64,000 nt of DNA from positions 32,001 to 96,000 of the forward strand of contig CAZUFC010000004.1 of assembly GCA_964619725.1 (NCBI GenBank). The letters are read 5' to 3'. Below the pieces are notes generated by a model, which saw only the letters and a program-made list of their open reading frames with translations, did no database searches and was not told the origin of the DNA. The position numbers were made by a program, and so were the translations under genes. Shown piece by piece: positions 1-64,000 of this stretch (positions are counted from its first letter, which is position 1; each line of letters starts with the position of its first letter). This DNA comes from an uncultured bacterium. GTDB taxonomy: Bacteria > CSSED10-310 > CAZUFC01.

Positions 1-830
1 ATATCCAGTTCCCTCCATTCCAGAAGAGGGATCATATCAACAATCTCACCGCCCTGATTAATGTAATCGAGCAAATCCGCGACCGTCACTCTGCCCGACA
101 ATGCAGTCAGAGTATATTGTCCCGAGGGCAAATAAAGGTAATAATGGTCCTTGTTGATTTCGACGAATAACTCCCATTGCTGGGGAATAAAAAGATTTGT
201 CGGCACTTCTACTTCTTCGCTGAGGATTTCAATCGTTTCCATAGGACCCAGGAGGGATTCGAATTTAAAGGTCATGAGGAACTCCATATTGAGCGCCCTG
301 AGCACGAAGGCCACATCTACATTGCCGTCTCCGTAGTGAAAACTGCCGTTGTTTACGTCTATCCCTGAGACGTAGTCGCCTATTTCATAAATGAACTGAA
401 ATTGCGTCAGGGGTTTCAACGGTATTACGATATCGTCTGCGTTTACGTCCGCCAATGTGAAAAAAGTATGATTCGAGGCACAGGCGGTTATTGCAACAGG
501 GCCCTGGAGATCAGGATGGGAAAATTCAATTTCGCCTGTTGATGACGTAAATCCCCAGTTATTGGGAAAAGGATTGTTTTCATGAGGACCAACCATAACG
601 AAAGCGCCTTCGAAAGCATCCGTGGTTCCATCATGTACGACTTTTATGTTCAGATATCCGTCTATAGGATTGCCTCCTGTACCGCCAAAAGGATCAGTTA
701 AACTTTTTCCGTCAGCCGGTGATGTAATGTCTCTTGCATGAACGCAATCCATCCTGAAGGTCAGAAAAGAAAAGCAAAGAAAAAAATAGAGCATGAAAAA
801 AAGTGAAAAAGAGTTTTGATTTCTGGTCAT
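1..830 (-). CDS. Secreted hypothetical protein, 3'-truncated at the window edge (not in the ORF track)
   Basis: Manual translation from ATG 830, preceded by GGAGGAGG: MTRNQNSFSLFFMLYFFLCFSFLTFRMDCVHARDITSPADGKSLTDPFGGTGGNPIDGYLNIKVV... The frame stays open to base 1. The hydrophobic N-terminus ends in VHA, like a signal peptide. Confidence 0.85.
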   Translation of the reverse strand, partial: MTRNQNSFSLFFMLYFFLCFSFLTFRMDCVHARDITSPADGKSLTDPFGGTGGNPIDGYLNIKVVHDGTTDAFEGAFVMVGPHENNPFPNNWGFTSSTGEIEFSHPDLQGPVAITACASNHTFFTLADVNADDIVIPLKPLTQFQFIYEIGDYVSGIDVNNGSFHYGDGNVDVAFVLRALNMEFLMTFKFESLLGPMETIEILSEEVEVPTNLFIPQQWELFVEINKDHYYLYLPSGQYTLTALSGRVTVADLLDYINQGGEIVDMIPLLEWRELD

Positions 831-1043
831 GAATTTACCTCCTCCGCTAAAACATAACCCTACTCACCCCAAAGATTTACTTTTACATGAATCACTATGT
901 CACATTTTTTGATTGAAGTCAAATCAGCCGGGAGGACTTTTTACTCAATGAGCAGTTAAAAATGCAGAATCTCGAATATGCGGAAATATTATTACGAAAG
1001 TTTTTCAGCGACAGTCGATTTGTTCCTCGGTCAGATTTTACGT

Positions 1044-2240
1044 TCAGGCTATTTTCTGTTTGATGACCGATGACAAATTTTGTATGCCTTTTTCAATTTC
1101 ATCCATAGCGGGAAAGGAATAATTAAGTCTTAAAGTATTTTTGCCTGAACTGTCGCAGTGAAATGGCCGTCCGATGACGTATGCGACGTTATTTTCAATG
1201 GCCTGTTTGAGAATTTCAAGGCTGTCGCCGCTTTCGGGGAGGGTAAGCCAGAGGAACATGCCGCCGGTAGGTTTGGACCAGGTGACTTCGGGCGGCATGT
1301 ATTTTTCAAGACATTGCAGCATCAATTCGCATTTCGGCTTATAGCATTTCACGGCTTTCTTGATGGTATCCATCATTTTACCTGTTCGAAAGAACTCGGC
1401 GATGATGAATTGATTGAACGGCGGGGAGCAAAGGTCGACGGACTGTTTGAGCATAACTATTTTATCTATTATTTCTGGTTCTGCGCACAACCAGCCCATT
1501 CTCATACCCGGAAACAGGATTTTAGACAGCGTTTTAAGCATAATAATTCCTTTTCCGCCGGCCAGACTCCAGAGACTTGGAAGCGTCCTGCCGTCAAAGG
1601 ACAATTCCCGATAAGGCGAATCTTCGACAATGGGAATTTTATGTTTCCGTGCTGTTTCGATAAGCTGTTTGCGACGCTCAAGACTCATCGTTATGCCGGA
1701 GGGGTTCTGGTAATCAGGGATAGTATAGATGAATCGGGGCTTTTTCCCTTTTTTGATCTGGTCGTCCAGTAAATTTTGCAGCTCATTTATTTTCATTCCT
1801 TCCTCGTCTAAATGAATGCCCAGCATATCAGCGCCGGCCCGGCGAAAGGCCTGTATGCCCCCCAGGTAGGAGGGAATTTCCATTACGATGGGAGAATTTT
1901 CATCTATGAAAAGCAGTGAAAGCAGGTCCAACGCCTGTTGTGAAGAGGAGGTAACGATGACGTTTCCGGGATCGGCTATATCGTCGTGCTGTTTCATGAA
2001 GTCAATAAAAGCGGCTATGCATTCCTGTTCGCCTTCCGTAGGGCCATACTGCAATGCAAGATACCCTTTTTCTTTTAAAATTTTATCCGCTATTGAAATC
2101 ATATCATCAATGGGGAAAAGCGATGCATCAGGCAAACCGCCTCCGAAAGAAATCACGCCGGGTTTACGGGTCCACTTGAGTATTTCCCGAATTTCAGAAC
2201 GAACGATTCGATTGGCTGTTTTCGAAAAATCCGGAGTCAT
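1044..2240 (-). CDS. PLP-dependent aminotransferase class I/II (LysN/2-aminoadipate transaminase-like)
   Basis: Motifs ISFGGGLPD, IPDYQNPSG, IVEDSPY, TLSKILFPGMRMGW and PTGGMFLW. AAGGAGG RBS precedes ATG 2240. Confidence 0.9.
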   Translation of the reverse strand: MTPDFSKTANRIVRSEIREILKWTRKPGVISFGGGLPDASLFPIDDMISIADKILKEKGYLALQYGPTEGEQECIAAFIDFMKQHDDIADPGNVIVTSSSQQALDLLSLLFIDENSPIVMEIPSYLGGIQAFRRAGADMLGIHLDEEGMKINELQNLLDDQIKKGKKPRFIYTIPDYQNPSGITMSLERRKQLIETARKHKIPIVEDSPYRELSFDGRTLPSLWSLAGGKGIIMLKTLSKILFPGMRMGWLCAEPEIIDKIVMLKQSVDLCSPPFNQFIIAEFFRTGKMMDTIKKAVKCYKPKCELMLQCLEKYMPPEVTWSKPTGGMFLWLTLPESGDSLEILKQAIENNVAYVIGRPFHCDSSGKNTLRLNYSFPAMDEIEKGIQNLSSVIKQKIA

Positions 2241-2345
2241 GTCGTCCTCCTTTGTATTCTGGATCATTTTATCACTGTGAATGTTAAGCCGGGGACAAAA
2301 AACTCCATCGCTGGATTACCGTTTTTTGATGCCTCCCGATTATTA

Positions 2346-2374
2346 AGATTAAATAATTGAACGAGAATAGTCAA
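2346..2374 (-). promoter_or_regulatory. Putative sigma70 promoter for the aminotransferase
   Basis: TTGACT-N17-TAATCT on the minus strand. Confidence 0.5.
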
Positions 2375-2402
2375 CCTTTGAAGCCATTCCCAATTCTTTG
2401 CT

Positions 2403-4181
2403 TCATTCGAAGTTTTCTTCGAGTAAAGCAAGATTGTGTGCGGCCGATTCATGAGAGGGATTGATGGATAGGCAGAGCTTATAATGCCGGCGTGCTTTAT
2501 CGAGTTTTCCCAAAACTTCAAGCGCTGTGGCAAGATTATAATGCGCTTGCTGTTTTGTTTCTGGAGGCGGCTCCGCTGCAAGTATTTCCGAAAAGACCTC
2601 TGCTGCTTTAGAATACAGGCCTTCCTGATAATATAGAGTGCCGAGAAGTTGCCGTTCATCGAAAAGATAGCGGTCGCAATCCACGGCATCCTGATATTTC
2701 CTTATTGCTTCGCCGGTTATTCCTTTAAACTGGTAATAACGAGCAAGATTGTAATGCCCCAGGTAACTCGCCGGTTCCATTTCAATGGCTGCTTCATACT
2801 CTCTTTTTGCTTTCTCCCATTCTCCAATCTCTTCATATTCCAAGCCCAGGTTGTTATGAGCCAGGTAAGTATCAGAACATTCAGCCGTATTTTTCCAAAA
2901 CACATAAGGGGTAATCCATACCTGGCTTCGCTGATGAGTCTGCCAGGCAAAAAGTACAATAAGACTGAGAAAAATGATGTCTGGCAAATATCGAGCATAG
3001 CTGATCTTCAGATGACTTCGACTCCTTTGCCTGAGTTTATCGTAAGCTGTTGCAAGCAGCATAACGTAACCTGCAGAAGGCATAAAAAGTCTCTGGTCTG
3101 CCAGGGGTCTTATCTCGAAAAATTTCACATTTGAGATGGGAAAAATCGACAGCGCGAGCCAGCCGATCGAGAAAGCCGTTAACTTGAAATTTTTTTTCAA
3201 TGCAAAAAGGAAGGCCAGGCAACTGAGGAAAAGGAAAATGAGAGTAATGAATGTCCCCGAATCAATCACGAAATATTCCGGAGGTAAAGGATAAAGAGCG
3301 CACAAGCGAAAGGGAAAAATGATCTTGCGGAGGTAAAAAATCAAAGTATTTAAAATCAAGGCGATATGTGCTCCAGGAAGCAGATCGCCTTCCCAGGACG
3401 CGTGATTGAAAACTTTTTGGGAAATTAACTCTGACCACAGAAAGAATAGACCAATAGCGACAATCCAAAAAGGCAGAGACAAAATTAAAGCTTTTTTTCG
3501 GAAGTGTTTTTCCGGAAAAATTAAAGCATAGAGAACGATTAAAGGGGGCAGACTTATAGCTGTGGCTTTGGCTGCAAAAGAGAATATATAGGCGGCGATA
3601 CCGAGCGCCCAAAGGGAGAATCGGCTGATAAAAAAATAAAGGAGAGAATTATGGCTGCATCCTCTTGTTTTTTTCTCATATCCGGGAGCTGAAGATTTTT
3701 TTAGAAGATTTATATAGGTAATAAAGGCGATAAGCATAAAAATGAAACAGATCATATTGCTGCGGTTTTTTATCCATGCAACTGTTTCGACATTCAGGGG
3801 ATAAAGAGCGAACAACAGAACGGCCGGAAAAGCTTTTTTGGCATTCCCCATTATAATCGAAAGAAATTTGAAAAGCAGGATCAGGTTAATAACGAACAAA
3901 ATGTTGTTCGTCAAGTGATATCCGAAAGGGTTCAATTTCCAGATGGAATAATCAAGAGCAAAGCTGAAGTCCAGGACGGGTCTGTAGTCCCAGCGCATGT
4001 ACGAATTTATTTTCAGCCATTCGAACGGCTGCAAATAATGAAAGGCGTTTAACAAATTATCCATATGCTCTGGGACTTTTTTAACGATCATGAAATGATC
4101 ATCCCAAATGAATTGTCCTGACAGAAGGGAATCATAGATCAGAAGAGCTGTCACTGCTATGTAAATCGACTTTCTCAGCAT
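2403..4181 (-). CDS. TMTC-like GT-C membrane glycosyltransferase with C-terminal TPR repeats
   Basis: FIWDDH acidic loop after TM1, YRP, YHLTN, ETVAWIKNRS and ADQRLFMPS motifs; many TM helices; TPR repeats (AHNNLG, GHYNLA, AHYNLA, AHNLA). Confidence 0.85.
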   Translation of the reverse strand: MLRKSIYIAVTALLIYDSLLSGQFIWDDHFMIVKKVPEHMDNLLNAFHYLQPFEWLKINSYMRWDYRPVLDFSFALDYSIWKLNPFGYHLTNNILFVINLILLFKFLSIIMGNAKKAFPAVLLFALYPLNVETVAWIKNRSNMICFIFMLIAFITYINLLKKSSAPGYEKKTRGCSHNSLLYFFISRFSLWALGIAAYIFSFAAKATAISLPPLIVLYALIFPEKHFRKKALILSLPFWIVAIGLFFLWSELISQKVFNHASWEGDLLPGAHIALILNTLIFYLRKIIFPFRLCALYPLPPEYFVIDSGTFITLIFLFLSCLAFLFALKKNFKLTAFSIGWLALSIFPISNVKFFEIRPLADQRLFMPSAGYVMLLATAYDKLRQRSRSHLKISYARYLPDIIFLSLIVLFAWQTHQRSQVWITPYVFWKNTAECSDTYLAHNNLGLEYEEIGEWEKAKREYEAAIEMEPASYLGHYNLARYYQFKGITGEAIRKYQDAVDCDRYLFDERQLLGTLYYQEGLYSKAAEVFSEILAAEPPPETKQQAHYNLATALEVLGKLDKARRHYKLCLSINPSHESAAHNLALLEENFE

Positions 4182-4210
4182 AATCAGTCAACCTTGCATC
4201 ACAGCATGTT

Positions 4211-4239
4211 ATTATGGTTCAAAACGGAACCGAGATCAA
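4211..4239 (-). promoter_or_regulatory. Putative sigma70 promoter for the TMTC-like gene
   Basis: TTGATC-N17-CATAAT on the minus strand. Confidence 0.45.
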
Positions 4240-4250
4240 GCCGGAGCTTT

Positions 4251-4267
4251 TTTCAATAATATTGAAA
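4251..4267. promoter_or_regulatory. Perfect 8-1-8 palindrome between divergent promoters (candidate operator)
   Basis: TTTCAATA-A-TATTGAAA. Confidence 0.4.
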
Positions 4268-4271
4268 TAAT

Positions 4272-4299
4272 TTGACTTGACTACCGATATCTCTAATAT
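4272..4299 (+). promoter_or_regulatory. Putative sigma70 promoter of the radical SAM operon
   Basis: TTGACT-N16-TAATAT. Confidence 0.4.
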
Positions 4300-4425
4300 T
4301 TAGATAGTGAGAGTCCAGACTTGAAAGCAGAAGCTCGGACGATCACAGAATCGTTTGATCCAGAACAGCGCAAACGAGCGCAGGCTGCTCACGGAAATCT
4401 GGAGAGAAAAAAGGATCATTCATAA

Positions 4426-5925
4426 ATGAGATTAGGTTTAGTTTTTAATCCTTTCACGTACAAAATCCATGAAGAAAACTTGAGGATAGTTCAGAAATAT
4501 TTCGGACTGTTTCCTCCTTTAAGTCTTTGTTGGGCTGCGGGAATAGCCGAAAGCGCCGGTCACGAGGTGGAACTGATTGATGCAAGGACCCTGAGACTAA
4601 CCAAGGAAGAAGCTCTGGAAAGATTGAAGGAGTTTAAACCGGACCTGATCGGCATGATGATGACGACTTATATGTTTCGAGAAACTCTGGAGTGGCTGGA
4701 CTATTTTAAGAAGGAACTGAATGTCGAGACCGTAGTCGGAGGATATAATCTTCGCGTTTATCCGAAAGAGTCGGTAACTCCGCCGGAAGTAGATTACGGA
4801 GTGTATTATTCGGCTTTGAAGACTTTACCGGCCTTGATGAGTGAACTGGAGGGAGATCGTCGTTTTTCCGAGGTGCCTGGATTGGTTTATAAAGAAAAAG
4901 AAGACATTAAACTCAATCCTGGGCCGAATCCTCCTGAGAAATTTACGGATTATCCGTTTCCGGCCAGACATTTGTTGCCCAATGAGTTATATGCTGAGTT
5001 CCCGACTGAGAGGAAAAATTTTACAGTGATGGTTACAAGCAAGGGGTGTCCGTATCAATGTCGTTTCTGTGAAGCGGGGAGAACGCCGCATGATCCTCGA
5101 AGACCGGATCAGATACTCGCGGAAATCAAGGAGTGTTACGAGAGGTACGGAATTCGTGAGATCGATATATTCGATTACGAGTTTGCCGTCGATAATGATC
5201 GAGTCAGGGCTATCTGCGAGGGCATCATAAGAGAGGGACTCGATATTATCTGGGCTTGTCGGACCAGAATCGATTCGGTTAATCCTGAGATACTTGAAGT
5301 AATGAAAAAATCCGGTTGCTCAAGAATTTATTATGGAATTGAAAGCGGAGACCAGGCATTTCTTGACCGAATGAGCAAGGGGATAACTGTCGAGGAAATT
5401 AAGAAAACCATACGTAACACCCGGGATGTAGGAATTCGTCCGCTTGGATTCTTTTTGGTCGGTTCTGAAGGCGAAACGATATCTTCCATCAAACGAACCA
5501 TTAAATTCGCGAAATCGTTGAATCTGGATTATGTTCAGTTTTCTAAGACAACAGCCAAACCTCTCACACGGTTATGGACGGAACTGACTGAGCAAACGGG
5601 CTTCGATTATTGGAGAGAGTATATTCTGGGAAACGTCGAAGAACAGGAATTGCCGAGGCCATGGACTGAGCTGACGAATGATCAAATCGATTTTTGGACC
5701 AGGAAAGCATATATCAAATTTCACGCTCGTTTCCGCTTTCTGCTGAGGTCGACGTTTAAAGTAAGGTCCTTTAAGGAATTTCGGAGAAAATTCCTGGCGT
5801 TTGTTGATATGGTCTTTTTTCAGGAAAAAAGATCGAAAAAGGCCAGAAAATTCGTCGCCTATCATGATCATGCAGGGAAACTTTGGTGGTATCGCAAAAT
5901 CTCAAAATGGAGTCTGCCGTTTTAG
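4426..5925 (+). CDS. Cobalamin-binding radical SAM enzyme #1
   Basis: N-terminal B12-binding domain (FPPLSL, KPDLIG, VVGG), SKGCPYQCRFC CxxxCxxC motif, YGIESG. Confidence 0.9.
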   Translation: MRLGLVFNPFTYKIHEENLRIVQKYFGLFPPLSLCWAAGIAESAGHEVELIDARTLRLTKEEALERLKEFKPDLIGMMMTTYMFRETLEWLDYFKKELNVETVVGGYNLRVYPKESVTPPEVDYGVYYSALKTLPALMSELEGDRRFSEVPGLVYKEKEDIKLNPGPNPPEKFTDYPFPARHLLPNELYAEFPTERKNFTVMVTSKGCPYQCRFCEAGRTPHDPRRPDQILAEIKECYERYGIREIDIFDYEFAVDNDRVRAICEGIIREGLDIIWACRTRIDSVNPEILEVMKKSGCSRIYYGIESGDQAFLDRMSKGITVEEIKKTIRNTRDVGIRPLGFFLVGSEGETISSIKRTIKFAKSLNLDYVQFSKTTAKPLTRLWTELTEQTGFDYWREYILGNVEEQELPRPWTELTNDQIDFWTRKAYIKFHARFRFLLRSTFKVRSFKEFRRKFLAFVDMVFFQEKRSKKARKFVAYHDHAGKLWWYRKISKWSLPF

Positions 5926-5959
5926 ACTGCAAATATCTGTCCGGAGCTTGCCGTAAGCG

Positions 5960-7474
5960 ATGAAGGTCTTGTTCGTCCATCAAGGTCGAGAGAATTTAGG
6001 CATTGAGTATCTTTCTTCGTATCTGAAAAATCGGGGAATTGAGACATATCTCGCATACGATCCGGGTTTATTCGGCGTCAATGATAATTTATTTTATATT
6101 CCCCGTCTCGAAAAATTATTTTCTGACGAACGAATTATCTTGGAAAGAATCGAAAAGATCGGTCCCGACTGGATTGCCTTTTCCGTTTATACTAATACTT
6201 ATCAATGGTGTGTGCGGCTGGCGGGAACAATCAGGAAATCCTATCCGGGAATTCCGATAATATTCGGAGGCATTCATCCTACTCTGACGACGGAAAAGGT
6301 CCTGGAACAGGATTCTGTTGATTTCGCAGTCGTCGGCGAGGGAGAAGAGTGTCTCTATGAATTAATTACTGAAAAGAATCAGGAGAATTATCGATTCATA
6401 GAGAATTTAGCTTACAGAAAAAACGGAAAAATCATTATGAATCCGGTCAGGCCCCCTGTTGCCGAGCTTGATGAATTGCCCTTGCCGGATAAAAAACTGT
6501 TTGAGGAGCACTTTCCCATCAAGGAGGATTATCTTATCCTGTCCTCCAGGGGCTGCGTTTTTAACTGTTCTTATTGTTGCGAAAGTTACTGGAACCGGCT
6601 CTATAATCGCCGTTATTTTCGAAGAAGAAACGTTGAATCGATTTTGGATGAGCTTAAGATAATGAAGAAAAGATACGGATTTCGGGAAGTTATGTTCAAT
6701 GATTCGATTTTTTTTACGGACGAAAAGCGATTGGAACGCCTTATGTATGAATACGCTGAAGAAATCGGAGTAAAATTCAGATGTTTTGGCGAGTTTTGTT
6801 TTATGACTCCTCGCATAGCGCAATTATTAAAGCTGGGGGGATGCTACTCCGTCGAATTCGGATTACAGACTTTAAACGAGAAGATCAGGAAAGAAACGCT
6901 GAACAGAACAGACAGGATAGATCAGGTCCGTAAGGCATTAGAATGCCTGGATGCGGTCGGCATAAGATATGACGTCGACTATATCTTTGGCCTGCCCGGA
7001 GAGAGCGAATCGGATCATCGGCGCGCCGCCTTTTTCTTTAATTGTCTGAATTATTTAAACAGGGTGAAGCCTCATAATTTATCGTATTTCCCCTCACTGA
7101 AGATCATTGATATTGCGAAAGAGATGAATATTCTCAGCGACCGGGATATTGAGAGCATAAATCAGGGATTGATCGGTGATTTCTTCCATGAAATGTCCAG
7201 TCAAAACGAGGAGATGCGAAAAACAAACGATAATTATCGCACCTTGTTTAAATTTATTCCTCTGTTAAAAAGGAAACATCTTGATCGGTTGCTCAACTCA
7301 AGCATGATGGAAAAACTGCATGCGACGCCGTCATTTGTCATTTTACTTTTACAGGTTTTGACGGCAATTCGGGGAAGAGATTATCGTTATATCGTGTACC
7401 TTAAAACGTATCCGTTCAGGGTTTTAAGAGCTGTTAAAAATTTATTGAGTTTAAGAAAATATGACGGAAAATAA
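5960..7474 (+). CDS. Cobalamin-binding radical SAM enzyme #2
   Basis: LGIEYLSSYL, IFGGIHPT, VGEGE, SRGCVFNCSYC, IFGLPGE. Confidence 0.9.
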   Translation: MKVLFVHQGRENLGIEYLSSYLKNRGIETYLAYDPGLFGVNDNLFYIPRLEKLFSDERIILERIEKIGPDWIAFSVYTNTYQWCVRLAGTIRKSYPGIPIIFGGIHPTLTTEKVLEQDSVDFAVVGEGEECLYELITEKNQENYRFIENLAYRKNGKIIMNPVRPPVAELDELPLPDKKLFEEHFPIKEDYLILSSRGCVFNCSYCCESYWNRLYNRRYFRRRNVESILDELKIMKKRYGFREVMFNDSIFFTDEKRLERLMYEYAEEIGVKFRCFGEFCFMTPRIAQLLKLGGCYSVEFGLQTLNEKIRKETLNRTDRIDQVRKALECLDAVGIRYDVDYIFGLPGESESDHRRAAFFFNCLNYLNRVKPHNLSYFPSLKIIDIAKEMNILSDRDIESINQGLIGDFFHEMSSQNEEMRKTNDNYRTLFKFIPLLKRKHLDRLLNSSMMEKLHATPSFVILLLQVLTAIRGRDYRYIVYLKTYPFRVLRAVKNLLSLRKYDGK

Positions 7475-8402
7475 GGAAAAAAAAGCGACGAAGGAGTCAA
7501 AAACTCTGCTGAAGTGGGTTATGGGTTGGATACTGACGGTGACTTTCGTCGTCGTTTTGTTTTATAAGATACCTTTCGCCGATACGTGGAAAACCGCCAA
7601 ATCTGCCGATCCGCTTATTTTACTGGCAGCAGCGGCGATTTCACTTTTCGGGAATCTATTCGGAGCGATAGAAAAATTCCGTCGGCTCGTGGAGGCGTTC
7701 GGGGGATCGATGAGATTCCGGGAAACGTTCAAACTGAAAATGGGACTTATACCCTTGGACAGCATAATGCCGATGAAATCGGGAAAGCTATTTCTGGCCT
7801 TATACTTGAAAAAAGAGAAAGGCATGGCTTTATATCTGGGTGGGCTCATTCTGCTGACGAGTGTGGGATTGAGTTATTCAAGTCTTTTTTTGTTGAGTCT
7901 GCCGGGCTGGCTGATATTACATGGAGGATTAATAACCATAACGGGAACCGCTGTTCTGTTTTTTTCTGATTCTTCATTATTCGGGAAACTGGCGACTCAA
8001 ATAGAAAATATAAAAAAGGGGTTCTTTTTTGCAGGATGGAAACTCAGGTTGATCAAGCTGGGAAGCGTTTCCTTATTATTTGAGACATGCAAAGTATTGA
8101 TGAGTTACGCTGTTCTAACTTCCGTAGGCATTGAAATCGGACCGGGAACAGCCCTGACGGTTCTGCCGGTGAGCGTACTCGCCTCTATGCTTCCTCTGAC
8201 GGCATTGGGCATTGGATTGCGTGAGTCATCTCTGCTTTTGCTCCTTGCCGGCCAGGGAAACGAAGCGGAAATTCTCGCAGCCGGATTCCTGATATCTTTT
8301 ATAGATAGAGTATTGCCGTTATTGATCGGAATAATTTTCGTACGGGATGCTGTTCGAACGATCATTCCTCAGAATAAAGCGAACGAGAACCCTGCCCGAT
8401 GA
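7461..8402 (+). CDS. Lysylphosphatidylglycerol-synthase TM domain / flippase-like membrane protein (divergent)
   Basis: Multi-TM protein with the IMPMKSGK and LPLTALGIGLRE patterns of the LPG_synthase_TM (UPF0104) family. Confidence 0.7.
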   Translation: MTENKEKKATKESKTLLKWVMGWILTVTFVVVLFYKIPFADTWKTAKSADPLILLAAAAISLFGNLFGAIEKFRRLVEAFGGSMRFRETFKLKMGLIPLDSIMPMKSGKLFLALYLKKEKGMALYLGGLILLTSVGLSYSSLFLLSLPGWLILHGGLITITGTAVLFFSDSSLFGKLATQIENIKKGFFFAGWKLRLIKLGSVSLLFETCKVLMSYAVLTSVGIEIGPGTALTVLPVSVLASMLPLTALGIGLRESSLLLLLAGQGNEAEILAAGFLISFIDRVLPLLIGIIFVRDAVRTIIPQNKANENPAR

Positions 8403-8453
8403 CTAAAAATTTCAGTTCGGGAAATAATATTAATGCTGTGGGGAGCATTGAAG

Positions 8454-9515
8454 ATGATCGATTATGAAAGCCGAAGCGCTGAAACCGTTAATTTCCTTAA
8501 AACGATTTATTTTGACTATCCAAAATGGGTTCCCTGCCGGGTGGGATTAATGCCGGCGACCTGGATGAAGCGCCGGGAAAAATTGGAAGACCTGGTCTTA
8601 AAACATCCTCGGCTTTTTCCGGAATACATTAAAGGAAGCAGGGATTTTGACTATATTTATAATCCTCTTTACGAATCAGGAACTCATGTAGACTGCTGGG
8701 GAGTAGTCTGGAAAAATATTTCCCGGGGATTGGACAGTATTCCGGTCAGTCATCCTCTGGAAGATTGGTCCGATTTCGATCATTATATTCCTCCTGATCC
8801 CTTGAAGGACGACATGTTCGGACCGCGGGACTGGAACAAAATTGAACAGGAATTAAAAGAAAAGAAGAAAAAGGGAGGGCTGGCCGTTGGTCGGGAGCTT
8901 CCTCACGGATTCATGTTCATGAAGCTTTATTATCTGAGAGGTTTTGAAAATTTAATGCTGGATATGGCGACGGGAGAGCCGCTATTGGACAGTCTTATTT
9001 CAATGGTTGAGGACTACAATTCGGCTGTGATAGAAAAGCTGCTGAATCTCGGCGCGGAATATATGCATTTCGGCGACGACCTCGGTATGCAACGCTCATT
9101 GCCCATCAGTCCGGCCATGTGGAGGCAATACCTCAAACCTGCTTATGATCGCATGTTCAGGCCGTGTAGAGAAGCGCAAGTCCCTATATATTTTCATTCA
9201 GATGGTCATATCCTGGAAATCATCCAGGATTTGATCGACGTCGGCGTAACAATAGTAAATCCTCAAAGCGGAGCAAACGGAATGGATAATCTGGCAAAAA
9301 TCGTCAAAGGTAAAGCGGCTGTTGATCTTGACCTGGACAGACAAATCTTTCCTTTTGCATCGCCTGATAAAATCAGAGAGCATATCCGCCAAGCTTATGA
9401 AAAATTTTACATGCCTGAAGGCGGCTTCATGTTGTATGCAGAATGCGAACCTGATGTTCCGCTTGAAAATATCCAGGCGATATGCGTAGAGTTTGAGGAA
9501 ATTATGTCGGCTTGA
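8454..9515 (+). CDS. Uroporphyrinogen decarboxylase (URO-D)/MtaA-CmuA superfamily protein
   Basis: DCWGVVW, HPLEDW, LRGFENLMLD, FGDDLG, HSDG, ECEPDVPLENI. GGGAG RBS precedes ATG 8454. Confidence 0.85.
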   Translation: MIDYESRSAETVNFLKTIYFDYPKWVPCRVGLMPATWMKRREKLEDLVLKHPRLFPEYIKGSRDFDYIYNPLYESGTHVDCWGVVWKNISRGLDSIPVSHPLEDWSDFDHYIPPDPLKDDMFGPRDWNKIEQELKEKKKKGGLAVGRELPHGFMFMKLYYLRGFENLMLDMATGEPLLDSLISMVEDYNSAVIEKLLNLGAEYMHFGDDLGMQRSLPISPAMWRQYLKPAYDRMFRPCREAQVPIYFHSDGHILEIIQDLIDVGVTIVNPQSGANGMDNLAKIVKGKAAVDLDLDRQIFPFASPDKIREHIRQAYEKFYMPEGGFMLYAECEPDVPLENIQAICVEFEEIMSA

Positions 9516-9806
9516 CGGGCGCAGCGCTTTTATGATCTGAATCAGAATAATTCCTTCTGCGAAACGCTGAGGCTCTCCACAGTCACTTCTTCGATTGGAA
9601 TAATGACCAACCTGCCGCCTGAAACTTCCCGGTTTTATGCTCAGAATTAACGATTGATCCGGATAAACGGGAGACTGCTGAATTACGGACAGAATCAAGA
9701 GAATAAACGACGGTCTTTCGCGGGTTCGGGCCCAGAACCAGGCGCTTTTTTCTTTCAATTGTCTGGTGATTCCTTTAATATTAACGGCTGGAGAATTCCG
9801 ATCGTC

Positions 9807-11765
9807 ATGGATGAACACTTTCAGAAAAATAAATCGATTCAGAAAAAACACATACCTTTGGGAGCAATTGACGTTTTTCCGGCCCTGATTTTAATCGTCG
9901 CAGCTTTCCTGGTTCACTGGGGAACCCTGAAAGCAGGATTCATAAGTGATGATTTCGTGTTGCTTTCCATGACGGATAGGGCTGATTCCGTTTTTTCATT
10001 TTTTCACACAAATTGGTTATTGGAGCAGCATTCCGGCGGTTTTTATCGACCGATGGTAATGGTCTTGTGGAAGATAGACAGGATGATGTGGGGATTCAAT
10101 CCTCTGGGTTATCATTTCACGAATATTCTTTTGCACGCTATCACCGTTATGCTGATTTTTTTCCTTACTTTCGCACTTGTCGGCCGAAGAAGTACGGCAT
10201 TCTTCTGTTCATTGTTTTTTTGCGTCCATCCTGTTCATAGTGAAGCTATCGCATGGCTAAGCGGGAGAACGGATTTATGCTGCGCGGTTTTCTTTTTTTC
10301 GGCGTTATTGTTTTATGTCGTTTATCTGAAATATTCCAGGCGCGTGCTGTGGTATTTGCTGAGTCTACTAATGTTCATTTTTTCTTTGCTGTCAAAGGAA
10401 ATGGCCTTTACCTTGCCTGTAGCGGCTATCATCCTGGATTTTTTAATTAAAAGTAAACCATTGAAAGGCAACAAGTCTCCAAGAAGCGCCTTCGTATTCA
10501 GAACCGTTCCTTTTTTTATTATTTTGGGAGTAGTCGTTTACATCAGGTACAGAATACTTGGAGGTATCGGCGGGTATGGGGAATCAAAACATTTTCGATT
10601 CGATTTAATAATTTTCAATTATTTTAAGCATTATTTCAATTGGATGCTGACTCCATTTCGATTCATCACGCTGGAAAGAAGTCATCACGACATCGTAGCC
10701 TGGGGAACCCTGGCCGTATTGGCTTTGGGGTTATTGAAGAGGCAATTGAGAACAGGAATTTTAATTTTCGTCGTAACGCTATTACCTGTTTTGAATTTAT
10801 GCCGGCCGCAATATCTTTACATACCGTCCTGGGGACTGTTGCTTGTTTTGTCTGTTCTGATATTCTCCGGCCGAAGAGGTTGGACGAATACGTTTTTTCG
10901 GCTGCTTCTGATTGTCATTCTGGTCCTTTTCTGGACGGTGGAAGTCCGTTATCGAAACCGGGAATGGGTTAGAACAGGAGGCGTGGGTTTGGGTGTAAGA
11001 GATATTATGACCAATATGCATCCTTTTTTCCCGGATGATTCCGAATTATATTTTAGAAATCTTCCAATAAATACGGCGATACCGATAGGAGTCTTCCAAA
11101 ACGGGTTGCAGGAAGCTGTGCGTATGTGGTATGGAAATGGGACGCTGACGGCAAAGCATGTTTCTGATTTCAGGAGCTACGCTGGGGAGCTGGAAAATGA
11201 AGGTAAAAGATACTTTTTCCATATGGATCGGGGATTTTTTTATGATATGACGGACGCCGTGCGTTCGAAGGGAAATGAGACGGTTATTATAAAAGAAGGT
11301 GAGTCGATTACTCTGGATTATCTTCACAAGAAGGAAAGCATTCGATTTAACGAACCGGTCAGGGCTTATGAAATGGAGTTGTGGTCCCTTCTGGCCGACG
11401 GCGCCGACATGGAAAACGGCAGCAAGGCAGGGGAAATTGAATTGAAAAATAATGATGATACGTTGAAAACGTTGTCTTTACGGGCCGGCATAGAGACTGC
11501 CGAATGGGCGTATCATCGAGAGGATTTAAAGGACAGGATAGAACACAATTTTGCCGATGCCGTCTCTGCGAGACTGTTAAATGTATTCAGCAGGCCGGTT
11601 CAAATCGAGTATATCTACCGCAGCCGCTTTGAACTTGATCCTGAACAAACGATAACAGGATTGATTTTCCGGTATGCGGGCCCTCCGTCGCAACCGCAAC
11701 GAAAAACTTTAATTCAAATCAGAAAACTGTTGTTTCGTTCAAAACAGAAAGAGGCTCCCTTGTGA
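9807..11765 (+). CDS. TMTC-like/GT39-type GT-C glycosyltransferase with C-terminal extracytoplasmic domain
   Basis: FISDDF, FYRP, YHFTNILLH, HPVHSEAIAWLSGR and SKE motifs. No TPR; the soluble C-terminal domain contains AGIETAEWAY. Start uncertain (ORF open from 9654). Confidence 0.8.
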   Translation: MDEHFQKNKSIQKKHIPLGAIDVFPALILIVAAFLVHWGTLKAGFISDDFVLLSMTDRADSVFSFFHTNWLLEQHSGGFYRPMVMVLWKIDRMMWGFNPLGYHFTNILLHAITVMLIFFLTFALVGRRSTAFFCSLFFCVHPVHSEAIAWLSGRTDLCCAVFFFSALLFYVVYLKYSRRVLWYLLSLLMFIFSLLSKEMAFTLPVAAIILDFLIKSKPLKGNKSPRSAFVFRTVPFFIILGVVVYIRYRILGGIGGYGESKHFRFDLIIFNYFKHYFNWMLTPFRFITLERSHHDIVAWGTLAVLALGLLKRQLRTGILIFVVTLLPVLNLCRPQYLYIPSWGLLLVLSVLIFSGRRGWTNTFFRLLLIVILVLFWTVEVRYRNREWVRTGGVGLGVRDIMTNMHPFFPDDSELYFRNLPINTAIPIGVFQNGLQEAVRMWYGNGTLTAKHVSDFRSYAGELENEGKRYFFHMDRGFFYDMTDAVRSKGNETVIIKEGESITLDYLHKKESIRFNEPVRAYEMELWSLLADGADMENGSKAGEIELKNNDDTLKTLSLRAGIETAEWAYHREDLKDRIEHNFADAVSARLLNVFSRPVQIEYIYRSRFELDPEQTITGLIFRYAGPPSQPQRKTLIQIRKLLFRSKQKEAPL

Positions 11766-13201
11766 CTGACAAATACAAAGTTTTATTGATCTTGCCGAGT
11801 TTCAGTTCGGAAAAGCATTACGGAAAACTCAGCAATGTCGCTCCATCGCTGTTGCCGGTCAGTTTGGTTTATCTTGCGGCCTGGCTGGAAAAGCACAATT
11901 ACAGGGTTGAAATTTTCGACGGACAGGTCCAGGAAATGACCGAGAGGACCCTGAAAGAAAAATTGTCGCAGTTTAAGCCTCAGGTCGTAGGAATAACCTG
12001 CATGACGCCCATGGCTTATGAAGCTCATAAAACAGCGGAGGTCGTTCGTAATTTTGATGAAAATCTTCTTATAGTCATGGGGGGCATTCATCCGTCCATA
12101 TTGCCGGACGAGACGTTGGAAGATGAAAACGTTGATATTGTGGTGAGGGGAGAGGGTGAGTTCACTTTTCATGAAGTTATTTCCGCGTATGAAAACGACG
12201 AAGGTTTCGATAAGATCAAAGGCGTGTCTTACAGAGATGGAAACTCCGGCAGGATTATTCATACCGAAGAGCGGGAATTGCTTGAAGAATTGGATATCTT
12301 GCCTTTTCCGGCTCTTCATTTGATCCCGATGGATGATTATCATCAAATACCTGATGCTGTTTTTGCTCTTCCTCTGCGCGCCATGATCACTTCTCGCGGC
12401 TGCCCCTTCAAATGTATTTTTTGTTCGGCGCGGCTGATGTCGGGATACAAATACAGGTACAGGAGTCCTGAAAACGTTCTGGGAGAGATGGATATTCTGA
12501 TAAACAAATATAATGCAAAGCAGATCGCCATGCTGGACGATAATTTTGTTGTTAATCGGGAAAGAACAGTAAATATATGCGAAGGGATGATCCGACGGGA
12601 CTTCCACAAAAGAACGGTATGGACCTGCGCCGCGAGAGCCGATCAGGTCGAAGAAGAACTGATGCGGATTATGAAAAAAGCGGGATGCAAATTAATTTCT
12701 TTCGGAGTAGAAACGGGGACGCAGCGGATTATGGACCTTATTCAGAAGGATGAAACGCTGGAGCAAATTCAGAAAGCGGTCGAATTGGGTAAAAAAGCGG
12801 GTTTGCTTATCCGAGGTACATTGATGCTGGGATTGCCGACCGAGACGGTTGAAGAGTCTCGAAAAACGATAGAATTCGCTAAAAACATCGGACTTGATTT
12901 CGCCAAATTTTCCATTGCTACTCCTTATCCGGGAACAGTTCTTTATAATCTGGCCAAAAAGCAGGGATTAATAGACGCTGATGACTGGTCGAGATTCTCA
13001 TCTATGGCTGGTTTCAGTGATTATGATCCTGTTTACGTGCCGGAAGGACGCGAGCCCGGTGAATTAAAAAAACTTCAAAAAACGGCGACTCGTGAGTTTT
13101 ATCTTCGACCCAGGCAAATCTTTCATCTCCTCAAAAATATGAAGGGTTGGAAAGATTTTAAAATGTACTTCTATGCAGCGCGTTCTTTGCTGGATAAATA
13201 A
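11762..13201 (+). CDS. Cobalamin-binding radical SAM enzyme #3
   Basis: MGGIHPS, VRGEGE, SRGCPFKCIFC, FGVETG, ATPYPGT. GTG start overlaps the upstream stop. Confidence 0.92.
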   Translation: MTDKYKVLLILPSFSSEKHYGKLSNVAPSLLPVSLVYLAAWLEKHNYRVEIFDGQVQEMTERTLKEKLSQFKPQVVGITCMTPMAYEAHKTAEVVRNFDENLLIVMGGIHPSILPDETLEDENVDIVVRGEGEFTFHEVISAYENDEGFDKIKGVSYRDGNSGRIIHTEERELLEELDILPFPALHLIPMDDYHQIPDAVFALPLRAMITSRGCPFKCIFCSARLMSGYKYRYRSPENVLGEMDILINKYNAKQIAMLDDNFVVNRERTVNICEGMIRRDFHKRTVWTCAARADQVEEELMRIMKKAGCKLISFGVETGTQRIMDLIQKDETLEQIQKAVELGKKAGLLIRGTLMLGLPTETVEESRKTIEFAKNIGLDFAKFSIATPYPGTVLYNLAKKQGLIDADDWSRFSSMAGFSDYDPVYVPEGREPGELKKLQKTATREFYLRPRQIFHLLKNMKGWKDFKMYFYAARSLLDK

Positions 13202-13217
13202 ACGAGGACATAATGAA

Positions 13218-14321
13218 ATGTTGAATCATGCAGATTTATATCGGAAAATCGGAGAGCTATACAGCAAGATTCCCATGACTTTTTTCAATGGGTATGCTTT
13301 CCCTCCTTTGCGGATTGCTTTTATATTGACGCATCGTTGCAACTTGAAATGTGAAATGTGTTTTGTATGGAAACACTCCAACCCCGCTGAAGAAAAGAAA
13401 AAAGAATTAAGCACACAAGAGATAATCAACCTGATCGATCAGACGCCCTTCTATTCCGTGCTGACCTTTACCGGCGGAGAACCGCTGGTCCGGAACGATA
13501 TACGCCAAATACTGGAATATTCCATCGCCAAAAGAAGAGTTCATCTGGTAACGAACGGAACGCTGGCCGATGATAGCCTGACAGAGTTTTTAATTGACAA
13601 TGCGGCTGATAATTTCTGGAATAAGGGTCTGCTTTCTTTAGGGGTTTCATTGGAAGGTCCCGCGGAAATTCATGACCGGGCCGTGCAGGTTCAGGGGGCG
13701 CGAGACAAGACAGTGGCGTTTATCAAGAAGGCATCCGAGTTGAAGCGGAAGCGCGGCAAAAAATTTCCCATTATTGATCTGAAAGTAGTCATGAGCCGTT
13801 TCAATTTTGATTATTTGACTGATTTATTCAGAACAGCGGAGGAATCGGGAGCAGATTTAATATCATATCAGATAGAGAACAGTCAGTCGTCTTCGTACGG
13901 AGTGCCGCTGGGCGGTCCGAATGCTCATGCCCATTTGCCGCCGAAGATCGAAGAGGTGTCGCCTGAAAAAGTTAAATCAGCATTAATCGAATTGAAAAGT
14001 GCAGCAGTTGATTCAAAAGTTTCCATCCGTTTTAATCCCGAAATGCCTATAGAAAGAATGGCGGATCGATATCAGAATCGTTTTCGAAGCGAATACTTTT
14101 ATTGTGACACGGCCTGGACGGTCCTTCACATCGGACCGTTCGGTCATGTTTACCCCTGTTTCACCTATTCCATGGGCGACGTACGCAAGAGCAGCTTAAA
14201 CACTATCTGGAACGGGGAAAAATACCGGAAATTCAGAAGAATGCTCAAAAAGGAAAGAATTTTTCCAGGTTGCGCCGGTTGTTGTGTGATGAAATGTAAT
14301 AATCAGGGGCGAGATTCTTGA
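13218..14321 (+). CDS. Radical SAM protein with SPASM/twitch domain
   Basis: HRCNLKCEMC, TGGEP; C-terminal C...GHVYPC...MGDV...IWNG...CAGCC. GAGGA RBS. Confidence 0.9.
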   Translation: MLNHADLYRKIGELYSKIPMTFFNGYAFPPLRIAFILTHRCNLKCEMCFVWKHSNPAEEKKKELSTQEIINLIDQTPFYSVLTFTGGEPLVRNDIRQILEYSIAKRRVHLVTNGTLADDSLTEFLIDNAADNFWNKGLLSLGVSLEGPAEIHDRAVQVQGARDKTVAFIKKASELKRKRGKKFPIIDLKVVMSRFNFDYLTDLFRTAEESGADLISYQIENSQSSSYGVPLGGPNAHAHLPPKIEEVSPEKVKSALIELKSAAVDSKVSIRFNPEMPIERMADRYQNRFRSEYFYCDTAWTVLHIGPFGHVYPCFTYSMGDVRKSSLNTIWNGEKYRKFRRMLKKERIFPGCAGCCVMKCNNQGRDS

Positions 14322-15082
14322 GAAATATGGAAAACAATCATTACAGCTACGAAATTTACAGAGACCCGACACATGCTGCGGAATTTGAACAGGATCGATT
14401 TGGAGGAAAATTCGGAGAATACATACGTCGGTACGATGAACAGCTTATCTGCAAACTCTTGCCTGATGACCTCAGTGGCTGCAGCATCCTGGACGTCGGC
14501 GCCGGAACGGGAAGGCTTTCCATACCGCTTTCCGGAAAAGGCGCTCATGTTACGGCCCTGGACGCCTCTTCAGCCATGCTCAAAATTGCCGTTCAGAAAA
14601 GCAGGAACAGCAAAAAAATAAATATTGTGGAAGGGGATGCCCATTTCCTTCCCGTCGCTGATTTTGCTTTTGATTACGTCGTTTGCACTCGCTTGCTCAT
14701 GCATGTGATTCACTGGAAGAAGGTAATTTCCGAAGTTTGTCGCGCTGCACGCGTGGGAGTTATCATTGATTTTCCGACAATTTCCAGTTTCGCCGGCACC
14801 GCTCCGCTTGTAAACGGCATAAAAGAATTTTTCGATATCAAAGTTCAGAATTACAGGGTTTTCTCTGTGGCTGACATCTATTACGCCTTTGAAAAACAGA
14901 ATTTTCAGGTGGATAATATGCAACGCGTTTTTCTGCTGCCCTTTTTCGTTCATCGAAAACTGGATAATCCGAAACTTTCCGAAAACATAGAAGCTTTCTT
15001 CAGAAAAATCAGGGCCACCGAATATTTCGGTTCGCCGATGTTGTTGTCTGCTTTCCGAAAAAACAAGAGTGATAAATTATGA
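14318..15082 (+). CDS. Class I SAM-dependent methyltransferase
   Basis: ILDVGAGTGR, LDASSAML, GDAHFLP, FDYVVC. Confidence 0.9.
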   Translation: MRNMENNHYSYEIYRDPTHAAEFEQDRFGGKFGEYIRRYDEQLICKLLPDDLSGCSILDVGAGTGRLSIPLSGKGAHVTALDASSAMLKIAVQKSRNSKKINIVEGDAHFLPVADFAFDYVVCTRLLMHVIHWKKVISEVCRAARVGVIIDFPTISSFAGTAPLVNGIKEFFDIKVQNYRVFSVADIYYAFEKQNFQVDNMQRVFLLPFFVHRKLDNPKLSENIEAFFRKIRATEYFGSPMLLSAFRKNKSDKL

Positions 15083-16257
15083 AAAGGATTTTAATGATCG
15101 CTCCGGAACCTTTTTTTAAAATAAGGGGAACTCCTTTCAGCGTTTTTCATCGATGTCGCGCTTTAACTTCTCTGGGTTATGAAGTTGACCTTATAACTTA
15201 TCATCTTGGTGAAAACGTTGATATGAAAGGATTAAATGTCATCCGGTCGCCCCGGTTCAAATTTATCAAAAACGTCCCCATAGGATTTTCAATTCAGAAA
15301 ATGTTTCTGTGGTGGATATTGCTGGGAATGGCGTATCAGCGATTGAAACAATTTGATTATCTATGCGTTCATACTCACGAAGATGCCGTCTTTATGGGCG
15401 TTGTGCTCCGTAAAATGTTCGGGATAACCCATGTTTACGACATGCATTCCAGCCTGCCCCAGCAATTTGAAAATTATAAAACGACGAGTTCAAAAGCTTT
15501 TCTGAAATTCGCTTATATGATGGAGCGAATGGCTTTAAAAAATTCAGACGCGGTCATTACGATCTGTTCAAGCCTTTTTGAGCATGCAAAATCTGTAAAC
15601 AGGGAGAATTTTAAAGCTTTGATTGAAAATGTATCTTCAACGATCGGATGCAGCGCCGATGATGAACAGGTTAAAAATTTAAAAGAAGAATTGGGCATCA
15701 TAGGGGAAAAAGCGGTCATATATACAGGGACGCTGGAAAACAACCAAGGCATAGATTTGATGATAGATGCCTTTGCTGAAGCCGTCGATTTAATTCCTCC
15801 GGCCAAACTAATCATAGTCGGCGGAGAGCCTGAACAGGCAGAGTTCTACCGCAGATACGCCGAAAAGCGTAATATTGCAAACAAGGTTTTGCTGACCGGT
15901 AAAATGCCCGTTGAAACAATGGCGGTTTTTATGAAAATTGCTGACATCCTGGTTTCTCCACGGTCCATCGGCACTAACACGCCTTTAAAAATTTACACAT
16001 ATCTTGAGGCAGGCAAACCCATCCTCGCGACCAATCTCAAAACCCACACGCAGGTGCTTTCAAAAGATGACTCCTATCTTGCAAAACCGACGGTTGAGGG
16101 ATTAAAGGAAGGACTTGTCCGGCTGATGAATGATGAAAATTTGCGTTTCAAATTGTCGAAAGGAGCGCGAAGCTTATTTGAAAATTCTTACAGCGATGAA
16201 ATGTTCGTCGCTAAAACGAAGAAATTTTATGAAAAGGCGCTAAGTCTTATGAAATAA
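15079..16257 (+). CDS. Glycosyltransferase family 4
   Basis: IYTGTL..NQGIDL, ADILVSPR, PLKIYTYLEAGKPILAT. Confidence 0.9.
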   Translation: MKRILMIAPEPFFKIRGTPFSVFHRCRALTSLGYEVDLITYHLGENVDMKGLNVIRSPRFKFIKNVPIGFSIQKMFLWWILLGMAYQRLKQFDYLCVHTHEDAVFMGVVLRKMFGITHVYDMHSSLPQQFENYKTTSSKAFLKFAYMMERMALKNSDAVITICSSLFEHAKSVNRENFKALIENVSSTIGCSADDEQVKNLKEELGIIGEKAVIYTGTLENNQGIDLMIDAFAEAVDLIPPAKLIIVGGEPEQAEFYRRYAEKRNIANKVLLTGKMPVETMAVFMKIADILVSPRSIGTNTPLKIYTYLEAGKPILATNLKTHTQVLSKDDSYLAKPTVEGLKEGLVRLMNDENLRFKLSKGARSLFENSYSDEMFVAKTKKFYEKALSLMK

Positions 16258-16283
16258 TACCTAATGAAACGAATCAAACTGAT

Positions 16284-17174
16284 ATGGGTGAAAAGATGAA
16301 AAGAAAAACGCAGGTCTCGGCAAAAATTCGTGATGTCCAGCAAACTGAATTGCAGGCCCAAATAATGACCGAGAAAACCCCGGCTTTCAAAAAATATCAG
16401 AAACTAGTTATCGGTAATACGAAACTGGGCTCATTGTTGAAATATGAATTGATCACGCTGCTTTTCGGTAATCTTCCCGGCGCATTAGGCTACATTACCC
16501 GAAGACTTTTTTATCCTTTTTTGTTCGCCTCATGCGGAAAGGGCGTGACATTCGGCCGCAACATGACTATAAGGCATCCCAATAAAATAAAGATCGGCGA
16601 CTGCTGCGTTTTTGATGACTATAGCGTCCTGGATGCCAAGGGCGAATCGAATGCCGGAATAAACATCGGCAACAATGTCCTGATAGCTCGCAATACAGTT
16701 ATATCATGCAAGGGGGGCGACATCACGATCGGGGACAACTCCAATATTTCTCTGAACTGCATGATTCATTCGGAAAGTTCGGTGATACTAGGCCGCAACG
16801 TTTTAATAGCCGCGTATTGTTATATCATCGGCGGCGGCACGCACGATTTCGACCGCACGGATATACCGATCATTCAGCAGGGCAGTACATCCAAGGGGAT
16901 AATCATAGAGGAGAACGTCTGGTTGGCTGCCGGAGTAAAGATTCTGGACGGTTCGAAGATTGGAAAAGATTCGATTATCGGCACGGATTCGGTGGTGAAT
17001 AAGAGGATACCGGATTTTTCCATAGCGCTGGGGTATCCGGCCAAAGTCATAAAAAACCGGCTGAAACACAAGGTTACCCGCAGAGAGCGAGAGGAAACGC
17101 CAAAATCGCAAAGCGATGAGAGACAGAGCGATGAAGGTGATCCTGAAAAGAGTTCAGATGATTCAGCCGAATAA
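16284..17174 (+). CDS. Hexapeptide-repeat (left-handed beta-helix) O/N-acyltransferase
   Basis: Repeated I.IG.N units, IIIEENVWLA, SIIGTDSVV, ALGYPAKVI; acidic C-terminal tail. Confidence 0.88.
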   Translation: MGEKMKRKTQVSAKIRDVQQTELQAQIMTEKTPAFKKYQKLVIGNTKLGSLLKYELITLLFGNLPGALGYITRRLFYPFLFASCGKGVTFGRNMTIRHPNKIKIGDCCVFDDYSVLDAKGESNAGINIGNNVLIARNTVISCKGGDITIGDNSNISLNCMIHSESSVILGRNVLIAAYCYIIGGGTHDFDRTDIPIIQQGSTSKGIIIEENVWLAAGVKILDGSKIGKDSIIGTDSVVNKRIPDFSIALGYPAKVIKNRLKHKVTRREREETPKSQSDERQSDEGDPEKSSDDSAE

Positions 17175-17183
17175 GAGTTAGAT

Positions 17184-18158
17184 ATGAAGTTCAGCGACAG
17201 GCTATTTTTTTTCTTCAAGTTTTTTCTGTCCTTCGGCATCATCGCAGCTTTTTTTCTATGGGGAAGAGTAGACTGGGGAGAAACCTGGCAGGCCATAAGA
17301 AACGTCAATGTGAAGCTTTTGATTCTGGCCGCCTGCTTTCATATCCTTGGCCTTTTATTCAGTTCCATTAGATGGAAGAATCTGTTGGCCGCTCAGGGAT
17401 TACGCTACAATATCACTGAATTGTTTAAGTTTTATCTGGTTGGCGGTTTTTTCAATACTTTTCTGCCGGGGAGGGTCGGCGGAGATATTATGCGTATTCA
17501 TGACGTCAGCAAGAAAAAAGGATCGCATGTAGAACCGACGGCTGTCGTTCTTATCGAGAGAGGATCGGGAGTATTGACTTTGCTTGGATTAGCCGCTTTC
17601 GTCATGATAATGAATTTTGACGTCGGTTTTGACATCGCTCCGTTCCAGAAAAGTTTCTGGATTTCACTATTTTTTCTTTTATTAATCGTCGTTTTTTTCG
17701 TTATGTTATTTCATCCTTCAATGGTGAAAATATTATTGAATTTATTTGAGAAAAAATGGTTGAACAGAATGAAACCCTTTGCCGAAAAATTTTACCGCGC
17801 CGTCGTGATTTACAAAAACAGAAGACTGTATTTATTTAAAGCGTTGGCAGCAGGCGCCGCCCTCCAGGTAAATTACGTGATGCATTACTACGTTATTGGG
17901 CTTGCATTGGGGTTCCAGAGCATCAATCTCGCCTTTTATTTCTTTTTAATACCGGTTAGAGCGGTTCTGTTGATGACCCCGGTTTTCATTAACGGATTCG
18001 GATTACGGGAAGCCATAGACATATTTTTCTTTGAAAAAGCAGGAATATCAGCCGGAAAGGCGATATCATTTTCCTGGGTATCCGTCGCTATGACGATGGT
18101 TTATGGATTGATAGGCGGACTCGTGTACATTTTCAGGAAAGAAGCGAAAAGAATATGA
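17184..18158 (+). CDS. Lysylphosphatidylglycerol-synthase TM domain / flippase-like membrane protein
   Basis: SIRWKNLL, FFNTFLPGRVGGDIMR, IERGSG, PVFINGFGLRE. Confidence 0.88.
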   Translation: MKFSDRLFFFFKFFLSFGIIAAFFLWGRVDWGETWQAIRNVNVKLLILAACFHILGLLFSSIRWKNLLAAQGLRYNITELFKFYLVGGFFNTFLPGRVGGDIMRIHDVSKKKGSHVEPTAVVLIERGSGVLTLLGLAAFVMIMNFDVGFDIAPFQKSFWISLFFLLLIVVFFVMLFHPSMVKILLNLFEKKWLNRMKPFAEKFYRAVVIYKNRRLYLFKALAAGAALQVNYVMHYYVIGLALGFQSINLAFYFFLIPVRAVLLMTPVFINGFGLREAIDIFFFEKAGISAGKAISFSWVSVAMTMVYGLIGGLVYIFRKEAKRI

Positions 18159-19129
18159 TATTGATAACGGGGGCAAGCGGATTTATCGGGAGACATCTGT
18201 CGGAAACTCTGCTGCGATCTGGACATCAGGTGCGGGTTCTTTTGCGAAGGGAAACCGATGAGCATTTTTTTTCAGTGCAACCGACGGAAACAGTCAGGGG
18301 GGATTTAAGAAGCCGCGAAACAATAGACAAGGCTGTATCGGGCGTTGACGTCGTAATACATCTTGCTGCTGTTTTGGGACCGTCTCAGATTCGGGAGAAA
18401 ATCTTCTATGACGTTAACGTCCGGGCAACGGCTGATTTGCTGAAAACAGCACAAAAGTCAGGCGTGAGACAATTTATTTATGGGAGCACGGTCGGCGTTC
18501 TTGGAGACGTCGCCGGAGTCGTTGCGGACGAGTCGGCAGAATGCAGCCCGGAATCTGTTTATGAAAAGACGAAATGCGAGGCTGAATTTATCGTTCGAGA
18601 GGCTCAGAGTCAATCATTCAACATAACTGTAATTCGCCCGGCCTGGGTATACGGACCGGGAGACAGGCGAACCTTCAAGCTGATAAACGCCATTGCATCA
18701 AAGAAATTTATGTTTGTCGGGAAAGCCGGGAACCTGCAGCATCCCGTGTTTATTTCCGACCTTGTAACGGGCATAATGCTCTGTGTGAATAATGAGAGAG
18801 CTGCAGGAGAAATATATCATTTAGGTGGTCCGGAAATTGTAACAGTAAGAAAACTATGCACAACAGCGGCTTCCATCCTGGGAGTATCACTGCCGAGAGT
18901 TTCTCTGCCCTTATTTGCAGCTAAGATACTAGCCCGTTTTTCCGAAAAAATTTTTGATTTAGCTGGAAAAGAAGCGCCGGTAGACCGGGGAAAAGTTGAT
19001 TTTTTCGTCAAAAATCGCGCTTACAGCATAGAAAAGGCGAAAAGAGAACTGTCGTACAATCCGGAAACTTTTCTTGAACAGGGTATGACTGCTGCGATAA
19101 AGTGGTATCGGGAACAATGCTGGTTATGA
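18155..19129 (+). CDS. NAD-dependent epimerase/dehydratase (extended SDR)
   Basis: ITGASGFIG, IHLAA, YEKTK (YxxxK), RPAWVYGPGD. Confidence 0.9.
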   Translation: MILITGASGFIGRHLSETLLRSGHQVRVLLRRETDEHFFSVQPTETVRGDLRSRETIDKAVSGVDVVIHLAAVLGPSQIREKIFYDVNVRATADLLKTAQKSGVRQFIYGSTVGVLGDVAGVVADESAECSPESVYEKTKCEAEFIVREAQSQSFNITVIRPAWVYGPGDRRTFKLINAIASKKFMFVGKAGNLQHPVFISDLVTGIMLCVNNERAAGEIYHLGGPEIVTVRKLCTTAASILGVSLPRVSLPLFAAKILARFSEKIFDLAGKEAPVDRGKVDFFVKNRAYSIEKAKRELSYNPETFLEQGMTAAIKWYREQCWL

Positions 19130-19218
19130 ATGAACCGGTGAGTTGCTTTTTTAGAGGAACGAACGATGGAGTTCTTCAGCGCGTGGTTCTCAGAGGATCA
19201 GGAATGAGGTTAATATAG

Positions 19219-20682
19219 ATGGATATGCTTTTAATAGTACCGCCGGGAGGTTATTACGCGGAGAGGTGGCAAAAAGGCGTGCTGATGCCTCCTTTGGGAA
19301 TCGGTTATGTCGCTGCTGCGCTTGAAAAAGCAGGTTATGAAGCAGGCATTCTGGATGCCCATGTGAAGAAAATGTCCATGAAGGAGATTGCACGATATCT
19401 CGAAAATAATACTCCGAAATGCATAGGGTTGACATTTACGACAGAGACAAGATTTGAGGGATTTCAGACGGCTGCAGAGATCAAGCGAGTCCTGCCTGAT
19501 GTTCCGATTGTTGCAGGCGGACCTCATGTTTCGCTCGCGGCCGCAGACACGCTGGAACATATCCGCGAAATTGACTATGTCGTGGTGGGGGAAGGCGAGC
19601 TCACAGCAGTCGAATTAATGGATGTAATTCTAAAGAATCGAAAACCTGAGACGGTTGACGGCCTGGCTTACAGGCAAGAAGACAGGATTTTGTTTTCAAA
19701 ACCGCGGCAACCTATAAAGAATCTGGACGAAACTCCTTTTCCCGCCAGGCATCTTTATCCCATGAACGATTATAATTTTCAATTCGATGTTCCGGGGCGG
19801 GGTTCGATACCCTTCGGCAACATTATGACCAGCAGAGGTTGCCCATTTCATTGCAACTTCTGCGCCTCGCCCATAATGTGGGGCAAGAGATGCAGGCTTC
19901 GCTCGCCGGATAATATTGTCCGGGAGATTGAAGAAATCGCCGCTTCATATGATGCAAAAGGACTCTGGATATTTGACGATACTTTTAATTCGGTTCCCGA
20001 ACGGGTCGTTAAAATTTGCGATCTTATCATTGAGAGAAAATTAAATCTCTCCTTCTTCTGTGAAGTCCGGGTCGACAAAATGTCCAAACCCCTTTTAGAG
20101 AAAATGAAAGAAGCGGGTTGTTACTGTATCGGTTTCGGAGTCGAATCCGGCTCTCAGCGTATATTGGACGAAGTAATCAGAAAACATCTGGACCTCAAAA
20201 AAGTAGAACAATTGATCGAATGGTGCCTGGAACTCGACGTGAAACCAAATCCCTTCTACATCTTCAGTCACCCTACAGAAACGATGCAGGATGCCCAGCA
20301 AACCATGGACCTTATTCTCAAATATAAAGACAAAGCTCAAGCCAGCATGGCTTTGCTGCATGTTTACCCCGGAACGGCCCTGGAAAAAACCGCTTATGAA
20401 AAAGGCGTTTTGCCCAGAGACTTTTCTTGGACGCACAAAGATCGGAAAGAGGTCAAAACGTTGCCGTCAGCTCAGGGAAACGTCCCTATATTCCAGGATA
20501 AACTTACCTGGGATCAAATCAGCGGCCTCCTGTTCCAGTGGGCTGAACTGCAGAATTATCCCATATGGAGACATATCCCGAAAGTAATAAGAAGCGTTAA
20601 ATCTTTCGATGACTTTAAAAGATATGTGATTATGGGTAAAAATTTTTTGAAAAGGAAATTATCTTCTTCGAAAACGCATTAG
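19219..20682 (+). CDS. Cobalamin-binding radical SAM enzyme #4
   Basis: MPPLGIGYVAA, AGGPHVS, VGEGE, SRGCPFHCNFC, FGVESGS, YPGT. GAGGT RBS. Confidence 0.92.
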   Translation: MDMLLIVPPGGYYAERWQKGVLMPPLGIGYVAAALEKAGYEAGILDAHVKKMSMKEIARYLENNTPKCIGLTFTTETRFEGFQTAAEIKRVLPDVPIVAGGPHVSLAAADTLEHIREIDYVVVGEGELTAVELMDVILKNRKPETVDGLAYRQEDRILFSKPRQPIKNLDETPFPARHLYPMNDYNFQFDVPGRGSIPFGNIMTSRGCPFHCNFCASPIMWGKRCRLRSPDNIVREIEEIAASYDAKGLWIFDDTFNSVPERVVKICDLIIERKLNLSFFCEVRVDKMSKPLLEKMKEAGCYCIGFGVESGSQRILDEVIRKHLDLKKVEQLIEWCLELDVKPNPFYIFSHPTETMQDAQQTMDLILKYKDKAQASMALLHVYPGTALEKTAYEKGVLPRDFSWTHKDRKEVKTLPSAQGNVPIFQDKLTWDQISGLLFQWAELQNYPIWRHIPKVIRSVKSFDDFKRYVIMGKNFLKRKLSSSKTH

Positions 20683-20710
20683 CGCCATTCAACCATTTCC
20701 TTACCTCGCT

Positions 20711-21238
20711 TTATTCCTCATCGATTTCTCTCAACCAGGCTCCGACTTTTTTCATCTCCCGCTCCCAATCGGACGATATGCGCAATTCAAGAAAGCGGTA
20801 GAAAAGGGCATCCATAATATTTATAAAAGTAGCGAAAGCATCGGCTCTGTCGTAAAAAACCTGTTCATCTTCTGTCGACAATGTTTTGGGTATTTTCATT
20901 GATTTGAATTGCAATTTTTCAGCATTGATCGTCAGATAACAGATTGATTCGTCAACATCAATTCGCAGGCGGGCTTCTTTGACCTTCTTTCCGTTTTTCA
21001 GCGCAAATTTGGCTTCCTGGATGTTCAATACTTCGCCTTTGAATGTCGATACTTCCTCGTCCAAACCCAAGACTATTTTGTTGTCGAAAAAAAGCGTAAA
21101 ATCGCCGACAGGCGATACCGTGAAGCTGCCTTCTCTGATTTCACTTTCAGCAAGTAACCAGGTAAGGAAATCGCTGCCCATGAATTCTTTTGCATCCTGA
21201 TCTTCGATATTGTGTATTTCATTTTCATTATCGTTCAT
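20711..21238 (-). CDS. RdgC-like protein, C-terminal-half homologue
   Basis: FMGSDFLTWL...EAKFALKNGKKVKEARL resembles the RdgC C-terminal region. GGAG RBS precedes ATG 21238. Confidence 0.65.
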   Translation of the reverse strand: MNDNENEIHNIEDQDAKEFMGSDFLTWLLAESEIREGSFTVSPVGDFTLFFDNKIVLGLDEEVSTFKGEVLNIQEAKFALKNGKKVKEARLRIDVDESICYLTINAEKLQFKSMKIPKTLSTEDEQVFYDRADAFATFINIMDALFYRFLELRISSDWEREMKKVGAWLREIDEE

Positions 21239-21443
21239 TTTTATACTCCGAAAAGGAATCAAGCAATCACCCTTACAGCAGGCCGATTGTCATTTCCTCT
21301 GAAAGAAGGTATGAAAAACTGATGTATCGTAATTCCTACGTAAATCAAGCGTTTTTCCTTTGAAGCGAACTTTCATCCGTTTATTCTTTTCCTCTCCATA
21401 AAGCGGACTGCTCCATCATCAAACTCCCGGCATTTATAAAACA

Positions 21444-22055
21444 TTAAACAAACACTGTGGGTTCAGCCTGATCCCATTGTTCGATCGATTTACGCAAATC
21501 GCCGTTTTTCCAGAATAGAGAACGCATGCTTGCCTCATAGAGCTTGACGGAAAAAGAATCTTCAAACAGATTCATAAATTGTTCAATGACCTTCGAGGAA
21601 ACGGAGCCGAGAAGAACGAAGTTTTCCTGAAGGTTCCAGGCCATTTCAAAGAAATCTGGGACTGCGGGCATTTTTTTGAGTAAATTTCTTTCCACGCGTT
21701 CATTTATTTGTCTGTTTTCTTTAAAACCCGGCCGTTTTTTTCCGGTAGCTTTGATGAATTCATTGATAGCCAGTCTTCGTTCCAGTTTGAGAAGTTTGGG
21801 AGGTATTCTTCTTTTATCGATTCGCATCTGGAGTGTGAGAAATTCACCGTAGAAGATGTTCCCCGTATGAAACTCCGTACTGGAAAAATCATCGAACAGA
21901 GTCCATCCGCAGCTTTCTTTCAGTTCGCTGTCCGGCGGAATGGATTGAAAACGATTGTCATTGACTCCTTTTAACAAGGAATCGTGATAATTTTCAGGAA
22001 GCGCATCAAAAACAAAAAATCGGGTAAAACTGAATGTTCCTGTTAATAAGCTCAT
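21444..22055 (-). CDS. RdgC-like protein, N-terminal-half homologue
   Basis: SCGW, LQMRIDKRRIPPKLLK, LLKKMP, S.SSKVIEQFMNLF resemble the RdgC N-terminal region. AAGGAG RBS. Confidence 0.7.
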   Translation of the reverse strand: MSLLTGTFSFTRFFVFDALPENYHDSLLKGVNDNRFQSIPPDSELKESCGWTLFDDFSSTEFHTGNIFYGEFLTLQMRIDKRRIPPKLLKLERRLAINEFIKATGKKRPGFKENRQINERVERNLLKKMPAVPDFFEMAWNLQENFVLLGSVSSKVIEQFMNLFEDSFSVKLYEASMRSLFWKNGDLRKSIEQWDQAEPTVFV

Positions 22056-22087
22056 TTGTCAGCTCCTTGAAGACAGAGTGGAGATTG

Positions 22088-24025
22088 TCATTCTTTTTCA
22101 AGGTAAGAATAACCATTGAGGCCATCCTGGTAAATTTTGAGAAATTTGGCTGATTCTCTCAACGAGAGTTTTTTGGATTTAACGCCGGCTTCGACTGCAT
22201 TCCTTAATTTGTTGATGAGTGTTTCGACGTCGTACTGAACATATCTGAGCAGAGCTCCGACGGTATCGCCTGCGATAAATTTGTCAATGATATAATTCCC
22301 GTCTTTTAAGACCGATACATGTACCGTATTTGTGTCTCCGAAGAGGTTATGGAGGTCGCCGAGTATTTCCTGGTAAGCGCCGATAAGGAAGATGCCTAAA
22401 TGATATCCTCTGTCGTCGGGATAATGCAGGCTCAATGTGTCCTTGACTCCGCGCAGGTCAATGAATTGCTCGATTTTTCCATCCGAATCGCATGTGATGT
22501 CTACTAATGTGGTCTTGCAATCGGGTTGCTCATCCAAACGGCTTATAGGCATGATGGGAAATAACTGGTCGATAGCCCAATGATCCGGTAATGATTGGAA
22601 TACGCTGAAATTACAGATATAAGTATCTGCCAGAAAACGTTCCAATCCTGATAATTCTTCAGGGATATAATCCAGCGCCTGAACGATTTTCAAAATTTTC
22701 ACGCAAATTTGCCAGAACAGGTCCTCAGCTATTGCCCGTTCCTCAATATTCAAAAGCCCCAGATTAAATCTGGCCAACGCATCGTCTTTGTAATGCATCG
22801 CATCATGGAACGACTCCTGGTAATTTTTTATTGTAATATTTTTTAGTACATCCTTCATGTCGATTAATAAGTCGGGGGGATTGTCCGGAAAATGCAAATT
22901 GCTGAATCGTCCGGAATAACTGGAAACGTCTGTTACGTCGACCAGCAGAACAGAATGGTGCGCAACCAGAGCTCTGCCGCTTTCCGAGATAATATGGGGA
23001 TGAGGAACAGAGCGTCTTTCGCATTCTTCGCAGACGGACCACACTATGTCTGCGGCATACTCCTGCATTGAATAATTCGCGCTTGATGCGAAATTGGTTT
23101 TGCTGCCGTCATAATCAATGGCCAAACCTCCTCCGACGTCAAAATAATTCAGCGGCGCTCCGAGACGATATAATTCGGAGAAAATCCGTACGGCTTCCCC
23201 CATCGCTTCCTTTATGCTTCTTATGGCAGTAATTTGCGAACCCAGATGAAAGTGCAACAGCTTAAAGATATGCAACATGTCCCTTTCGCGCAAGATTTGA
23301 ACGATTTGCAGTATTTCAACAGTCGTTAATCCGAATTTTGAAAATTCACCTCCTGATCCTTCCCATTTTCCCGCACCTCGTGAAGAAAGCTTGCATCTTA
23401 CCCCAATTGTGGGCTCCACATTCAACTTTTTCGCACAGGATAAAATCAAATCCATTTCATTGAGTTTTTCCACGACGAGTATAATATTTTTGCCGATTTT
23501 CGATGCCAGAAGCGCTGTTTCTATGTATTCCTGATCTTTGTAGCCATTGCAGATGATAAGGGCTTTTTCGTTTTCCATAAGGGCGACGGCTATAAGAAGT
23601 TCAGCTTTGCTGCCCGATTCCAGGCCGAAGTTATATTCCTTCCCGAAATCCAGTATGTCTTCCACAACTTGCCGGCTCTGGTTGACCTTAATCGGATAAA
23701 CCCCCATGTATTCACCCTTGTAAGAAGCTTCATCCATTGATTTTCTGAAAGATTGGTAAAGCTCTTTGACTCTTTGTTTCAATATGTCCGTAAAACGAAG
23801 GAGCACCGGAGTATTGATGTCCCGTTGCATTAATTCTTGCACGAGGAAAGAAAGATCGAGCTCGTATTGCATGTTTTTGTAAGGTCTTACGACAGCATGC
23901 CCCTGCTCATTGATGGAAAAGAATCCCTGCCCCCAATCTGTGACTCTGTAAAAATCTTTTGAATCCTGAACGGTCCATTTTTTTTTGAGTTTCTTTTCTT
24001 TCTTCTTGATATGAGCCTTTTTCAT
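22088..24025 (-). CDS. speA: Biosynthetic arginine decarboxylase
   Basis: YPIKVNQ (PLP lysine), GLESGSK, ICNGYKD, HFHLGSQ, DVGGGL, SESGRA, TCDSDG, GAYQEILGDLHNLFG. AGGAGG RBS. Confidence 0.95.
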   Translation of the reverse strand: MKKAHIKKKEKKLKKKWTVQDSKDFYRVTDWGQGFFSINEQGHAVVRPYKNMQYELDLSFLVQELMQRDINTPVLLRFTDILKQRVKELYQSFRKSMDEASYKGEYMGVYPIKVNQSRQVVEDILDFGKEYNFGLESGSKAELLIAVALMENEKALIICNGYKDQEYIETALLASKIGKNIILVVEKLNEMDLILSCAKKLNVEPTIGVRCKLSSRGAGKWEGSGGEFSKFGLTTVEILQIVQILRERDMLHIFKLLHFHLGSQITAIRSIKEAMGEAVRIFSELYRLGAPLNYFDVGGGLAIDYDGSKTNFASSANYSMQEYAADIVWSVCEECERRSVPHPHIISESGRALVAHHSVLLVDVTDVSSYSGRFSNLHFPDNPPDLLIDMKDVLKNITIKNYQESFHDAMHYKDDALARFNLGLLNIEERAIAEDLFWQICVKILKIVQALDYIPEELSGLERFLADTYICNFSVFQSLPDHWAIDQLFPIMPISRLDEQPDCKTTLVDITCDSDGKIEQFIDLRGVKDTLSLHYPDDRGYHLGIFLIGAYQEILGDLHNLFGDTNTVHVSVLKDGNYIIDKFIAGDTVGALLRYVQYDVETLINKLRNAVEAGVKSKKLSLRESAKFLKIYQDGLNGYSYLEKE

Positions 24026-24401
24026 TTCGTCGACCTCCTTGTCACTCATATCTGAGGATTGGGAAATGAGAGGACGATATTAACATAATAACGAGGATTT
24101 CCAATTAAAAAACTGAAATTTCCCAGTGAAGTATTCGTAACAGGAATCAGGAAAGTTTCATTTCGCCTGATGAGGATCAGTTGCCTGGAGAATTCGAATA
24201 TGTTTTTTGAAAAATGGACTCCTTTTGATGTAATTGATAGATCAGCCGCAGGTTCTATAATCAGGTCGACTCCGCAAAACAGAATTCCTGTGAAAAAAAT
24301 CTTTTCATTTGAAGACAGAAAGATATCTTTTTGCTGCGAGCCTTCCTGATTACAGCCACGCTGCAGTCCATTATTTCATACCGCCGGCATTGGTTTTCCG
24401 A

Positions 24402-24800
24402 CTATTTTTTTCCCTTTCGGAACACGAATCCATAAGTTTTATTTCCGGCGACTTCCCGAATCACGTCGGTTTCAGCTATCAGCTTATCTCCTGTTTTGAC
24501 GTTTGCGTCTCTAATCTGTCCCAATGCTTTTATGCCATTGTCGAATTCCACAATACCGAAGGTTAAAGATTTGGTTTCAAAGCCTTCGGGAAGAGCGAAA
24601 ACCTGAGAATATGCCAGTAATTTGCATTTTCCTTTCAGAGGCACCTTGATGAAATCATCATAAATAACTTCTGAGGGGTCCCGTCGGGTTCTGCATTTTT
24701 CGCACACCATTGGTGCGGGGTAGTAGAGTTTTTCGCATTTCGGGCATTTATAGGCATAAACATTTTTGTCTACAGCATAGAGGTCTTGAATTTCGTACAT
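24402..24800 (-). CDS. DUF35 (Zn-ribbon plus OB-fold, acyl-CoA binding) protein
   Basis: KCPKC...YYP...VCEKC, then OB-fold pattern GIVEFDNG.KALGQ. Lies directly downstream of the thiolase. Confidence 0.85.
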   Translation of the reverse strand: MYEIQDLYAVDKNVYAYKCPKCEKLYYPAPMVCEKCRTRRDPSEVIYDDFIKVPLKGKCKLLAYSQVFALPEGFETKSLTFGIVEFDNGIKALGQIRDANVKTGDKLIAETDVIREVAGNKTYGFVFRKGKK

Positions 24801-24818
24801 CTCGATTCTCCTCTGTTG

Positions 24819-25994
24819 TTATTTAGCTAATATCGTCGTCAGTACGTTGTTTCCGAATCCTCCGAAATTGACGGCAAGTCCATACTTCGGATTCTTGACC
24901 TGTCTTCCTTTTTCAGCTTCGCCTCTCAACTGTTTTACAAGTTCGTGTATTTGAGAGACGCCGGTAGCGCCCACTGGATGTCCTTTTGCTTTTAAGCCGC
25001 CGGAAGCGTTGACGGGAATCTTGCCGTTAACTTCCAAATCGCCGCGTTCGATGGCGGCTTTGGCTTTGCCCTTCGCGAAAAAACCGACCTCTTCACTGAT
25101 GGCTGCTTCCAGAATAATAAAGGCGTCATGAAGTTCTGCCAGCGAGATGTCTTTTGGTCCTATTCCAGCCATTTTATATGCCTTTTCAGCAGCCGTCCGG
25201 ACGGCTTTTAAATCCAGAGGGTCTTTCCTGTTATGGACGCAATGAGTATCGGTTGCCTGTCCGATTCCTGCTACACGGATCGGTTTCTTTTTAAATCGGT
25301 CCGCTACGTCCATGCCGCACATGATGACTGATGCTGAGCCGTCGGAAACAGGACATATACCGTAAAGCCTTAACGGGTCCGCCATGATCGGATTGGCGGA
25401 TTCTTTATGCGGATTATTCAATATGCCGTCCAACGATGCTTGTTGCTCCACATGGCTGAAAGGATTAAGATCAGCGTTCCTGTGTGCTTTTTCTCCTAAT
25501 ATGGCTAAATGCTTCTCCTTCAGACCATATTTTTCCATGTACATTCTTGTGAACATCCCTGCGAATCCCGAAAGAGTTATGCCGTACGGATATTCAACTT
25601 CCGGATGAGTCAACGTGGAAATAAAATCAGTGCTTCGCCAGCCGGTCGTTTCGCGCATGCGTTCGCCGCCCGTAACCATCACGATGTCCGCCATGCCTGA
25701 CGCGATAGCCATGTATCCGCATTTGATCGCAGAAGCGCCCGATGCGGGACCATTCTCAACGGTTTCCGCCATAGCGGGTTCAAGAAATATCCGGCTCACC
25801 AGAGATGATGCGATGCCTGTCTGATGATTAAGAAACGCCGAGCCCATGTTTGCAACGAATACCTGATCGATTCCCTTGTCGATTCCTGCATCTTCCATTG
25901 CCTCCAACGAAGACCAGGCCAATATGTCCACAAGATCATAATCCAATCTGCCGAATTTTATATGACCGATTCCTACTATTCCAACTTCTCTCAT
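24819..25994 (-). CDS. SCP2/archaeal-type thiolase-fold protein lacking the catalytic cysteine
   Basis: PVSDG, ELHDAF, VNASGGLKAKGHPVGATG and NFGG motifs; ENGPASG replaces ENACASG. Confidence 0.9.
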   Translation of the reverse strand: MREVGIVGIGHIKFGRLDYDLVDILAWSSLEAMEDAGIDKGIDQVFVANMGSAFLNHQTGIASSLVSRIFLEPAMAETVENGPASGASAIKCGYMAIASGMADIVMVTGGERMRETTGWRSTDFISTLTHPEVEYPYGITLSGFAGMFTRMYMEKYGLKEKHLAILGEKAHRNADLNPFSHVEQQASLDGILNNPHKESANPIMADPLRLYGICPVSDGSASVIMCGMDVADRFKKKPIRVAGIGQATDTHCVHNRKDPLDLKAVRTAAEKAYKMAGIGPKDISLAELHDAFIILEAAISEEVGFFAKGKAKAAIERGDLEVNGKIPVNASGGLKAKGHPVGATGVSQIHELVKQLRGEAEKGRQVKNPKYGLAVNFGGFGNNVLTTILAK

Positions 25995-26665
25995 CGTTTA
26001 AACTCCGGAATTTGCGGATACTCATCAGGCGGAATGAGATTATCCGCGGTTTTAAGTAAATCAGCCGGAACCGGACGAGTCCCGGATAACAGTCTTGATC
26101 TGGCTTTATCGAACAGTTCTTTCGTCAGAACGTAAGAAGGCACGCCCCCCAGTTCATGCTGAAATTCCATACGAGGTTCAAGTTGATACTCTATCATCCA
26201 TCTTTTGAATCCGATAAAACTTTCCGCAACGATATATACTTCTTCCTGGTTGAGAAAATCCATGTGATATTCCATTTTGGCGGCAAACATCATCGCTCCG
26301 CAACGCAACCCTCTCCGTATCGTCATTGTGTGATAACTCATTCCCCGAGCCTCATCGATCATTCTCCCGTTTACTATGCTCGCAATAACTCCATCAATGG
26401 ACCCGACCAAACAATAAGGGTCCCTCACCCGATACAGCAACTGCCCTAAAAGCTCGCCGTACATCCTGGTTGCGACAATGTCATAAAAGTCCCTTCTTAC
26501 TTTCATTAAAGGACTGACTGTTTCCAATAAAGCGGGTATGTCTTCGCTTGTCGCTTGACGGATTACCAATTTTTCGCCGGATGCCAATGTAATGAATTTA
26601 GGCGGATACGGCGTCATCTTCCTTGACGGCGGTCTCAGTTTTAATTCTAAATCCTCAATAAACAT
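25991..26665 (-). CDS. GNAT-fold acetyltransferase-like protein
   Basis: LVIRQAT.EDIPAL N-terminal GNAT pattern and RRGLRCG CoA-binding-like motif. GGAGG RBS precedes ATG 26665; ATGA overlap with the thiolase. Confidence 0.7.
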   Translation of the reverse strand: MFIEDLELKLRPPSRKMTPYPPKFITLASGEKLVIRQATSEDIPALLETVSPLMKVRRDFYDIVATRMYGELLGQLLYRVRDPYCLVGSIDGVIASIVNGRMIDEARGMSYHTMTIRRGLRCGAMMFAAKMEYHMDFLNQEEVYIVAESFIGFKRWMIEYQLEPRMEFQHELGGVPSYVLTKELFDKARSRLLSGTRPVPADLLKTADNLIPPDEYPQIPEFKR

Positions 26666-26772
26666 GAATTGTAAACCTCCCTTCCATGAAGCCGTTAACA
26701 ATAGCATGCCGAAACTAACTACGCAAGGCATAAGCTCAAATATGCTAATATTTTTTCTCCCTCTTTTCAATC

Positions 26773-26801
26773 TTGACATACGAACACTTTGATACTATAC
26801 T
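26773..26801 (+). promoter_or_regulatory. Near-consensus sigma70 promoter of pckG
   Basis: TTGACA-N17-TATACT. Confidence 0.75.
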
Positions 26802-26909
26802 CCCGAATCTTGATGTGATTTCCGTAATTACTTACGAAATTACATTTTGTACCGTTTTAAGTTTTATCGTCCTCTGACTTTTCAGTTAAGAGACAACCGG
26901 AGGTAATAA

Positions 26910-28784
26910 ATGGAAAAAGAGATGGAGCTATTGAAGGAAAAGTGTGGAGAGAAAAATTACCGGAAATTGATGGAGATCGATAATCCTGATATTCATCAAT
27001 TTGTAGCTCGATGGACTGCTCATTGCAATCCAGATAAGGTTTTCGTTTGTACTGATTCATCGGAAGATTTACAGTTTGTCAGGCAGGCGGCGATCGACAG
27101 CGGAGAAGAGAAGGAATTGGCGACAAAAGGGCACACAATTCATTTTGATGGTTATTACGATCAAGCCAGAGATAAAGAGCACACCAAGTTTTTACTTCCA
27201 AAGGACGTGGATTTGGGTCCGAACATTCAGGCAATAGACAGAGATGAAGGATTAAAAGAGATTCACGGCATTATGAAAGACATCATGAAGGGCCATATGA
27301 TGTTCGTCCGTTTTTTTGCTCTGGGACCTACGAATTCTGAGTTTACTCAACCCAGTCTCCAGTTGACCGATTCGGCATACGTCGCCCATAGCCTGGATTT
27401 ACTTTATCGACAAGGTTACGAGGAATTCAGGAGACTGGGAAGAAAGGCGAGGTTCTTCAAAGTCGTTCACAGTCAGGGTGAGTTGGAAAATTATGTGAGC
27501 AAGAATATTGAGCAGAGACGCGTTTACATAGACTTGAAAGATGAATTAGTATACAGCGCCAACACTCAATATGGAGGAAACACGCTGGGGCTGAAAAAAC
27601 TCTCCATGCGTCTCGCCATCAATAGAGGGGCAAAAGAAGGTTGGCTGACGGAACATATGCTGCTCATGGGCATTCATGGGCCGAATCAACGGAAAACCTA
27701 TTTTACTGGAGCTTTTCCCTCCTTGTGCGGAAAAACCTCGACATCAATGATGGAAGGCGAAACAATCGTAGGCGACGACATTGCCTACCTACGTCGAATC
27801 GACGGGGAAATAAAAGGCGTTAACGTGGAATCGGGCATGTTCGGTATCATTATGGGCGTCAATGAAAAAGACGATCCTCTTATCTGGAAAGCCTTGCACG
27901 CGCCTAATGAAATCATCTTCTCGAACATATTGGTAACCAAAGATGGTGGAGTTTACTGGATCGATAAAGGAACGGAAATGCCTTCTGAAGGAATCAATCA
28001 TTCAGGAGCTTGGAAGCCGGGTAAGATAGACAAAGATGGAAATGAAATCCCGCCGTCTCACAGAAACGCCAGATTCACTTTGAAACTCGAATACCTGGAT
28101 AATTTAGACCCCACCCTGAACGATCCCGCGGGCGTGAAGGTCGGAGGAGCCATATACGGGGGACGAGATTCGGATACATGGATGCCCATCAGAGAAGCAT
28201 TCAACTGGCAACACGGCATCATCACCATCGCCGCCTCTCTCGAATCGGAAACCACCGCTGCGACTCTGGGAAAAGAAGGCGTCCGAAAATTCAATCCTAT
28301 GTCTAACCTTGACTTTCTATCCGTCCCTATCGGTAAATACATTCAGATGAACCTTGACTTTGTTGAGGGCGTGGAGAATCCGCCTTTGATCTTTGGGGTG
28401 AACTACTTCCTCAAAGATAAGAACGGAGATTTCCTCAATGCAAAAACAGACAAAGCTATCTGGTTGAAATGGGCGGAATTGAGAGCCCACCAGGATGTGG
28501 AAGCCATTGAAACGCCGATCGGATACATTCCGAAATACGAAGACCTGAAAAGACTCTTCAAAGACATACAGTCCAAAGAATACTCAAAAGATGATTATGA
28601 AAAGCAGTTTAAGCTGAGAATTCCTGAGAATCTGGCGAAAATTGACCGAATTTTGAACATTTACCAGAACAAAGTTAAAGATGCGCCGCAAGTCTTTTTC
28701 GAAGTCCTGAACAAGGAAAAAGAAAAACTGATAAAAGCAAGAGAGAAATACGGAGATTACGTGGTTCCGGATGCCTTTTTGTAA
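26910..28784 (+). CDS. pckG: Phosphoenolpyruvate carboxykinase (GTP)
   Basis: YGGN, GWLTEHM, GAFPSLCGKT, VGDDIA, NARF, YGGR, FGVNYF. GGAGG RBS. Confidence 0.95.
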   Translation: MEKEMELLKEKCGEKNYRKLMEIDNPDIHQFVARWTAHCNPDKVFVCTDSSEDLQFVRQAAIDSGEEKELATKGHTIHFDGYYDQARDKEHTKFLLPKDVDLGPNIQAIDRDEGLKEIHGIMKDIMKGHMMFVRFFALGPTNSEFTQPSLQLTDSAYVAHSLDLLYRQGYEEFRRLGRKARFFKVVHSQGELENYVSKNIEQRRVYIDLKDELVYSANTQYGGNTLGLKKLSMRLAINRGAKEGWLTEHMLLMGIHGPNQRKTYFTGAFPSLCGKTSTSMMEGETIVGDDIAYLRRIDGEIKGVNVESGMFGIIMGVNEKDDPLIWKALHAPNEIIFSNILVTKDGGVYWIDKGTEMPSEGINHSGAWKPGKIDKDGNEIPPSHRNARFTLKLEYLDNLDPTLNDPAGVKVGGAIYGGRDSDTWMPIREAFNWQHGIITIAASLESETTAATLGKEGVRKFNPMSNLDFLSVPIGKYIQMNLDFVEGVENPPLIFGVNYFLKDKNGDFLNAKTDKAIWLKWAELRAHQDVEAIETPIGYIPKYEDLKRLFKDIQSKEYSKDDYEKQFKLRIPENLAKIDRILNIYQNKVKDAPQVFFEVLNKEKEKLIKAREKYGDYVVPDAFL

Positions 28785-28811
28785 TTTAGACGAAAATTGA
28801 TTCATAAATTG

Positions 28812-28971
28812 ATACGGCGCTTGTCGGTTTGATTGATTCTATTTGGCCGCTTTCCGCAAGTTCGAGTACCGCTTAAAATTTTACTGCTGTAAAGAAACTA
28901 TCAGGTCATCGCCCCATTCTCTGTAATCCCTTCATTATCCTCAAGAATCTTTCACACCGAAGGCGCCGTAT
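28812..28971. repeat. Imperfect ~29-bp inverted repeat enclosing ~105 nt
   Basis: ATACGGCGCTTGTCGGTTTGATTGATTCT (28812-28840) is complementary to AGAATCTTTCACACCGAAGGCGCCGTAT (28944-28971). Confidence 0.7.
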
Positions 28972-29064
28972 TTCTTTCTGCCTTAATCAGGATGTCTGTT
29001 GGCGTTCAATCATTATCAGGCCCTGGCTTCCATCGCCGGAACATAATGGTGATTGCTGTTTTTG

Positions 29065-29092
29065 TTGCAATATCGCAATCCTGAGGTATAAT
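29065..29092 (+). promoter_or_regulatory. Putative promoter of the oxidative-stress block, with a palindrome over the -35
   Basis: TTGCAA-N16-TATAAT. TTGCAATATCGCAA (29065-29078) is a 12/14 palindrome. Confidence 0.55.
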
Positions 29093-29136
29093 CGACCAAC
29101 GTTCCATCTCATGCACTTCAAAAAGGAGGATAAGGA

Positions 29137-29523
29137 ATGAAAGAATTATTTCAAACAGCTGACTGGAAATCGGAAAAACACGCGCCTGTCATTACGGTAC
29201 GCGAATCCGCTGAAAAAGGGGAAATCCTGGATATAGAATTAAGCGTCGGCAAAGAGATACCGCATCCCAATACCACTGAACATCACATTTCGTGGATCGA
29301 ACTTTATTTCCATCCCGAAGGTGAGAAATTCCCTTATGCCCTGGGCAAATTTGAGTTTTCATGTCACGGCGCTTCAGTCCAGGGGCCTGACTCGAGTACT
29401 GTATATACTCATCCCAAAGTCGTTTGCTCTATGAAAACGGAAAAGTCCGGAAGCATCCACGCAATGGCTTATTGCAACATCCATGGGCTGTGGAGCAGTG
29501 TTGCGGAATTGAAGGTTAAATAA
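29137..29523 (+). CDS. Superoxide reductase (class II/neelaredoxin type)
   Basis: EKHAP, HPNTTEHHISWI and YCNIHGLW iron ligands. AGGAGG RBS. Confidence 0.93.
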   Translation: MKELFQTADWKSEKHAPVITVRESAEKGEILDIELSVGKEIPHPNTTEHHISWIELYFHPEGEKFPYALGKFEFSCHGASVQGPDSSTVYTHPKVVCSMKTEKSGSIHAMAYCNIHGLWSSVAELKVK

Positions 29524-29636
29524 ATTACGTCGTCGAACTCCTGTGAATTCGATAAAGCCGTTCGAACAAACGGTTTCAACGAATTGAACGATTCAGGAGG
29601 AAATGTAGAGTTCATTTTTAAAGGAGGAAATTGATC

Positions 29637-30149
29637 GTGCTTAAAGAAAATATGGAAAAAGCATTGAATGAACAGATTAACGCTGAATTGTTTTCAGCGT
29701 ACCTTTATCTTTCGATGTCAGCTTATTTTGAATCAATTGATCTGGCGGGATTCGGAAACTGGATGAAACTTCAGGCTCAGGAAGAAGCGGAACATGCTAT
29801 GAAAATATACGATTTCGTCAATCAAAGAGGTGGCCGAGTCATCCTTACGGCGATAGAAGCCCCACAGAGTGAATGGAAGTCCCCTTTGGACGCTTTCGAG
29901 GATGTATACAGTCACGAGCAGAAAGTGACGAAAATGATTCACGATCTCGTAGATTTGGCGCTGCAAGAGAAAGATCACGCCTCCAATAATTTTTTACAAT
30001 GGTTCGTATCAGAACAGGTTGAAGAAGAAGACTCAGCTCAGACAGTCCTTCAGAAGCTCAAACTCATCGGAGATAAAGGGCATGGTCTTTTTATGATCGA
30101 CAGAGAATTGGGAAACAGGAAGGCAGAGTCTGGCTCTGAAGAGGAATAG
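29637..30149 (+). CDS. ftnA: Non-heme ferritin
   Basis: [47 protein letters not shown]. Start GTG 29637 or TTG 29631. Confidence 0.92.
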
Positions 30150-30318
30150 GTATTCCGGATTTTTAGCTGACGGTTTTCTTTTATAGTTCGGAATCGCATG
30201 AGTTCCGAATTTCTGTAAGTTTAGTGAATCGACGTGTGAATTATTGTATCAGTTAAGAGGGAACGAAGGATATGTTTGTTTTGGATGACGTCTCAATTGC
30301 TGAAAAGGAGTTTTTATA

Positions 30319-30783
30319 ATGAAAGAATTCAATTCGACCGAAGAAATTTTGGATTTTGCGGTACAGGAGGAAGAAAAAGCGTTTCAGTTTTACAAGAGTC
30401 TGGCTGAGAAAACTGAAAAACCCTGGATGAGGGAAGTTTTTATGGAATTTGCTCGTGAAGAGGCGTCTCACAAAGAAAAATTGCTCCAGGTTAAAGAAGG
30501 GAAGCAGGTACTGGTTGATGTTAAGGGAAAAGTAATGGATTTAAAAATAGCCGATTATCTTGTAGAAATGGAACCGAACCCGGAAATGGATTACCAGCAA
30601 GCCTTAGTCGTTGCCATGAAAAAAGAAAAAGCTGCATTTAAATTGTATTCGGACCTGGCGGGAAGAATAGATGATCCGGAACTCAAGTCAGTTTTCCTGT
30701 CATTGGCTCAGGAAGAGGCAAAACATAAATTGAAATTTGAAATTGAATATGATGATAATTTCCTTACAGAAAAAAAATGGTAG
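30319..30783 (+). CDS. Rubrerythrin-family ferritin-like diiron protein (no rubredoxin domain)
   Basis: Two ExxH modules (AREEASH, AQEEAKH) and E...FY helices. Confidence 0.88.
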   Translation: MKEFNSTEEILDFAVQEEEKAFQFYKSLAEKTEKPWMREVFMEFAREEASHKEKLLQVKEGKQVLVDVKGKVMDLKIADYLVEMEPNPEMDYQQALVVAMKKEKAAFKLYSDLAGRIDDPELKSVFLSLAQEEAKHKLKFEIEYDDNFLTEKKW

Positions 30784-30876
30784 GCCTGAGCAGAGCCTTT
30801 CGCGGGATACCATTGATCATGATATCGGAACTTAAATTAAATCGTTCCACATCATTTATTGCAAAGGAGCTCCATC

Positions 30877-31365
30877 ATGGTCGAAGATAAAAAAGCGGAG
30901 ACGGGTGATAAGGCCCCTGATTTCGTATTGCAAAACGCGGAAGAACAGGAAATACGCTTGAGCGATTTGGTCGGAAAATGGATTACGCTTTATTTTTATC
31001 CTAAAGACAATACGAGCGGGTGCACGTTGGAAGCCGTAAATTTTACCAATGCTTTGGATGAATTTAAGAAACTTGGCGGCATAATCATCGGCATCAGTCC
31101 GGATTCCTGTCAGAGTCACAGGAATTTTAAAGCGAAACATGACTTAAAAGTCGTGCTGTTGAGCGATCCTGATAAATCCATAATAAAGCGTTATGGGGTT
31201 TGGGCATTGAAGAAAATGTACGGTAAAGAATATTACGGCGTCGAAAGAAGCACCTTTCTTATTGATCCCGACGGAAAAATAGCTCATGCCTGGCGAAAAG
31301 TAAAAGTTAAAGGGCATGTGGAAGAAGTGAAAGAAAAATTAAGGGAGTTGGTCGGCAAGGCTTAA
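30877..31365 (+). CDS. bcp: Peroxiredoxin Q / Bcp
   Basis: LYFYPKDNTSGCTLEA, GISPDS, ERSTFLID. AAGGAG RBS. Confidence 0.93.
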   Translation: MVEDKKAETGDKAPDFVLQNAEEQEIRLSDLVGKWITLYFYPKDNTSGCTLEAVNFTNALDEFKKLGGIIIGISPDSCQSHRNFKAKHDLKVVLLSDPDKSIIKRYGVWALKKMYGKEYYGVERSTFLIDPDGKIAHAWRKVKVKGHVEEVKEKLRELVGKA

Positions 31366-31543
31366 TCCTGTGGATGAAATTTCGGTGAGATGAAAATACC
31401 CAGCTTTTATGGAATCGATTGCAAAGATCACGCAACCACGGATGGCAAGGATTTTTACTGGCAGAGAAGAAGCGATTCGCAAAAATTGCAGCTCTCGTTT
31501 GATCATTACCGAAATTACTTACTTTTAAAATGAAGGATGCAAT

Positions 31544-32107
31544 ATGGAGTTGATGGAAGCGATAGAGAAAAGAAGGGCTTATCGGGCGCTGGAGAAAACC
31601 CGGATCAACGAAAACATGATAAGGCAATTGGTTCAAACTGCACAATTAGCGCCCTCTTGTTATAATCATCAACCCTGGCGTTTTGTTTTCATTCATAGCG
31701 AAAAACAAATGACAGCAATGAAATACGCCTTGTCAAAAGGAAATCGTTGGGCTTACAGAGCATCTGGGTTCGCCGTCGTATTCAGCCGAAAAGATTTCGA
31801 CTGCGTAATTAAAAAACGTGAATATTTCCTGTTCGATTCCGGCATGGCCACGGCCTTTCTTATCCTCAAGGCTGTTGAATTGGGACTGGTCGCTCATCCC
31901 ATTGCCGGATACGACGAAGAAAAAGTTAAAGAGATACTTAATATTCCAAAGGATATGAGAGTTATTACGGTTATTGTGCTTGGAAAACATTCCGCAAAGT
32001 TTGAAGATTTGTTGTCCGACAAGCAAATCGAGTTAGAAAAAGAAAGACCTGTTCGTTTCGCGATGGATAAATTCCTTTATTTCAATGCATATGAAGAGAA
32101 GGAGTGA
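31544..32107 (+). CDS. Nitroreductase family protein
   Basis: AIEKRRAYR, APSCYNHQPWRF, DSGMA, AVELGL. Confidence 0.9.
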   Translation: MELMEAIEKRRAYRALEKTRINENMIRQLVQTAQLAPSCYNHQPWRFVFIHSEKQMTAMKYALSKGNRWAYRASGFAVVFSRKDFDCVIKKREYFLFDSGMATAFLILKAVELGLVAHPIAGYDEEKVKEILNIPKDMRVITVIVLGKHSAKFEDLLSDKQIELEKERPVRFAMDKFLYFNAYEEKE

Positions 32108-32110
32108 AAA

Positions 32111-32398
32111 ATGAACTCAAAGGTCACAACAGTGGAAGGTGAAAACAAAGGTTCGGTTATGCTTTTTGCCTTAAGTACCTGTGTGTGGTGTAAAAAAACG
32201 AAAAAATTTCTGAATGAATTGGGCATCCGATACAAATACGTTGACGTGGATAAATTAGATGTAAACGAAAAAGCCGATACCATGAATGAGTTAAGTAGGT
32301 TCAATCCTCGATGCTCTTTTCCTACATTGGTTGTGGATGACGAGAAATGCATCGTCGGATATGATGCTGTCAAAATAAAAGAATCTCTTGGAAAATAA
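32111..32398 (+). CDS. Glutaredoxin-like (NrdH-type) protein
   Basis: STCVWC CxxC motif, SFPTLVV, IVGY. Confidence 0.88.
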   Translation: MNSKVTTVEGENKGSVMLFALSTCVWCKKTKKFLNELGIRYKYVDVDKLDVNEKADTMNELSRFNPRCSFPTLVVDDEKCIVGYDAVKIKESLGK

Positions 32399-32424
32399 AC
32401 TTCAAAGATTAATTTCCCGCAAGT

Positions 32425-32479
32425 AAAGTCGACAACCGCTCGCCGGACATTGAGCCTGCGGTTGTCGACTTTCATTTTT
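32425..32479 (+). terminator. Intrinsic terminator-like hairpin
   Basis: AAAGTCGACAACCGC...GCGGTTGTCGACTTT, a perfect 15-bp stem, followed by CATTTTT. Confidence 0.75.
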
Positions 32480-32686
32480 CAACAATTTTTCAAATTTTCT
32501 GAAATTATTTGGAAAATTGATTGGAAATATTCGACTGGTTGTGCTATGATTTTTTTGTAACTTAAGAGATGATCGGATATTTCCGTTCTTTTGCTTTTGA
32601 AACCAGGAAGATTTGGGGACTTTCTTTGCTGAGTTCAGGGAATGAAGGATGAGATGAGCTTTAATGAAAAATGAGAGAAATCGGAC

Positions 32687-34423
32687 ATGGAAAAAAAGGT
32701 TCAGAAAAAGCAGGAAAAAAACGAAGGAAACTTAAAGAAAAATTCTCCTGACGGGCGCTTGCCGGGAAATAATTCCAGTTCATGGTTAACGAGCCGTTAT
32801 GCTCAGAAATATTTGGATATCGCCGGCGCAATAATAGTGATTATTGACCCGAACGGAGAAATTTCGCTGATCAATCAAAAGGGCTGTAAGATTCTGGGCG
32901 CGAAAAAAGAAGAGTTAATCGGCAAGAATTGGTTCGATATGTTTATTCCGAAGCGCCTTAACAAAAAAGTTAAAAAAGTCTTTAATGAGCTGATGAAGAA
33001 TCCGGATGAAAAACATCAGCATTACGTCAACCCTATTATTGATGCTGCGGGAAAAGAACGTTTAATTTCATGGAGAAATACGATCCTTTTCGATGCAGAA
33101 GGAAATGTCGCGGGTTCATTGAGCTCAGGAGAGGATATTACGAATATAAAAGAAGCCGAGTTGGCTTCGAGAATCTATGCCGAGAAACTTGAAGCGATGC
33201 GCCGGATTGATCGGGTTATTTTGGAGGCTGAAACGAAAGAGGAAATGGCGCAATCAAGTTTGCTGCAGGTTGATCAACTATTGCCTTATGACAGAGCTTG
33301 TATAATGCTGTTTGATTTGAAAAAAAACAAGGCTGAGGTTATCGCATCAGTCGCTAAAAAAGATATGATCCCGGAAGACCGGATCAGCATGAACGATTTA
33401 GATTTCATTTCCGATTTGTCTGATGGAAAGCCTGTTCTGAAAAAAAACATCAGGAATGTTTCATGCGTATCTCCCTATTTTGTAAAAACTTACCGTCAAG
33501 GCATCAGATCATTCGTCTTATCGCCTTTAATTTATCACGGTGCATTGCTTGGAGCGTTATCCCTGCAAAGCAAAACACCCAGTACTTTTAAGGTTGATAA
33601 CCTCGGATTACTCAAAGACCTGACTGACCATTTGGCCATTGCCGTTAAACAGTCCTCTTTGCATGAAACTCTCGAAAAAAATGCCGTATTGCTTAAAACT
33701 AAAGTGCAACAAAGAACTGCGCAACTCAAAAAAAGAAATACTGAACTCGAAGCTTTCGCCGCTTCAGTTTCTCATGATTTGAGAGCTCCTTTAAGAGCTA
33801 TCAGAATTTTTTGTCAACTGCTCAGCGCTGACTGTAAAAAAAATTTGAACGAAAAAGGAATACGGCATCTTGAGGGCATCTCAAGATCAGCCGAATATAT
33901 GGATGAACTTATTCAAGACCTGATGGAATACAGCCGCTTGGCTTTAGATCAAGTGAAACTGACTCCCCTCAAACCAGATAAAATCCTGGATGACGTCATT
34001 TGTCAATTAAAACCAGATATCGAAATGAAAAATGCCGAAATTATCATTCGTAAACCGCTCCCTGAAATTTACGGTCAGAAAACTGTTTTATCGCAAATCT
34101 TCTTCAATCTCATCGGTAATTCGCTGAAATTCGTCGAACCGAGTGAAAAACCCTTAATCAAGGTCTGGGCTGACGACGATAATGACTCCGTTCGATTCTG
34201 GCTTCAGGATAACGGCATTGGTATCGATAATAAATATTTCCATAAAATTTTCAACGTCTTTGAGAGATTAAATCCTCAAAGCGAATATCCCGGAACTGGG
34301 ATCGGATTAGCGCTAGTCAAAAAAGGAATGGACAGATTGGGTGGAAAAGTGGAGGTCTATTCGGAAGTTGGAAAAGGCACCAAATTCGGACTTGAATTAA
34401 AAAAGCCTTCCGCTCCTCTTTAA
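32687..34423 (+). CDS. Cytoplasmic PAS-GAF histidine kinase (Cph1/COG4251-like kinase core)
   Basis: PAS (ELIGKNWF), GAF, SVSHDLRAPLR H-box, NLIGNSLKF, DNGIGI, YPGTGIGL. Confidence 0.9.
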   Translation: MEKKVQKKQEKNEGNLKKNSPDGRLPGNNSSSWLTSRYAQKYLDIAGAIIVIIDPNGEISLINQKGCKILGAKKEELIGKNWFDMFIPKRLNKKVKKVFNELMKNPDEKHQHYVNPIIDAAGKERLISWRNTILFDAEGNVAGSLSSGEDITNIKEAELASRIYAEKLEAMRRIDRVILEAETKEEMAQSSLLQVDQLLPYDRACIMLFDLKKNKAEVIASVAKKDMIPEDRISMNDLDFISDLSDGKPVLKKNIRNVSCVSPYFVKTYRQGIRSFVLSPLIYHGALLGALSLQSKTPSTFKVDNLGLLKDLTDHLAIAVKQSSLHETLEKNAVLLKTKVQQRTAQLKKRNTELEAFAASVSHDLRAPLRAIRIFCQLLSADCKKNLNEKGIRHLEGISRSAEYMDELIQDLMEYSRLALDQVKLTPLKPDKILDDVICQLKPDIEMKNAEIIIRKPLPEIYGQKTVLSQIFFNLIGNSLKFVEPSEKPLIKVWADDDNDSVRFWLQDNGIGIDNKYFHKIFNVFERLNPQSEYPGTGIGLALVKKGMDRLGGKVEVYSEVGKGTKFGLELKKPSAPL

Positions 34424-34628
34424 GTTCCACTCGCCTCGCTTGTCATTATCAATCAAGAAGTCCCCGGATGCCTGAAAAATAAGCTTTGCAGCCCCAGCAC
34501 GCAACGTCTTTTATTGAGCATTCCTGAAATCAGAAGATTCTCGTCTTTCATTCATTGATGTTTCAACAAGAGCGCTTGACCAGGGAATTTTCATACTTTT
34601 TCTGCAGTCCGATAAGCAACGGACAAAT

Positions 34629-34719
34629 TTGACAAAGCGGCAATTATCTGGTAAAAATAGTAATTGTGGCAAAACCGGAAGCCCCTGCGGCTTCCTTTGA
34701 GCCGGGGTTGCATTTTTTT
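34629..34719 (+). promoter_or_regulatory. Promoter followed by a short attenuator/terminator-like leader
   Basis: TTGACA-N17-TAAAAA, then CCC-TG-CGGCT-TCCTTTG-AGCCG-GGG and a T7 run. A competing stem GGAAGCC/GGCTTCC is present. Confidence 0.5.
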
Positions 34720-34783
34720 AAGGTAAGGGACGGGTTGGGAATCCACTTAATTATTCAATAGACAGCAGCCAGTTTTTTCTGAA

Positions 34784-36628
34784 GTGCATTTTTGGAAAAA
34801 CAAAAGCGAAATTCAGGAGCTGCATGTGGAAAAAGACAAGAGAGGGGGAAGGTTGAGCGAGCGAGGCCGGGGAGTAAGAGAAGAGATAAATATGGAAGAG
34901 GCGCTTGGCGATGAGAGCAATCGAGATATTTCATATTTATGGGATATTTCTCGTGTTCTTGGTGCGGAGTATAATTCACGGGAATTTTTAAATAAGGTAT
35001 TGGAACAGGTAGTAAAGTATTTGAAAGTTTCCAAGGCGACGATATTGCTGAGGAACAAGAAGGGAAAGTTATCGATCAGAGCATACAAAGGCATGTCTCC
35101 GGATTTGGCGGAGAAGGTAAGCGTCACGCCTGGGGACAGGATAGCGGGGTGGGTATATGAAACAGGCAATCCTTTATTGATCCGGGACATAGAAAAGGAC
35201 CCCCGATTCGGGAAGCCTTCAGGCCGAAGGTATAAGAGCCGATCGTTTTTATGTTATCCGTTAAAAACGCGAAGTCGAGTAATAGGCGTAATAAATGTAA
35301 ACGACAAAACCAACGGAGAGTCTTTTAATGACTATGATCTGCATTTACTTGGAATAATAGCGACAGAAGCAGGAATGCGGCTTGAGACGATATCGTTGCA
35401 TAACCGTCTTATGGTAACGATAAGGTCTCTGAAGAAGAGCAATTTCAAGCATCTGAAAGAAAGGCGACGTCTGGAGTCATTGATCAACAACATATCTGAT
35501 GCATTAGTGCTTAAAAATTCTCAGGGCCGGATAGTATTAAAGAACGATACGGCTGAGGAATTGTTGTTTCAGAGTCACCGGAGTACAAAAAGGATTACGA
35601 TTCCACAAAGCAAAAAGGATATGCCTTTGGAATGCGATAATTTTACGGACAATGAATTTCGGCGATTGCTGGAGAGTCATGTGGGAAGATTGAGGAGGGG
35701 CGAATTAAAAATTTCGGAGGAATTTGAAACATACGACAAAAATAAGGGTAAGGTTCATTTGCTTGTTTTAAGCACGGTGATAAAGAAGAACGACGCGAGA
35801 GTGCAAAATTATCTTCATTTGATTCGAGACATAAGCATTGAAAAGGAGACGGAGGAAAAAAAGCAAGAGTTCATTTCATTAATATCTCATGAACTGCGAA
35901 CGCCTTTGACTCCCCTTAAGACCTATATGACTCTTTTGCTTGAAGGTTCCATGGGTCGTTTGAATGAGGCGGCGCACGAGACGCTTGAAATTATGATGGG
36001 ACAATTGAGAAGGTTGGAGTTGGAGATCAAGAATTTACTTTTCATATCGAATCTCAATTCAGATGATGTTGTACCATTTTGGGAAGAAGTCGAGTTAAAC
36101 GCATTGGTAAAGGAAACTTTAGAGAAGTATGAATTTTTGGGCAGGCAACGAGGGATAAATTTTCAGTTGAAGTCCAATTCGGAGCGAGTAATCATCAGGT
36201 CAGACCCCAAACTGATTTCGATAATATTGGCTAATTTGCTTGCTAACGGAATAAAATTCAGCTCGAAGGGCGAAAACATCAATATCACGATAACCGATGG
36301 AGACAAGTATGGAGATGAGATCGACGGAAAAATGGATCAATTGGAAGAGGATTCGGTATACATTTGCATAGAAGATCAGGGAATAGGCATACCCAGGAAT
36401 GATCAGGAGAGGATATTCAAAATGTTCGAGCAGGTCGAGTCGCCGCTGACGAGGCGTCATGGGGGCAGCGGTCTGGGTTTATACATCGTAAGACGCCTGA
36501 CCGAGATTTGCGGCGGTCGTATTTGGGTCAACAGCCGTATGGGAAGAGGTAGTCGATTTTTTTTAATGTTTCACAAACAGAGGAAAAGTAATTATGCAAA
36601 AGAATGCGGAACAATTTGTTCAAAATAA
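34784..36628 (+). CDS. GAF-PAS histidine kinase
   Basis: GAF (IAGWV, VIGVINV), SHELRTPL, NLLANGIKF, DQGIGI, GSGLGL. Real start is probably TTG 34853 or ATG 34892. Confidence 0.9.
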   Translation: MHFWKNKSEIQELHVEKDKRGGRLSERGRGVREEINMEEALGDESNRDISYLWDISRVLGAEYNSREFLNKVLEQVVKYLKVSKATILLRNKKGKLSIRAYKGMSPDLAEKVSVTPGDRIAGWVYETGNPLLIRDIEKDPRFGKPSGRRYKSRSFLCYPLKTRSRVIGVINVNDKTNGESFNDYDLHLLGIIATEAGMRLETISLHNRLMVTIRSLKKSNFKHLKERRRLESLINNISDALVLKNSQGRIVLKNDTAEELLFQSHRSTKRITIPQSKKDMPLECDNFTDNEFRRLLESHVGRLRRGELKISEEFETYDKNKGKVHLLVLSTVIKKNDARVQNYLHLIRDISIEKETEEKKQEFISLISHELRTPLTPLKTYMTLLLEGSMGRLNEAAHETLEIMMGQLRRLELEIKNLLFISNLNSDDVVPFWEEVELNALVKETLEKYEFLGRQRGINFQLKSNSERVIIRSDPKLISIILANLLANGIKFSSKGENINITITDGDKYGDEIDGKMDQLEEDSVYICIEDQGIGIPRNDQERIFKMFEQVESPLTRRHGGSGLGLYIVRRLTEICGGRIWVNSRMGRGSRFFLMFHKQRKSNYAKECGTICSK

Positions 36629-37370
36629 TAAGATTTTGACGAGTTCGCTGAAAAGAGCCGGAATACAGTTTAAAAAAAAGAAGCAGGAGAGTTTTGATTA
36701 TGCTGCTGCTTTAGCCCATGAAATCAGAACGCCTTTAAGCGCCGTCAGGATAATGGTTCAAATGTTGATAAGAGAAACGCTCGGCCCGTTGAACAGCGAC
36801 CAGAAACAGACCGTCGGGGATGTAATGAGCGGTATCGACCGGGTCCTCCGCATGATCAACGGGATGCTGGAATTGGCTCAGATCGATTCCGGCATGTTCG
36901 ATTTAAAGAAAGAGGTTGTGTTGGTTGATGAAGTGCTCAAAGAGGTGAATCAACTTTTGCAGCCGCAAGCTGAAGAAAAGCAGATCGATATTCATATTCC
37001 ATCCACCGGAGCGCTGGTAAAAGCAGACCGGGATAAACTCATTCAAATTCTGACGAATCTGGTTAACAACTCCATCAAGTATACGCCAAAGGGAGGAAGG
37101 ATATTTCTTTCCGGAAAGTCTGAAGGCAAACATTTCGTTTTTTCAGTTAAGGATACGGGATATGGATTAAGCGAAAAGGAAAAGAAGGAGATTTTCAAAC
37201 AATTCGTAAGAGCGAAAAGGGCGAAAGAGCAGGGAATCAGGGGGGCAGGCCTTGGATTGACTATTGCGCAAAGGCTGATAGAACTCCACGGAGGAAATAT
37301 CAGGGTTGAAAGCAGGGAAGGCGAGGGCTGCGAATTCCTGTTTACCGTGGATCAGAAAAAGGTAAATTAG
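36594..37370 (+). CDS. Histidine kinase without sensor domain
   Basis: AHEIRTPL at about residue 40, NLVNNSIKY, DTGYG, GAGLGL. Confidence 0.88.
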   Translation: MQKNAEQFVQNNKILTSSLKRAGIQFKKKKQESFDYAAALAHEIRTPLSAVRIMVQMLIRETLGPLNSDQKQTVGDVMSGIDRVLRMINGMLELAQIDSGMFDLKKEVVLVDEVLKEVNQLLQPQAEEKQIDIHIPSTGALVKADRDKLIQILTNLVNNSIKYTPKGGRIFLSGKSEGKHFVFSVKDTGYGLSEKEKKEIFKQFVRAKRAKEQGIRGAGLGLTIAQRLIELHGGNIRVESREGEGCEFLFTVDQKKVN

Positions 37371-37377
37371 GAGGAAA

Positions 37378-37788
37378 ATGATGTTGAAAAAGAAAGTCTT
37401 GATAATTGATGATGAAAAATTGATTTTGAAAGCAACTCAGTTAGTGCTCAATTCTTATGGTTACGAAGTGGCGACAAGCGTCGACGGTGAAGATGGTTTG
37501 AAAAAAGCCCGTTCTTATTCTCCTGATGTTGTTCTACTGGACATTATGATGCCGGGAATGGACGGATGGCAAACGCTTCGCCGTATGAAGTCCGATCCTC
37601 AAACAGCGGATATTCCCGTCATTATTTTCACGGCCAAGGAATATTTCAGAGGCAGAGAGCTGAGCAGACAGGCCGGTGCGGCGGAGTACATCAGCAAACC
37701 TTTTGAAGCTGAGGATTTGATTGAGACCATCGATCAAATACTGAATAAAAACCGTACGGAGAAAAAGGCCGTGGCCATGGACAAATAG
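37378..37788 (+). CDS. Single-domain response regulator
   Basis: LIIDDE, LLDIMMPGMDG, FTA, KPF. GGAGG RBS. Confidence 0.92.
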   Translation: MMLKKKVLIIDDEKLILKATQLVLNSYGYEVATSVDGEDGLKKARSYSPDVVLLDIMMPGMDGWQTLRRMKSDPQTADIPVIIFTAKEYFRGRELSRQAGAAEYISKPFEAEDLIETIDQILNKNRTEKKAVAMDK

Positions 37789-37840
37789 ATGCGCCTTTAT
37801 TTCGTTGATAAGTTTCCAAGCCTTTAAGGGAGGTTGAATT

Positions 37841-38887
37841 GTGCTTCAAATGAAGACTAATTATATGAAGGAAAATGTTCTTGAAAAGCTCCCCCTCGGT
37901 ATCATTATTTGTGAAAACGGCGGAAGAGTTTTATTCGCTAATGCCGAAGCGCGCCGGCTGTTTCAAAACAACGGTAGCGAAAATGCAGACGAACTTCCGT
38001 TTGAAATGACCAAAAAATCGCAACTCGCCAAATTGTTTCGCGCCGTTGATTCAAATTCGAATAATAAACGACGGACCATCGAATTCCTGAAAAATGATCG
38101 CTATCTGAAAGTGACAGTCGATCTGTTGAACGATGAAGATGCGGACCATTGTCACTTCCTTCTCATAATTCAGGATGTGACATATGTGAAAGAACTGGAG
38201 AATGTAAAGGCGGATTTCGTCCTCTCTACTCTCCATAAGTTAAGAACTCCCTTGACTACCGTAAAAACGGGCCTTGATTTTCTCCTTAAATCTCAGAATC
38301 TCTCCCTGACTGAACAGGTTAAAGAGATTATATCGATGTGCCGAACTGAAACCAATCGATTGACCTTTTTCCTGAATGACCTGCGGGACCTTTTCGTTAT
38401 AGAGAGCGATACGGCGAAAAAATACCTTTCTCCAGAACCGGTCGCAGTCAGACGAATCATTCAAAAAGCTTTAGCTGCCGTCAAACCCCTTATCCTGGAA
38501 AAAAAATTAGTCGTCAAAAACCAGGTTGAAGACTCAGGCGAATATATCACCGTGGATCGCGAAGCCGTCTATCGCGTCGTCGAAAATATCCTTCAAAACG
38601 CTGCCGTCTTCACTCGGGAATTCGGCATCATTACTTTGTCTCTTAATGATGAAGAATCTCATGTCAGATTGTCGATTGCTGATACAGGAATAGGAATTTC
38701 CAAGACCGAAATAAATAAAATCTTTGAAAAATTTTACAGAGTCGATAACGAGATTACCAGAAAAACGATCGGATACGGACTGGGTTTATACATCAGCAAA
38801 AAAATGATTGAATTGATGGACGGGAATATTTATGCCTACAGCGTTGCAGACAAAGGCTCACAGTTTGATCTGCTCTTGCCGAAATAA
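37841..38887 (+). CDS. PAS histidine kinase (PhoR/WalK-like core)
   Basis: PAS, variant H-box LHKLRTPL, NILQNA, DTGIGI, GYGLGL. GGAGG RBS before GTG. Confidence 0.88.
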   Translation: MLQMKTNYMKENVLEKLPLGIIICENGGRVLFANAEARRLFQNNGSENADELPFEMTKKSQLAKLFRAVDSNSNNKRRTIEFLKNDRYLKVTVDLLNDEDADHCHFLLIIQDVTYVKELENVKADFVLSTLHKLRTPLTTVKTGLDFLLKSQNLSLTEQVKEIISMCRTETNRLTFFLNDLRDLFVIESDTAKKYLSPEPVAVRRIIQKALAAVKPLILEKKLVVKNQVEDSGEYITVDREAVYRVVENILQNAAVFTREFGIITLSLNDEESHVRLSIADTGIGISKTEINKIFEKFYRVDNEITRKTIGYGLGLYISKKMIELMDGNIYAYSVADKGSQFDLLLPK

Positions 38888-38957
38888 CTACTTTCAGGCC
38901 TTTGTTTTTCATCCCCAACGCGTTACAAACCGAAACCGCAGGAACTAAAAAGCAACC

Positions 38958-39617
38958 CTAATCTTCTCCCATCTCTAAAAAAGGCCGGAAAGGCTGATAA
39001 CGCCGGCGTTCGATCCTCCTGTCTGTCATACTTCCGATTATGTCGATATATCTAAAAATCTCCCTGTTACGTCGCAACTCATACATTCCGGAAGAATGGA
39101 ACCATTCATAAGCCCTTTCCTTACTGGAAAATCGGCTTTGAAATTTGCCCGTCTTCAGAAAATCAATACTGACGTTTGTTCCGCTCTTTTTTACGTAATC
39201 TTCCAATTCCTCCAATTCGCTTCTATACTCTTCGGTATAAAGCACGCGCAACTCCATTCTTTCCTCAGAAGCCAAAAACAATCCTGCCCATATTACTCCT
39301 TCGCTTCCGATTCGCCTGCTTAATCCCTTCCCAAACTCTGACTGACTGATAATCAACGCCTTTAGCTCCCATAAATAACTGAATTTCTTATTCAATGAAA
39401 AATACTTCGTCTTTCCCTTCTTGCGCGAAACAAGCAATCCGGCGTCAACCAGTCGGTATATCTCCCGGCTCACATTTTGATAATCCTCTTCCGTCGCCCT
39501 GGACATCTCACGTAAATAAAAAGGCTTGCCGGGATTAAGGAAGAACATTTCCAATATTTTTAATCTTATCCTGGATGTGATTATTTTTGAAAGCGATTCA
39601 TAACCCATATTTTCCAC
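38958..39617 (-). CDS. Winged-HTH protein with degenerate nucleotidyltransferase-like C-terminal domain
   Basis: SRIRLKILEMFFLNP...FYLREMSR...VSREI.RL.DAGLL.S is typical of wHTH-MNT proteins. The GS and DxD motifs are absent. Confidence 0.7.
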   Translation of the reverse strand: MENMGYESLSKIITSRIRLKILEMFFLNPGKPFYLREMSRATEEDYQNVSREIYRLVDAGLLVSRKKGKTKYFSLNKKFSYLWELKALIISQSEFGKGLSRRIGSEGVIWAGLFLASEERMELRVLYTEEYRSELEELEDYVKKSGTNVSIDFLKTGKFQSRFSSKERAYEWFHSSGMYELRRNREIFRYIDIIGSMTDRRIERRRYQPFRPFLEMGED

Positions 39618-39648
39618 TCCATTCCACGACGTTTAAGCTTCATTAAGG

Positions 39649-39686
39649 ACGATACACGATTATCAGAGTAAGGTCAATGCCTTACT
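39649..39686 (-). promoter_or_regulatory. Promoter of the wHTH gene with an inverted repeat over the -35
   Basis: TTGACC-N17-TATCGT (39677-39649). IR AGTAAGG-N6-CCTTACT (39667-39686). Confidence 0.55.
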
Positions 39687-39834
39687 GACTCAAATGTTTG
39701 CAAAGGGTGATAAGGCCTTTTTTGAAGTTCAAAGCTCCTTTTTCAATTATGCGGTTCTCGGGCTGCACAGGTACGAAATCAGCGGGGGCAGCGCGAAAGT
39801 TCCGGCAAAGAGCTGTAAAAATATGAAAAAAAAT

Positions 39835-39863
39835 TTGACATTTTTTCAATAACAAATTATAAA
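39835..39863 (+). promoter_or_regulatory. Putative sigma70 promoter
   Basis: TTGACA-N17-TATAAA. Confidence 0.6.
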
Positions 39864-39908
39864 AAAAATGTTGAAGGAAAACCTTCGACCAAAGATGGAA
39901 GGAAAAAA

Positions 39909-40388
39909 ATGGCAAGCCTGACAATCGAAGCTGAGACGCTCGATATTTTATTGATTGAGGACGATGAAAACGATGTCCAGTTTTTAAAAAGGGCTCTCAG
40001 ATCAAGAGACATAAAAAACAGGATACGATCGGTTGCCGACGGGGAAGAGGCGTTGGATTATATTTTCCATCGCGGTCAGTATTCGGATGTGAATCTTTAT
40101 CCAATGCCCGGCCTTGTTTTGCTGGATTTGAACATACCCAAGTTAGACGGTGTCGATATCCTCCGCATTGTGAAGAAGGATTCTAGGCTGAAGACGATAC
40201 CGATCATAGTACTCAGCACTTCCAGCCAGAAGGAAGATATACGGAATTGTTACAAGGTGGGAGTCAACAGTTACGTGGTTAAACCAACGGATTTCGGCGA
40301 ATTCAAGAGGGTGATCGGTGATCTTGCGAATTACTGGTTATCGATGAATCGTCTTCCTGATATTTTCAGAAAGCAACTGGAAAACTGA
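39909..40388 (+). CDS. Single-domain response regulator, Rcp1-like
   Basis: LLIEDDEND, DGEEALDY, LLDLNIPKLDG, LSTS, GVNSYVVKP, YWL. Confidence 0.92.
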   Translation: MASLTIEAETLDILLIEDDENDVQFLKRALRSRDIKNRIRSVADGEEALDYIFHRGQYSDVNLYPMPGLVLLDLNIPKLDGVDILRIVKKDSRLKTIPIIVLSTSSQKEDIRNCYKVGVNSYVVKPTDFGEFKRVIGDLANYWLSMNRLPDIFRKQLEN

Positions 40389-40596
40389 AGATAAAGGAAG
40401 GCGGCCGTCGGAGCTGGTAAGCGGAGAAATTTTCAAATGTTCCCCTTTAATTTGCGGTGTCTGTGATAGGCTTAATCAACCGAATTTTAAGGGGAGATTT
40501 AAATTTTGAAGCGCCGAAAGGACAACAAGTTATTGAGCTTCAGAATTTGTTAAATAAGAAATAAAAGAAGAAAAACGTTAAGGATTGCGAGCGGTT

Positions 40597-41403
40597 ATGA
40601 GGAACAGCAAAGCGGGAGACGAACTGGATAAACTTCTTAAAGTTCTATACCGATTAAGGGGACCGCAGGGATGTCCGTGGGACAGAGCTCAGACTCGTGA
40701 ATCGCTGAGAGAGTATATTCTGGAAGAAGCCTACGAACTTTTTGATGCTGTAACAAAAGAGGACGAATCAAAAATCTGCGAAGAGCTGGGTGATTTATTG
40801 CTTCAGATATTGCTGCAGAGTGTAATAGCAGAAGAGATGATGAGTTTTTCGTTAGAAGATGTTGTTAAGAACCTGAAGTTGAAGCTGGTAAGGCGACATC
40901 CTCACGTTTTCAAAGGTGAGACGGCAGATACGGTGGAAGATGTTTTGAAAAAATGGGAGAAGGCGAAGAAGGAAGAAGGCGGCGAGGAAAGCGGCGCTGA
41001 TCCGTTATTCAGGGAATTGCCGGCGGTTATGCCTGCCTTGTTCAAAGCCTATAAAATACAAAAGAAAGCGGCTGGGATCGGATTTGAATGGACAGGGACG
41101 GAGGAGATACTGGCGAAAATCGATGAGGAGGTGGCGGAGGTTAAGCAGGCGCTTCTTTCTGGCGATGAAGAGGATATAAAAGAAGAACTGGGGGATTTGT
41201 TGTTTGCAGTAGTAAGTCTTGCCAGGTACAAAAATATTAATCCGGAGATTTCACTGACAGCTTCAAACCGGAAATTTATTCGTCGATTCAGGCGCATGGT
41301 GGAATTATCCGAGAATTCGGGTTCAGGATTAGAGGAGCTCACTGTCGCAGAGATGGATACTCTGTGGCAAAAATCGAAAGGTTCAAAAAAGGAACAAAAT
41401 TGA
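40597..41403 (+). CDS. mazG: Nucleoside triphosphate pyrophosphohydrolase MazG
   Basis: LRGPQGCPWDRAQT, EEAYE, EELGDLLLQ, RRHPHVF, and a second EELGDLLF domain. Confidence 0.95.
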   Translation: MRNSKAGDELDKLLKVLYRLRGPQGCPWDRAQTRESLREYILEEAYELFDAVTKEDESKICEELGDLLLQILLQSVIAEEMMSFSLEDVVKNLKLKLVRRHPHVFKGETADTVEDVLKKWEKAKKEEGGEESGADPLFRELPAVMPALFKAYKIQKKAAGIGFEWTGTEEILAKIDEEVAEVKQALLSGDEEDIKEELGDLLFAVVSLARYKNINPEISLTASNRKFIRRFRRMVELSENSGSGLEELTVAEMDTLWQKSKGSKKEQN

Positions 41404-41427
41404 AGGCTGTATGATCACCGGCGCCGG

Positions 41428-42660
41428 TTATCTATTTTTCAGTTTTATAACAGGTTCTTTAGGGTATTCGGTAAAATTTTCAGGCTGTCCGTTTTGGTCT
41501 ATCCATAAAACGTCTTCGAGTCGAATTCCCCAGCCTTTATCGGGATAATACAGTCCCGGTTCTACAGTGAAAAGATGCCCTTTCTGCAGTTTTTTTCGGT
41601 TTGCTACATGTATGCTGATCGCCGGACTTTCGTGTATTTCCAGTCCCAGCCCGTGTCCCAGAGAATGGCAATAACCCTGTGTCGCAGAGGGCTCCTGTCT
41701 GTAGGTCACATGATTGGCCGACTCGAAAATGTCGCAGGCTAAATTATCGAAATAGTTGAGAGGGCGACCCGTTTTCAGGGAGCTGATAACGGCTTCCTGA
41801 ACCTTCCTCACCGTCTCGTATGCCTCTAACAACCTCGGCTCTGCTTCATTCAGAAACACCGTCCGGGTCATATCAAAACAATATCCCGATTCCTTATCTC
41901 TCGTGAAAAAATCAAATACGATGCTTGATCCGGTTTTCAACCTGGAGTCCGAATCGCCCTGGTGGTGAGGTATGCCGGCTTCGCTGCCCTGAGAAAAAAT
42001 TACGCCTGATTCTTCCAGCAAATCCTGCCTTGTCATTTCAAGCGCTATCACTTTCTTCACCGCACCGATGGTTACCGGCTCCCCCCATTTCGTAACGGCA
42101 TGTCCATTCACAGCGCTCAGTGAGCTTAAATAATCGAATACGTTACTCATTACTTTTTGAGATCGTCGGCCGACATTTTTGATCCGGGCGGCTTCGGTTT
42201 CATCTTTAGTCTCCCGGACGCCGGCAATCAAATCATTTCCGAAATCGTTGACCAGTTCTATATCGGGGACTTCCTGCACTAATTTGGTCCATAGGAAGAA
42301 GAAGTTTTTGACCTCAGAGTTTCCATATATTCCGATCCGACCTTTCATATTGAAAAACTTAATGTATTGCTTTAATATTTCCACATTGCGTCTGAAAGGC
42401 TCGGGATATTTTTTTATGATATTATGGAGTTTGAGTTTTTTGATATTTACGAGATTCAGGCCGCTTTTTCTCGCTTCATCCCGATCCATATCGGTATAGA
42501 CCAGCCATGGTTTTTTTCCTTTTTGTTTTATGATGGCGGCTTTGAATAAAGTATAACGACCGTTCATGTATACGAAAGGCGGGTTGTAGAAACTTGAGCC
42601 TACGATCCAGAGGAAATTCATATTTCTTTTATCCATTTCGTTGTCTATTTCGTTTTTCAT
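41428..42660 (-). CDS. Xaa-Pro aminopeptidase family (M24)
   Basis: IPHH, GYCFDMTRT, HSLGHGLGLEIHESP, TVEPGLY, GIRLED. GGAGG RBS precedes ATG 42660. Confidence 0.92.
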   Translation of the reverse strand: MKNEIDNEMDKRNMNFLWIVGSSFYNPPFVYMNGRYTLFKAAIIKQKGKKPWLVYTDMDRDEARKSGLNLVNIKKLKLHNIIKKYPEPFRRNVEILKQYIKFFNMKGRIGIYGNSEVKNFFFLWTKLVQEVPDIELVNDFGNDLIAGVRETKDETEAARIKNVGRRSQKVMSNVFDYLSSLSAVNGHAVTKWGEPVTIGAVKKVIALEMTRQDLLEESGVIFSQGSEAGIPHHQGDSDSRLKTGSSIVFDFFTRDKESGYCFDMTRTVFLNEAEPRLLEAYETVRKVQEAVISSLKTGRPLNYFDNLACDIFESANHVTYRQEPSATQGYCHSLGHGLGLEIHESPAISIHVANRKKLQKGHLFTVEPGLYYPDKGWGIRLEDVLWIDQNGQPENFTEYPKEPVIKLKNR

Positions 42661-42990
42661 AGCGGACCTCCCAATCACGAAAAACGGACAGATGATATCA
42701 AACCTCAATTGATGCAACAAGGCGCGTATAAATCTGAAATTTTCATTTATAAAAGATACGCGTTAAGAAAGGCAGAGGTTTTAAATTCAGCAGGGGCGAA
42801 TAGTTCGCGGGGATCGAACGAATCCAGAATGGGAAATGAATCCCGGTCGGCGCTTCTGAAGTATCCTCTAAGAAGTAATAGGGTTCCTGTGTTTTTTTGG
42901 GGCCTTTAATCTAAGGAGATGATGAAGCGTTCATGGCGTTCTCAGGGGATGAAGCCAGAAATGTTCGGATGAATCAGAGCAATCGAAGGT

Positions 42991-43020
42991 TTGACTCACA
43001 GACCTGTTTGAAGCTATAAT
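42991..43020 (+). promoter_or_regulatory. Putative sigma70 promoter
   Basis: TTGACT-N18-TATAAT. Confidence 0.55.
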
Positions 43021-43072
43021 TGTTTGGGTTTTGCGTCGTCTCAGCATTTTTGTCCTGGAAGGAAGCTGGATT

Positions 43073-44473
43073 TTGAACGACAGAAGACGAAAAGGGAAAA
43101 GGCTGTATATTTATCCGAAAGTAACGACATTCATTATCGGGATTGTTGCATTATTGTTTTCCTACAGCGTACTGCTGCTTTTCATCACGCGGTTTCTCAT
43201 TCATCATACAGAGTTGCTCAAGCGTGCTCACATTCAATTAATCACGGAGAAACTGGATTTATATTTAGAGGCGGAAAATTACAACCTGCTTTTCTTTAGT
43301 TCTTTGATTTTATTTATAGTTTTGATGTTCGTCTATCTGATACGATCAGTGAGATTCATCAGGAAGTCGCATGAAGAATATTACGTCAATCTTGCGAACA
43401 AGGAGATTATTGAGTATTTAAGCGACGGAATACTGATTTTTGATTTAAAGGGACGGCTTATCCATTGCAATTTTCCTGCAAGCAGGTTTTTAGAGCTTGA
43501 GAATCAGGAAGACGAGAATCTGACGAACGGACATTATAAGCAATTATTTGGTGATGTAAGAGATTTAACGACGATAATAGAATCGGGTTTACTGAATCGT
43601 AAGCTTGTGAAAGAGCGCACGGTGAGGTTGGGGAGCGAGAAGGATTCAAAGGAACTGTTGGTTTCATCGTTTTTTCCGGAAAATGAGCAATCGTCATTAA
43701 TAGGTCTTGCTGTTTTGCTCCAGGACAGTGAGCGATTAAATCAGGTGAGTCAGCGTATAAGAAGGACGGAGAGGCTATCTGCTGTCGGGAGACTGTCATC
43801 GGAAATTGCGCATGAGATACGCAATCCTCTCAGCGCAATGGGGATGAATTTACAGCTTTTGCAGGAAAAGTTATCGAAGATTCTCGAAGACATGACGTAC
43901 GACAAAATCAGGAATCATCTGAATGTTTTGGATTATGAATTAAAGCGATTGACGAACTTTTTAGAATATTTTACTCATATATCGCGAAAGCGTCCATTGC
44001 GATTAAAATGGGTGGATATTCACAAGCTGACGGACGGGGTATTAAAACTGATAAAACCCAATGCCGGCGAAAACAATGTTGACATCAAGAAGACTTATGC
44101 GCCGGCCTTACCCGCGACGAGGTGCGATCCCGATCAGATACGCCAGGTGGTCTTAAATCTTATCAATAATGCTCTTTATGCTATGAGAGACGGGGGGACA
44201 TTAAGCATCAGCACGGAGCATAATATAAAGAAGGATACGGTAGAAATCCACATCAAGGACACCGGCGTGGGAATTAAGGCGTCAGAAATGGACAAAATAT
44301 TTGATTGGTATTACACGAGCAAATCCGGCGGAACAGGACTGGGACTGGGTATTGCTCATCAAATAATCACGCGACACAAGGGGACGCTGGACGTAAAAAG
44401 TCGAGTCAATGAAGGGACTCGCTTTGTTATTGAATTGCCAGTCGCCGGTCCCTGGAGGCAGATGGAGGAGTAA
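43073..44473 (+). CDS. Membrane-bound PAS histidine kinase (NtrB/AtoS-like)
   Basis: Two TM helices, PAS, IAHEIRNPL, NLINNA, DTGVGI, GGTGLGL. TTG 43073 follows GGAAGG (ORF open from 43031). Confidence 0.9.
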   Translation: MNDRRRKGKRLYIYPKVTTFIIGIVALLFSYSVLLLFITRFLIHHTELLKRAHIQLITEKLDLYLEAENYNLLFFSSLILFIVLMFVYLIRSVRFIRKSHEEYYVNLANKEIIEYLSDGILIFDLKGRLIHCNFPASRFLELENQEDENLTNGHYKQLFGDVRDLTTIIESGLLNRKLVKERTVRLGSEKDSKELLVSSFFPENEQSSLIGLAVLLQDSERLNQVSQRIRRTERLSAVGRLSSEIAHEIRNPLSAMGMNLQLLQEKLSKILEDMTYDKIRNHLNVLDYELKRLTNFLEYFTHISRKRPLRLKWVDIHKLTDGVLKLIKPNAGENNVDIKKTYAPALPATRCDPDQIRQVVLNLINNALYAMRDGGTLSISTEHNIKKDTVEIHIKDTGVGIKASEMDKIFDWYYTSKSGGTGLGLGIAHQIITRHKGTLDVKSRVNEGTRFVIELPVAGPWRQMEE

Positions 44474-44475
44474 TA

Positions 44476-45840
44476 ATGGGAGATGCCGACCGCGTATTAA
44501 TTATCGATAATGAAGAGAACATACGAACGGCTTTGAAGGAAGCTTTGGAGGAGGAGAATCTGGTAATTGATTCTGCCGAAAATGGAGAAACGGGTATCAA
44601 AAAAATTGAGACTGCGCCGGCCCCTTATAATGTAATCATCACAGATTTGAAAATGAAAGGCGTCGATGGCTTGAAGGTACTTGAATTTTCCAAAGATCAT
44701 TCTCCTTTGTCGGATGTTGTGCTCATAACCGCGTACGGGACGATAGAAACTGCCGTTAAGGCTTTGAAGTTAGGGGCTTATGATTATTTAACGAAACCTT
44801 TGGATTTGATTCACTTCAGAAATGTCGTTAAAAAAATCCTGGAAAAACAGAATTTGCTCCGTGAAAACGTTGAATTAAAGCAAATCCTCGACATTAAAAG
44901 CGGCGACGGACTGGTCGTCGGATCAAGTAAAAAGATCAGAGAAGTTTATGACATAGTCGATCAGGTGGCGGACACGGACGTTACGGTATTAATTGAGGGA
45001 GAGAGCGGAACGGGAAAGGATGTCGTAGCGAAAACGATCCACCGGCGAAGTTCCAGGCATGATAAGCCTTTTATAATAGTCAATTGCGGAGCTTTACCGG
45101 AAACGCTTCTTGAAAACGAATTATTCGGTCATGAAAAAGAGGCTTTTACAGGAGCTACAGGCATTAAAAAAGGACGTTTCGAGCTGGCGGACGGAGGCAC
45201 TTTATTTCTGGACGAAGTCTCTGAGATGGGGAAGAACAGCCAGATTGATTTTCTCAGGGTGCTGGAGGACGGAGTTATTCAGCGAATAGGAGGAACAACG
45301 CCGCTCAAAGTTGACGTAAGAGTAATTGCCGCTTCCAATAAACCTTTGACAGAGCTTTGCGAGCAGGACCTTTTTCGGGAAGACCTTTATTATCGTTTGA
45401 ACGTAGTATCTATTAACATGCCTTATTTGCGAGAGAGAAAAGAAGACATTCCTATCCTGGTGGAAGCTTTTCTGACGGAATTCGGCATAAAACACAAAAA
45501 AACAGATATTCAAGTTTCCGAGGAAACCATGAAACTGCTCACAGATTATCCCTGGCCCGGAAATGTCAGGGAATTGAAAAACTGTCTGGAAAGAGCCGTC
45601 ATATTGGGTAAAGGCAATGAAATACTAGCAAAACATTTTCCTCCATCTTTGCAGGAATTTTATTTTCCGAAGCATAAAATAGAAATCGAGGTCGGCGCAT
45701 CATTATCTGAAATTGAACAGGAAGTCATTTCAAAAACGTTGAAGGCTTTCAACGGACACAGAAGGAAAACGGCTGAGATTCTCGGCATCAGCTTACGTTC
45801 TCTTCAGTATAAGATTAAGGAATACAACCTTGAAGTATAA
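44476..45840 (+). CDS. Sigma54-dependent response regulator (NtrC/AtoC family)
   Basis: Receiver domain, GESGTGK, ELFGHEKEAFTGA, LFLDE, FREDLYYRL, WPGNVREL, Fis-type HTH. Confidence 0.95.
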   Translation: MGDADRVLIIDNEENIRTALKEALEEENLVIDSAENGETGIKKIETAPAPYNVIITDLKMKGVDGLKVLEFSKDHSPLSDVVLITAYGTIETAVKALKLGAYDYLTKPLDLIHFRNVVKKILEKQNLLRENVELKQILDIKSGDGLVVGSSKKIREVYDIVDQVADTDVTVLIEGESGTGKDVVAKTIHRRSSRHDKPFIIVNCGALPETLLENELFGHEKEAFTGATGIKKGRFELADGGTLFLDEVSEMGKNSQIDFLRVLEDGVIQRIGGTTPLKVDVRVIAASNKPLTELCEQDLFREDLYYRLNVVSINMPYLRERKEDIPILVEAFLTEFGIKHKKTDIQVSEETMKLLTDYPWPGNVRELKNCLERAVILGKGNEILAKHFPPSLQEFYFPKHKIEIEVGASLSEIEQEVISKTLKAFNGHRRKTAEILGISLRSLQYKIKEYNLEV

Positions 45841-45933
45841 GACGGAATTTGTTTCAGACTGATTTAATTTTCATTTTTGTCGATTCAGTGAAAATTACGG
45901 GATGGAGTCTATGCCGTTTCTTCGAGAAATGGA

Positions 45934-47286
45934 GTGATAGCAATCGATTTATTCGATAGACAGAAAAACATCGCCAAGATGAGAAATGCCCCTTTAGCGC
46001 ATCGAATGCGTCCTCGAAAGTTGAATGAAGTATTAGGGCAGAGTCATCTGACGGGAGAAGGCAAGCCGTTGTATCTGATGTGCCGAAAAAAGCGGCTGTT
46101 CTCTGTAATTTTCTGGGGTCCTCCGGGTACGGGGAAAACGACTCTGGCGCGGTTGACAGCATCGGCAGTAAAGGCTGAATTTTTTACATTAAGCGCAGTC
46201 GCTTCAGGAGTTGCCGATCTTCGTAAGGTCATCGCCAGGGCAGAGGACAACTTGGCTGCCGGAGGCAGGAGAACCGTTCTGTTCATCGATGAAATTCACC
46301 GTTACAATAAATCTCAACAAAGTCTTCTGTTGCCGAACGTTGAGGATGGAACGATTACTCTGATCGGCGCGACGACCGAGAATCCGGCATTCGAAGTAAT
46401 CGGTCCTCTTCTGTCAAGAATGAGGATATTTCGGACAAAAGCGCTGGATGAGGCAGATTTACGCAACCTATTAAAGAAGGCTTTAACAGACAATGAAAAC
46501 GGACTGGGCGCTTTTACTGTTCAGGCGGACAAAGCGTTTATTAAAGCGGTCGTAGACCGCTCTGCAGGCGACGCCAGGCAGGCTTTAAATTGCCTGGAGA
46601 CGGCGGCTCAGTTGAATGCTGATTATGGACAGGGGAAAATCCATTTGACCATTGAAGATTTTGATAATTCAAGCGGTATTGACCGACCGCTGTATGATAA
46701 GGGGGGAGCGGAACACTACCAGACTGCTTCTGCTTTCATTAAGAGCATCAGGGGTTCTGATCCTGACGCAGCTTTATTCTGGATGGCGAAGATGATAAAA
46801 GGCGGAGAAGACCCGAATTTTATCATGCGGCGATTGGTAATTGCAGCGGCTGAGGATATAGGAAATGCAGACCCTACAGCCTTGATACTGGCTTCTGCCG
46901 CTGCCCGGGCTGTCGAATTCGTCGGACTACCGGAAGCCGAGATCATTATGGCGCAGGCTGTAACCTATGCCGCCTGCGCTCCCAAAAGCAATTCATCGAT
47001 TGTCGCCGTAATGAAAGCCATGCAAGATGTTCAGAATGAATCCAACCCCCTGGAAGTCCCCGATCATTTAAAAGGGGGATATACGAAACTGGATAAAAAT
47101 CAGGGCTGGGGCATAAATTATAAATATCCTCATGATTTCGATCATGCATTCATCGAACAGCATTACTTCCCTGACGGCATGACGCCCAGAAAATATTACG
47201 AACCTTCCGACAGCGGTCATGAAGCAGGCTTTAAACGCAAATTAGAAAAAAACTGGAAAAATCGCAAACGCGCATCAAATGATTGA
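45934..47286 (+). CDS. rarA: Replication-associated recombination protein A
   Basis: PLAHRMRP, WGPPGTGKT, DEIHR, GATTENP, SAFIKSIRGSDPDA, EDIGNADP, PKSNS, YKYPH. Confidence 0.95.
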   Translation: MIAIDLFDRQKNIAKMRNAPLAHRMRPRKLNEVLGQSHLTGEGKPLYLMCRKKRLFSVIFWGPPGTGKTTLARLTASAVKAEFFTLSAVASGVADLRKVIARAEDNLAAGGRRTVLFIDEIHRYNKSQQSLLLPNVEDGTITLIGATTENPAFEVIGPLLSRMRIFRTKALDEADLRNLLKKALTDNENGLGAFTVQADKAFIKAVVDRSAGDARQALNCLETAAQLNADYGQGKIHLTIEDFDNSSGIDRPLYDKGGAEHYQTASAFIKSIRGSDPDAALFWMAKMIKGGEDPNFIMRRLVIAAAEDIGNADPTALILASAAARAVEFVGLPEAEIIMAQAVTYAACAPKSNSSIVAVMKAMQDVQNESNPLEVPDHLKGGYTKLDKNQGWGINYKYPHDFDHAFIEQHYFPDGMTPRKYYEPSDSGHEAGFKRKLEKNWKNRKRASND

Positions 47287-47359
47287 ATTCCCGCACAGGA
47301 TAAGCAAAAAAGCGTCGAAGCGTTTCCTTAAATTATGAAGCATCGGTTTTCTGGAAGAA

Positions 47360-49651
47360 TTAATTCCGGTTGAAGAACTTTTTGAGTTTGGTCAGGTCTT
47401 TTGTAGAGGCGGGATCGTGCGGAGAAGGCTTCCTGGGTTTCCTGGGTTTGCGTTGCTGCTTTTTTGAGGGTTTAGGACGAGTCAGTGATTTCATACTAAG
47501 TGAGATTCTTTTAAGTTCCGGCTTTACTTCCAGAATTTTGACTTTGACGACATCTCCTACTGAGGCAATATTCTGAGGATTCTTTACGAATTCATGAGCC
47601 ATTTCTGAAATATGAACCATCCCGTCCTGATGAACGCCAAGATCGACGAATACTCCAAAATTGGTTACATTTGTTATTCGGCCTTCTAAAATCATACCGG
47701 CTTTCAAATCGTCGATATCCATAAGGTCTGCCCTGTATTCTGGAATTTTGAAATTTTTCCTGGGATCCCTGCCTGGTTTTTTTAATTCTTGTGCAATATC
47801 TCTGATGGTGGGCATACCTGTTTTTTCCGTCACGAAACGTTTTAAATCAAGTTCGTTGATTAATTTATTATTAGCAAGCAACTCCGTAACGGTCGAATTT
47901 GTCACCTTGCAGATGTCATTAACGATTTCATAGGACTCTGGATGTATTCCAGTATTGTCCAGCGGGTTCTCGGCCTCTCTGATCCGAAGGAATCCTGCGG
48001 CGAGCTGGAAAGTTTTCGGTCCCAAACCTTGCACGTTTATAAGTTGAGAGCGGTTTATAAACTTCCCGTTTGTATTTCTGAAATCAACGATGGATGCGGC
48101 GATCGAATCGCTTAATCCTGATACGTACGAAAGCAGACATTTGGATGCTGTGTTTAACTCTACGCCTACGTAATTAACGCAAGATTCGACTACGCTGTCC
48201 AGAGATTTTTTTAAACGTCTCTGATTGACGTCATGCTGGTATTGACCGACGCCGATTGATTTGGGGTCTATTTTAACCAGTTCGGCCAATGGGTCCTGGA
48301 AGCGTCTGGCGATGCTGACGGCCCCCCTGATTCCCGCATCAAGATCGGGCAGTTCTTCTCTGGATACGGCAGAAACTGAATAAACGCTTGCCCCGGCTTC
48401 ATTGACGGTTACTACGGGCGGTTTCGGACCGGAAGACTCGCCATATGCTTTTTTAATGAATATGTCTGTTTCGCGAGAACCTGTTCCGTTCCCCATAACC
48501 AGCGCTTCAGGTTGATACACACCGATGAATTTAGTGAATTCCTTCATAGCTTCAATTTCTTTTTCCTGGCCGGAATGAGGATAAATAATAGTATGCGACA
48601 GATAGCGGCCGGTCTCATCGACTGCTGATAATTTACAGCCCGTTCTCAATCCCGGATCAATGCCGACGACGCGGATGCCTCCGGCATGAGGCGAGAGCAG
48701 GAGTTTTCGAAGATTTTCGGAAAAAACCTTAATGGCTTCGCAATCGGCCCTTTCCTTCAGTTTGGTACGTACGTCGAGTTCGATTTGGGGCAATATTAAT
48801 CTTTTGTAGGAATCTTTAATGATGCCTAGAAGATAACTGCCGACATCCGGATCGGCTGTCGTAAGGAAGACTTCTTCCATGTAATCCATTGATTTTTCAT
48901 GAGGAACCGACAAATGCATTTTCAGGAAGCCTTCCCGGCATCCCCGTCTGATCGCCAGATATCTGTGAGAAGGAATAGATTCTAGAGGTTCGTTGTAATC
49001 AAAGTAATCCTTAAATTTTTTTCCTGCTTCCTTTTTCTCCTCAACAGCTTCCGAAACCACGGCGCCGTCTTTGTAGAAAAGCTCTCTCAGAAAACGTCGC
49101 ACCTCTGCATTTTCAGACATCCATTCAGCGATAATATATCCTGCTCTTTCGAGGGCTTTATTGACGTCCGGCGTTCCTTTTTCTTCGGAAACATATTTTT
49201 CAGCTTCCGACTTCAGATCAATTTGATCTTGTTCGGTCAATATTTTTTTTGCTAGAGGTTCGAGGCCCGCTTTTCTGGCATCTTTAGCCTTGCTTTTCTT
49301 CTTTGGCCGGAATGGGAGATAAAGGTCTTCCAATTCCTGCTTCACGCGGCAATCTTCGATCGACTTTTTCAACAGAGGAGTCAGCAACCCTTTATTCTCA
49401 ATCGTACTTAAAATTTTCTGTTTTCTTTCTTCCAGTTCCTTGAAATAATGGTATCGCGATTCGATGTTACGTATGGTTACTTCATCCATTGATCCCGTCA
49501 TCTCTTTTCGATAGCGAGCAATGAACGGAATTGTAGCGCCTTCATCGAATAAACGGATAAGATTGTCGATGTATTTCCTTTTAGTTTCAAATTCCTGATC
49601 AAGCAATTCGACTGCTTTATTTTCAATATCGGTTAAATTTTCCTTCTCCAT
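47360..49651 (-). CDS. tex: Tex-family RNA-binding transcriptional accessory protein
   Basis: GATIPFIARYRKEMTG, LEDLYLP, GIDPGLRTGCK, NEAGASVYS, IGVGQYQHDV, C-terminal S1 domain. Confidence 0.95.
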   Translation of the reverse strand: MEKENLTDIENKAVELLDQEFETKRKYIDNLIRLFDEGATIPFIARYRKEMTGSMDEVTIRNIESRYHYFKELEERKQKILSTIENKGLLTPLLKKSIEDCRVKQELEDLYLPFRPKKKSKAKDARKAGLEPLAKKILTEQDQIDLKSEAEKYVSEEKGTPDVNKALERAGYIIAEWMSENAEVRRFLRELFYKDGAVVSEAVEEKKEAGKKFKDYFDYNEPLESIPSHRYLAIRRGCREGFLKMHLSVPHEKSMDYMEEVFLTTADPDVGSYLLGIIKDSYKRLILPQIELDVRTKLKERADCEAIKVFSENLRKLLLSPHAGGIRVVGIDPGLRTGCKLSAVDETGRYLSHTIIYPHSGQEKEIEAMKEFTKFIGVYQPEALVMGNGTGSRETDIFIKKAYGESSGPKPPVVTVNEAGASVYSVSAVSREELPDLDAGIRGAVSIARRFQDPLAELVKIDPKSIGVGQYQHDVNQRRLKKSLDSVVESCVNYVGVELNTASKCLLSYVSGLSDSIAASIVDFRNTNGKFINRSQLINVQGLGPKTFQLAAGFLRIREAENPLDNTGIHPESYEIVNDICKVTNSTVTELLANNKLINELDLKRFVTEKTGMPTIRDIAQELKKPGRDPRKNFKIPEYRADLMDIDDLKAGMILEGRITNVTNFGVFVDLGVHQDGMVHISEMAHEFVKNPQNIASVGDVVKVKILEVKPELKRISLSMKSLTRPKPSKKQQRKPRKPRKPSPHDPASTKDLTKLKKFFNRN

Positions 49652-49729
49652 GCGGTTTATCCTCATCTCCCATGAACGTTATCAGAAAATACAATTGGCA
49701 TCGGGAAGACTGTTATCCCGATGAAGATT

Positions 49730-49756
49730 GAAGGTAGCAATTCACCTTCTTTTTTT
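49730..49756 (+). terminator. Intrinsic terminator-like hairpin on the strand antisense to tex
   Basis: GAAGGT-N8-ACCTTC followed by T7. Confidence 0.45.
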
Positions 49757-49770
49757 CAAGCCCGCATTTG

Positions 49771-49948
49771 AAATTTCCGAGGTTCCGGCAATGAGCCTGA
49801 TTTTTAAAGGTAATTCCCGGGTTAAAAGTCGTCGAGTCACCCGCATTTACCGAACGATGCCTTTACTGAAACCTGTTGAAACAGGTAAAGCCGGGAAGCG
49901 CGGTTCAGCCCGGTTTGATTATTATCCTCTGCCTGGACTTGGAAATTT
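49771..49948. other. Multi-hairpin structured intergenic element (candidate ncRNA)
   Basis: Closing stem 49771-49790 / 49930-49948 encloses three hairpins (49809-49851, 49871-49886, 49888-49916). Confidence 0.4.
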
Positions 49949-49986
49949 ACAGTCAATCGGCAGATTGAACTTCAGGGCACATTTCA

Positions 49987-50016
49987 TTGACATGGGGATT
50001 GAGGAGAGTATATAAA
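49987..50016 (+). promoter_or_regulatory. Putative sigma70 promoter of the M16-tsa operon
   Basis: TTGACA-N16-TATATA or N18-TATAAA. Confidence 0.5.
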
Positions 50017-50050
50017 GATCATTCGGCCAAGGACGTGCACTCCTCGCTTT

Positions 50051-52774
50051 ATGGATCGAATGATGAAAAAATGGGAAATTTCAAATAATTACGGTTTGCT
50101 GCAAAACGTCAAAAAAATGCGTCTGAAGAATGGCTTGCAAGTGATAACAAAAGAGGATTTTTCATCTCCTTTAGTCGCTGTTTTTTTGACTTATAACGTG
50201 GGATCGAAAGATGAAAAACCTGGCTTAACCGGTGTTTCGCATTTTATTGAACACATGATGTTCAAAGGAAGTAAAAATTTCAGACCGGGAGAGATCGACA
50301 GAATAACGCAGGAGTACGGCGGATACAATAATGCCATGACCTCGCCGGATTTCACGACTTATTTTTTCTCTTTCGTTTCTGACGGATGGAAAAAAGCCCT
50401 TGAAATCGAATCGGACAGAATGGTGAATTGCCTTTTCGATCCGTTGGAGTTTCAAAGAGAAAGGCGCGTCATAATTGAAGAGTCGCTTATGTACCGGAAC
50501 TATCCAGTAAATACGCTTTACGAAAAGGTACATCAAAAAGCGTTTCTTGAAAATCCGTACAGAAATCCCGTGATCGGCCAGCTTGGTGATCTGCAGAATC
50601 TTGAATACAAAGATTTGTTTGAATTCTACAGACAAAAATATGTCCCGTCGAACGCTCTAATGGTGGTCGCCGGAAATGCCCTTCATACTGAAATAATGGA
50701 GACTGCTGAAAAATATTTCGGCACGCTTCCTTCTGGAAATGTAAAAGAAACGAAATTTCCGCAGGAACCCGATCAAAATAGAGAGCGATGCGTTACCATT
50801 AAAAAAGATGTGCAGATTCCGATTATTCATCTGGCATACAAAGCGCCTCGAGCCTTCAGTGATGATTTTCCGGCTTTGACGCTTTTGTCTTTCATTTTCT
50901 CTGAGGGAAAAAGTTCTGTGTTGTCGAAGATGCTGATTGAGGAGAAACAATCGGCATCTTCATTATTTACTCAGTACAGGGCTTCCTATCTGGACTCTCT
51001 TTTTGACGTTGTAATTTCAATTCATCCGGAAATCGACTACAGAGAGGTGATCCGGGCTTTCGATGATACTGTAAGGACATTAGCTGTTGATTTAAAGGAT
51101 TCGATCGTGGAAAAGGCTAAACATCAGATGGAGGCTGATTTTGTAAAATCGCATGAAAGAATCGAAGATCAGGCCGCTATGCTCGGAGAATGGGAATTGC
51201 TGGGGGGCATTGAAAACATCCCGGATTTCATTAATCAATTAAAATCATTGACTGCCAGAGACATAAGGGCTGTTATACGCAAGTACTTCAAAAAGAAAAA
51301 CCGGGTACGAGGAGTTTTGTTGCCTGAGAAGGCATCTCACAGGAAAACCGTCAGAAAAAAAGGCCCCTTCCGTGGGATCGTTTCCTACCCGGCTGATTCT
51401 GTAACACTGGATTCCCAAAAGAAAATTCAAGTTAAAAATGAAACGCCAGTCTCCTTTAATAACTTCCGAAAATTCAAAATTCTCAAACCGGATCAATTTA
51501 CCCTTGATAACGGGTTAAAAGTCGTTACGCTGCATAGACCTGCCCTGCCGCTCATTACTTTAAAATTGCTCATGAATTTCGGCTCAGTCCTGGAACCCGA
51601 CGACAAATCGGGACTGGCCTATATGACTGCACGGATGTTAAAAGAGGGAACGATAAACAGGAATGCAATGGAAACTGCCGAAGCTCTGGAAAGAGTGGGC
51701 GCCGATTTAAGCGCTCGCTCCGGCGCTCTGACTACACAAATTTCCCTTGAATCTCTTTCCAAGGATTTTGAATTAGGAATTGAAATTATCCTGGATATTT
51801 TACAGAATCCTGTTTTTGATGAAGATGAACTGATTCACGAAAAGCAACTGGTTACAGACTCGATTAAAGGCAAGTTGGATTCTCCCAAGCATGTGGCATC
51901 TAGCTGGTTCAGAAGGCTTATTTATAGAGGTCATCCTCTAAGCAGAGCGGTCGAAGGAGAAATTCAAACCGTCGAAGGCCTGACGAAATCAGATTTGATT
52001 GAATTTCATTCAACTTTTTACAGACCCGACAATGCCTTTCTCGTGATTGTCGGAAACCTGGATAAAGGAAAGGAATATATTAATTTATTAAAAAAACTCG
52101 AATCCTGGACCGCTTCCGGGGTTACTGCCGCTCCGCCGCCCGAAGTCAGGACGGAAAGGAATTCATCCATCAAATGCATCGAAATGGATAAGGAGCAATT
52201 AAATATTTTCATGGGGCATCTGGGTATAAAAAGGAATTCACCTTATTACACTCCTTTGTTTTTAATGGACAACATACTCGGCTGGTCTTCGGGGCTGACC
52301 GACAGAATAAATTCCAGGCTAAGAGAAACTGAAGGGCTGGCGTATGATGTCTACTCCCACATTACGGTTACCGCTTCAAAAGCGCCGGGAGTGTTTCAGG
52401 CTTTTATCGGCACATCTCCCGAAAATGCTTCAGTTGCAATAAAAGGAATAAAAGAAGAAATTCGAAATATCAGAAGAAATCCAGTCAATAATGATGAACT
52501 CACACGCGTAAAAAATTATAAGCTTGGGACTTATCTCACTAATTTTGAGACAAATGGGGACGTAGCCAATTATCTGCTCGACGTTCTTTATTATAATCGT
52601 TCATGGGATTACAGAATCCAGTTCGTGGAGCGCATGAAATCTGTGACTCCGGAAGAGATACAGGAAGCTGCGCAAATATGCCTGGACGAGGACAACCATG
52701 TTATAGTCATGGCAGGTCCGATTCCTCCGGAATTCAAAAATGAAGTACACCGGGACATCAATTTAGATATATAA
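50051..52774 (+). CDS. M16 (pitrilysin-type) zinc peptidase, fused active and inactive halves
   Basis: SHFIEHMMFKG (HxxEH), NAMTSPDFT, ESDRM; the second half lacks the Zn motif; RLRETEGLAY. Confidence 0.92.
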   Translation: MDRMMKKWEISNNYGLLQNVKKMRLKNGLQVITKEDFSSPLVAVFLTYNVGSKDEKPGLTGVSHFIEHMMFKGSKNFRPGEIDRITQEYGGYNNAMTSPDFTTYFFSFVSDGWKKALEIESDRMVNCLFDPLEFQRERRVIIEESLMYRNYPVNTLYEKVHQKAFLENPYRNPVIGQLGDLQNLEYKDLFEFYRQKYVPSNALMVVAGNALHTEIMETAEKYFGTLPSGNVKETKFPQEPDQNRERCVTIKKDVQIPIIHLAYKAPRAFSDDFPALTLLSFIFSEGKSSVLSKMLIEEKQSASSLFTQYRASYLDSLFDVVISIHPEIDYREVIRAFDDTVRTLAVDLKDSIVEKAKHQMEADFVKSHERIEDQAAMLGEWELLGGIENIPDFINQLKSLTARDIRAVIRKYFKKKNRVRGVLLPEKASHRKTVRKKGPFRGIVSYPADSVTLDSQKKIQVKNETPVSFNNFRKFKILKPDQFTLDNGLKVVTLHRPALPLITLKLLMNFGSVLEPDDKSGLAYMTARMLKEGTINRNAMETAEALERVGADLSARSGALTTQISLESLSKDFELGIEIILDILQNPVFDEDELIHEKQLVTDSIKGKLDSPKHVASSWFRRLIYRGHPLSRAVEGEIQTVEGLTKSDLIEFHSTFYRPDNAFLVIVGNLDKGKEYINLLKKLESWTASGVTAAPPPEVRTERNSSIKCIEMDKEQLNIFMGHLGIKRNSPYYTPLFLMDNILGWSSGLTDRINSRLRETEGLAYDVYSHITVTASKAPGVFQAFIGTSPENASVAIKGIKEEIRNIRRNPVNNDELTRVKNYKLGTYLTNFETNGDVANYLLDVLYYNRSWDYRIQFVERMKSVTPEEIQEAAQICLDEDNHVIVMAGPIPPEFKNEVHRDINLDI

Positions 52775-52791
52775 ATTTAAAGGAGAGAGAA

Positions 52792-53907
52792 TTGAAAACA
52801 GTCGTACCGTTTATCGATCTTAAGAGCCAGTATGAAACTTTAAAATCGGAAATATGGGACTCATGGCAAAAGATTCTGGAAAACACGGATTTCATATTAG
52901 GGGAAGAGGTAAAAAAATTCGAGGAGGAATTTTCGGAATATCTGGATATCGAAAGAGGAATAGGAGTCGCCTCCGGGACTGATGCAATACATTTAGCTTT
53001 AAGGGCAATGGGAATAGGGGAGAATGCCGAGGTCATTCTGCAAGCGAATACATTCATTGCCACGGCTTTTGCTGTTTCTCAGGCCGGAGCCGTTCCCGTA
53101 TTCGTCGATGTGAATCCGGAAACGCTTCAGATAGAACCGGATAGAGTAAAGGAGGCAATAAGCCCTCGAACGAAGGCGATAATACCGGTTCATCTCTTTG
53201 GCATGACGGCGCCGGTACAAGAAATATTAAACATCGCCGATCATTATGGTCTTTCTGTCATTGAAGATGCCTGTCAATCACATGGAGCGGAAATGAACGG
53301 TAAAAAAGCGGGTTCTTTCGCCCAGCTCGCCGCATTCAGTTTTTATCCGGGGAAAAACCTGGGAGCATACGGCGATGCGGGTTTCGTTGCCGTAAATGAC
53401 GGCGAATTGGGCAAACGTATAGAAATGTTAAGGAATTACGGCCAGGCGGAAAAGTTCAATCATCTGCATAAAGGGTTCAACAGCCGTTTGGATACGCTGC
53501 AGGCTGCTGTATTAAGAATCAAACTGAGGAGACTTGAAGAGTGGAATGTAAACAGAAGAAAAGTCGCTGATTATTATCGGGAACGCTTGAAAAATACGAA
53601 TGTAAAGCTGACCAAAGTTCCTGAAAATTGTACTCCCGTTTATCATTTGTACATCGTTCGAGTTTCTTCTCGAGACAAGATCAGGGAGGGGCTGAATGCA
53701 TCGGGAATTCAAACGGGGTTGCATTATCCGTGCCCGATACATCTGCAGCCGTGTTACAGTGAGCTGGGCTATAAAAAGGGTGATTTCCCTGTTGCGGAAG
53801 AAGCCGCCGAACAGATGATCTCTTTGCCTGTTTTTCCTGAAATGACTGAGGAGCAGGTTGATTATACAACGAGTAAATTGTTGGAATTAATTTCTGAAAC
53901 GGCATAA
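52792..53907 (+). CDS. DegT/DnrJ/EryC1/StrS sugar aminotransferase
   Basis: SGTDA, IIPVHLFG, EDACQSHG, SFYPGKNLGAYGDAG, NSRLDTLQAA. TTG start after AAGGAG. Confidence 0.95.
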   Translation: MKTVVPFIDLKSQYETLKSEIWDSWQKILENTDFILGEEVKKFEEEFSEYLDIERGIGVASGTDAIHLALRAMGIGENAEVILQANTFIATAFAVSQAGAVPVFVDVNPETLQIEPDRVKEAISPRTKAIIPVHLFGMTAPVQEILNIADHYGLSVIEDACQSHGAEMNGKKAGSFAQLAAFSFYPGKNLGAYGDAGFVAVNDGELGKRIEMLRNYGQAEKFNHLHKGFNSRLDTLQAAVLRIKLRRLEEWNVNRRKVADYYRERLKNTNVKLTKVPENCTPVYHLYIVRVSSRDKIREGLNASGIQTGLHYPCPIHLQPCYSELGYKKGDFPVAEEAAEQMISLPVFPEMTEEQVDYTTSKLLELISETA

Positions 53908-53918
53908 GAGGTGATGCA

Positions 53919-54938
53919 ATGATAAAAACCGCTATTATAGGATTGGGTCCCTGGGGATGTAATTATCTTAGAATATTCAGCAAATCATCTGCAGCCCGGT
54001 TGGTCGGCGTTGCTGATTTGCGCCCTGATCGTCTTGCCTGGGCCAGAGAAAATTATCCGGAAATTCCGGTTTATCAATCCAGCGATGATTTACTGGACAA
54101 GGAAAAAATTGATGCCGCCGTGATCTCTGTACAGGCTGAAGCTCATTATCCAATAATAAAAAAATCACTGGCGATGGGGCTGGATGTGCTTGCTGAAAAA
54201 CCCATGACCATAAAAACGGAACAGGCGAGGGAGTTGTTGAATCTGGCTGAGGAGAAAAATTCCATTCTCATGGTCGGTCATACCTTCATGTTCAATGACG
54301 CTGTTCGCAAAATGAAAGAATTTATTCAGAACGGAAGGATCGGAGATATTTATTACATGCATGCCGTAAGAACTCATCTCGGACCGATCAGAGAGGACGT
54401 CAATGCCGTTTGGGACCTGGCTGCTCATGATATTTCAATTTTTCATTACTTTCTGGATCATTTGCCGATAAGCGTGAGCGCTGTTGGAGAAGGTTTTCTG
54501 AAAAAGGAACGGGCGGATGTGGCCTTTATAACATTGAAGTATCCCGGGGGAGTCATTGGAAATATTCACGTCAGCTGGATCAATTCTAATAAAGTCCGTG
54601 AAGTCACTGTAGTGGGAAGCAAAGGTCGAATCGTCTTTGATGATTTGGATAATCTTGAAAAAATACGGATATTTGAGAAAGGAATATCAATCAATAAATC
54701 AGTGGACAATTTCGGCGAATTTCAGTATTTGTTGAGAGACGGGGACATTGTGAGTCCCAAGCTGGAGCTGAAAGAACCCTTGAAGAATCAATGTTCAGAA
54801 TTTATTCGAGCCGTTCAGAGCAGAAAGTCTCCTATTTCAGACGGTCGAATAGGGCTGATGGTGGTGGATGTGCTTCAGGCGGTCGAGGAATCGCTGAAAA
54901 ACGACGGTTGCCCTGTTGCTCCGAGCGTAACGCGCTGA
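53919..54938 (+). CDS. Gfo/Idh/MocA oxidoreductase (nucleotide-sugar 3-dehydrogenase-like)
   Basis: IIGLGPWG, VLAEKP, MVGH, WDLAAHD, HVSW. Confidence 0.92.
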   Translation: MIKTAIIGLGPWGCNYLRIFSKSSAARLVGVADLRPDRLAWARENYPEIPVYQSSDDLLDKEKIDAAVISVQAEAHYPIIKKSLAMGLDVLAEKPMTIKTEQARELLNLAEEKNSILMVGHTFMFNDAVRKMKEFIQNGRIGDIYYMHAVRTHLGPIREDVNAVWDLAAHDISIFHYFLDHLPISVSAVGEGFLKKERADVAFITLKYPGGVIGNIHVSWINSNKVREVTVVGSKGRIVFDDLDNLEKIRIFEKGISINKSVDNFGEFQYLLRDGDIVSPKLELKEPLKNQCSEFIRAVQSRKSPISDGRIGLMVVDVLQAVEESLKNDGCPVAPSVTR

Positions 54939-54941
54939 GGA

Positions 54942-56093
54942 ATGAAAGTAATGAGAGCCGAAAAAAGCGAATGGCCGGTTAATATTGACTGCCGGTGGTA
55001 TATAGGAGAAAAGCCCTGCAGATTCCAAAGGCATTGTCGGGATTGCCCTCATTATTCGCCTATGGGCCTCAGGATAGTCATAATCAAATTCGGAGCGATG
55101 GGAGATGCATTAAGAACTACGCCTATCCTCAGAGTAATCAGGGAAAAATATGATTCCGTGTATGTAACCTGGATTACCGATCAAATTTCTTCTCCCCTGC
55201 TTAAAAATAATCCTCTGATCGACAGGCTGCTGGTTCATAATCTTGAGACCAGTTTGCTGATGCAGGTTGAAACTTTCGATAAATTGTACAATTTCGACAA
55301 GGTTCCTGCAGCGCTCGCTCTAGCTGAAATTATCAACGCGAAGGAAAAATTGGGATTTAAACTGAGTTCTGTCGGCACACTGGATATTTACAATCCCGAT
55401 TCGGAGTATTCCTTGAGATTGGGTATTGATGATCCGTTGAAGTTTTACCAAAATGAAAAGACCTATCAGGAAATAATCTTTGAAATGGCGGGGATGAATT
55501 ATAATCGGGAGGAATACGTTTACGAATTATCGCAAGAGGATCGGCTTTACGCGGATGACTTCTTCAAAAGGCTTGGAATCTGTCCTGATGAGATGGTCAT
55601 TGGGTTTAATACTGGATGCGGACCGGTTTTCGCTACGAAAAAATGGACGGAATCCGGCTTTATCGAGCTGGCTAAAATGATAAAAGAGGATTTTGACGTT
55701 AAAATACTGGTTCTGGGCGGACCGGATGAAGCTGAGAGGAACGAAAGAATCTCATCAGCCGTACCTGAGCTGGTCATCAATGCGGGAACGAATCATCCTA
55801 TCAAAAAGTTTTCTGCCATCGTGGAAAAATGTGATCTGCTCATTACCGGCGACACCGTAGCCATGCATTTGGCCATCGCATTAAAAACCGATGTTATCGG
55901 ATTATTCGGTCCGACTTGTCCTCAGGAAATCGATCTTTATGGGAGAGGGGAGATACTTTTCACAGACTTCGAATGTGCTCCCTGTTATAAGAAAATATGT
56001 CATCATCACGTAAGTTGCATGGAAAATTTAACGGCAGAACAGGTATACAAAGCTGTGTTGAGAAATCTTTCAGCCAGGCGAAGAATTCGATAG
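54942..56093 (+). CDS. Glycosyltransferase family 9 (heptosyltransferase-like)
   Basis: IKFGAMGDAL.TTP, KKW, GGPDE, TGDT..MHLA.A, LFGPT, CAPC. Confidence 0.9.
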   Translation: MKVMRAEKSEWPVNIDCRWYIGEKPCRFQRHCRDCPHYSPMGLRIVIIKFGAMGDALRTTPILRVIREKYDSVYVTWITDQISSPLLKNNPLIDRLLVHNLETSLLMQVETFDKLYNFDKVPAALALAEIINAKEKLGFKLSSVGTLDIYNPDSEYSLRLGIDDPLKFYQNEKTYQEIIFEMAGMNYNREEYVYELSQEDRLYADDFFKRLGICPDEMVIGFNTGCGPVFATKKWTESGFIELAKMIKEDFDVKILVLGGPDEAERNERISSAVPELVINAGTNHPIKKFSAIVEKCDLLITGDTVAMHLAIALKTDVIGLFGPTCPQEIDLYGRGEILFTDFECAPCYKKICHHHVSCMENLTAEQVYKAVLRNLSARRRIR

Positions 56094-57559
56094 TGAGAGA
56101 TTTACCTGCAAACAACTGCCATAAATCAACTCATTCGGAATTTCTAAAACGTTACTATTCCAAAGTGATGGTATTGTTGCAGGTGATAATTGATTTTTCA
56201 GTATTTTTCATTTCTTTCTTTCTGGGCTATCATTTTTATCATCTCTTCGGCCTTTCTATAGGATTGGGGCAGGGTCCCCAACCTCTATCGCTTTATTTAA
56301 AATTATCCCTGATCGGCGCGTTTATCTTTCTGTTTATCTTCGAAAGATTCGGATTATACACTCTTCAATCCAGCATAATGAACATGGAGGAGATAAAGCG
56401 AATAATCAAGGCTGTGATAGTAGGAGCCATGCTTCTTTTCACGGTTCAGTTTTATTACCGCGACTGGACTTACTCTCGATTGATAATTTCTTACTCGCTG
56501 ATTTTCCTGACGATCCTGACGATTGCCGAAAGAGTGATCATATACAAATTGCAGCAGAAATCTTATGTGAAAGGGCGAGGCATACACAGGGTTCTTATTT
56601 ACGGCGCGGGAGAAATCGGACAGAGTTTAATGCGACGTTTGTATCAATCGCCTAAACTGGGAATGAAGGCGATCGGATTCATTGATGACGATCCTTCGAA
56701 GAAGAATATGGTCGTCAACGGCATGAAGGGAAGCCCTGAGACGAGTTTGAAAGTTCTGGGCGATTATGATGATCTGTGCAGGATAATTCGCGATCATGAA
56801 ATCGGCGAAGTTCTGATAGCAATGCCCTCAGCGTCGCCGAAAAAAATATATCAGATAATAAAAGTGTGTTCTGATCAGAAAGTGAAATTCAGTTTTGTAC
56901 CTAACCTTTTTGATCTCATGATTCAAAATGTGCAATTTGAAGAAATCGACGGAATACCGGTCCTTCGTTTAAAGGAAAGTCATACGAGTTACCTTTACAG
57001 AATCCTTAAGCGTACTTTCGATATTGTGTTTTCATGCACCATGCTGCTCCTGTTTTTGCCTTTTTTTCCCATTGTGGCGTATCTAATTGAGAAGGATTCG
57101 GAAGGTCCGATTTTCTTCAGACAAAAGCGTGTGGGAAAGGACGGAAAAATTTTCAACATCTACAAGCTGAGGACCATGAGATACGATTCGCCGAAATACA
57201 TGAAGACTCCTGAAGACCCGAATGATCCCCGCATAACAAGGATAGGCCGTTTTCTGAGGAGATTCAGCATTGATGAAATCCCTCAATTCATCAACGTATT
57301 GAAAGGGGATATGAGCGTGGTGGGACCAAGGCCGGAAATGCCCTTTGTCGTTGAATCTTATAACGCTGCCCAGATGCAGCGACTGAAAGTGCGTCCGGGC
57401 ATTACAGGAATCTGGCAGATAAGCGCAGATCGGGCTTCACCGATACACGAAAATATCGATTATGACACTTATTACGCGGAAAACCAGTCCCTGCTGCTGG
57501 ATTTCATCATAATCGTGTATACGATCGTATCAGCCATTCGCGGCATTGGAGCGGTTTGA
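56093..57559 (+). CDS. Polyprenyl-phosphate sugar-1-phosphate (priming) transferase, WcaJ/WbaP-like
   Basis: N-terminal TMs, LIYGAG CoA-binding-like domain, KRTFDI, KLRTM, DEIPQF.NVLKGDMSVVGPRP, RPGITG.WQ. Start uncertain. Confidence 0.92.
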   Translation: MRDLPANNCHKSTHSEFLKRYYSKVMVLLQVIIDFSVFFISFFLGYHFYHLFGLSIGLGQGPQPLSLYLKLSLIGAFIFLFIFERFGLYTLQSSIMNMEEIKRIIKAVIVGAMLLFTVQFYYRDWTYSRLIISYSLIFLTILTIAERVIIYKLQQKSYVKGRGIHRVLIYGAGEIGQSLMRRLYQSPKLGMKAIGFIDDDPSKKNMVVNGMKGSPETSLKVLGDYDDLCRIIRDHEIGEVLIAMPSASPKKIYQIIKVCSDQKVKFSFVPNLFDLMIQNVQFEEIDGIPVLRLKESHTSYLYRILKRTFDIVFSCTMLLLFLPFFPIVAYLIEKDSEGPIFFRQKRVGKDGKIFNIYKLRTMRYDSPKYMKTPEDPNDPRITRIGRFLRRFSIDEIPQFINVLKGDMSVVGPRPEMPFVVESYNAAQMQRLKVRPGITGIWQISADRASPIHENIDYDTYYAENQSLLLDFIIIVYTIVSAIRGIGAV

Positions 57560-57633
57560 TACTAAAAAAGTTCTCGCTTGAATTAAACTTGTCGAACATT
57601 CAACGGCAAAGAAAAAACGACGAAAGTATTGCA

Positions 57634-58137
57634 ATGGCAGTAAATCAACATTTAACAACAATAAAAACGGATTCGCCGGCCCATACTATAGACCTGGGTC
57701 GATTCATCGGTTCGAAACTCGACGCCGGAGATCTGATCGCTTTATTCGGTGATCTGGGCAGCGGGAAGACATGCCTGATCCGGGGAATTTGTTATGGATT
57801 GGAAATAAGTGATGAGGAACATTTTTCGAGTCCCAGTTTTACTTTAATGAACAGATACGAAGGGCGTTTACCTATCTATCATTTTGACTTCTATCGACTT
57901 GCAGACGCGTCGGAAGTTTACGATACGGGTATAGAAGATTTCTTCGACGGTGAAGGAGTCGTACTCATAGAGTGGGCGGATCGATGTCTTGAAATGCTGC
58001 CTGAAGAACGCCTGGAAATATCTATTGAATTTGGTTCCTCGGATGATAGCGAAACAAGAATCTTCAGATTAAATGTTAAACACGAATCCCACGCTCCAAT
58101 AATAAGGGAATTGAGAGATGTTTATTCTGGGAATTGA
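57634..58137 (+). CDS. tsaE: tRNA t6A biosynthesis ATPase TsaE
   Basis: GDLGSGKT, SSPSF, HFDFYRL, LIEW. Confidence 0.95.
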   Translation: MAVNQHLTTIKTDSPAHTIDLGRFIGSKLDAGDLIALFGDLGSGKTCLIRGICYGLEISDEEHFSSPSFTLMNRYEGRLPIYHFDFYRLADASEVYDTGIEDFFDGEGVVLIEWADRCLEMLPEERLEISIEFGSSDDSETRIFRLNVKHESHAPIIRELRDVYSGN

Positions 58138-59101
58138 AACCTCTTGCGACGATACCTCGGCTGCGGTCGTAGAAGACGGCCGGATAATAAAATCAAACGT
58201 CATCTCGAATCAGACGCTTTTTCACAAAGAATACGGCGGCATAGTGCCTGAAATAGCATCAAGAAAACATATAGAGAACATATTGCCTGTCGTATATGCC
58301 GCTTTGAAGGATGCAAAAGTCAGAGCGGAAGATTTATCAGCAGTCGCTGTTACCTTTAAACCAGGATTGATAGGGTCTTTGATCGTGGGAGTCGCTGCTG
58401 CAAAATCCCTCTCCTATGCCTGGAAATTGCCCTTGATAGGCATTAATCATCTTGAAGCTCACTTGTATGCCAATTTTTTCGAGAAACTCAAGTATCCCGA
58501 ACAGCACCTGGCTTTGCTGGTTTCAGGAGGCCACACCATGTTGGTCCGAATAAATGATCAGGGGCAGTTCAGTATTGTGGGAGGAACGGTTGATGATGCT
58601 GCAGGAGAGGCTTTCGATAAGGCCGCAAAATTGCTTGGATTAGGATTTCCAGGCGGACCAATAATAGAATCGAAGGCAGCTAAAGGTGACCCGGAAAAAA
58701 TAGTATTTCCTCAACCAATGCGCGATAGCGGCGATTTCAACTTCAGTTTCAGCGGATTGAAAACAGCTCTGCGGAATTACCTTTTGAGGAATCCTGATTA
58801 CGATTTGGTCGATGTCTGTGCAGGCTTTCAGAAAAGCGTTGTTGAAATATTAACCTTTAAAACTTTTAGAGCCGTTCGGGACCTTCATTTCAAAACAGCA
58901 GCCATCGCAGGCGGAGTGGCAGCTAACGGCGCTCTGCGGTCAGCATTTGAAAGAGAGGGAAAAATACGGGAATGCAGAGTAGTTTATCCGTCTCCAAAAC
59001 TTTGCACGGATAATGCCGCAATGGTAGCCGGGCTGGCGTATCATAAACTTGCGGAAGGAATACGACATGATATGACCCTGAACGCTTATCCGTCATTTTA
59101 A
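58118..59101 (+). CDS. tsaD: tRNA t6A transferase TsaD
   Basis: ILGIETSCDDT, GGIVPEIASRKH, HLEAH, VSGGHT, DDAAGEAFDK, FSFSGLK, CTDNAAM. Confidence 0.96.
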   Translation: MFILGIETSCDDTSAAVVEDGRIIKSNVISNQTLFHKEYGGIVPEIASRKHIENILPVVYAALKDAKVRAEDLSAVAVTFKPGLIGSLIVGVAAAKSLSYAWKLPLIGINHLEAHLYANFFEKLKYPEQHLALLVSGGHTMLVRINDQGQFSIVGGTVDDAAGEAFDKAAKLLGLGFPGGPIIESKAAKGDPEKIVFPQPMRDSGDFNFSFSGLKTALRNYLLRNPDYDLVDVCAGFQKSVVEILTFKTFRAVRDLHFKTAAIAGGVAANGALRSAFEREGKIRECRVVYPSPKLCTDNAAMVAGLAYHKLAEGIRHDMTLNAYPSF

Positions 59102-59141
59102 ATTGAAGCATATCGTTAATGCTGAATAAAAAACTTCTGCG

Positions 59142-61169
59142 ATGAAGATTATATTAAAATTGATGATTTTCTTTTCGCTAATTCTTTTCTATTCCGTATC
59201 CTCCTTTATTTCATTTGCTGAGGGCGTCTCATCATATCTGCCGGATGATCTTTACAAAATATCGGAGCTTTCTCAGGGAAAATCGAAAATTCGCGCAGGA
59301 CAGGTTTCAAGTTTTGACCGCACGGGAGGAAATGATGATGGTTTCAGCGGGAAATATTCTTTTCTTCGAAGAGAAGGCGGAAAGTTGGTTTTAGCTGATC
59401 TGGAAGGTCCCGGCTGCATCACCAGAATCTGGACGCCCACATTACTGGATAGAAACATCGAATTTTATTTTAACGAAGCTGAAGAGGCCGCTTTAATCAT
59501 TCCATTCAGAAAACTGTTCGACGGTTCGTTTTTTCCTTTCATCTCTCCATCAGCGGAATCAGCATTGGGAGGTTACGTTTCTTATGTACCGATTCCGTTC
59601 AGCGAATCCTGCAAGGTTGCAATCGACAGCGAAAAAATGAATTTCTATCAGATAACGTATCATCAGTATGACGAACAACCCTTAGAATCATTTCCGTCGA
59701 TTCCCGACGAAGAATACAGGAAGCATCATCAGATGTTTGAACTGAAAACTCTTTCTGCGATGAAAGGTGAATTCAGGCACGCTCGATCTGAAACGAGAGA
59801 GATTCCTCAAATGCTGCTGGCCCCGGGTCAGAAAGCGACATTGTGGGAATGCCACGGAGCTTATAAGATATTGAATATTGAACTGGAGTCGTCTGATTAC
59901 GACGGCGGGGTATTGCGAGCTGTGATTTTGCGTATATTCTGGGACGGTTCGCCTTTGCCCGCAGTGGAAGTCCCGCTGGGTGACTTCTTCGGACAAGCTT
60001 TCGGCGAATCGGTTATTCAATCATATGTTATTTCTTCAAAGCCCGGGTTCCGATGTTCTTTTCCCATGCCTTTTAAAAAGAAGGCCGTTTTTGAGTTGGA
60101 TTACGAACAGAATTATCATGATCAGTTCGACAAGTTACTGGTCCTGTCAGGTGAGGTAGCCGTTCAACCGATAAATCCTGAACAGATGAAAAATGAGAAA
60201 TATTTCCATGCCGTCTGGAGGAGAGAGAATCCCACGACTAAGCATTTGCCTTATTCTATCCTCGATGTGGAAGGATCGGGGCATTTCGTCGGTTTTCAAC
60301 TGCAGTGCACGGGGAAAATACCGGGATTATTGGAATATTTCGAGGGCGACGAACGTATTTTCGTCGACGGAGAATTAGCCATTCATGGAACTGGATCGGA
60401 AGATTGCTTTAACGGAGGTTGGTATAATATCACCGGGCGTTGGGATCATCAGCAGAATTTGCCTTTGTACGGCTGCACACGCTTCGATCTCAGCGCTTCG
60501 CAAACCGGCGCCTATAGATGGTATATAGGCGATTTCGTCCCCTTCTCCAGGAGCTTTCGCATGGAAATCGAACACGGTCCCGTTAACAACAACATCTTAA
60601 CGGATTATTGCTCAACCGCATACTATTACGAAGCTTCTCCTGCTGGTAACGGCAAAAAAATACCTGGCCTGGATGAAAGATCAATCATGGCGCCTGATTT
60701 GTTGGTTTTCGAAGGAGAACAATTGCCGATACCCCAATGGTCTTTCACAGGGCCCCCCGTCGACAAACCCGCGGTCGACAAAGAAAAATGGAGCCAGGCA
60801 AGATATTTGCGATTAAAAGGCGACGGCAAATGCCCCTTAGGTTATGAATACATTATGACCGTCGTTGAAATCGAAAAGGAAGACGATTATGAAGTCCAAA
60901 TATTTTATGCTGCAGGACAGGAATTCGGTTCCGTGCAGCTCTTCCTCGACGGATTTGCCTTCGGCCCCAAAATAAACTGTTTCTCTGAAAAATTTCAAAG
61001 AAAAGGTCCCATTTCTTTGGGCATCAAACATTTTCAAAAAGGTAATCACATTTTTGAATTCAGAATCTTTTCAGAGAATAAAGAAATCGGGAAACATCAC
61101 TTCGGTTTGGATAAAATAGAATTCAAACGTCTGCGCCACAGATTGCTGAACGATCCTAAGAAAAAATAA
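59142..61169 (+). CDS. Secreted DUF2961 / GH172-like protein with C-terminal beta-sandwich
   Basis: Signal peptide, SSFDRTGGNDDG, GPGCITRIW, duplicated PIPF/PMPF domains, EGDE, GTGSEDCF, IEHG. Confidence 0.85.
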   Translation: MKIILKLMIFFSLILFYSVSSFISFAEGVSSYLPDDLYKISELSQGKSKIRAGQVSSFDRTGGNDDGFSGKYSFLRREGGKLVLADLEGPGCITRIWTPTLLDRNIEFYFNEAEEAALIIPFRKLFDGSFFPFISPSAESALGGYVSYVPIPFSESCKVAIDSEKMNFYQITYHQYDEQPLESFPSIPDEEYRKHHQMFELKTLSAMKGEFRHARSETREIPQMLLAPGQKATLWECHGAYKILNIELESSDYDGGVLRAVILRIFWDGSPLPAVEVPLGDFFGQAFGESVIQSYVISSKPGFRCSFPMPFKKKAVFELDYEQNYHDQFDKLLVLSGEVAVQPINPEQMKNEKYFHAVWRRENPTTKHLPYSILDVEGSGHFVGFQLQCTGKIPGLLEYFEGDERIFVDGELAIHGTGSEDCFNGGWYNITGRWDHQQNLPLYGCTRFDLSASQTGAYRWYIGDFVPFSRSFRMEIEHGPVNNNILTDYCSTAYYYEASPAGNGKKIPGLDERSIMAPDLLVFEGEQLPIPQWSFTGPPVDKPAVDKEKWSQARYLRLKGDGKCPLGYEYIMTVVEIEKEDDYEVQIFYAAGQEFGSVQLFLDGFAFGPKINCFSEKFQRKGPISLGIKHFQKGNHIFEFRIFSENKEIGKHHFGLDKIEFKRLRHRLLNDPKKK

Positions 61170-61223
61170 AATTCAGGCGACGGCCGAACTTCGAAATTCT
61201 GACTTTAATCGAACTGCCAGGCA

Positions 61224-62849
61224 TTAATCCGTTTTTCTGTGATAGACCGCAAAATCTTCTATGGCGGTAATTCGTTTATAATCAGACTCCAAATAATCAT
61301 AAAGCTCCGGGAAATTTCGTAATTGCACTTCAGAGGTGAACAGTTCCAAATCATTCCTATCTCTCTTCAACACCAGAAAAAGCTCAGGCTTGTTCTTTTT
61401 TAATTCCTCGATGCATATCCGTCTTCGCTTTGTTTTGTTCCATTCGATTACCGAAAGGGGATAATCAAAAATGAACCGGGAGGCAGGTCGGCGGTCGCTT
61501 AGAGCATAAACAAGAGGTTCATATCCCCAGATGAAAATTTTTTCTGAATCCTGGACTTCCTTTTTGATATAATCAGCTACGAGCACATCAGCATAATAAT
61601 TAAAATCATTGAGTCCCCACCTGAATCGAGAATAAAAAATTTTTCGACTCAGTTCTCCTTTATAGTAGTCCCAATATCCCTGAGATTTGTAATATCTTGA
61701 ATGAAATGCCGTATAAGGAACCAAAGAGGCCGCAAATAAAGCGCAGAATAAATATTTCAGAAAAGACGAATAAGGTCTGCGGGTTAATTGCATTATCCAG
61801 TTTTGTCCGAGCGATGCCATTATCGCCAGGGGTAAAACGATATTCTGGTAGTGATACAGCCAGAATTTTCTTTGAACGAATACGCTGCAAAGAACAGCGA
61901 TCCACCATAACAGGGGGATTGCTGCGTATCGTATGTCAACGGAACGCCTTCCGGCAACTAAACCGATGATTCCCAGTAAAGACAAAATGTAGAGAGGAAA
62001 CAAATAGGGGAAAGCAAACAGTATTCTCGGCCATAGTGGGAGCGTACCCATAGAAATTGACCCGGCGCTTGAATGATAAAGATTGAAAATTATCGTCGCT
62101 TCGACGAATTCGGACAGAATGCCGGCAAAATAAAGTAATGGAAAAAAGAGCATCCAAAGAAAGGCACAACCAAAACAAAACCAGAAGAGGGATTTTAACT
62201 TGTTTGTTTTTCCATGAATTGCTGCTGCAGCCATACAAACCGGAACGAGAAGGACGGCGGTGGTTTTTGCCGTAAGGGCCAGGCTGATGCATAATCCTGC
62301 CAGAAATTCATTGAAGTAAATCCAATGGCCTTTTTCAACCCTGCGGGTTCTTCTTAAAATCAACAATAAGCTGCATAACATGAAAAAGTCGATTAGAATT
62401 TCAGCTTGCAGTCGATTCCAGTAGCCTCCGAAGGGTAGCCTGTTGAAAAATATCAGATAAAGGAAAAGAGCGAATAAAGAGAAAAAATGTTTCTTTATCG
62501 GACGCTTTTCGAAATCTTCGGCCGGATAAATCAGTCGCAGCAAGACGCCGCTCAACTTGTACAGCAAAATTCCATTGAGCAGAACGATGATTATTTCCAT
62601 TATTGTTATTCCGATAAAATCATGAAAGAACACTTGAGCGACCATGTAAACAAAATACACGCACGGAGGTTTATGATCCCAAATATCCTGGTAAGGTTTT
62701 TCACCATTAAGCATGCCTTCTGCGACCACCCAGAAAACTCCCTGATCTCTTCCAGGAGGTTCAATTAAATCCGGCATACGAATCAATACTCCGAACAACA
62801 GAATGACCATGAATATTAAATTCAGTTTCAGATGTGATTTTTGGTTCAT
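61224..62849 (-). CDS. GT-C (GT39/ArnT-like) membrane glycosyltransferase
   Basis: RDQGVF, PYQDIWDHKPP, QAE, many TMs, IFIWG.EP.VY periplasmic tail. Confidence 0.8.
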   Translation of the reverse strand: MNQKSHLKLNLIFMVILLFGVLIRMPDLIEPPGRDQGVFWVVAEGMLNGEKPYQDIWDHKPPCVYFVYMVAQVFFHDFIGITIMEIIIVLLNGILLYKLSGVLLRLIYPAEDFEKRPIKKHFFSLFALFLYLIFFNRLPFGGYWNRLQAEILIDFFMLCSLLLILRRTRRVEKGHWIYFNEFLAGLCISLALTAKTTAVLLVPVCMAAAAIHGKTNKLKSLFWFCFGCAFLWMLFFPLLYFAGILSEFVEATIIFNLYHSSAGSISMGTLPLWPRILFAFPYLFPLYILSLLGIIGLVAGRRSVDIRYAAIPLLWWIAVLCSVFVQRKFWLYHYQNIVLPLAIMASLGQNWIMQLTRRPYSSFLKYLFCALFAASLVPYTAFHSRYYKSQGYWDYYKGELSRKIFYSRFRWGLNDFNYYADVLVADYIKKEVQDSEKIFIWGYEPLVYALSDRRPASRFIFDYPLSVIEWNKTKRRRICIEELKKNKPELFLVLKRDRNDLELFTSEVQLRNFPELYDYLESDYKRITAIEDFAVYHRKTD

Positions 62850-63185
62850 ATCAGGATGTTCTGTTCTAATGGAATCATTCCGAATCCCTGCTGATCGGCG
62901 CATTCCCTCATTGGCACAAATTCATAATAACAGTCCGGCTGTTTTTTTCAATCAAAAATGCTGTCATATTTTTCATGAGTTTCTATTGACAAACGGTGAG
63001 TTTTTCCAAAGCCGGCGTCAGCTTACTGTTTTTCTCCATTACCCTCTGAGTAATATGCCTTCCCGGCAAATTTCGGTTTTAAACTATAACTTTTTTCGAT
63101 ATATTAAAGGGGGAAACGCTGAATCGCTTTGTGGACGTATGCATTTCAGAAAAGTTTAAACTATCGCAACCAAAGGAGAAGCAAA

Positions 63186-63923
63186 TTGCTGATTTTAGCT
63201 GTCGATACGGCCACCCGTTGCAGCAGCGCAGCGCTGCTCGACGATGATCTGCCTTTAGCTGAAGAGACGGTCTTATCGGCTCACACACACTTGGCGAATT
63301 TAATGCCTTCAATAGACAGGCTTCTATCAAGAATTGACGCTGATATTAAAGATATTGATTTGTTCGCTGCTGCAGCAGGACCCGGCTCATTTACGGGGTT
63401 GAGAGTAGGAGTAACGACAATAAAAACACTGTCCTTCAGTCTAAAGAAACCTGCTTTGGGAATATCCACGCTGGAGGGATTAGCATGTAATGTTCGCGAG
63501 CACGCGGGATTTATAGCGCCGATGATCGATGCAAGAAAAAAAGAAATATTTGCAGCTCTTTATCAATCGAACGGCAGAGAATTACGCCTGTCTGCAGGTC
63601 CTTTCGTAGAACCTGTTGAGAAATTCATCGCTCGAATCGAAAAACCGGCTCTTCTCGTCGGCAATGCAATAGATGCATATAAGCGCCGAATAGCCGATTG
63701 CGAATCCGATGCATTGACCTTAAGCGACAGAGATCGCAGCATACATCACGCTTCCAGTATAGGGCGCCTGGCATTTAAACGTTTTGAAGCAAAAAAAGAG
63801 GAAACTGTTTTTGAATGGAGTATGGAATATTCAAGTAATGTAAATCCCGTATATGTCAGACGGCCGGAAGCTGAAATCAATAGACTGAAAAGAAAAGAAA
63901 AAAATGAAAAAAACTCTTTATAA
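63186..63923 (+). CDS. tsaB: tRNA t6A biosynthesis protein TsaB
   Basis: ILAVDTAT, GPGSFTGLRVG, ISTL, IDARKKE, PVYVR. TTG start after AAGGAG. Confidence 0.95.
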   Translation: MLILAVDTATRCSSAALLDDDLPLAEETVLSAHTHLANLMPSIDRLLSRIDADIKDIDLFAAAAGPGSFTGLRVGVTTIKTLSFSLKKPALGISTLEGLACNVREHAGFIAPMIDARKKEIFAALYQSNGRELRLSAGPFVEPVEKFIARIEKPALLVGNAIDAYKRRIADCESDALTLSDRDRSIHHASSIGRLAFKRFEAKKEETVFEWSMEYSSNVNPVYVRRPEAEINRLKRKEKNEKNSL

Positions 63924-64000
63924 CGGTTTTCTGCAACAATACGCGGTAAAAAGAAATCTGGCTTTCAACAAATCAAGGCTATCATCTTTTGGAAAACTAA
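63904..64000 (+). CDS. Possible 5' end of the next gene (runs off window)
   Basis: ATG 63904 overlaps the tsaB end and the frame is open to the window edge (MKKTLYNGFLQQ...). Too short to assess. Confidence 0.3.
   Translation, partial: MKKTLYNGFLQQYAVKRNLAFNKSRLSSFGKL

Follow-up and report, generated by a model that had tools for sequence, protein, structure and literature searches.

A 13-gene block with four cobalamin-type radical SAM enzymes joins three modules in one genome and may act in saccharide tailoring

The block of 13 co-directional genes at positions 4426-20682 of the window (the whole 64,000-nucleotide stretch analysed here) consists of three separately inherited modules that are fused in this one genome. 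In every relative examined the left (B12a, B12b, LPGa, URO-D-like), middle (GT-C, B12c, SPASM) and right (MT, GT4, HEX, LPGb, SDR) modules lie on different contigs, and the case for their functioning together therefore rests on this genome. Their phyletic patterns within the 14-genome phylum also differ: B12a and the URO-D-like gene are found in one genome, B12c and B12d in 12, and LPGb-like genes in all 14. A sequence-only reading had taken the run for a single tailoring line; the linkage of radical SAM and glycosyltransferase genes that it noted does recur elsewhere, but a conserved 13-gene pathway is not what the relatives carry. We tentatively suggest that the fused modules are devoted to envelope biosynthesis, making a membrane-anchored saccharide, modifying it by radical chemistry and exporting it.

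The enzyme set comprises four cobalamin-type (B12) radical SAM enzymes, one SPASM radical SAM enzyme and two LPG_synthase_TM proteins, with a URO-D-like protein, a methyltransferase, a GT4, a hexapeptide acyltransferase, an SDR and two further membrane proteins, one of them divergently encoded (Table 1). Gene content and coordinates are as first described from the sequence, and the CxxxCxxC motif is unbroken in all five radical SAM proteins, the SPASM enzyme included. Pfam likewise found no NRPS/PKS, Wzx/Wzy or ABC exporter domains in 2403-20682, and in the gaps of the block no short ORF makes a convincing precursor. Overlaps occur at six of the 12 junctions between the 13 genes, and the remaining gaps measure 10-292 nt, the widest (9515-9807) falling right at a module boundary. 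The GT-C and B12c genes share a 4-nt overlap, as do the SPASM and MT reading frames, which belong to different modules. A single contig of run X1, which may be the source sample, agrees without differences with window positions 2000-15466, and in X2, a second sample, a contig spans the SPASM/MT junction, which is thus bridged in two samples. The assembly is sound, and the joining of the modules in this genome is backed by reads. With about 59 B12 radical SAM loci in 9.17 Mb, about 0.1 would be expected in a span of this size, so four such genes within 16 kb are far above chance.

Table 1. Genes of the block and its divergent neighbour (window positions). B12-binding and Radical_SAM calls of B12a-B12d are above cut-off.
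Feature	Length	Position	Strand	Basis
TPR-bearing GT-C-like membrane protein	592 aa	2403-4181	-	TPR repeats, homology to 9807-11765
B12a, cobalamin-type radical SAM	499 aa	4426-5925	+	Pfam B12-binding + Radical_SAM; CPYQCRFC at residue 208
B12b, cobalamin-type radical SAM	504 aa	5960-7474	+	Pfam B12-binding + Radical_SAM; CVFNCSYC at residue 199
LPGa, LPG_synthase_TM membrane protein	313 aa	7461-8402	+	PF03706, 79.5 bits vs 33.4
URO-D-like protein, large uncharacterised family	360 aa	8433-9515	+	PF01208
GT-C fold glycosyltransferase-like	652 aa	9807-11765	+	AlphaFold, Foldseek; beta-rich C-terminal domain
B12c, cobalamin-type radical SAM	479 aa	11762-13201	+	Pfam B12-binding + Radical_SAM; CPFKCIFC at residue 214
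SPASM-domain radical SAM	382 aa	13173-14321	+	Radical_SAM 72.8, SPASM 53.7 bits
MT, class I SAM methyltransferase	254 aa	14318-15082	+	Methyltransf_11/25; first right-module gene
GT4 glycosyltransferase	392 aa	15079-16257	+	Glycos_transf_1 + Glyco_transf_4
HEX, hexapeptide-repeat acyltransferase	296 aa	16284-17174	+	Hexapep
LPGb, LPG_synthase_TM membrane protein	324 aa	17184-18158	+	PF03706, 111.7 bits
Extended SDR, nucleotide-sugar epimerase/dehydratase type	324 aa	18155-19129	+	Epimerase, 136.6 bits
B12d, cobalamin-type radical SAM	487 aa	19219-20682	+	Pfam B12-binding + Radical_SAM; CPFHCNFC at residue 208

Within its phylum the left module belongs to this genome only, the other 13 genomes lacking B12a, B12b and the URO-D-like gene. 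Orthologues of B12a with 63-65% identity occur in other phyla; for B12b no orthologue was found in the phylum, where its closest relative is a paralogue at 34%. The best NCBIfam scores, each compared with the cut-off of its family, are 144 bits (BchE, cut-off 481) and 141 bits (HpnJ, 578) for B12a and 122 bits (ApyD, 750) for B12b. LPGa has six hydrophobic segments and scores 38.9 bits against TIGR00374 ('flippase-like'), under the 43.2 cut-off. The URO-D-like protein matches PF01208 (46.8 bits) over profile positions 151-340 of 346 only, the C-terminal half, scores 30 bits against MtaA/CmuA (cut-off 235) and has no PDB sequence match at E<0.01; its family is large, with 1288 homologues at E<=1e-10 and 119 listed relatives that are 58-67% identical. 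On an Elusimicrobia-labelled contig, orthologues of B12a (65%) and B12b (49%) stand in one tight co-directional run with a UbiA prenyltransferase, DUF2079, LPG_synthase_TM and a GT-C-TPR gene. The association with GT-C genes predicted from the window reappears there, but among B12a orthologues in another phylum a GT-C lies within 1.5 kb at only one of 30 loci.

The middle module derives from a radical SAM trio that is found across the phylum. Orthologues of B12c (54-62% identity) are present in 11 of the 13 other genomes, and in all orthologous loci whose DNA extends further the SPASM gene follows B12c. Here the predicted co-occurrence held in part: a GT-C gene lies immediately upstream of B12c-SPASM in six of the 11 related genomes (G001, G002, G003, G006, G009, G010) and in all three metagenome contigs with a true B12c orthologue (61-64% identical), but the trio has no adjacent GT-C in the other five (G004, G005, G007, G008, G013). 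Full-length GT-C orthologues also stand alone, in G004 and on contig C165 of G002. The divergent neighbour of the trio, a DUF374 protein, is kept in both forms of the locus; among relatives no conserved candidate substrate gene was found beside the trio. B12c scores 236 bits against HpnJ and 227 against BchE, both under the cut-offs, and the best PDB match of its family profile is AprD4 (93.5 bits), a protein that NCBIfam names radical SAM diol-dehydratase. The SPASM protein carries CNLKCEMC at residue 56 and cysteines at 311, 329, 367, 370, 371 and 375, and scores 38 bits against the Tes family (cut-off 450).

The gene order of the right module is kept in all five loci fetched, with MT orthologues (38-42% identity) heading an MT-GT4-HEX-LPGb-SDR cassette and LPGb syntenic in each; B12d directly follows the SDR gene in only two (G001 and G002), although orthologues with 46-60% identity occur in 11 of the 13 other genomes. 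Syntenic orthologues of GT4 are 42-44% identical; GT4 meets no NCBIfam cut-off and has weak PDB matches (29-36 bits) to seven GT4-type ('glycosyl transferase group 1') chains. The acyltransferase scores 85 bits against the WcaF family (cut-off 192), its syntenic orthologues are 53-62% identical, and its 1830 homologues include relatives at 57-60% in several cyanobacteria and CSSED10-310-labelled MAGs. LPGb, at 71.1 bits, is above the TIGR00374 cut-off. The SDR resembles nucleotide-sugar enzymes, with PDB sequence matches to 3wj7 (98.8 bits), TDP-glucose 4,6-dehydratase (77) and MoeE5 (76.7); its best NCBIfam score is 178 bits against HpnA (cut-off 368). B12d scores 171 bits against ApyD and 158 against the 'ladder' lipid radical SAM family, both below cut-off.

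The sequence-only reading had named two GT-C transferases, and these now stand on different footings. The 9807-11765 product is a GT-C glycosyltransferase by predicted fold, with an outer domain that is CBM-like in the model. Its 652 residues are counted from ATG 9807 (the ORF opens earlier, at TTG 9654), and its AlphaFold model (pLDDT 88, pTM 0.88) gives Foldseek top rows that are without exception GT-C enzymes, namely ALG12, EmbB, AglB, STT3, ArnT, PglB, Pmt4, AftD and DPY19, all of which use polyprenyl-phosphate-sugar donors. The DD motif after the first helix (D48 and D49) is invariant in seven of seven orthologues. Nearest to the C-terminal domain are CBM29 (Z 9.5), CBM8 (9.4) and BcsB (9.2), the CBM-like matches (Z 9.5-9.1) exceeding only by a modest margin the Z 7-8 that the tool gives as background. 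This subfamily is rare, about six full-length relatives having been found among 5.8 billion clusters, and it adjoins the radical SAM trio at most loci where it is found. The divergent protein is identified as GT-C-like through its homology to the first (24% identity over 381 aa, E 5e-20); it has a WDDHF motif after the first helix, seven hydrophobic segments and zero Pfam matches in its N-terminal ~400 residues, and TPR repeats at residues ~440-590. The membrane parts of both candidates had no Pfam match even at E<=10.

Two further loci of similar make-up are present in this genome. On contig C23 a second GT-C gene overlaps a B12 radical SAM gene by 4 nt, and on C24 the order is TMEM260-like GT-C, GT2, B12, B12, sulfatase-family protein, SPASM, GT2, SDR. 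The C24 cluster contains the closest paralogue of B12c in the genome (36% identity, rank 2 of 54); at loci related to its B12 pair a GT2 is kept in eight of ten and the TMEM260-like GT-C is missing from all ten. Elsewhere, at locus L080, two B12 radical SAM genes are followed by GT-C-TPR and GT2. In a first test, B12 radical SAM genes lay within 300 nt of three of 20 GT-C loci, which 10 of 1000 random placements matched; in a wider test they lay near four of 32, matched by 79 of 1000, and the within-genome co-localisation there is not significant. The GT-C-linked enzymes do not form one clade (ranks 1, 2, 17 and 18 of 54), and their best scores are against HpnJ or BchE.

None of the radical SAM enzymes of the block meets any curated NCBIfam cut-off. 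The grouping with families of known non-glycan substrate that would have spoken against a role in glycan chemistry was not seen for any B12 enzyme; all scores are so far below the cut-offs that homology gives no basis for assigning a chemistry. Passages of PMC9204698 and PMC13459092 propose that HpnJ contracts the ring of a sugar that is already lipid-attached, and describe its co-localisation with Fom3 and MoeK5 in a similarity network.

Radical tailoring of a membrane-anchored saccharide, followed by GT-C transfer outside the membrane, is the function that we find most likely, at somewhat less than even confidence and with its chemistry inferred. GT4, SDR, acyltransferase and methyltransferase would work at the cytoplasmic face, assembling and decorating a sugar that is bound to a lipid anchor or carrier. 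The B12 radical SAM and SPASM enzymes may then carry out radical chemistry on the lipid-attached sugar, whether ring contraction, dehydration, epimerisation or C-methylation, for which HpnJ, Cds, AprD4 and MoeK5 are literature precedents. The LPG_synthase_TM proteins could carry the product across to the outer leaflet, and the two GT-C proteins, one with a CBM-like domain and one with TPR repeats, would then attach it, outside the membrane, to an acceptor; every step in this order is conjectural. The modelled GT-C fold and CBM-like domain, the DD motif and the upstream position of GT-C in relatives are consistent with such a pathway, as are C23, C24, L080, the Elusimicrobia-labelled contig, the HpnJ/BchE likeness, the SDR, the closeness of AprD4 to the B12c profile and the SPASM/MT overlap. 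Against it are the separation of the modules in relatives, trios without GT-C and GT-C genes standing alone, the weak co-localisation of enzymes from several clades, the sub-cut-off family scores, the modest CBM Z-scores, the loss of the C24 GT-C and the rarity of GT-C beside B12a. Pfam also found no GT2, UbiA or phosphoglycosyltransferase in the block to load a polyprenyl carrier, and a polyprenyl-phosphate-sugar synthase encoded within the block is likewise missing. For stand-alone LPG_synthase_TM proteins no flippase role has been established, and passages of PMC12324291 describe the function of their relative HpnL as still unknown.

It is rather unlikely that the trio, perhaps with the other B12 enzymes, instead alters the hydrocarbon core or head group of membrane lipids (by C-C coupling, methylation, cyclisation or head-group ring contraction) while the GT-C and LPG_synthase_TM genes merely travel along as envelope genes. 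A bystander role fails to explain why the rare CBM-like GT-C adjoins the trio so often, and the nearest paralogue family of B12c keeps GT2 neighbours. The genome has no hopene cyclase (best 32.6 bits vs 431) and no Tes/Mss enzyme (best 74 vs 450), and the matches to HpnJ, HpnA and 'ladder' all fall well short of their cut-offs. Membrane lipids would nevertheless suit the five trios that have no glycosylation gene, the retained DUF374 neighbour, which we take to be related to lipid acyltransferases, the B12 radical SAM families that are large across the phylum (13-78 first-look candidates per genome), and best NCBIfam matches that include HpnJ, HpnR, HpnA and 'ladder'. Known lipid-core chemistry does pair SPASM with cobalamin radical SAM enzymes, as in Gms/Gmm, Tes and GrsA/B (sections of PMC13459092).

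Also unlikely is a row of independent operons that came together by accident or are loosely co-regulated, with one product per module. The genome is crowded (~32 GT-C-like genes besides the B12 enzymes), and the separate contigs, the unequal phyletic patterns, the non-significant wider test, the 292-nt gap exactly at a module boundary and the wide occurrence of the acyltransferase and URO-D-like families outside radical SAM contexts all fit this alternative. It is countered by the read-supported SPASM/MT overlap across a module border, by the shared direction and overlapping junctions of the 13 genes, and by the recurrence of the GT-C, B12 radical SAM, SPASM, GT and SDR mix on C24 and the Elusimicrobia-labelled contig. 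Quite improbable, in our estimation, is protein or peptide maturation, with the radical SAM enzymes modifying a protein or RiPP-type peptide, or acting as maturases, and the GT-C proteins O-glycosylating proteins. Besides the missing precursor and substrate genes, a Pfam search of the block found no protease, leader-peptide-recognition or export genes, and ApyD, a RiPP radical SAM family and the best match of B12b and B12d, is scored at only 122-171 bits vs 750. SPASM enzymes do typically modify peptides or proteins, the weak PDB sequence matches of the SPASM protein include an anaerobic sulfatase-maturating enzyme, and the C24 SPASM gene comes after a sulfatase-family gene; many homologues of the TPR-bearing GT-C are annotated by their sources as protein O-mannosyltransferases.

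The gene block that the sequence-only reading had described is confirmed, its gene list being borne out by an ORF listing together with Pfam and NCBIfam scans. The source assembly (genome G000) comprises 9.17 Mb in 344 contigs and is 90.9% complete with 6.5% contamination; the window spans 32001-96000 of its contig C4. The genes of the block overlap at six of their 12 junctions, and the ORF listing places the widest gap, of 292 nt, at 9515-9807. A contig from a run that is possibly that of the source sample (X1) covers window positions 2000-15466 with zero differences, and the junction between the SPASM and methyltransferase genes is spanned by a contig from a second sample. Promoter scans gave values close to those for shuffled sequence (32 vs 32.5) and terminator scans did no better than shuffled sequence (18 vs 21.1). 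Pfam detected no GT2, UbiA or phosphoglycosyltransferase within 2403-20682. The sugar-phosphate transferase (Bac_transf) nearest to the block is the last of four genes in a row, after a DegT-type aminotransferase, a GFO/IDH/MocA oxidoreductase and a GT9 heptosyltransferase-like gene; this set, 32 kb downstream, could act in lipid-carrier glycan initiation and provide the block's missing first step. At 14-20 kb upstream of the window, the same contig encodes another TPR-bearing GT-C, TMEM260-like / PMT_2, as well as a further aminotransferase of the DegT type.

Table. Coordinates of the gene block, its surroundings and related loci (window positions unless a locus or contig is named)
Feature	Position	Strand	Content
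TPR-bearing membrane protein	2403-4181	minus	
Block of 13 genes	4426-20682	plus	B12a, B12b, LPGa, URO-D-like, 652-aa membrane protein (GT-C), B12c, SPASM, methyltransferase, GT4, hexapeptide acyltransferase, LPGb, SDR, B12d
B12a	4426-5925	plus	cobalamin radical SAM (B12-rSAM)
B12b	5960-7474	plus	B12-rSAM
LPGa	7461-8402	plus	LPG_synthase_TM
652-aa GT-C	9807-11765	plus	
B12c	11762-13201	plus	B12-rSAM
LPGb	17184-18158	plus	LPG_synthase_TM
B12d	19219-20682	plus	B12-rSAM
Arginine decarboxylase, biosynthetic type	22088-24049		
Thiolase, zf-ChsH2	24402-25994		
Histidine kinases	32687-38887		
Kinase, response regulator	43031-45840		
Four-gene sugar set	52792-57559		
Bac_transf sugar-phosphate transferase	55997-57559		
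Upstream TPR-bearing GT-C	L003:11637-13715		
Upstream DegT-type aminotransferase	L003:17064-18215		
C23 pair	L112:7991-11841		
C24 cluster	G000:C24:55000-73000 (L190:2370-15651)	minus	TMEM260-like GT-C, GT2, B12, B12, sulfatase-family, SPASM, small GT2, SDR, AMP-binding enzyme, DUF362
URO-D-like genes with TPR-GT-C	L012:7422-12025		
23S_rRNA_IVP-family genes	L103:12446-13051, L106:4729-5331, L227:12198-12908		
B12d orthologues	G001:C59:81482-82945, G002:C1:67494-68957		

The membrane parts of both proposed GT-C proteins drew zero Pfam matches even at E<=10. For the 652-aa protein the GT-C call proved right: an AlphaFold model built from a 40-sequence alignment (pLDDT 88, pTM 0.88) gave 39 Foldseek matches at E<=0.001, with GT-C enzymes filling the top ranks. 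On this model the protein belongs to the GT-C superfamily, with the multi-helix membrane fold of transferases that depend on polyprenyl-phosphate sugars; its own use of such a donor is putative. An Asp pair following the first transmembrane helix (D48, D49) is invariant in all seven orthologues and at least 90% conserved in the 40-sequence alignment, and the loop that carries it is predicted from the fold to lie outside the membrane. Homologues carry PMT_2 (PF13231) or PMT (PF02366), the orthologue in genome G004 scoring 30.2 bits for PMT against a cut-off of 22.7; since the window's two proteins fall below these cut-offs and their homologues above, they are distant relatives of the PMT families rather than scored members. 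The C-terminal beta domain, modelled alone with moderate confidence (pLDDT 69), is closest to carbohydrate-binding modules (Z 9.5-9.1, slightly above the background of the tool), a likeness that, given the moderate model, is a hint only.

The TPR protein and the 652-aa GT-C are paralogues. A scan of genome contigs with the GT-C alignment recovered a broad TPR/GT-C family, not orthologues, and 79 loci were kept as a background set. Four of these carry a B12-rSAM gene, directly upstream of the GT-C gene in three and about 7 kb away in the other (L050), and one further locus has URO-D-like genes beside its GT-C. At L012, a locus of a MAG labelled Armatimonadota, the start of a TPR-GT-C gene has a URO-D-like gene on either side, one of the two being 32% identical to the window's; this recalls the adjacency of the URO-D-like and GT-C genes in the window.

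All four B12-rSAM proteins have an N-terminal B12-binding domain and a radical SAM domain above the Pfam cut-offs, and the CxxxCxxC motif is kept in all five radical SAM proteins of the block (at residues 199-214 in the four B12 proteins). The four paralogues share just 22-30% identity pairwise, and no radical SAM protein of the block reaches an NCBIfam cut-off. The best NCBIfam match for GT-C-linked B12-rSAMs is HpnJ or BchE; HpnJ ranks first for B12c and narrowly second for B12a. Scores against HpnJ (TIGR03471, cut-off 577.6) are 235.6 bits for B12c, 156.2 for B12d, 141 for B12a and 98.6 for B12b, and those against BchE (TIGR02026, cut-off 481) are 226.8, 152.3, 143.6 and 86.8 bits in the same order. 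The AprD4 family, with a cut-off of 500, gives about 100-109 bits. Among solved proteins, those nearest to the B12c family profile are AprD4, at 93.5 bits, and OxsB, at 75 bits. The remaining radical SAM protein has a SPASM domain (53.7 bits vs 21.5) with cysteines at positions 311, 329, 367, 370, 371 and 375. In G000 as a whole the cobalamin radical SAM family is greatly expanded, with 66 B12-binding-domain matches, of which 62 pass the cut-off. Most lie in ORFs of 430-600 aa, often in clusters (four on contig C91, three each on C36, C95 and C24), and C3 is a further example; other genomes of the phylum have 13-78 first-look candidates each.

Among the other genes, both LPG proteins exceed the cut-off of 33.4 bits for PF03706 (LPG_synthase_TM; LPGa 79.5, LPGb 111.7). 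Against the TIGR00374 flippase-like family (cut-off 43.2) LPGb lies above (71.1) and LPGa just below (38.9); the flippase role is a predicted one. The URO-D-like protein, a member of a large uncharacterised family, scores 46.8 bits against the Pfam URO-D cut-off of 23.9, matching profile positions 151-340 of 346 only, and 30.4 bits against 235.4 for TIGR01463 (MtaA/CmuA); it has no PDB sequence match at E<0.01. The SDR has HpnA (TIGR03466) as its best NCBIfam match (178.2 bits, cut-off 367.65) and in PDB sequence comparison matches nucleotide-sugar enzymes including MoeE5 (76.7 bits). The acyltransferase belongs to a large family with relatives at 57-60% identity in cyanobacteria.

The distribution of these genes was examined in the 14 species genomes of the phylum in the collection; the nearest named homologues are labelled candidate division CSSED10-310. 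The proposal that the 13 genes form a single conserved pathway is not borne out, as the three modules (left, B12a to the URO-D-like gene; middle, GT-C-B12c-SPASM; right, methyltransferase to SDR) are adjacent in no relative, and the block is better regarded as a mosaic. Orthologues of B12c at 54-62% identity occur in 11 of the 13 other genomes. Wherever the DNA continues, the SPASM gene follows B12c and, in relatives, is itself followed by a third radical SAM gene of about 348 aa, giving a conserved trio; the best match to this third protein in G000 (40% identity) is on a different contig from the block. The GT-C gene is directly upstream of B12c in G001, G002, G003, G006, G009 and G010, and absent from the B12c locus in G004, G005, G007, G008 and G013; full-length orthologues of the GT-C are found by themselves in G004 and on contig C165 of G002. 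In both forms of the locus the neighbouring divergent gene encodes a DUF374 protein. A metagenome scan gave no relatives with B12c alone as query. With an alignment, 45 loci were found, of which three were true B12c orthologues (61-64% identity), all on contigs with the order GT-C-B12c-SPASM; the other 42 had at most 39% identity to B12c and none carried a GT-C. Some relatives, and not others, have small genes of the 23S_rRNA_IVP family inserted between those for SPASM and the third radical SAM, with more copies nearby on the opposite strand.

The right module, from the methyltransferase gene through GT4, acyltransferase and LPGb to SDR, has an identical order in all five loci fetched (G001, G002, G003, G008, G010). 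B12d directly follows SDR only in G001 and G002, lies 10 kb off in G010 and is on other contigs in G003 and G008. Its orthologues in G001 and G002, two genomes of the same genus, have one in-frame TGA each; this could be a selenocysteine codon, a common pseudogene lesion or an error. In the left module, B12a, B12b and the URO-D-like gene have their best relatives in other phyla. B12a and the URO-D-like gene are each found in one of the 14 genomes, and B12b has nothing closer than a 34% paralogue in the rest of the phylum. In L177, L184, L185, L187 and L189, loci from the phylum of genome G014, some B12a-like matches lie in open frames of 734-811 aa instead of some 480-500 aa, suggesting that an extra domain has been fused on.

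The earlier interpretation is partly supported. A link of radical SAM with glycosyltransferase genes beyond chance is favoured by the synteny above and by several further loci. A second pair in G000, on contig C23, consists of a gene for a 534-aa GT-C-like protein that follows a methyltransferase gene and overlaps a B12-rSAM gene by 4 nt. The first B12 gene of the C24 cluster is the closest paralogue of B12c. At ten loci related to its B12 pair the sulfatase-family gene is kept in nine and GT2 in eight, and the TMEM260-like GT-C, found in none, is unique to G000. An Elusimicrobia-labelled contig carries in one co-directional run the B12a and B12b orthologues, three more B12-rSAMs, a UbiA prenyltransferase, DUF2079, LPG_synthase_TM and GT-C-TPR. 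B12a with GT-C-TPR was rejected as a conserved unit, GT-C adjoining B12a orthologues in just one of 30 loci of another phylum. In a placement test within G000, three of 20 GT-C genes had a B12-rSAM neighbour, equalled or bettered by 10 of 1000 random placements; with more GT-C families included, four of 32 did so, matched by 79 of 1000, which is not significant alone. Nor do the GT-C-linked B12-rSAMs form one clade, as they rank 1, 2, 17 and 18 of 54. Our reading is that the B12-rSAMs of this lineage consistently lie among glycosyltransferase genes, with GT-C a frequent but exchangeable partner.

Three-component lipid-carrier glycosylation ending in a GT-C is represented by ArnC/ArnD/ArnEF/ArnT, GtrA/GtrB/Gtr-type, CsbB/GtcA/YfhO and mycobacterial UbiA-DprE-Emb/Aft systems. 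Like these, the block has a GT-C fold transferase, cytoplasmic sugar-modifying enzymes (SDR, acyltransferase, methyltransferase) and polytopic membrane proteins that could translocate an intermediate, although these candidate translocators are LPG_synthase_TM proteins, unlike the GtrA or ArnE/F types. A candidate loader of the polyprenyl carrier is present in the Elusimicrobia-labelled cluster (UbiA) and the C24 cluster (small GT2), but not in the window's block. Unlike such systems, for which we know of no radical SAM enzymes, the block carries five. Our literature search, which covered sources outside subscription journals, found nothing joining cobalamin radical SAM enzymes with GT-C, polyprenyl/undecaprenyl carriers or LPG_synthase_TM. 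The domain architecture is also that of the sugar-acting class B enzymes GenK, Fms7, AprD4, OxsB and the moenomycin enzyme MoeK5; in contrast to their pathways, the block is without aminoglycoside, nucleoside or phosphoglycolipid antibiotic genes and its context is one of membrane and envelope genes.

We tentatively favour a reading in which a membrane-anchored saccharide is tailored by radical chemistry and then transferred by a GT-C. The comparisons with solved structures weakly favour sugar chemistry, the B12c profile pointing to AprD4 and the SDR to nucleotide-sugar enzymes, MoeE5 among them. Modification of a membrane lipid we consider rather unlikely. It is a serious rival all the same, since lipid-core chemistry likewise pairs SPASM-type with cobalamin enzymes (PMC13459092, in the text available), as in Gms and Gmm, a pairing that the block shares. 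The block has likenesses to the HpnJ, HpnA and HpnL families of the hopanoid side-chain pathway (HpnH, HpnI, HpnK and HpnJ with HpnA, HpnB and HpnL). In the available text of PMC9204698 and PMC13459092, HpnJ is proposed to rearrange (ring-contract) a glucosamine already attached to lipid, and HpnJ and BchE are non-methylases; a ring contraction of the head group is proposed for Cds (PMC13459092, available text). The same portion of PMC9204698 includes a similarity network in which HpnJ co-localises with Fom3 and MoeK5, and gives no sequence rule separating class B methylases from non-methylases. HpnL is of the same broad family as LPG_synthase_TM, its function still uncharacterised (PMC12324291, available text); NCBIfam listed no HpnL match at E<=0.01.

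Against the membrane-lipid reading, specific families are excluded, neither a hopene cyclase nor a Tes/Mss enzyme being found in G000. The hopanoid version was rejected, every Hpn score lying under its cut-off (HpnJ 141-236 vs 578 and HpnA 178 vs 368 bits) and the best genome match to squalene-hopene cyclase (TIGR01507) reaching 32.6 against 431.1 bits, an absence that is likely, not certain, in a genome of this completeness. Tes/Mss (NF045702, cut-off 450) was likewise rejected: no genome match reaches the cut-off, the best scoring 74.4 bits and the window's SPASM protein 38.3 (rank 12 of 16). The block also differs from Tes/Mss, Gms and Gmm, GrsA/B and Cds in having a GT-C partner, none being reported for those in the available text of PMC13459092. 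A tetrapyrrole role, raised by the BchE-like, URO-D-like and AhbD/NirJ-like matches, was considered too. All of these score far under the cut-offs, and the URO-D-like gene is an addition specific to G000. That independent modules merely adjoin one another we hold unlikely. Protein or peptide maturation appears very unlikely. The sulfatase and SPASM genes of the C24 cluster resemble a sulfatase with an anaerobic maturase; a RiPP precursor search of four gaps in the block, in which short genes are easily overlooked, found no convincing short ORF.

A narrower form of saccharide tailoring, in our view speculative and rather improbable as it stands, is that the trio makes a non-canonical sugar (e.g. 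carbocyclic, branched or deoxygenated) from an ordinary lipid-linked one, that a dedicated GT-C with the CBM-like domain uses the product as donor, and that two more modules extend the pathway in G000. If true, this would be the first case in which radical SAM enzymes tailor a lipid-linked donor used in envelope glycosylation. Among enzyme groups whose substrates are mostly unknown, the class B radical SAM enzymes are one of the largest, and G000 alone has about 59. A recurring link to GT-C and GT2 would suggest that envelope glycoconjugates are a large unexplored substrate class in uncultured anaerobes, and surface sugars built on unusual carbon skeletons would be expected. The trio offers a tractable point of entry: as a compact, well-conserved three- or four-gene operon, it is far simpler to express than the 13-gene block.

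Elsewhere in the window, a biosynthetic-type arginine decarboxylase gene lies beside a thiolase gene and, after that, a small gene for a zf-ChsH2 protein (rubredoxin-like zinc ribbon). Further downstream are four successive histidine-kinase genes, two with GAF and/or PAS domains, and then a further kinase with a sigma-54-dependent response regulator.

Follow-up and report, generated by a model that had tools for sequence, protein, structure and literature searches.

In the window, the 64,000-nucleotide stretch of DNA analysed here and whose own positions are used throughout, a three-gene unit was found on the minus strand. It encodes, in this order, a GNAT-fold subunit of 224 aa (25991..26665), a thiolase-fold subunit of 391 aa (24819..25994) and a DUF35 subunit of 132 aa (24402..24800). 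The GNAT-like and thiolase-like ORFs overlap by 4 bases (25991-25994) and 18 bases (24801-24818) lie between the thiolase-like ORF and the DUF35 gene. A first-pass annotation had described an overlap and an 18-bp spacing from the letters, and the ORF coordinates bear out both. The open frame of the GNAT-like gene spans 25991-26779 on the minus strand. A start at 26779 was rejected, because the listed homologues are 213-240 aa long and align from Met39. The start was set at the ATG at 26665 on the basis of homologue lengths and of a Shine-Dalgarno-like stretch, GGAAGGGAGG, located just upstream (about 26676..26685, minus strand).

The thiolase fold of the second subunit was recognized by Pfam (PF22691 Thiolase_C_1, E 1e-41; PF00108 Thiolase_N, E 2.3e-17; PF02803, E 3.5e-8), and its closest solved relatives are the archaeal-type thiolases 7yvy_A (E 7.5e-74) and 6esq_A (E 1.9e-66), with residues 1-389 aligned. 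None of the NCBIfam thiolase models matched at its cut-off; the best was NF004720 (375 bits versus 420), and AcCoTHIOL_METTL scored 313 versus 600. Read on the minus strand, 25766-25731 gives E-T-V-E-N-G-P-A-S-G-A-S, in which the codon CCC at 25748-25746 encodes Pro83. In phmmer alignments this residue is opposite the Cys of 'AACASG' in 6esq_A and 7yvy_A, the position of the thiolase nucleophile. Since Pro83 is encoded by CCC, it is a plain proline and neither a stop nor a Sec artefact. At residues 289-292 (25119..25130, minus strand) the acid/base Cys of HDCF is replaced by Ala, giving HDAF, and the oxyanion-hole histidine is retained in GHP (residues 338-340; 24975..24983, minus strand). Both thiolase cysteines are thus gone and both histidines are present, and the three motif readings of the first-pass annotation were all confirmed in the letters. 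HDAF alone is not decisive, since it also occurs in the solved thiolase 7yvy_A, which keeps its nucleophile. Moreover, a 7-residue insertion, HKESANP (residues 196-202; 25389..25409, minus strand), was located in the thiolase loop region. This insertion is specific to the subfamily and corresponds to a gap in the canonical paralogue, 7yvy_A and 6esq_A in the alignments.

The identity of the first subunit could be read from its fold. The GNAT-like protein matched no Pfam (E <= 0.01) or NCBIfam family, and even at E <= 10 only one of 17 family members touched Acetyltransf_1 (E 0.1). The AlphaFold2 model (pLDDT 88.7), on the other hand, gave 248 Foldseek matches at E <= 1e-3, the top ones being GNATs with E about 2e-7. 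VIA structure comparison of the same model aligned 162 residues with 1yre_A (Z 13.1, rmsd 3.0) and placed 195 chains at Z >= 8; of the 50 that were listed, nearly all are GNAT acetyltransferases. These predicted-structure results support the GNAT assignment that had been made at first pass, but the fold carries it and sequence profiles cannot give it. The family is isolated in sequence space, as its profile matched only 206 of 1.84 billion representatives at E <= 1e-3. Its beta4-alpha3 loop reads R117-R118-G119-L120-R121-C122-G123-A124, with G119, L120, R121, G123 and A124 invariant. The pyrophosphate loop of GNAT motif A is Q/R-x-x-G-x-G/A, and the RRGLRCGA loop is atypical, being one residue longer. 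On beta4, S110-Y111-H112-T113 is also invariant. GNAT-fold malonyl-CoA decarboxylases (MCD and the CurA loading GNAT) use a catalytic His together with a Ser/Thr pair in the GNAT tunnel, and the resemblance of the S110-T113 residues to such an arrangement is only suggestive. The DUF35 subunit carries a zf-ChsH2 zinc ribbon (PF12172, E 1.2e-5) with four cysteines, C19, C22, C33 and C36, of which the last three are invariant and Cys19 is nearly so. It gave a weak NCBIfam match to BbsA (E 3.1e-5), and no Pfam OB-fold family was found at E <= 0.01 for a C-terminal OB-fold domain.

The conservation of the unit was surveyed in 80 loci, the best of 554 confirmed loci, on contigs from one genome per species. 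The GNAT-like gene was directly followed by the thiolase-like gene in all 80, and DUF35 came third in 78, the remaining two stopping at a contig end. DUF35 is a separate ORF of 112-163 aa in the 18 loci listed. The loci span Bacillota, Spirochaetota, Thermotogae, Eisenbacteria, Thermoanaerobaculaceae, Bipolaricaulota, Verrucomicrobia and others, with cross-phylum identities of 57-79% for the GNAT-like and 53-78% for the thiolase-like protein, values that point to strong constraint. Cultured anaerobes that carry the trio include Clostridium magnum and Moorella. The xNGPASG motif was present in 79/80 loci, and Pro in 119 of 120 cluster representatives (NGPASG). For the HDxF motif, the loci showed HDAF in 76 and HDPF in two (two uncovered), and the representatives showed HDAF in 101 and HDPF in 19. 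GHP was found in 77 loci (three uncovered) and KGHP in every representative (120/120), and Cys214 of the thiolase-like subunit is nearly invariant. Had the missing cysteine been a private loss or the GNAT linkage sporadic, the first reading of the locus would have lost its basis; the survey showed neither. Because motif and gene order both recur across the family, they are more than chance, and the distribution among homologues shows that the Cys was already lost in the ancestor of the subfamily, a family trait rather than a private loss. At least 554 species-level genomes contain a relative, and 1583 protein clusters match. Public databases name the homologues 'acetyl-CoA (C-)acetyltransferase' plus 'hypothetical protein', and no published paper on the trio was found. 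The trio is widespread yet appears unstudied.

The physical association of the three proteins was then modelled. A three-chain model of the GNAT-like protein against the thiolase-like/DUF35 pair scored 0.78 (0.76-0.79 in three runs), compared with 0.00 for the best of three controls. Among solved complexes 116 of 157 attain the mark for this score, compared with 2 of 215 mismatched pairs, a benchmark that is roughly applicable here, as our own alignments were used. The score expresses the model's own confidence and is not a measurement. Contacts agreed between the runs to 95% or more, and the partner's pLDDT was 84 or higher. In the model, the GNAT beta4-alpha3 loop (residues 118-128), which includes most of the atypical RRGLRCGA segment, contacts the thiolase loop region (residues 182-202). 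The confident contacts include thiolase-like residues 196 and 198-202, which belong to the subfamily-specific insertion. The prediction supports binding of the GNAT-like protein to the thiolase-like/DUF35 pair, with the thiolase insertion as its putative docking surface, and so agrees with the earlier suggestion of a three-part complex with a GNAT as third subunit. Given the ancestral Cys loss, the fixed gene unit and the three-chain model together, non-covalent chemistry is a reasonable inference. CoA binding by the GNAT-like or the thiolase-like subunit is assumed from the predicted folds.

In the window, pckG lies divergently adjacent to the trio, and a link to central carbon metabolism had been suggested from this arrangement; speA is a neighbour as well. 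The link was not supported, as a search of the 80 related loci found pckG and speA in none of them. Judged from the neighbouring genes, the conserved context is nucleobase/ureide catabolism. The recurring partners, named by Pfam on one representative of each neighbour cluster, are an AllFGH-type carbamoyltransferase, a cyclase-family hydrolase, a xanthine-dehydrogenase-family molybdenum enzyme, carbamate kinase and a nucleobase (NCS2) permease. AllF, AllG or AllH homologues, which are the most frequent neighbours along with carbamate kinase, were within 5 kb of the trio in 46/80 loci. Subunits of the molybdenum enzyme were within this distance in 33/80 loci and a cyclase-family gene likewise in 33/80. 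At least one companion, carbamate kinase and the NCS2 permease included, was within 5 kb in 61/80. In the other 19 loci no pathway companion is within 5 kb, and the window belongs to this group. In its own genome, companion orthologues are present but scattered over other contigs, with AllH-AllF-AllG on C156, a cyclase 75-79% identical to trio-adjacent cyclases on C2, and the best match of the trio-linked molybdenum enzyme on C159. After the latter gene come a cytosine-deaminase-like amidohydrolase (400 bits, below the cut-off of 438) and a uridine phosphorylase (TIGR01718, 294.5 bits, above the equivalog cut-off of 280.3), and an adenosine deaminase gene is upstream of this operon.

Co-occurrence was also compared among genomes. 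Within the same phylum, 4/14 genomes carry the GNAT-like gene, and the AllG and cyclase orthologues were found in the same four (three genera in the phylum, representing few independent lineages). In two of these four genomes all ten genes, the trio included, form one cluster. In a Clostridiaceae sample the GNAT-like gene occurred in 5/118 genomes, all five with AllG 2-5 kb away, and AllG occurred in 17/120. Two observations hint at a pyrimidine: the cluster permease scored higher as a uracil permease (326.6 bits, cut-off 477) than as a xanthine permease (199.5 bits), and CodA-like genes were observed beside the trio in two loci (L038 and L009). A carbon-nitrogen hydrolase was seen beside it in L079, and a DUF485 plus sodium:solute symporter pair in L081. 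By annotation, the hydrolase and the symporter pair would fit a small carboxy-amide substrate.

We consider it an even call that the trio is one hetero-oligomeric enzyme catalysing the last stage of a so far undescribed anaerobic pathway for a nucleobase, most probably uracil or cytosine. The data show the anatomy of the trio, its conservation, its gene linkage and its co-occurrence with the companions; what it acts on, whether CoA is needed and in which order the steps run are what we infer. The xanthine-dehydrogenase-family molybdenum enzyme would hydroxylate uracil to barbiturate, the cyclase-family metal hydrolase would open the ring to ureidomalonate, and the AllFGH-type carbamoyltransferase would convert ureidomalonate and phosphate to carbamoyl phosphate and malonamate. 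Carbamate kinase could then make ATP from carbamoyl phosphate, and the trio would dispose of malonamate. The proven substrate of AllFGH is oxalurate (PMC11326118), of which ureidomalonate is the one-carbon (CH2) homologue, and by analogy this chemistry is counted in favour of the route. The E. coli AllFGH (oxamate carbamoyltransferase) pathway resembles the trio loci in its AllF/AllG/AllH and carbamate kinase genes. In the abstracts that deal with it, the oxalurate branch ends at carbamoyl phosphate and oxamate, with no further oxamate enzyme named. Here, unlike in that branch, the carbamoyltransferase would be followed by a dedicated three-protein enzyme. No enterobacterial source name was present among the 120 matches listed.

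For the trio itself, the GNAT-fold subunit would take the malonyl group off the amide nitrogen and load it onto CoA, an uphill reaction. The thiolase-fold subunit would position the carbonyl with His289 on one side and His339 on the other and decarboxylate the malonyl group to the acetyl enolate, and this decarboxylation would pull the uphill transfer. The products would be acetyl-CoA, CO2 and NH3. With Pro83 in place, the thiol needed for covalent acyl transfer is missing and so is the backbone NH used in it, which would fit enolate-only chemistry. This exact transfer-decarboxylation chemistry is offered tentatively and is rather doubtful as written; for the amide-to-thioester transfer, we know of no citable precedent. 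A similar logic is known for the thiolase/HMG-CoA synthase/DUF35 complex. There, according to the part of PMC12960953 that treats this complex, two reactions are joined by a fused CoA-binding site, and the favourable second one pulls the unfavourable first. We propose by analogy that the trio works in the same way. The two systems share an archaeal-type thiolase subunit (6esq_A), an adjacent free-standing DUF35 and a third subunit gene just upstream. However, the third subunit of the trio has a GNAT fold and not an HMG-CoA synthase/KAS-III fold, Cys is changed to Pro and HDCF to HDAF, the 196-202 insertion is present, and the context is nucleobase catabolism versus mevalonate. BbsAB benzoylsuccinyl-CoA thiolase, an enzyme of anaerobes, likewise pairs a thiolase-fold protein with a DUF35 protein (BbsB-type 7pxp_C, E 3.7e-41, in addition to the BbsA match above). 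BbsB, however, is a genuine thiolase that retains its cysteines, BbsAB is not known to have a third subunit, and the trio proteins score far under the equivalog cut-offs (156 versus 750 and 24 versus 250).

Other readings of the trio were weighed against this one. The same type of complex and pathway could serve some other nitrogen ring, such as a purine, for instance with xanthine converted to 4-ureido-5-imidazolecarboxylate, an AllFGH-like decarbamoylation, and the trio converting (e.g., decarboxylating) a beta-carboxy amine. PucR-type (purine catabolism) regulators beside the trio in eight loci and again in L081 are consistent with such a substrate, as is the adenosine deaminase gene upstream of the own-genome molybdenum operon. 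The cytosine deaminase and uracil permease matches stay below their curated cut-offs, which weakens the pyrimidine reading. The molybdenum subunit also matches XdhA models best in NCBIfam, but it is below every cut-off and far under it (506 bits versus 780). The uridine phosphorylase past its equivalog cut-off and the cytosine-deaminase-like gene in the same operon, together with a permease nearer by score to uracil than to xanthine permease, argue against a purine. The classical clostridial purine route needs aminoimidazole deaminase, imidazolonase and formimino-transfer enzymes, and these are absent from the ten-gene clusters. A purine or other nitrogen-ring substrate is thus quite unlikely in our view. 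We give a similarly low probability to the idea that the thiolase-like and DUF35 proteins are a scaffold (pseudoenzyme) and the GNAT-fold subunit the sole catalyst, for example as an N-acyltransferase on an amine intermediate. The loss of both thiolase cysteines would be explained in this way, and silent subunits have a precedent in MucABC and PhlACB (PMC12960953, in its account of these complexes). In a pure scaffold, drift would be expected at the motif sites, whereas the former active-site motifs are invariant (NGPASG in 119/120, HD[AP]F and KGHP in 120/120) between phyla in which the whole thiolase-like protein shows the 53-78% identity given above. The PhlACB and MucABC C-acetyltransferases do resemble the trio in combining thiolase-fold, DUF35 and third subunits repurposed away from thiolysis (PhlC, E 8.8e-24). 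According to the relevant part of PMC12960953, the HDxF motif is gone from them, as is the catalytic tetrad of the HMGS-like subunit, complex formation is possibly an evolutionary vestige, and the nucleophilic Cys is kept and used (Cys88 in PhlC and Cys87 in MucB, acetylated in structures). The trio, by contrast, lacks this Cys, retains HDxF in the form HDAF, and has a GNAT-fold rather than an HMGS/KAS-III-like partner.

The analogy with Ltp2-type retro-aldolases, raised at first pass, was not supported. An Ltp2/Sal-like retro-aldolase or another aldol-type acyl-CoA enzyme, tied to central carbon through the adjacent pckG, would account for a thiolase fold with no nucleophilic Cys and with a DUF35 partner, as in the DUF35-dependent steroid aldolases Ltp2-ChsH2 and Sal-Shy, which do not perform thiolase chemistry (PMC12329534, in its treatment of these enzymes); the lipid-transfer protein 6ok1_A was matched at E 5.9e-21. 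The same source gives the catalytic residues as Tyr/Tyr in TcLtp2 (YDHF plus Tyr344) and Tyr/Cys in CtSal (YDCY), whereas the catalytic tyrosines are absent from the trio, which has His/Ala in HDAF with an invariant His. DUF35 in Ltp2/Sal is a domain of a MaoC-type hydratase, with no GNAT partner and in a steroid-degradation context; in the trio it is free-standing and not a hydratase C-terminal domain. No hydratase or acyl-CoA ligase was found among the 24 gene clusters recurring in at least 4/80 loci, and with pckG and speA missing from the related loci an aldol-type enzyme is very improbable. It is scarcely credible that the trio is a common acetyl-CoA acetyltransferase, although the databases give it this label and its nearest solved relatives (7yvy_A and 6esq_A) might suggest it. 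Throughout the family, Pro stands in place of the nucleophilic Cys and Ala or Pro in place of the acid/base one, no NCBIfam thiolase model matches at cut-off, and the same genome has a canonical operon of HMG-CoA synthase, thiolase (VESACASG, HDCF) and DUF35 on contig C53. The active-site residues thus rule out the database name.

The preferred reading remains that of a terminal module in uracil/cytosine-type nucleobase breakdown. In its strongest form, the trio would be an energy-conserving amide-to-thioester machine completing a new ATP-yielding, O2-free 'oxidative' pathway for pyrimidines, found widely among anaerobes, a version that we consider unlikely as a whole. If the reading is true, a missing last step would be filled in an undescribed anaerobic degradation of pyrimidines, or of related nitrogen rings, that yields ATP via carbamoyl phosphate. 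The thiolase/DUF35 scaffold family would gain a GNAT-partnered, cysteine-free member, and a new case would be at hand of an unfavourable reaction driven within a channelling complex. Metabolic reconstructions of acetogens and of many uncultured anaerobes would then be corrected.

The trio is encoded on the minus strand of the window, where ORF calls placed the GNAT-like protein (224 aa) at 25991-26665, the thiolase-fold protein (391 aa) at 24819-25994 and the DUF35 protein (132 aa) at 24402-24800. Thiolase domains and the DUF35 zinc ribbon were detected by Pfam, and no NCBIfam thiolase model reached its curated cut-off on the thiolase-like protein. The longest GNAT-like ORF extends to 26779; the start was set at 26665 because the listed homologues (213-240 aa) align from that Met and the GGAAGGGAGG stretch lies just upstream. 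The GNAT-like and thiolase-like genes overlap by four bases and the DUF35 gene follows after an 18-base gap, which confirmed the packing described in the first-pass annotation. Scans around the operon for promoters (6 versus 5.6 expected) and terminators (5 versus 3.3 expected) gave counts at the shuffle level. A biosynthetic-type arginine decarboxylase gene (speA; three Pfam domains) lies on the same strand at 22088-24049, 352 bases downstream of DUF35. On the plus strand, an ORF run at 29137-31365 resembles an oxidative-stress set, with superoxide-reductase-like, ferritin-like, rubrerythrin-like and peroxiredoxin-like translations as read by eye.

Positions 25766-25731 of the window read ETVENGPASGAS, and the CCC codon at 25748-25746 indicates that proline is truly encoded. 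The earlier reading of the nucleophile loop as ENGPASG, with neither a selenocysteine nor a stop codon artefact, therefore holds. In phmmer alignments with solved archaeal-type thiolases, Pro83 aligned with the nucleophilic Cys of 6esq_A (VEAACASG) and 7yvy_A (IEAACASG). HDAF occupies residues 289-292 and GHP residues 338-340, and the Ala of HDAF aligned with the Cys of HDCF in 6esq_A. However, 7yvy_A itself has HDAF and retains its nucleophile, so HDAF alone is not diagnostic. This structure, deposited as an acetyl-CoA acetyltransferase, is the closest solved relative (E 7.5e-74), and the loss of the HDCF Cys occurs there too. Cys214, which lies within CPVSDG and is at least 90% conserved in the family alignment, was weighed as a substitute nucleophile. 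Canonical thiolases carry a Cys one position before this site (HCSP in 6esq_A and in the paralogue of the same genome), and Cys214 may be a core residue.

When one genome per species was scanned, 554 loci encoding a GNAT-like relative were found, and the best 80 were examined. These came from Bacillota, Spirochaetota, Thermotogae, Eisenbacteria, Thermoanaerobaculaceae, Bipolaricaulota, Verrucomicrobia, Sumerlaeota, Neomarinimicrobiota and Coriobacteriaceae records. The thiolase-like gene directly followed the GNAT-like gene in all 80, and DUF35 came next in 78, the exceptions (L048 and L057) stopping at contig ends. The nucleophile loop read ENGPASG in 76 loci and SNGPASG in three (xNGPASG in 79/80), with one truncated hit; xNGPASG was also found in 119 of the 120 best thiolase-like cluster representatives. 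HDxF was HDAF in 76 loci and HDPF in two (not covered in two), and HDAF in 101 and HDPF in 19 of the representatives. GHP was present in 77 loci (not covered in three), and KGHP in all 120 representatives. With these motif and gene-order counts, neither a private loss of the Cys nor a sporadic GNAT linkage was found, two outcomes that had been named beforehand as speaking against the proposed operon. The thiolase-like relatives are labelled 'acetyl-CoA (C-)acetyltransferase' by their sources. A canonical archaeal-type operon is present in the same genome on contig C53 (L002:1085-3702), encoding HMG-CoA synthase (348 aa), a thiolase with VESACASG and HDCF (387 aa) and DUF35 (134 aa). Its thiolase is 37% identical to that of the trio. 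Given this canonical operon, the trio is a paralogue of different construction, not a degraded version of it.

The GNAT-like protein matched zero families in Pfam and NCBIfam, and Acetyltransf_1 touched only one of 17 family members (E 0.1, cut-off E <= 10). Its AlphaFold2 model, built from a 17-row alignment, had a pLDDT of 88.7 and a pTM of 0.88. The best Foldseek matches of this model were the GNAT acetyltransferases PA3270, PatZ, Rv0998, SpeG and RimJ (E about 2e-7). VIA, which is independent of Foldseek, gave 1yre_A (Z 13.1, rmsd 3.0, 162 aligned) and 195 chains with Z >= 8, and the matches listed were almost all GNAT acetyltransferases. The predicted fold thus points to a GNAT assignment that is invisible to sequence profiles. 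Only 206 matches, many of them fragments, came out of a profile search that covered 1.84 billion representatives at 50% identity; all belong to the protein's own tight family, with no bridge to named GNAT families. The GNAT-like family is isolated and tight. A word-indexed search returned 1583 clusters, of which the best 120 were 60-79% identical to the window's protein and included proteins of Clostridium autoethanogenum, C. ragsdalei, C. magnum and Moorella. In the protein atlas its own clusters were auto-named 'N-acetyltransferase domain-containing' or 'N-acetylglutamate synthase', and PF00583 was assigned to 19-27% of members in lower-ranked clusters, which is taken as a lead only.

One copy of each trio protein was then folded together, each with its own alignment, and the GNAT-like chain was scored as the partner. 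The score was 0.78 (runs 0.76-0.79), whereas none of three controls exceeded 0.00; the runs had 95% or more of their contacts in common, and the partner pLDDT was at least 84. Solved complexes reached the score mark in 116 of 157 cases and mismatched pairs in 2 of 215, a calibration that is only roughly valid here because of the own alignments and the three chains. The model supports binding among the three proteins, with the GNAT-like chain predicted to dock on the thiolase-like/DUF35 pair, as the suggestion of a three-part complex had anticipated. The thiolase-DUF35 part of the model resembles solved complexes. To our knowledge, no structure of a GNAT bound to such a pair has been solved, so a memorised pass seems unlikely for the scored chain. 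Confident predicted contacts involved residues 117, 119, 182-202 and 210-211 of the thiolase-like protein, 75-77 of DUF35, and 25-30, 118-128, 151-161 and 190-196 of the GNAT-like protein. The insertion 196-202 (HKESANP) is subfamily-specific, being a gap in the canonical paralogue, 7yvy_A and 6esq_A. GNAT-like residues 118-128 form the beta4-alpha3 loop and helix, in which G119, L120, R121, G123 and A124 are invariant. In GNAT proteins the beta4-alpha3 loop binds the CoA pyrophosphate. Given the modelled contacts at this loop and its invariant residues, it is possible that the GNAT-like and thiolase-like subunits have a common CoA site, like the shared site described for the archaeal thiolase/HMG-CoA synthase complex in the available text of PMC12960953.

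All ORFs of the 80 loci were clustered, and recurrent clusters were named by Pfam or NCBIfam with one representative each. Homologues of AllF, AllG or AllH, the subunits of Escherichia coli oxamate carbamoyltransferase (PMC11326118, available part), were found within 5 kb of the trio in 46 loci. Xanthine-dehydrogenase-family FAD, 2Fe-2S or Mo subunits and a cyclase-family (PF04199) protein were each found within this distance in 33 loci. When carbamate kinase and NCS2 nucleobase permease were included, at least one companion was present in 61. Regulators of the PucR, CdaR or GntR type were also recurrent. The usual order in Clostridium is AllH, AllF, AllG, cyclase, GNAT-like, thiolase-like, DUF35, (permease), FAD, FeS and Mo subunits. 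Nineteen loci, several of them short contigs, lacked pathway companions within 5 kb, as does the window. Among these, four carried only a glutamate dehydrogenase gene, a verrucomicrobial locus (L079) had a divergent carbon-nitrogen hydrolase, and a Coriobacteriaceae locus (L081) had a PucR regulator and, directly downstream, a DUF485/sodium:solute symporter pair. Glutamate dehydrogenase genes were seen near the trio in L008, L063, L076 and L082. In L008 an NfnAB-like pair (DHOD-B-type FeS/NAD subunit and GltD/PreT-like subunit) lies upstream of the trio at 2581-4807. In some genomes of Spirochaetota and Clostridiaceae (L072:926-4060 and G177, G209, G244, G253), AllG was matched within open frames about 1000-1050 aa long, a length that suggests a fusion of AllF with AllG. 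The link to central carbon metabolism that had been drawn from the divergent pckG was not borne out: when PEPCK and arginine decarboxylase of the window served as tblastn queries, pckG and speA were found in 0/80 loci, and both were rejected as functional partners.

The pathway genes missing around the trio were located elsewhere in the same genome. AllH-AllF-AllG are on contig C156. The only cyclase-family gene is on C2 and shares 75-79% identity with the cyclases that adjoin the trio in Spirochaetota and Eisenbacteria loci. For the Mo enzyme linked to the trio, the best match is on C159 together with its FAD and FeS subunits; at 36-41% identity over the Mo subunit, it was far ahead of the other paralogues that this search returned. 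Behind this operon are a cytosine-deaminase-like amidohydrolase (NF005748, 400 bits, under the 438 cut-off) and a uridine phosphorylase (TIGR01718, 294.5 bits, over the 280.3 cut-off). The GNAT-like gene was found in 4/14 genomes of the phylum (three genera). AllG and the cyclase orthologue were found in exactly those four; the other ten, several of them only 60-87% complete, had none of the three. Two of the four positive genomes carry the trio together with AllH-AllF-AllG, the cyclase and the Mo-enzyme subunits in a single cluster. The cyclase orthologue of one same-phylum relative (G003:C61:13069-13848) has one in-frame TAG inside the match; sequencing error, pseudogene formation or recoding could each explain it. 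In a class-level sample of Clostridia, the GNAT-like gene was present in 1/150 genomes, the centre genome itself; with so few carriers, co-occurrence was examined in a family-level sample instead. Among Clostridiaceae, 5/118 scored genomes had the gene, all five with AllG 2-5 kb away, and AllG occurred in 17/120. The trio thus implies an AllFGH-type system, but the reverse is not true. Four genomes of four phyla reached through the loci all had AllG, three of them near the trio. Because relatives are not independent, this co-occurrence is a consistent pattern and not statistical proof. A separate cluster on contig C22 (L096:7874-16690) contains XdhC, an FAD subunit, MobA-like, carbamate kinase, two PLP enzymes and an ornithine/aspartate-carbamoyltransferase-like gene, and is similar to the YgeW/YgeX/carbamate-kinase section of the pathway for reductive uric acid breakdown as described in the available part of PMC12507026.

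Given these associations, the trio probably forms a complex acting in this nucleobase pathway. For the steps before the carbamoyltransferase the clusters provide only two enzymes, a Mo enzyme that would hydroxylate and a single hydrolase that would open the ring; the trio is the one enzyme system after it. Uracil fits this enzyme arithmetic. The Mo enzyme would hydroxylate uracil to barbiturate, hydrolytic ring opening would give ureidomalonate, the CH2-homologue of oxalurate, and phosphorolysis would yield malonamate and carbamoyl phosphate, from which carbamate kinase would make ATP. Barbiturate and ureidomalonate chemistry belongs to the aerobic oxidative pyrimidine pathway. A pyrimidine is favoured by the genes for a uridine phosphorylase and a cytosine-deaminase-like protein that follow the Mo operon in this genome, by CodA-like genes adjoining the trio in two loci (L038 and L009), and by the permease, which scored higher as a uracil than as a xanthine permease, both under the equivalog cut-offs. 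It is also favoured by the L079 hydrolase and the monocarboxylate-type symporter of L081, which fit a small carboxy-amide as the direct substrate of the trio. The PucR regulators and XdhA-like best matches would suit a purine or another nitrogen ring, but its further steps need enzymes absent from the clusters, and we consider such a substrate improbable.

The active-site residues of the thiolase-fold subunit exclude a true thiolase. His289 and His339 are invariant and both cysteines are gone. In thiolases the two histidines form the enolate-stabilising hole, and a proline at position 83 also abolishes the backbone NH used for the tetrahedral intermediate. The kept histidines, the lost cysteines and Pro83 argue for enolate chemistry that would proceed without acyl-enzyme formation. 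Ketosynthases with a replaced cysteine decarboxylate malonyl groups, and by analogy the obvious candidate here is the same reaction. The third subunit, with its predicted GNAT fold, may move acyl groups between nitrogen and the CoA sulfur. Inferring substrate, CoA dependence and step order, we propose that the trio would catalyse malonamate + CoA -> acetyl-CoA + CO2 + NH3, and that, within the complex, the decarboxylation would draw the uphill conversion of amide to thioester forward. We put this exact reaction forward tentatively, and the true one may well differ. The same pull-through logic is described for the archaeal thiolase/HMG-CoA synthase complex in the available text of PMC12960953. 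That text also gives a precedent for silent subunits in MucABC and PhlACB, and the thiolase/DUF35 pair could likewise be a scaffold around a lone GNAT catalyst; however, the former active-site motifs are invariant or nearly so among the 120 best representatives, and a silent scaffold appears quite unlikely. The proposed analogy with Ltp2-type aldolases fared poorly. According to the available part of PMC12329534, TcLtp2 uses Tyr294 of YDHF and Tyr344, and CtSal uses Tyr302 and Cys304 of YDCY, whereas the trio family has HDAF. Moreover, DUF35 is free-standing in the trio and no hydratase recurs nearby in the 80 loci.

No paper describing the trio was found by a full-text literature search, which had most subscription journals outside its reach. 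A thiolase fold with DUF35 and a third subunit is a known architecture; new together are the GNAT-fold third subunit, the Cys-to-Pro thiolase fold and the nucleobase-catabolic context. To this the window contributes the predicted docking of the GNAT subunit on a subfamily-specific insertion, a bacterial genome with dispersed pathway genes, in contrast to the clusters kept by relatives of the same phylum, and the link to uridine phosphorylase and cytosine deaminase through the Mo operon.
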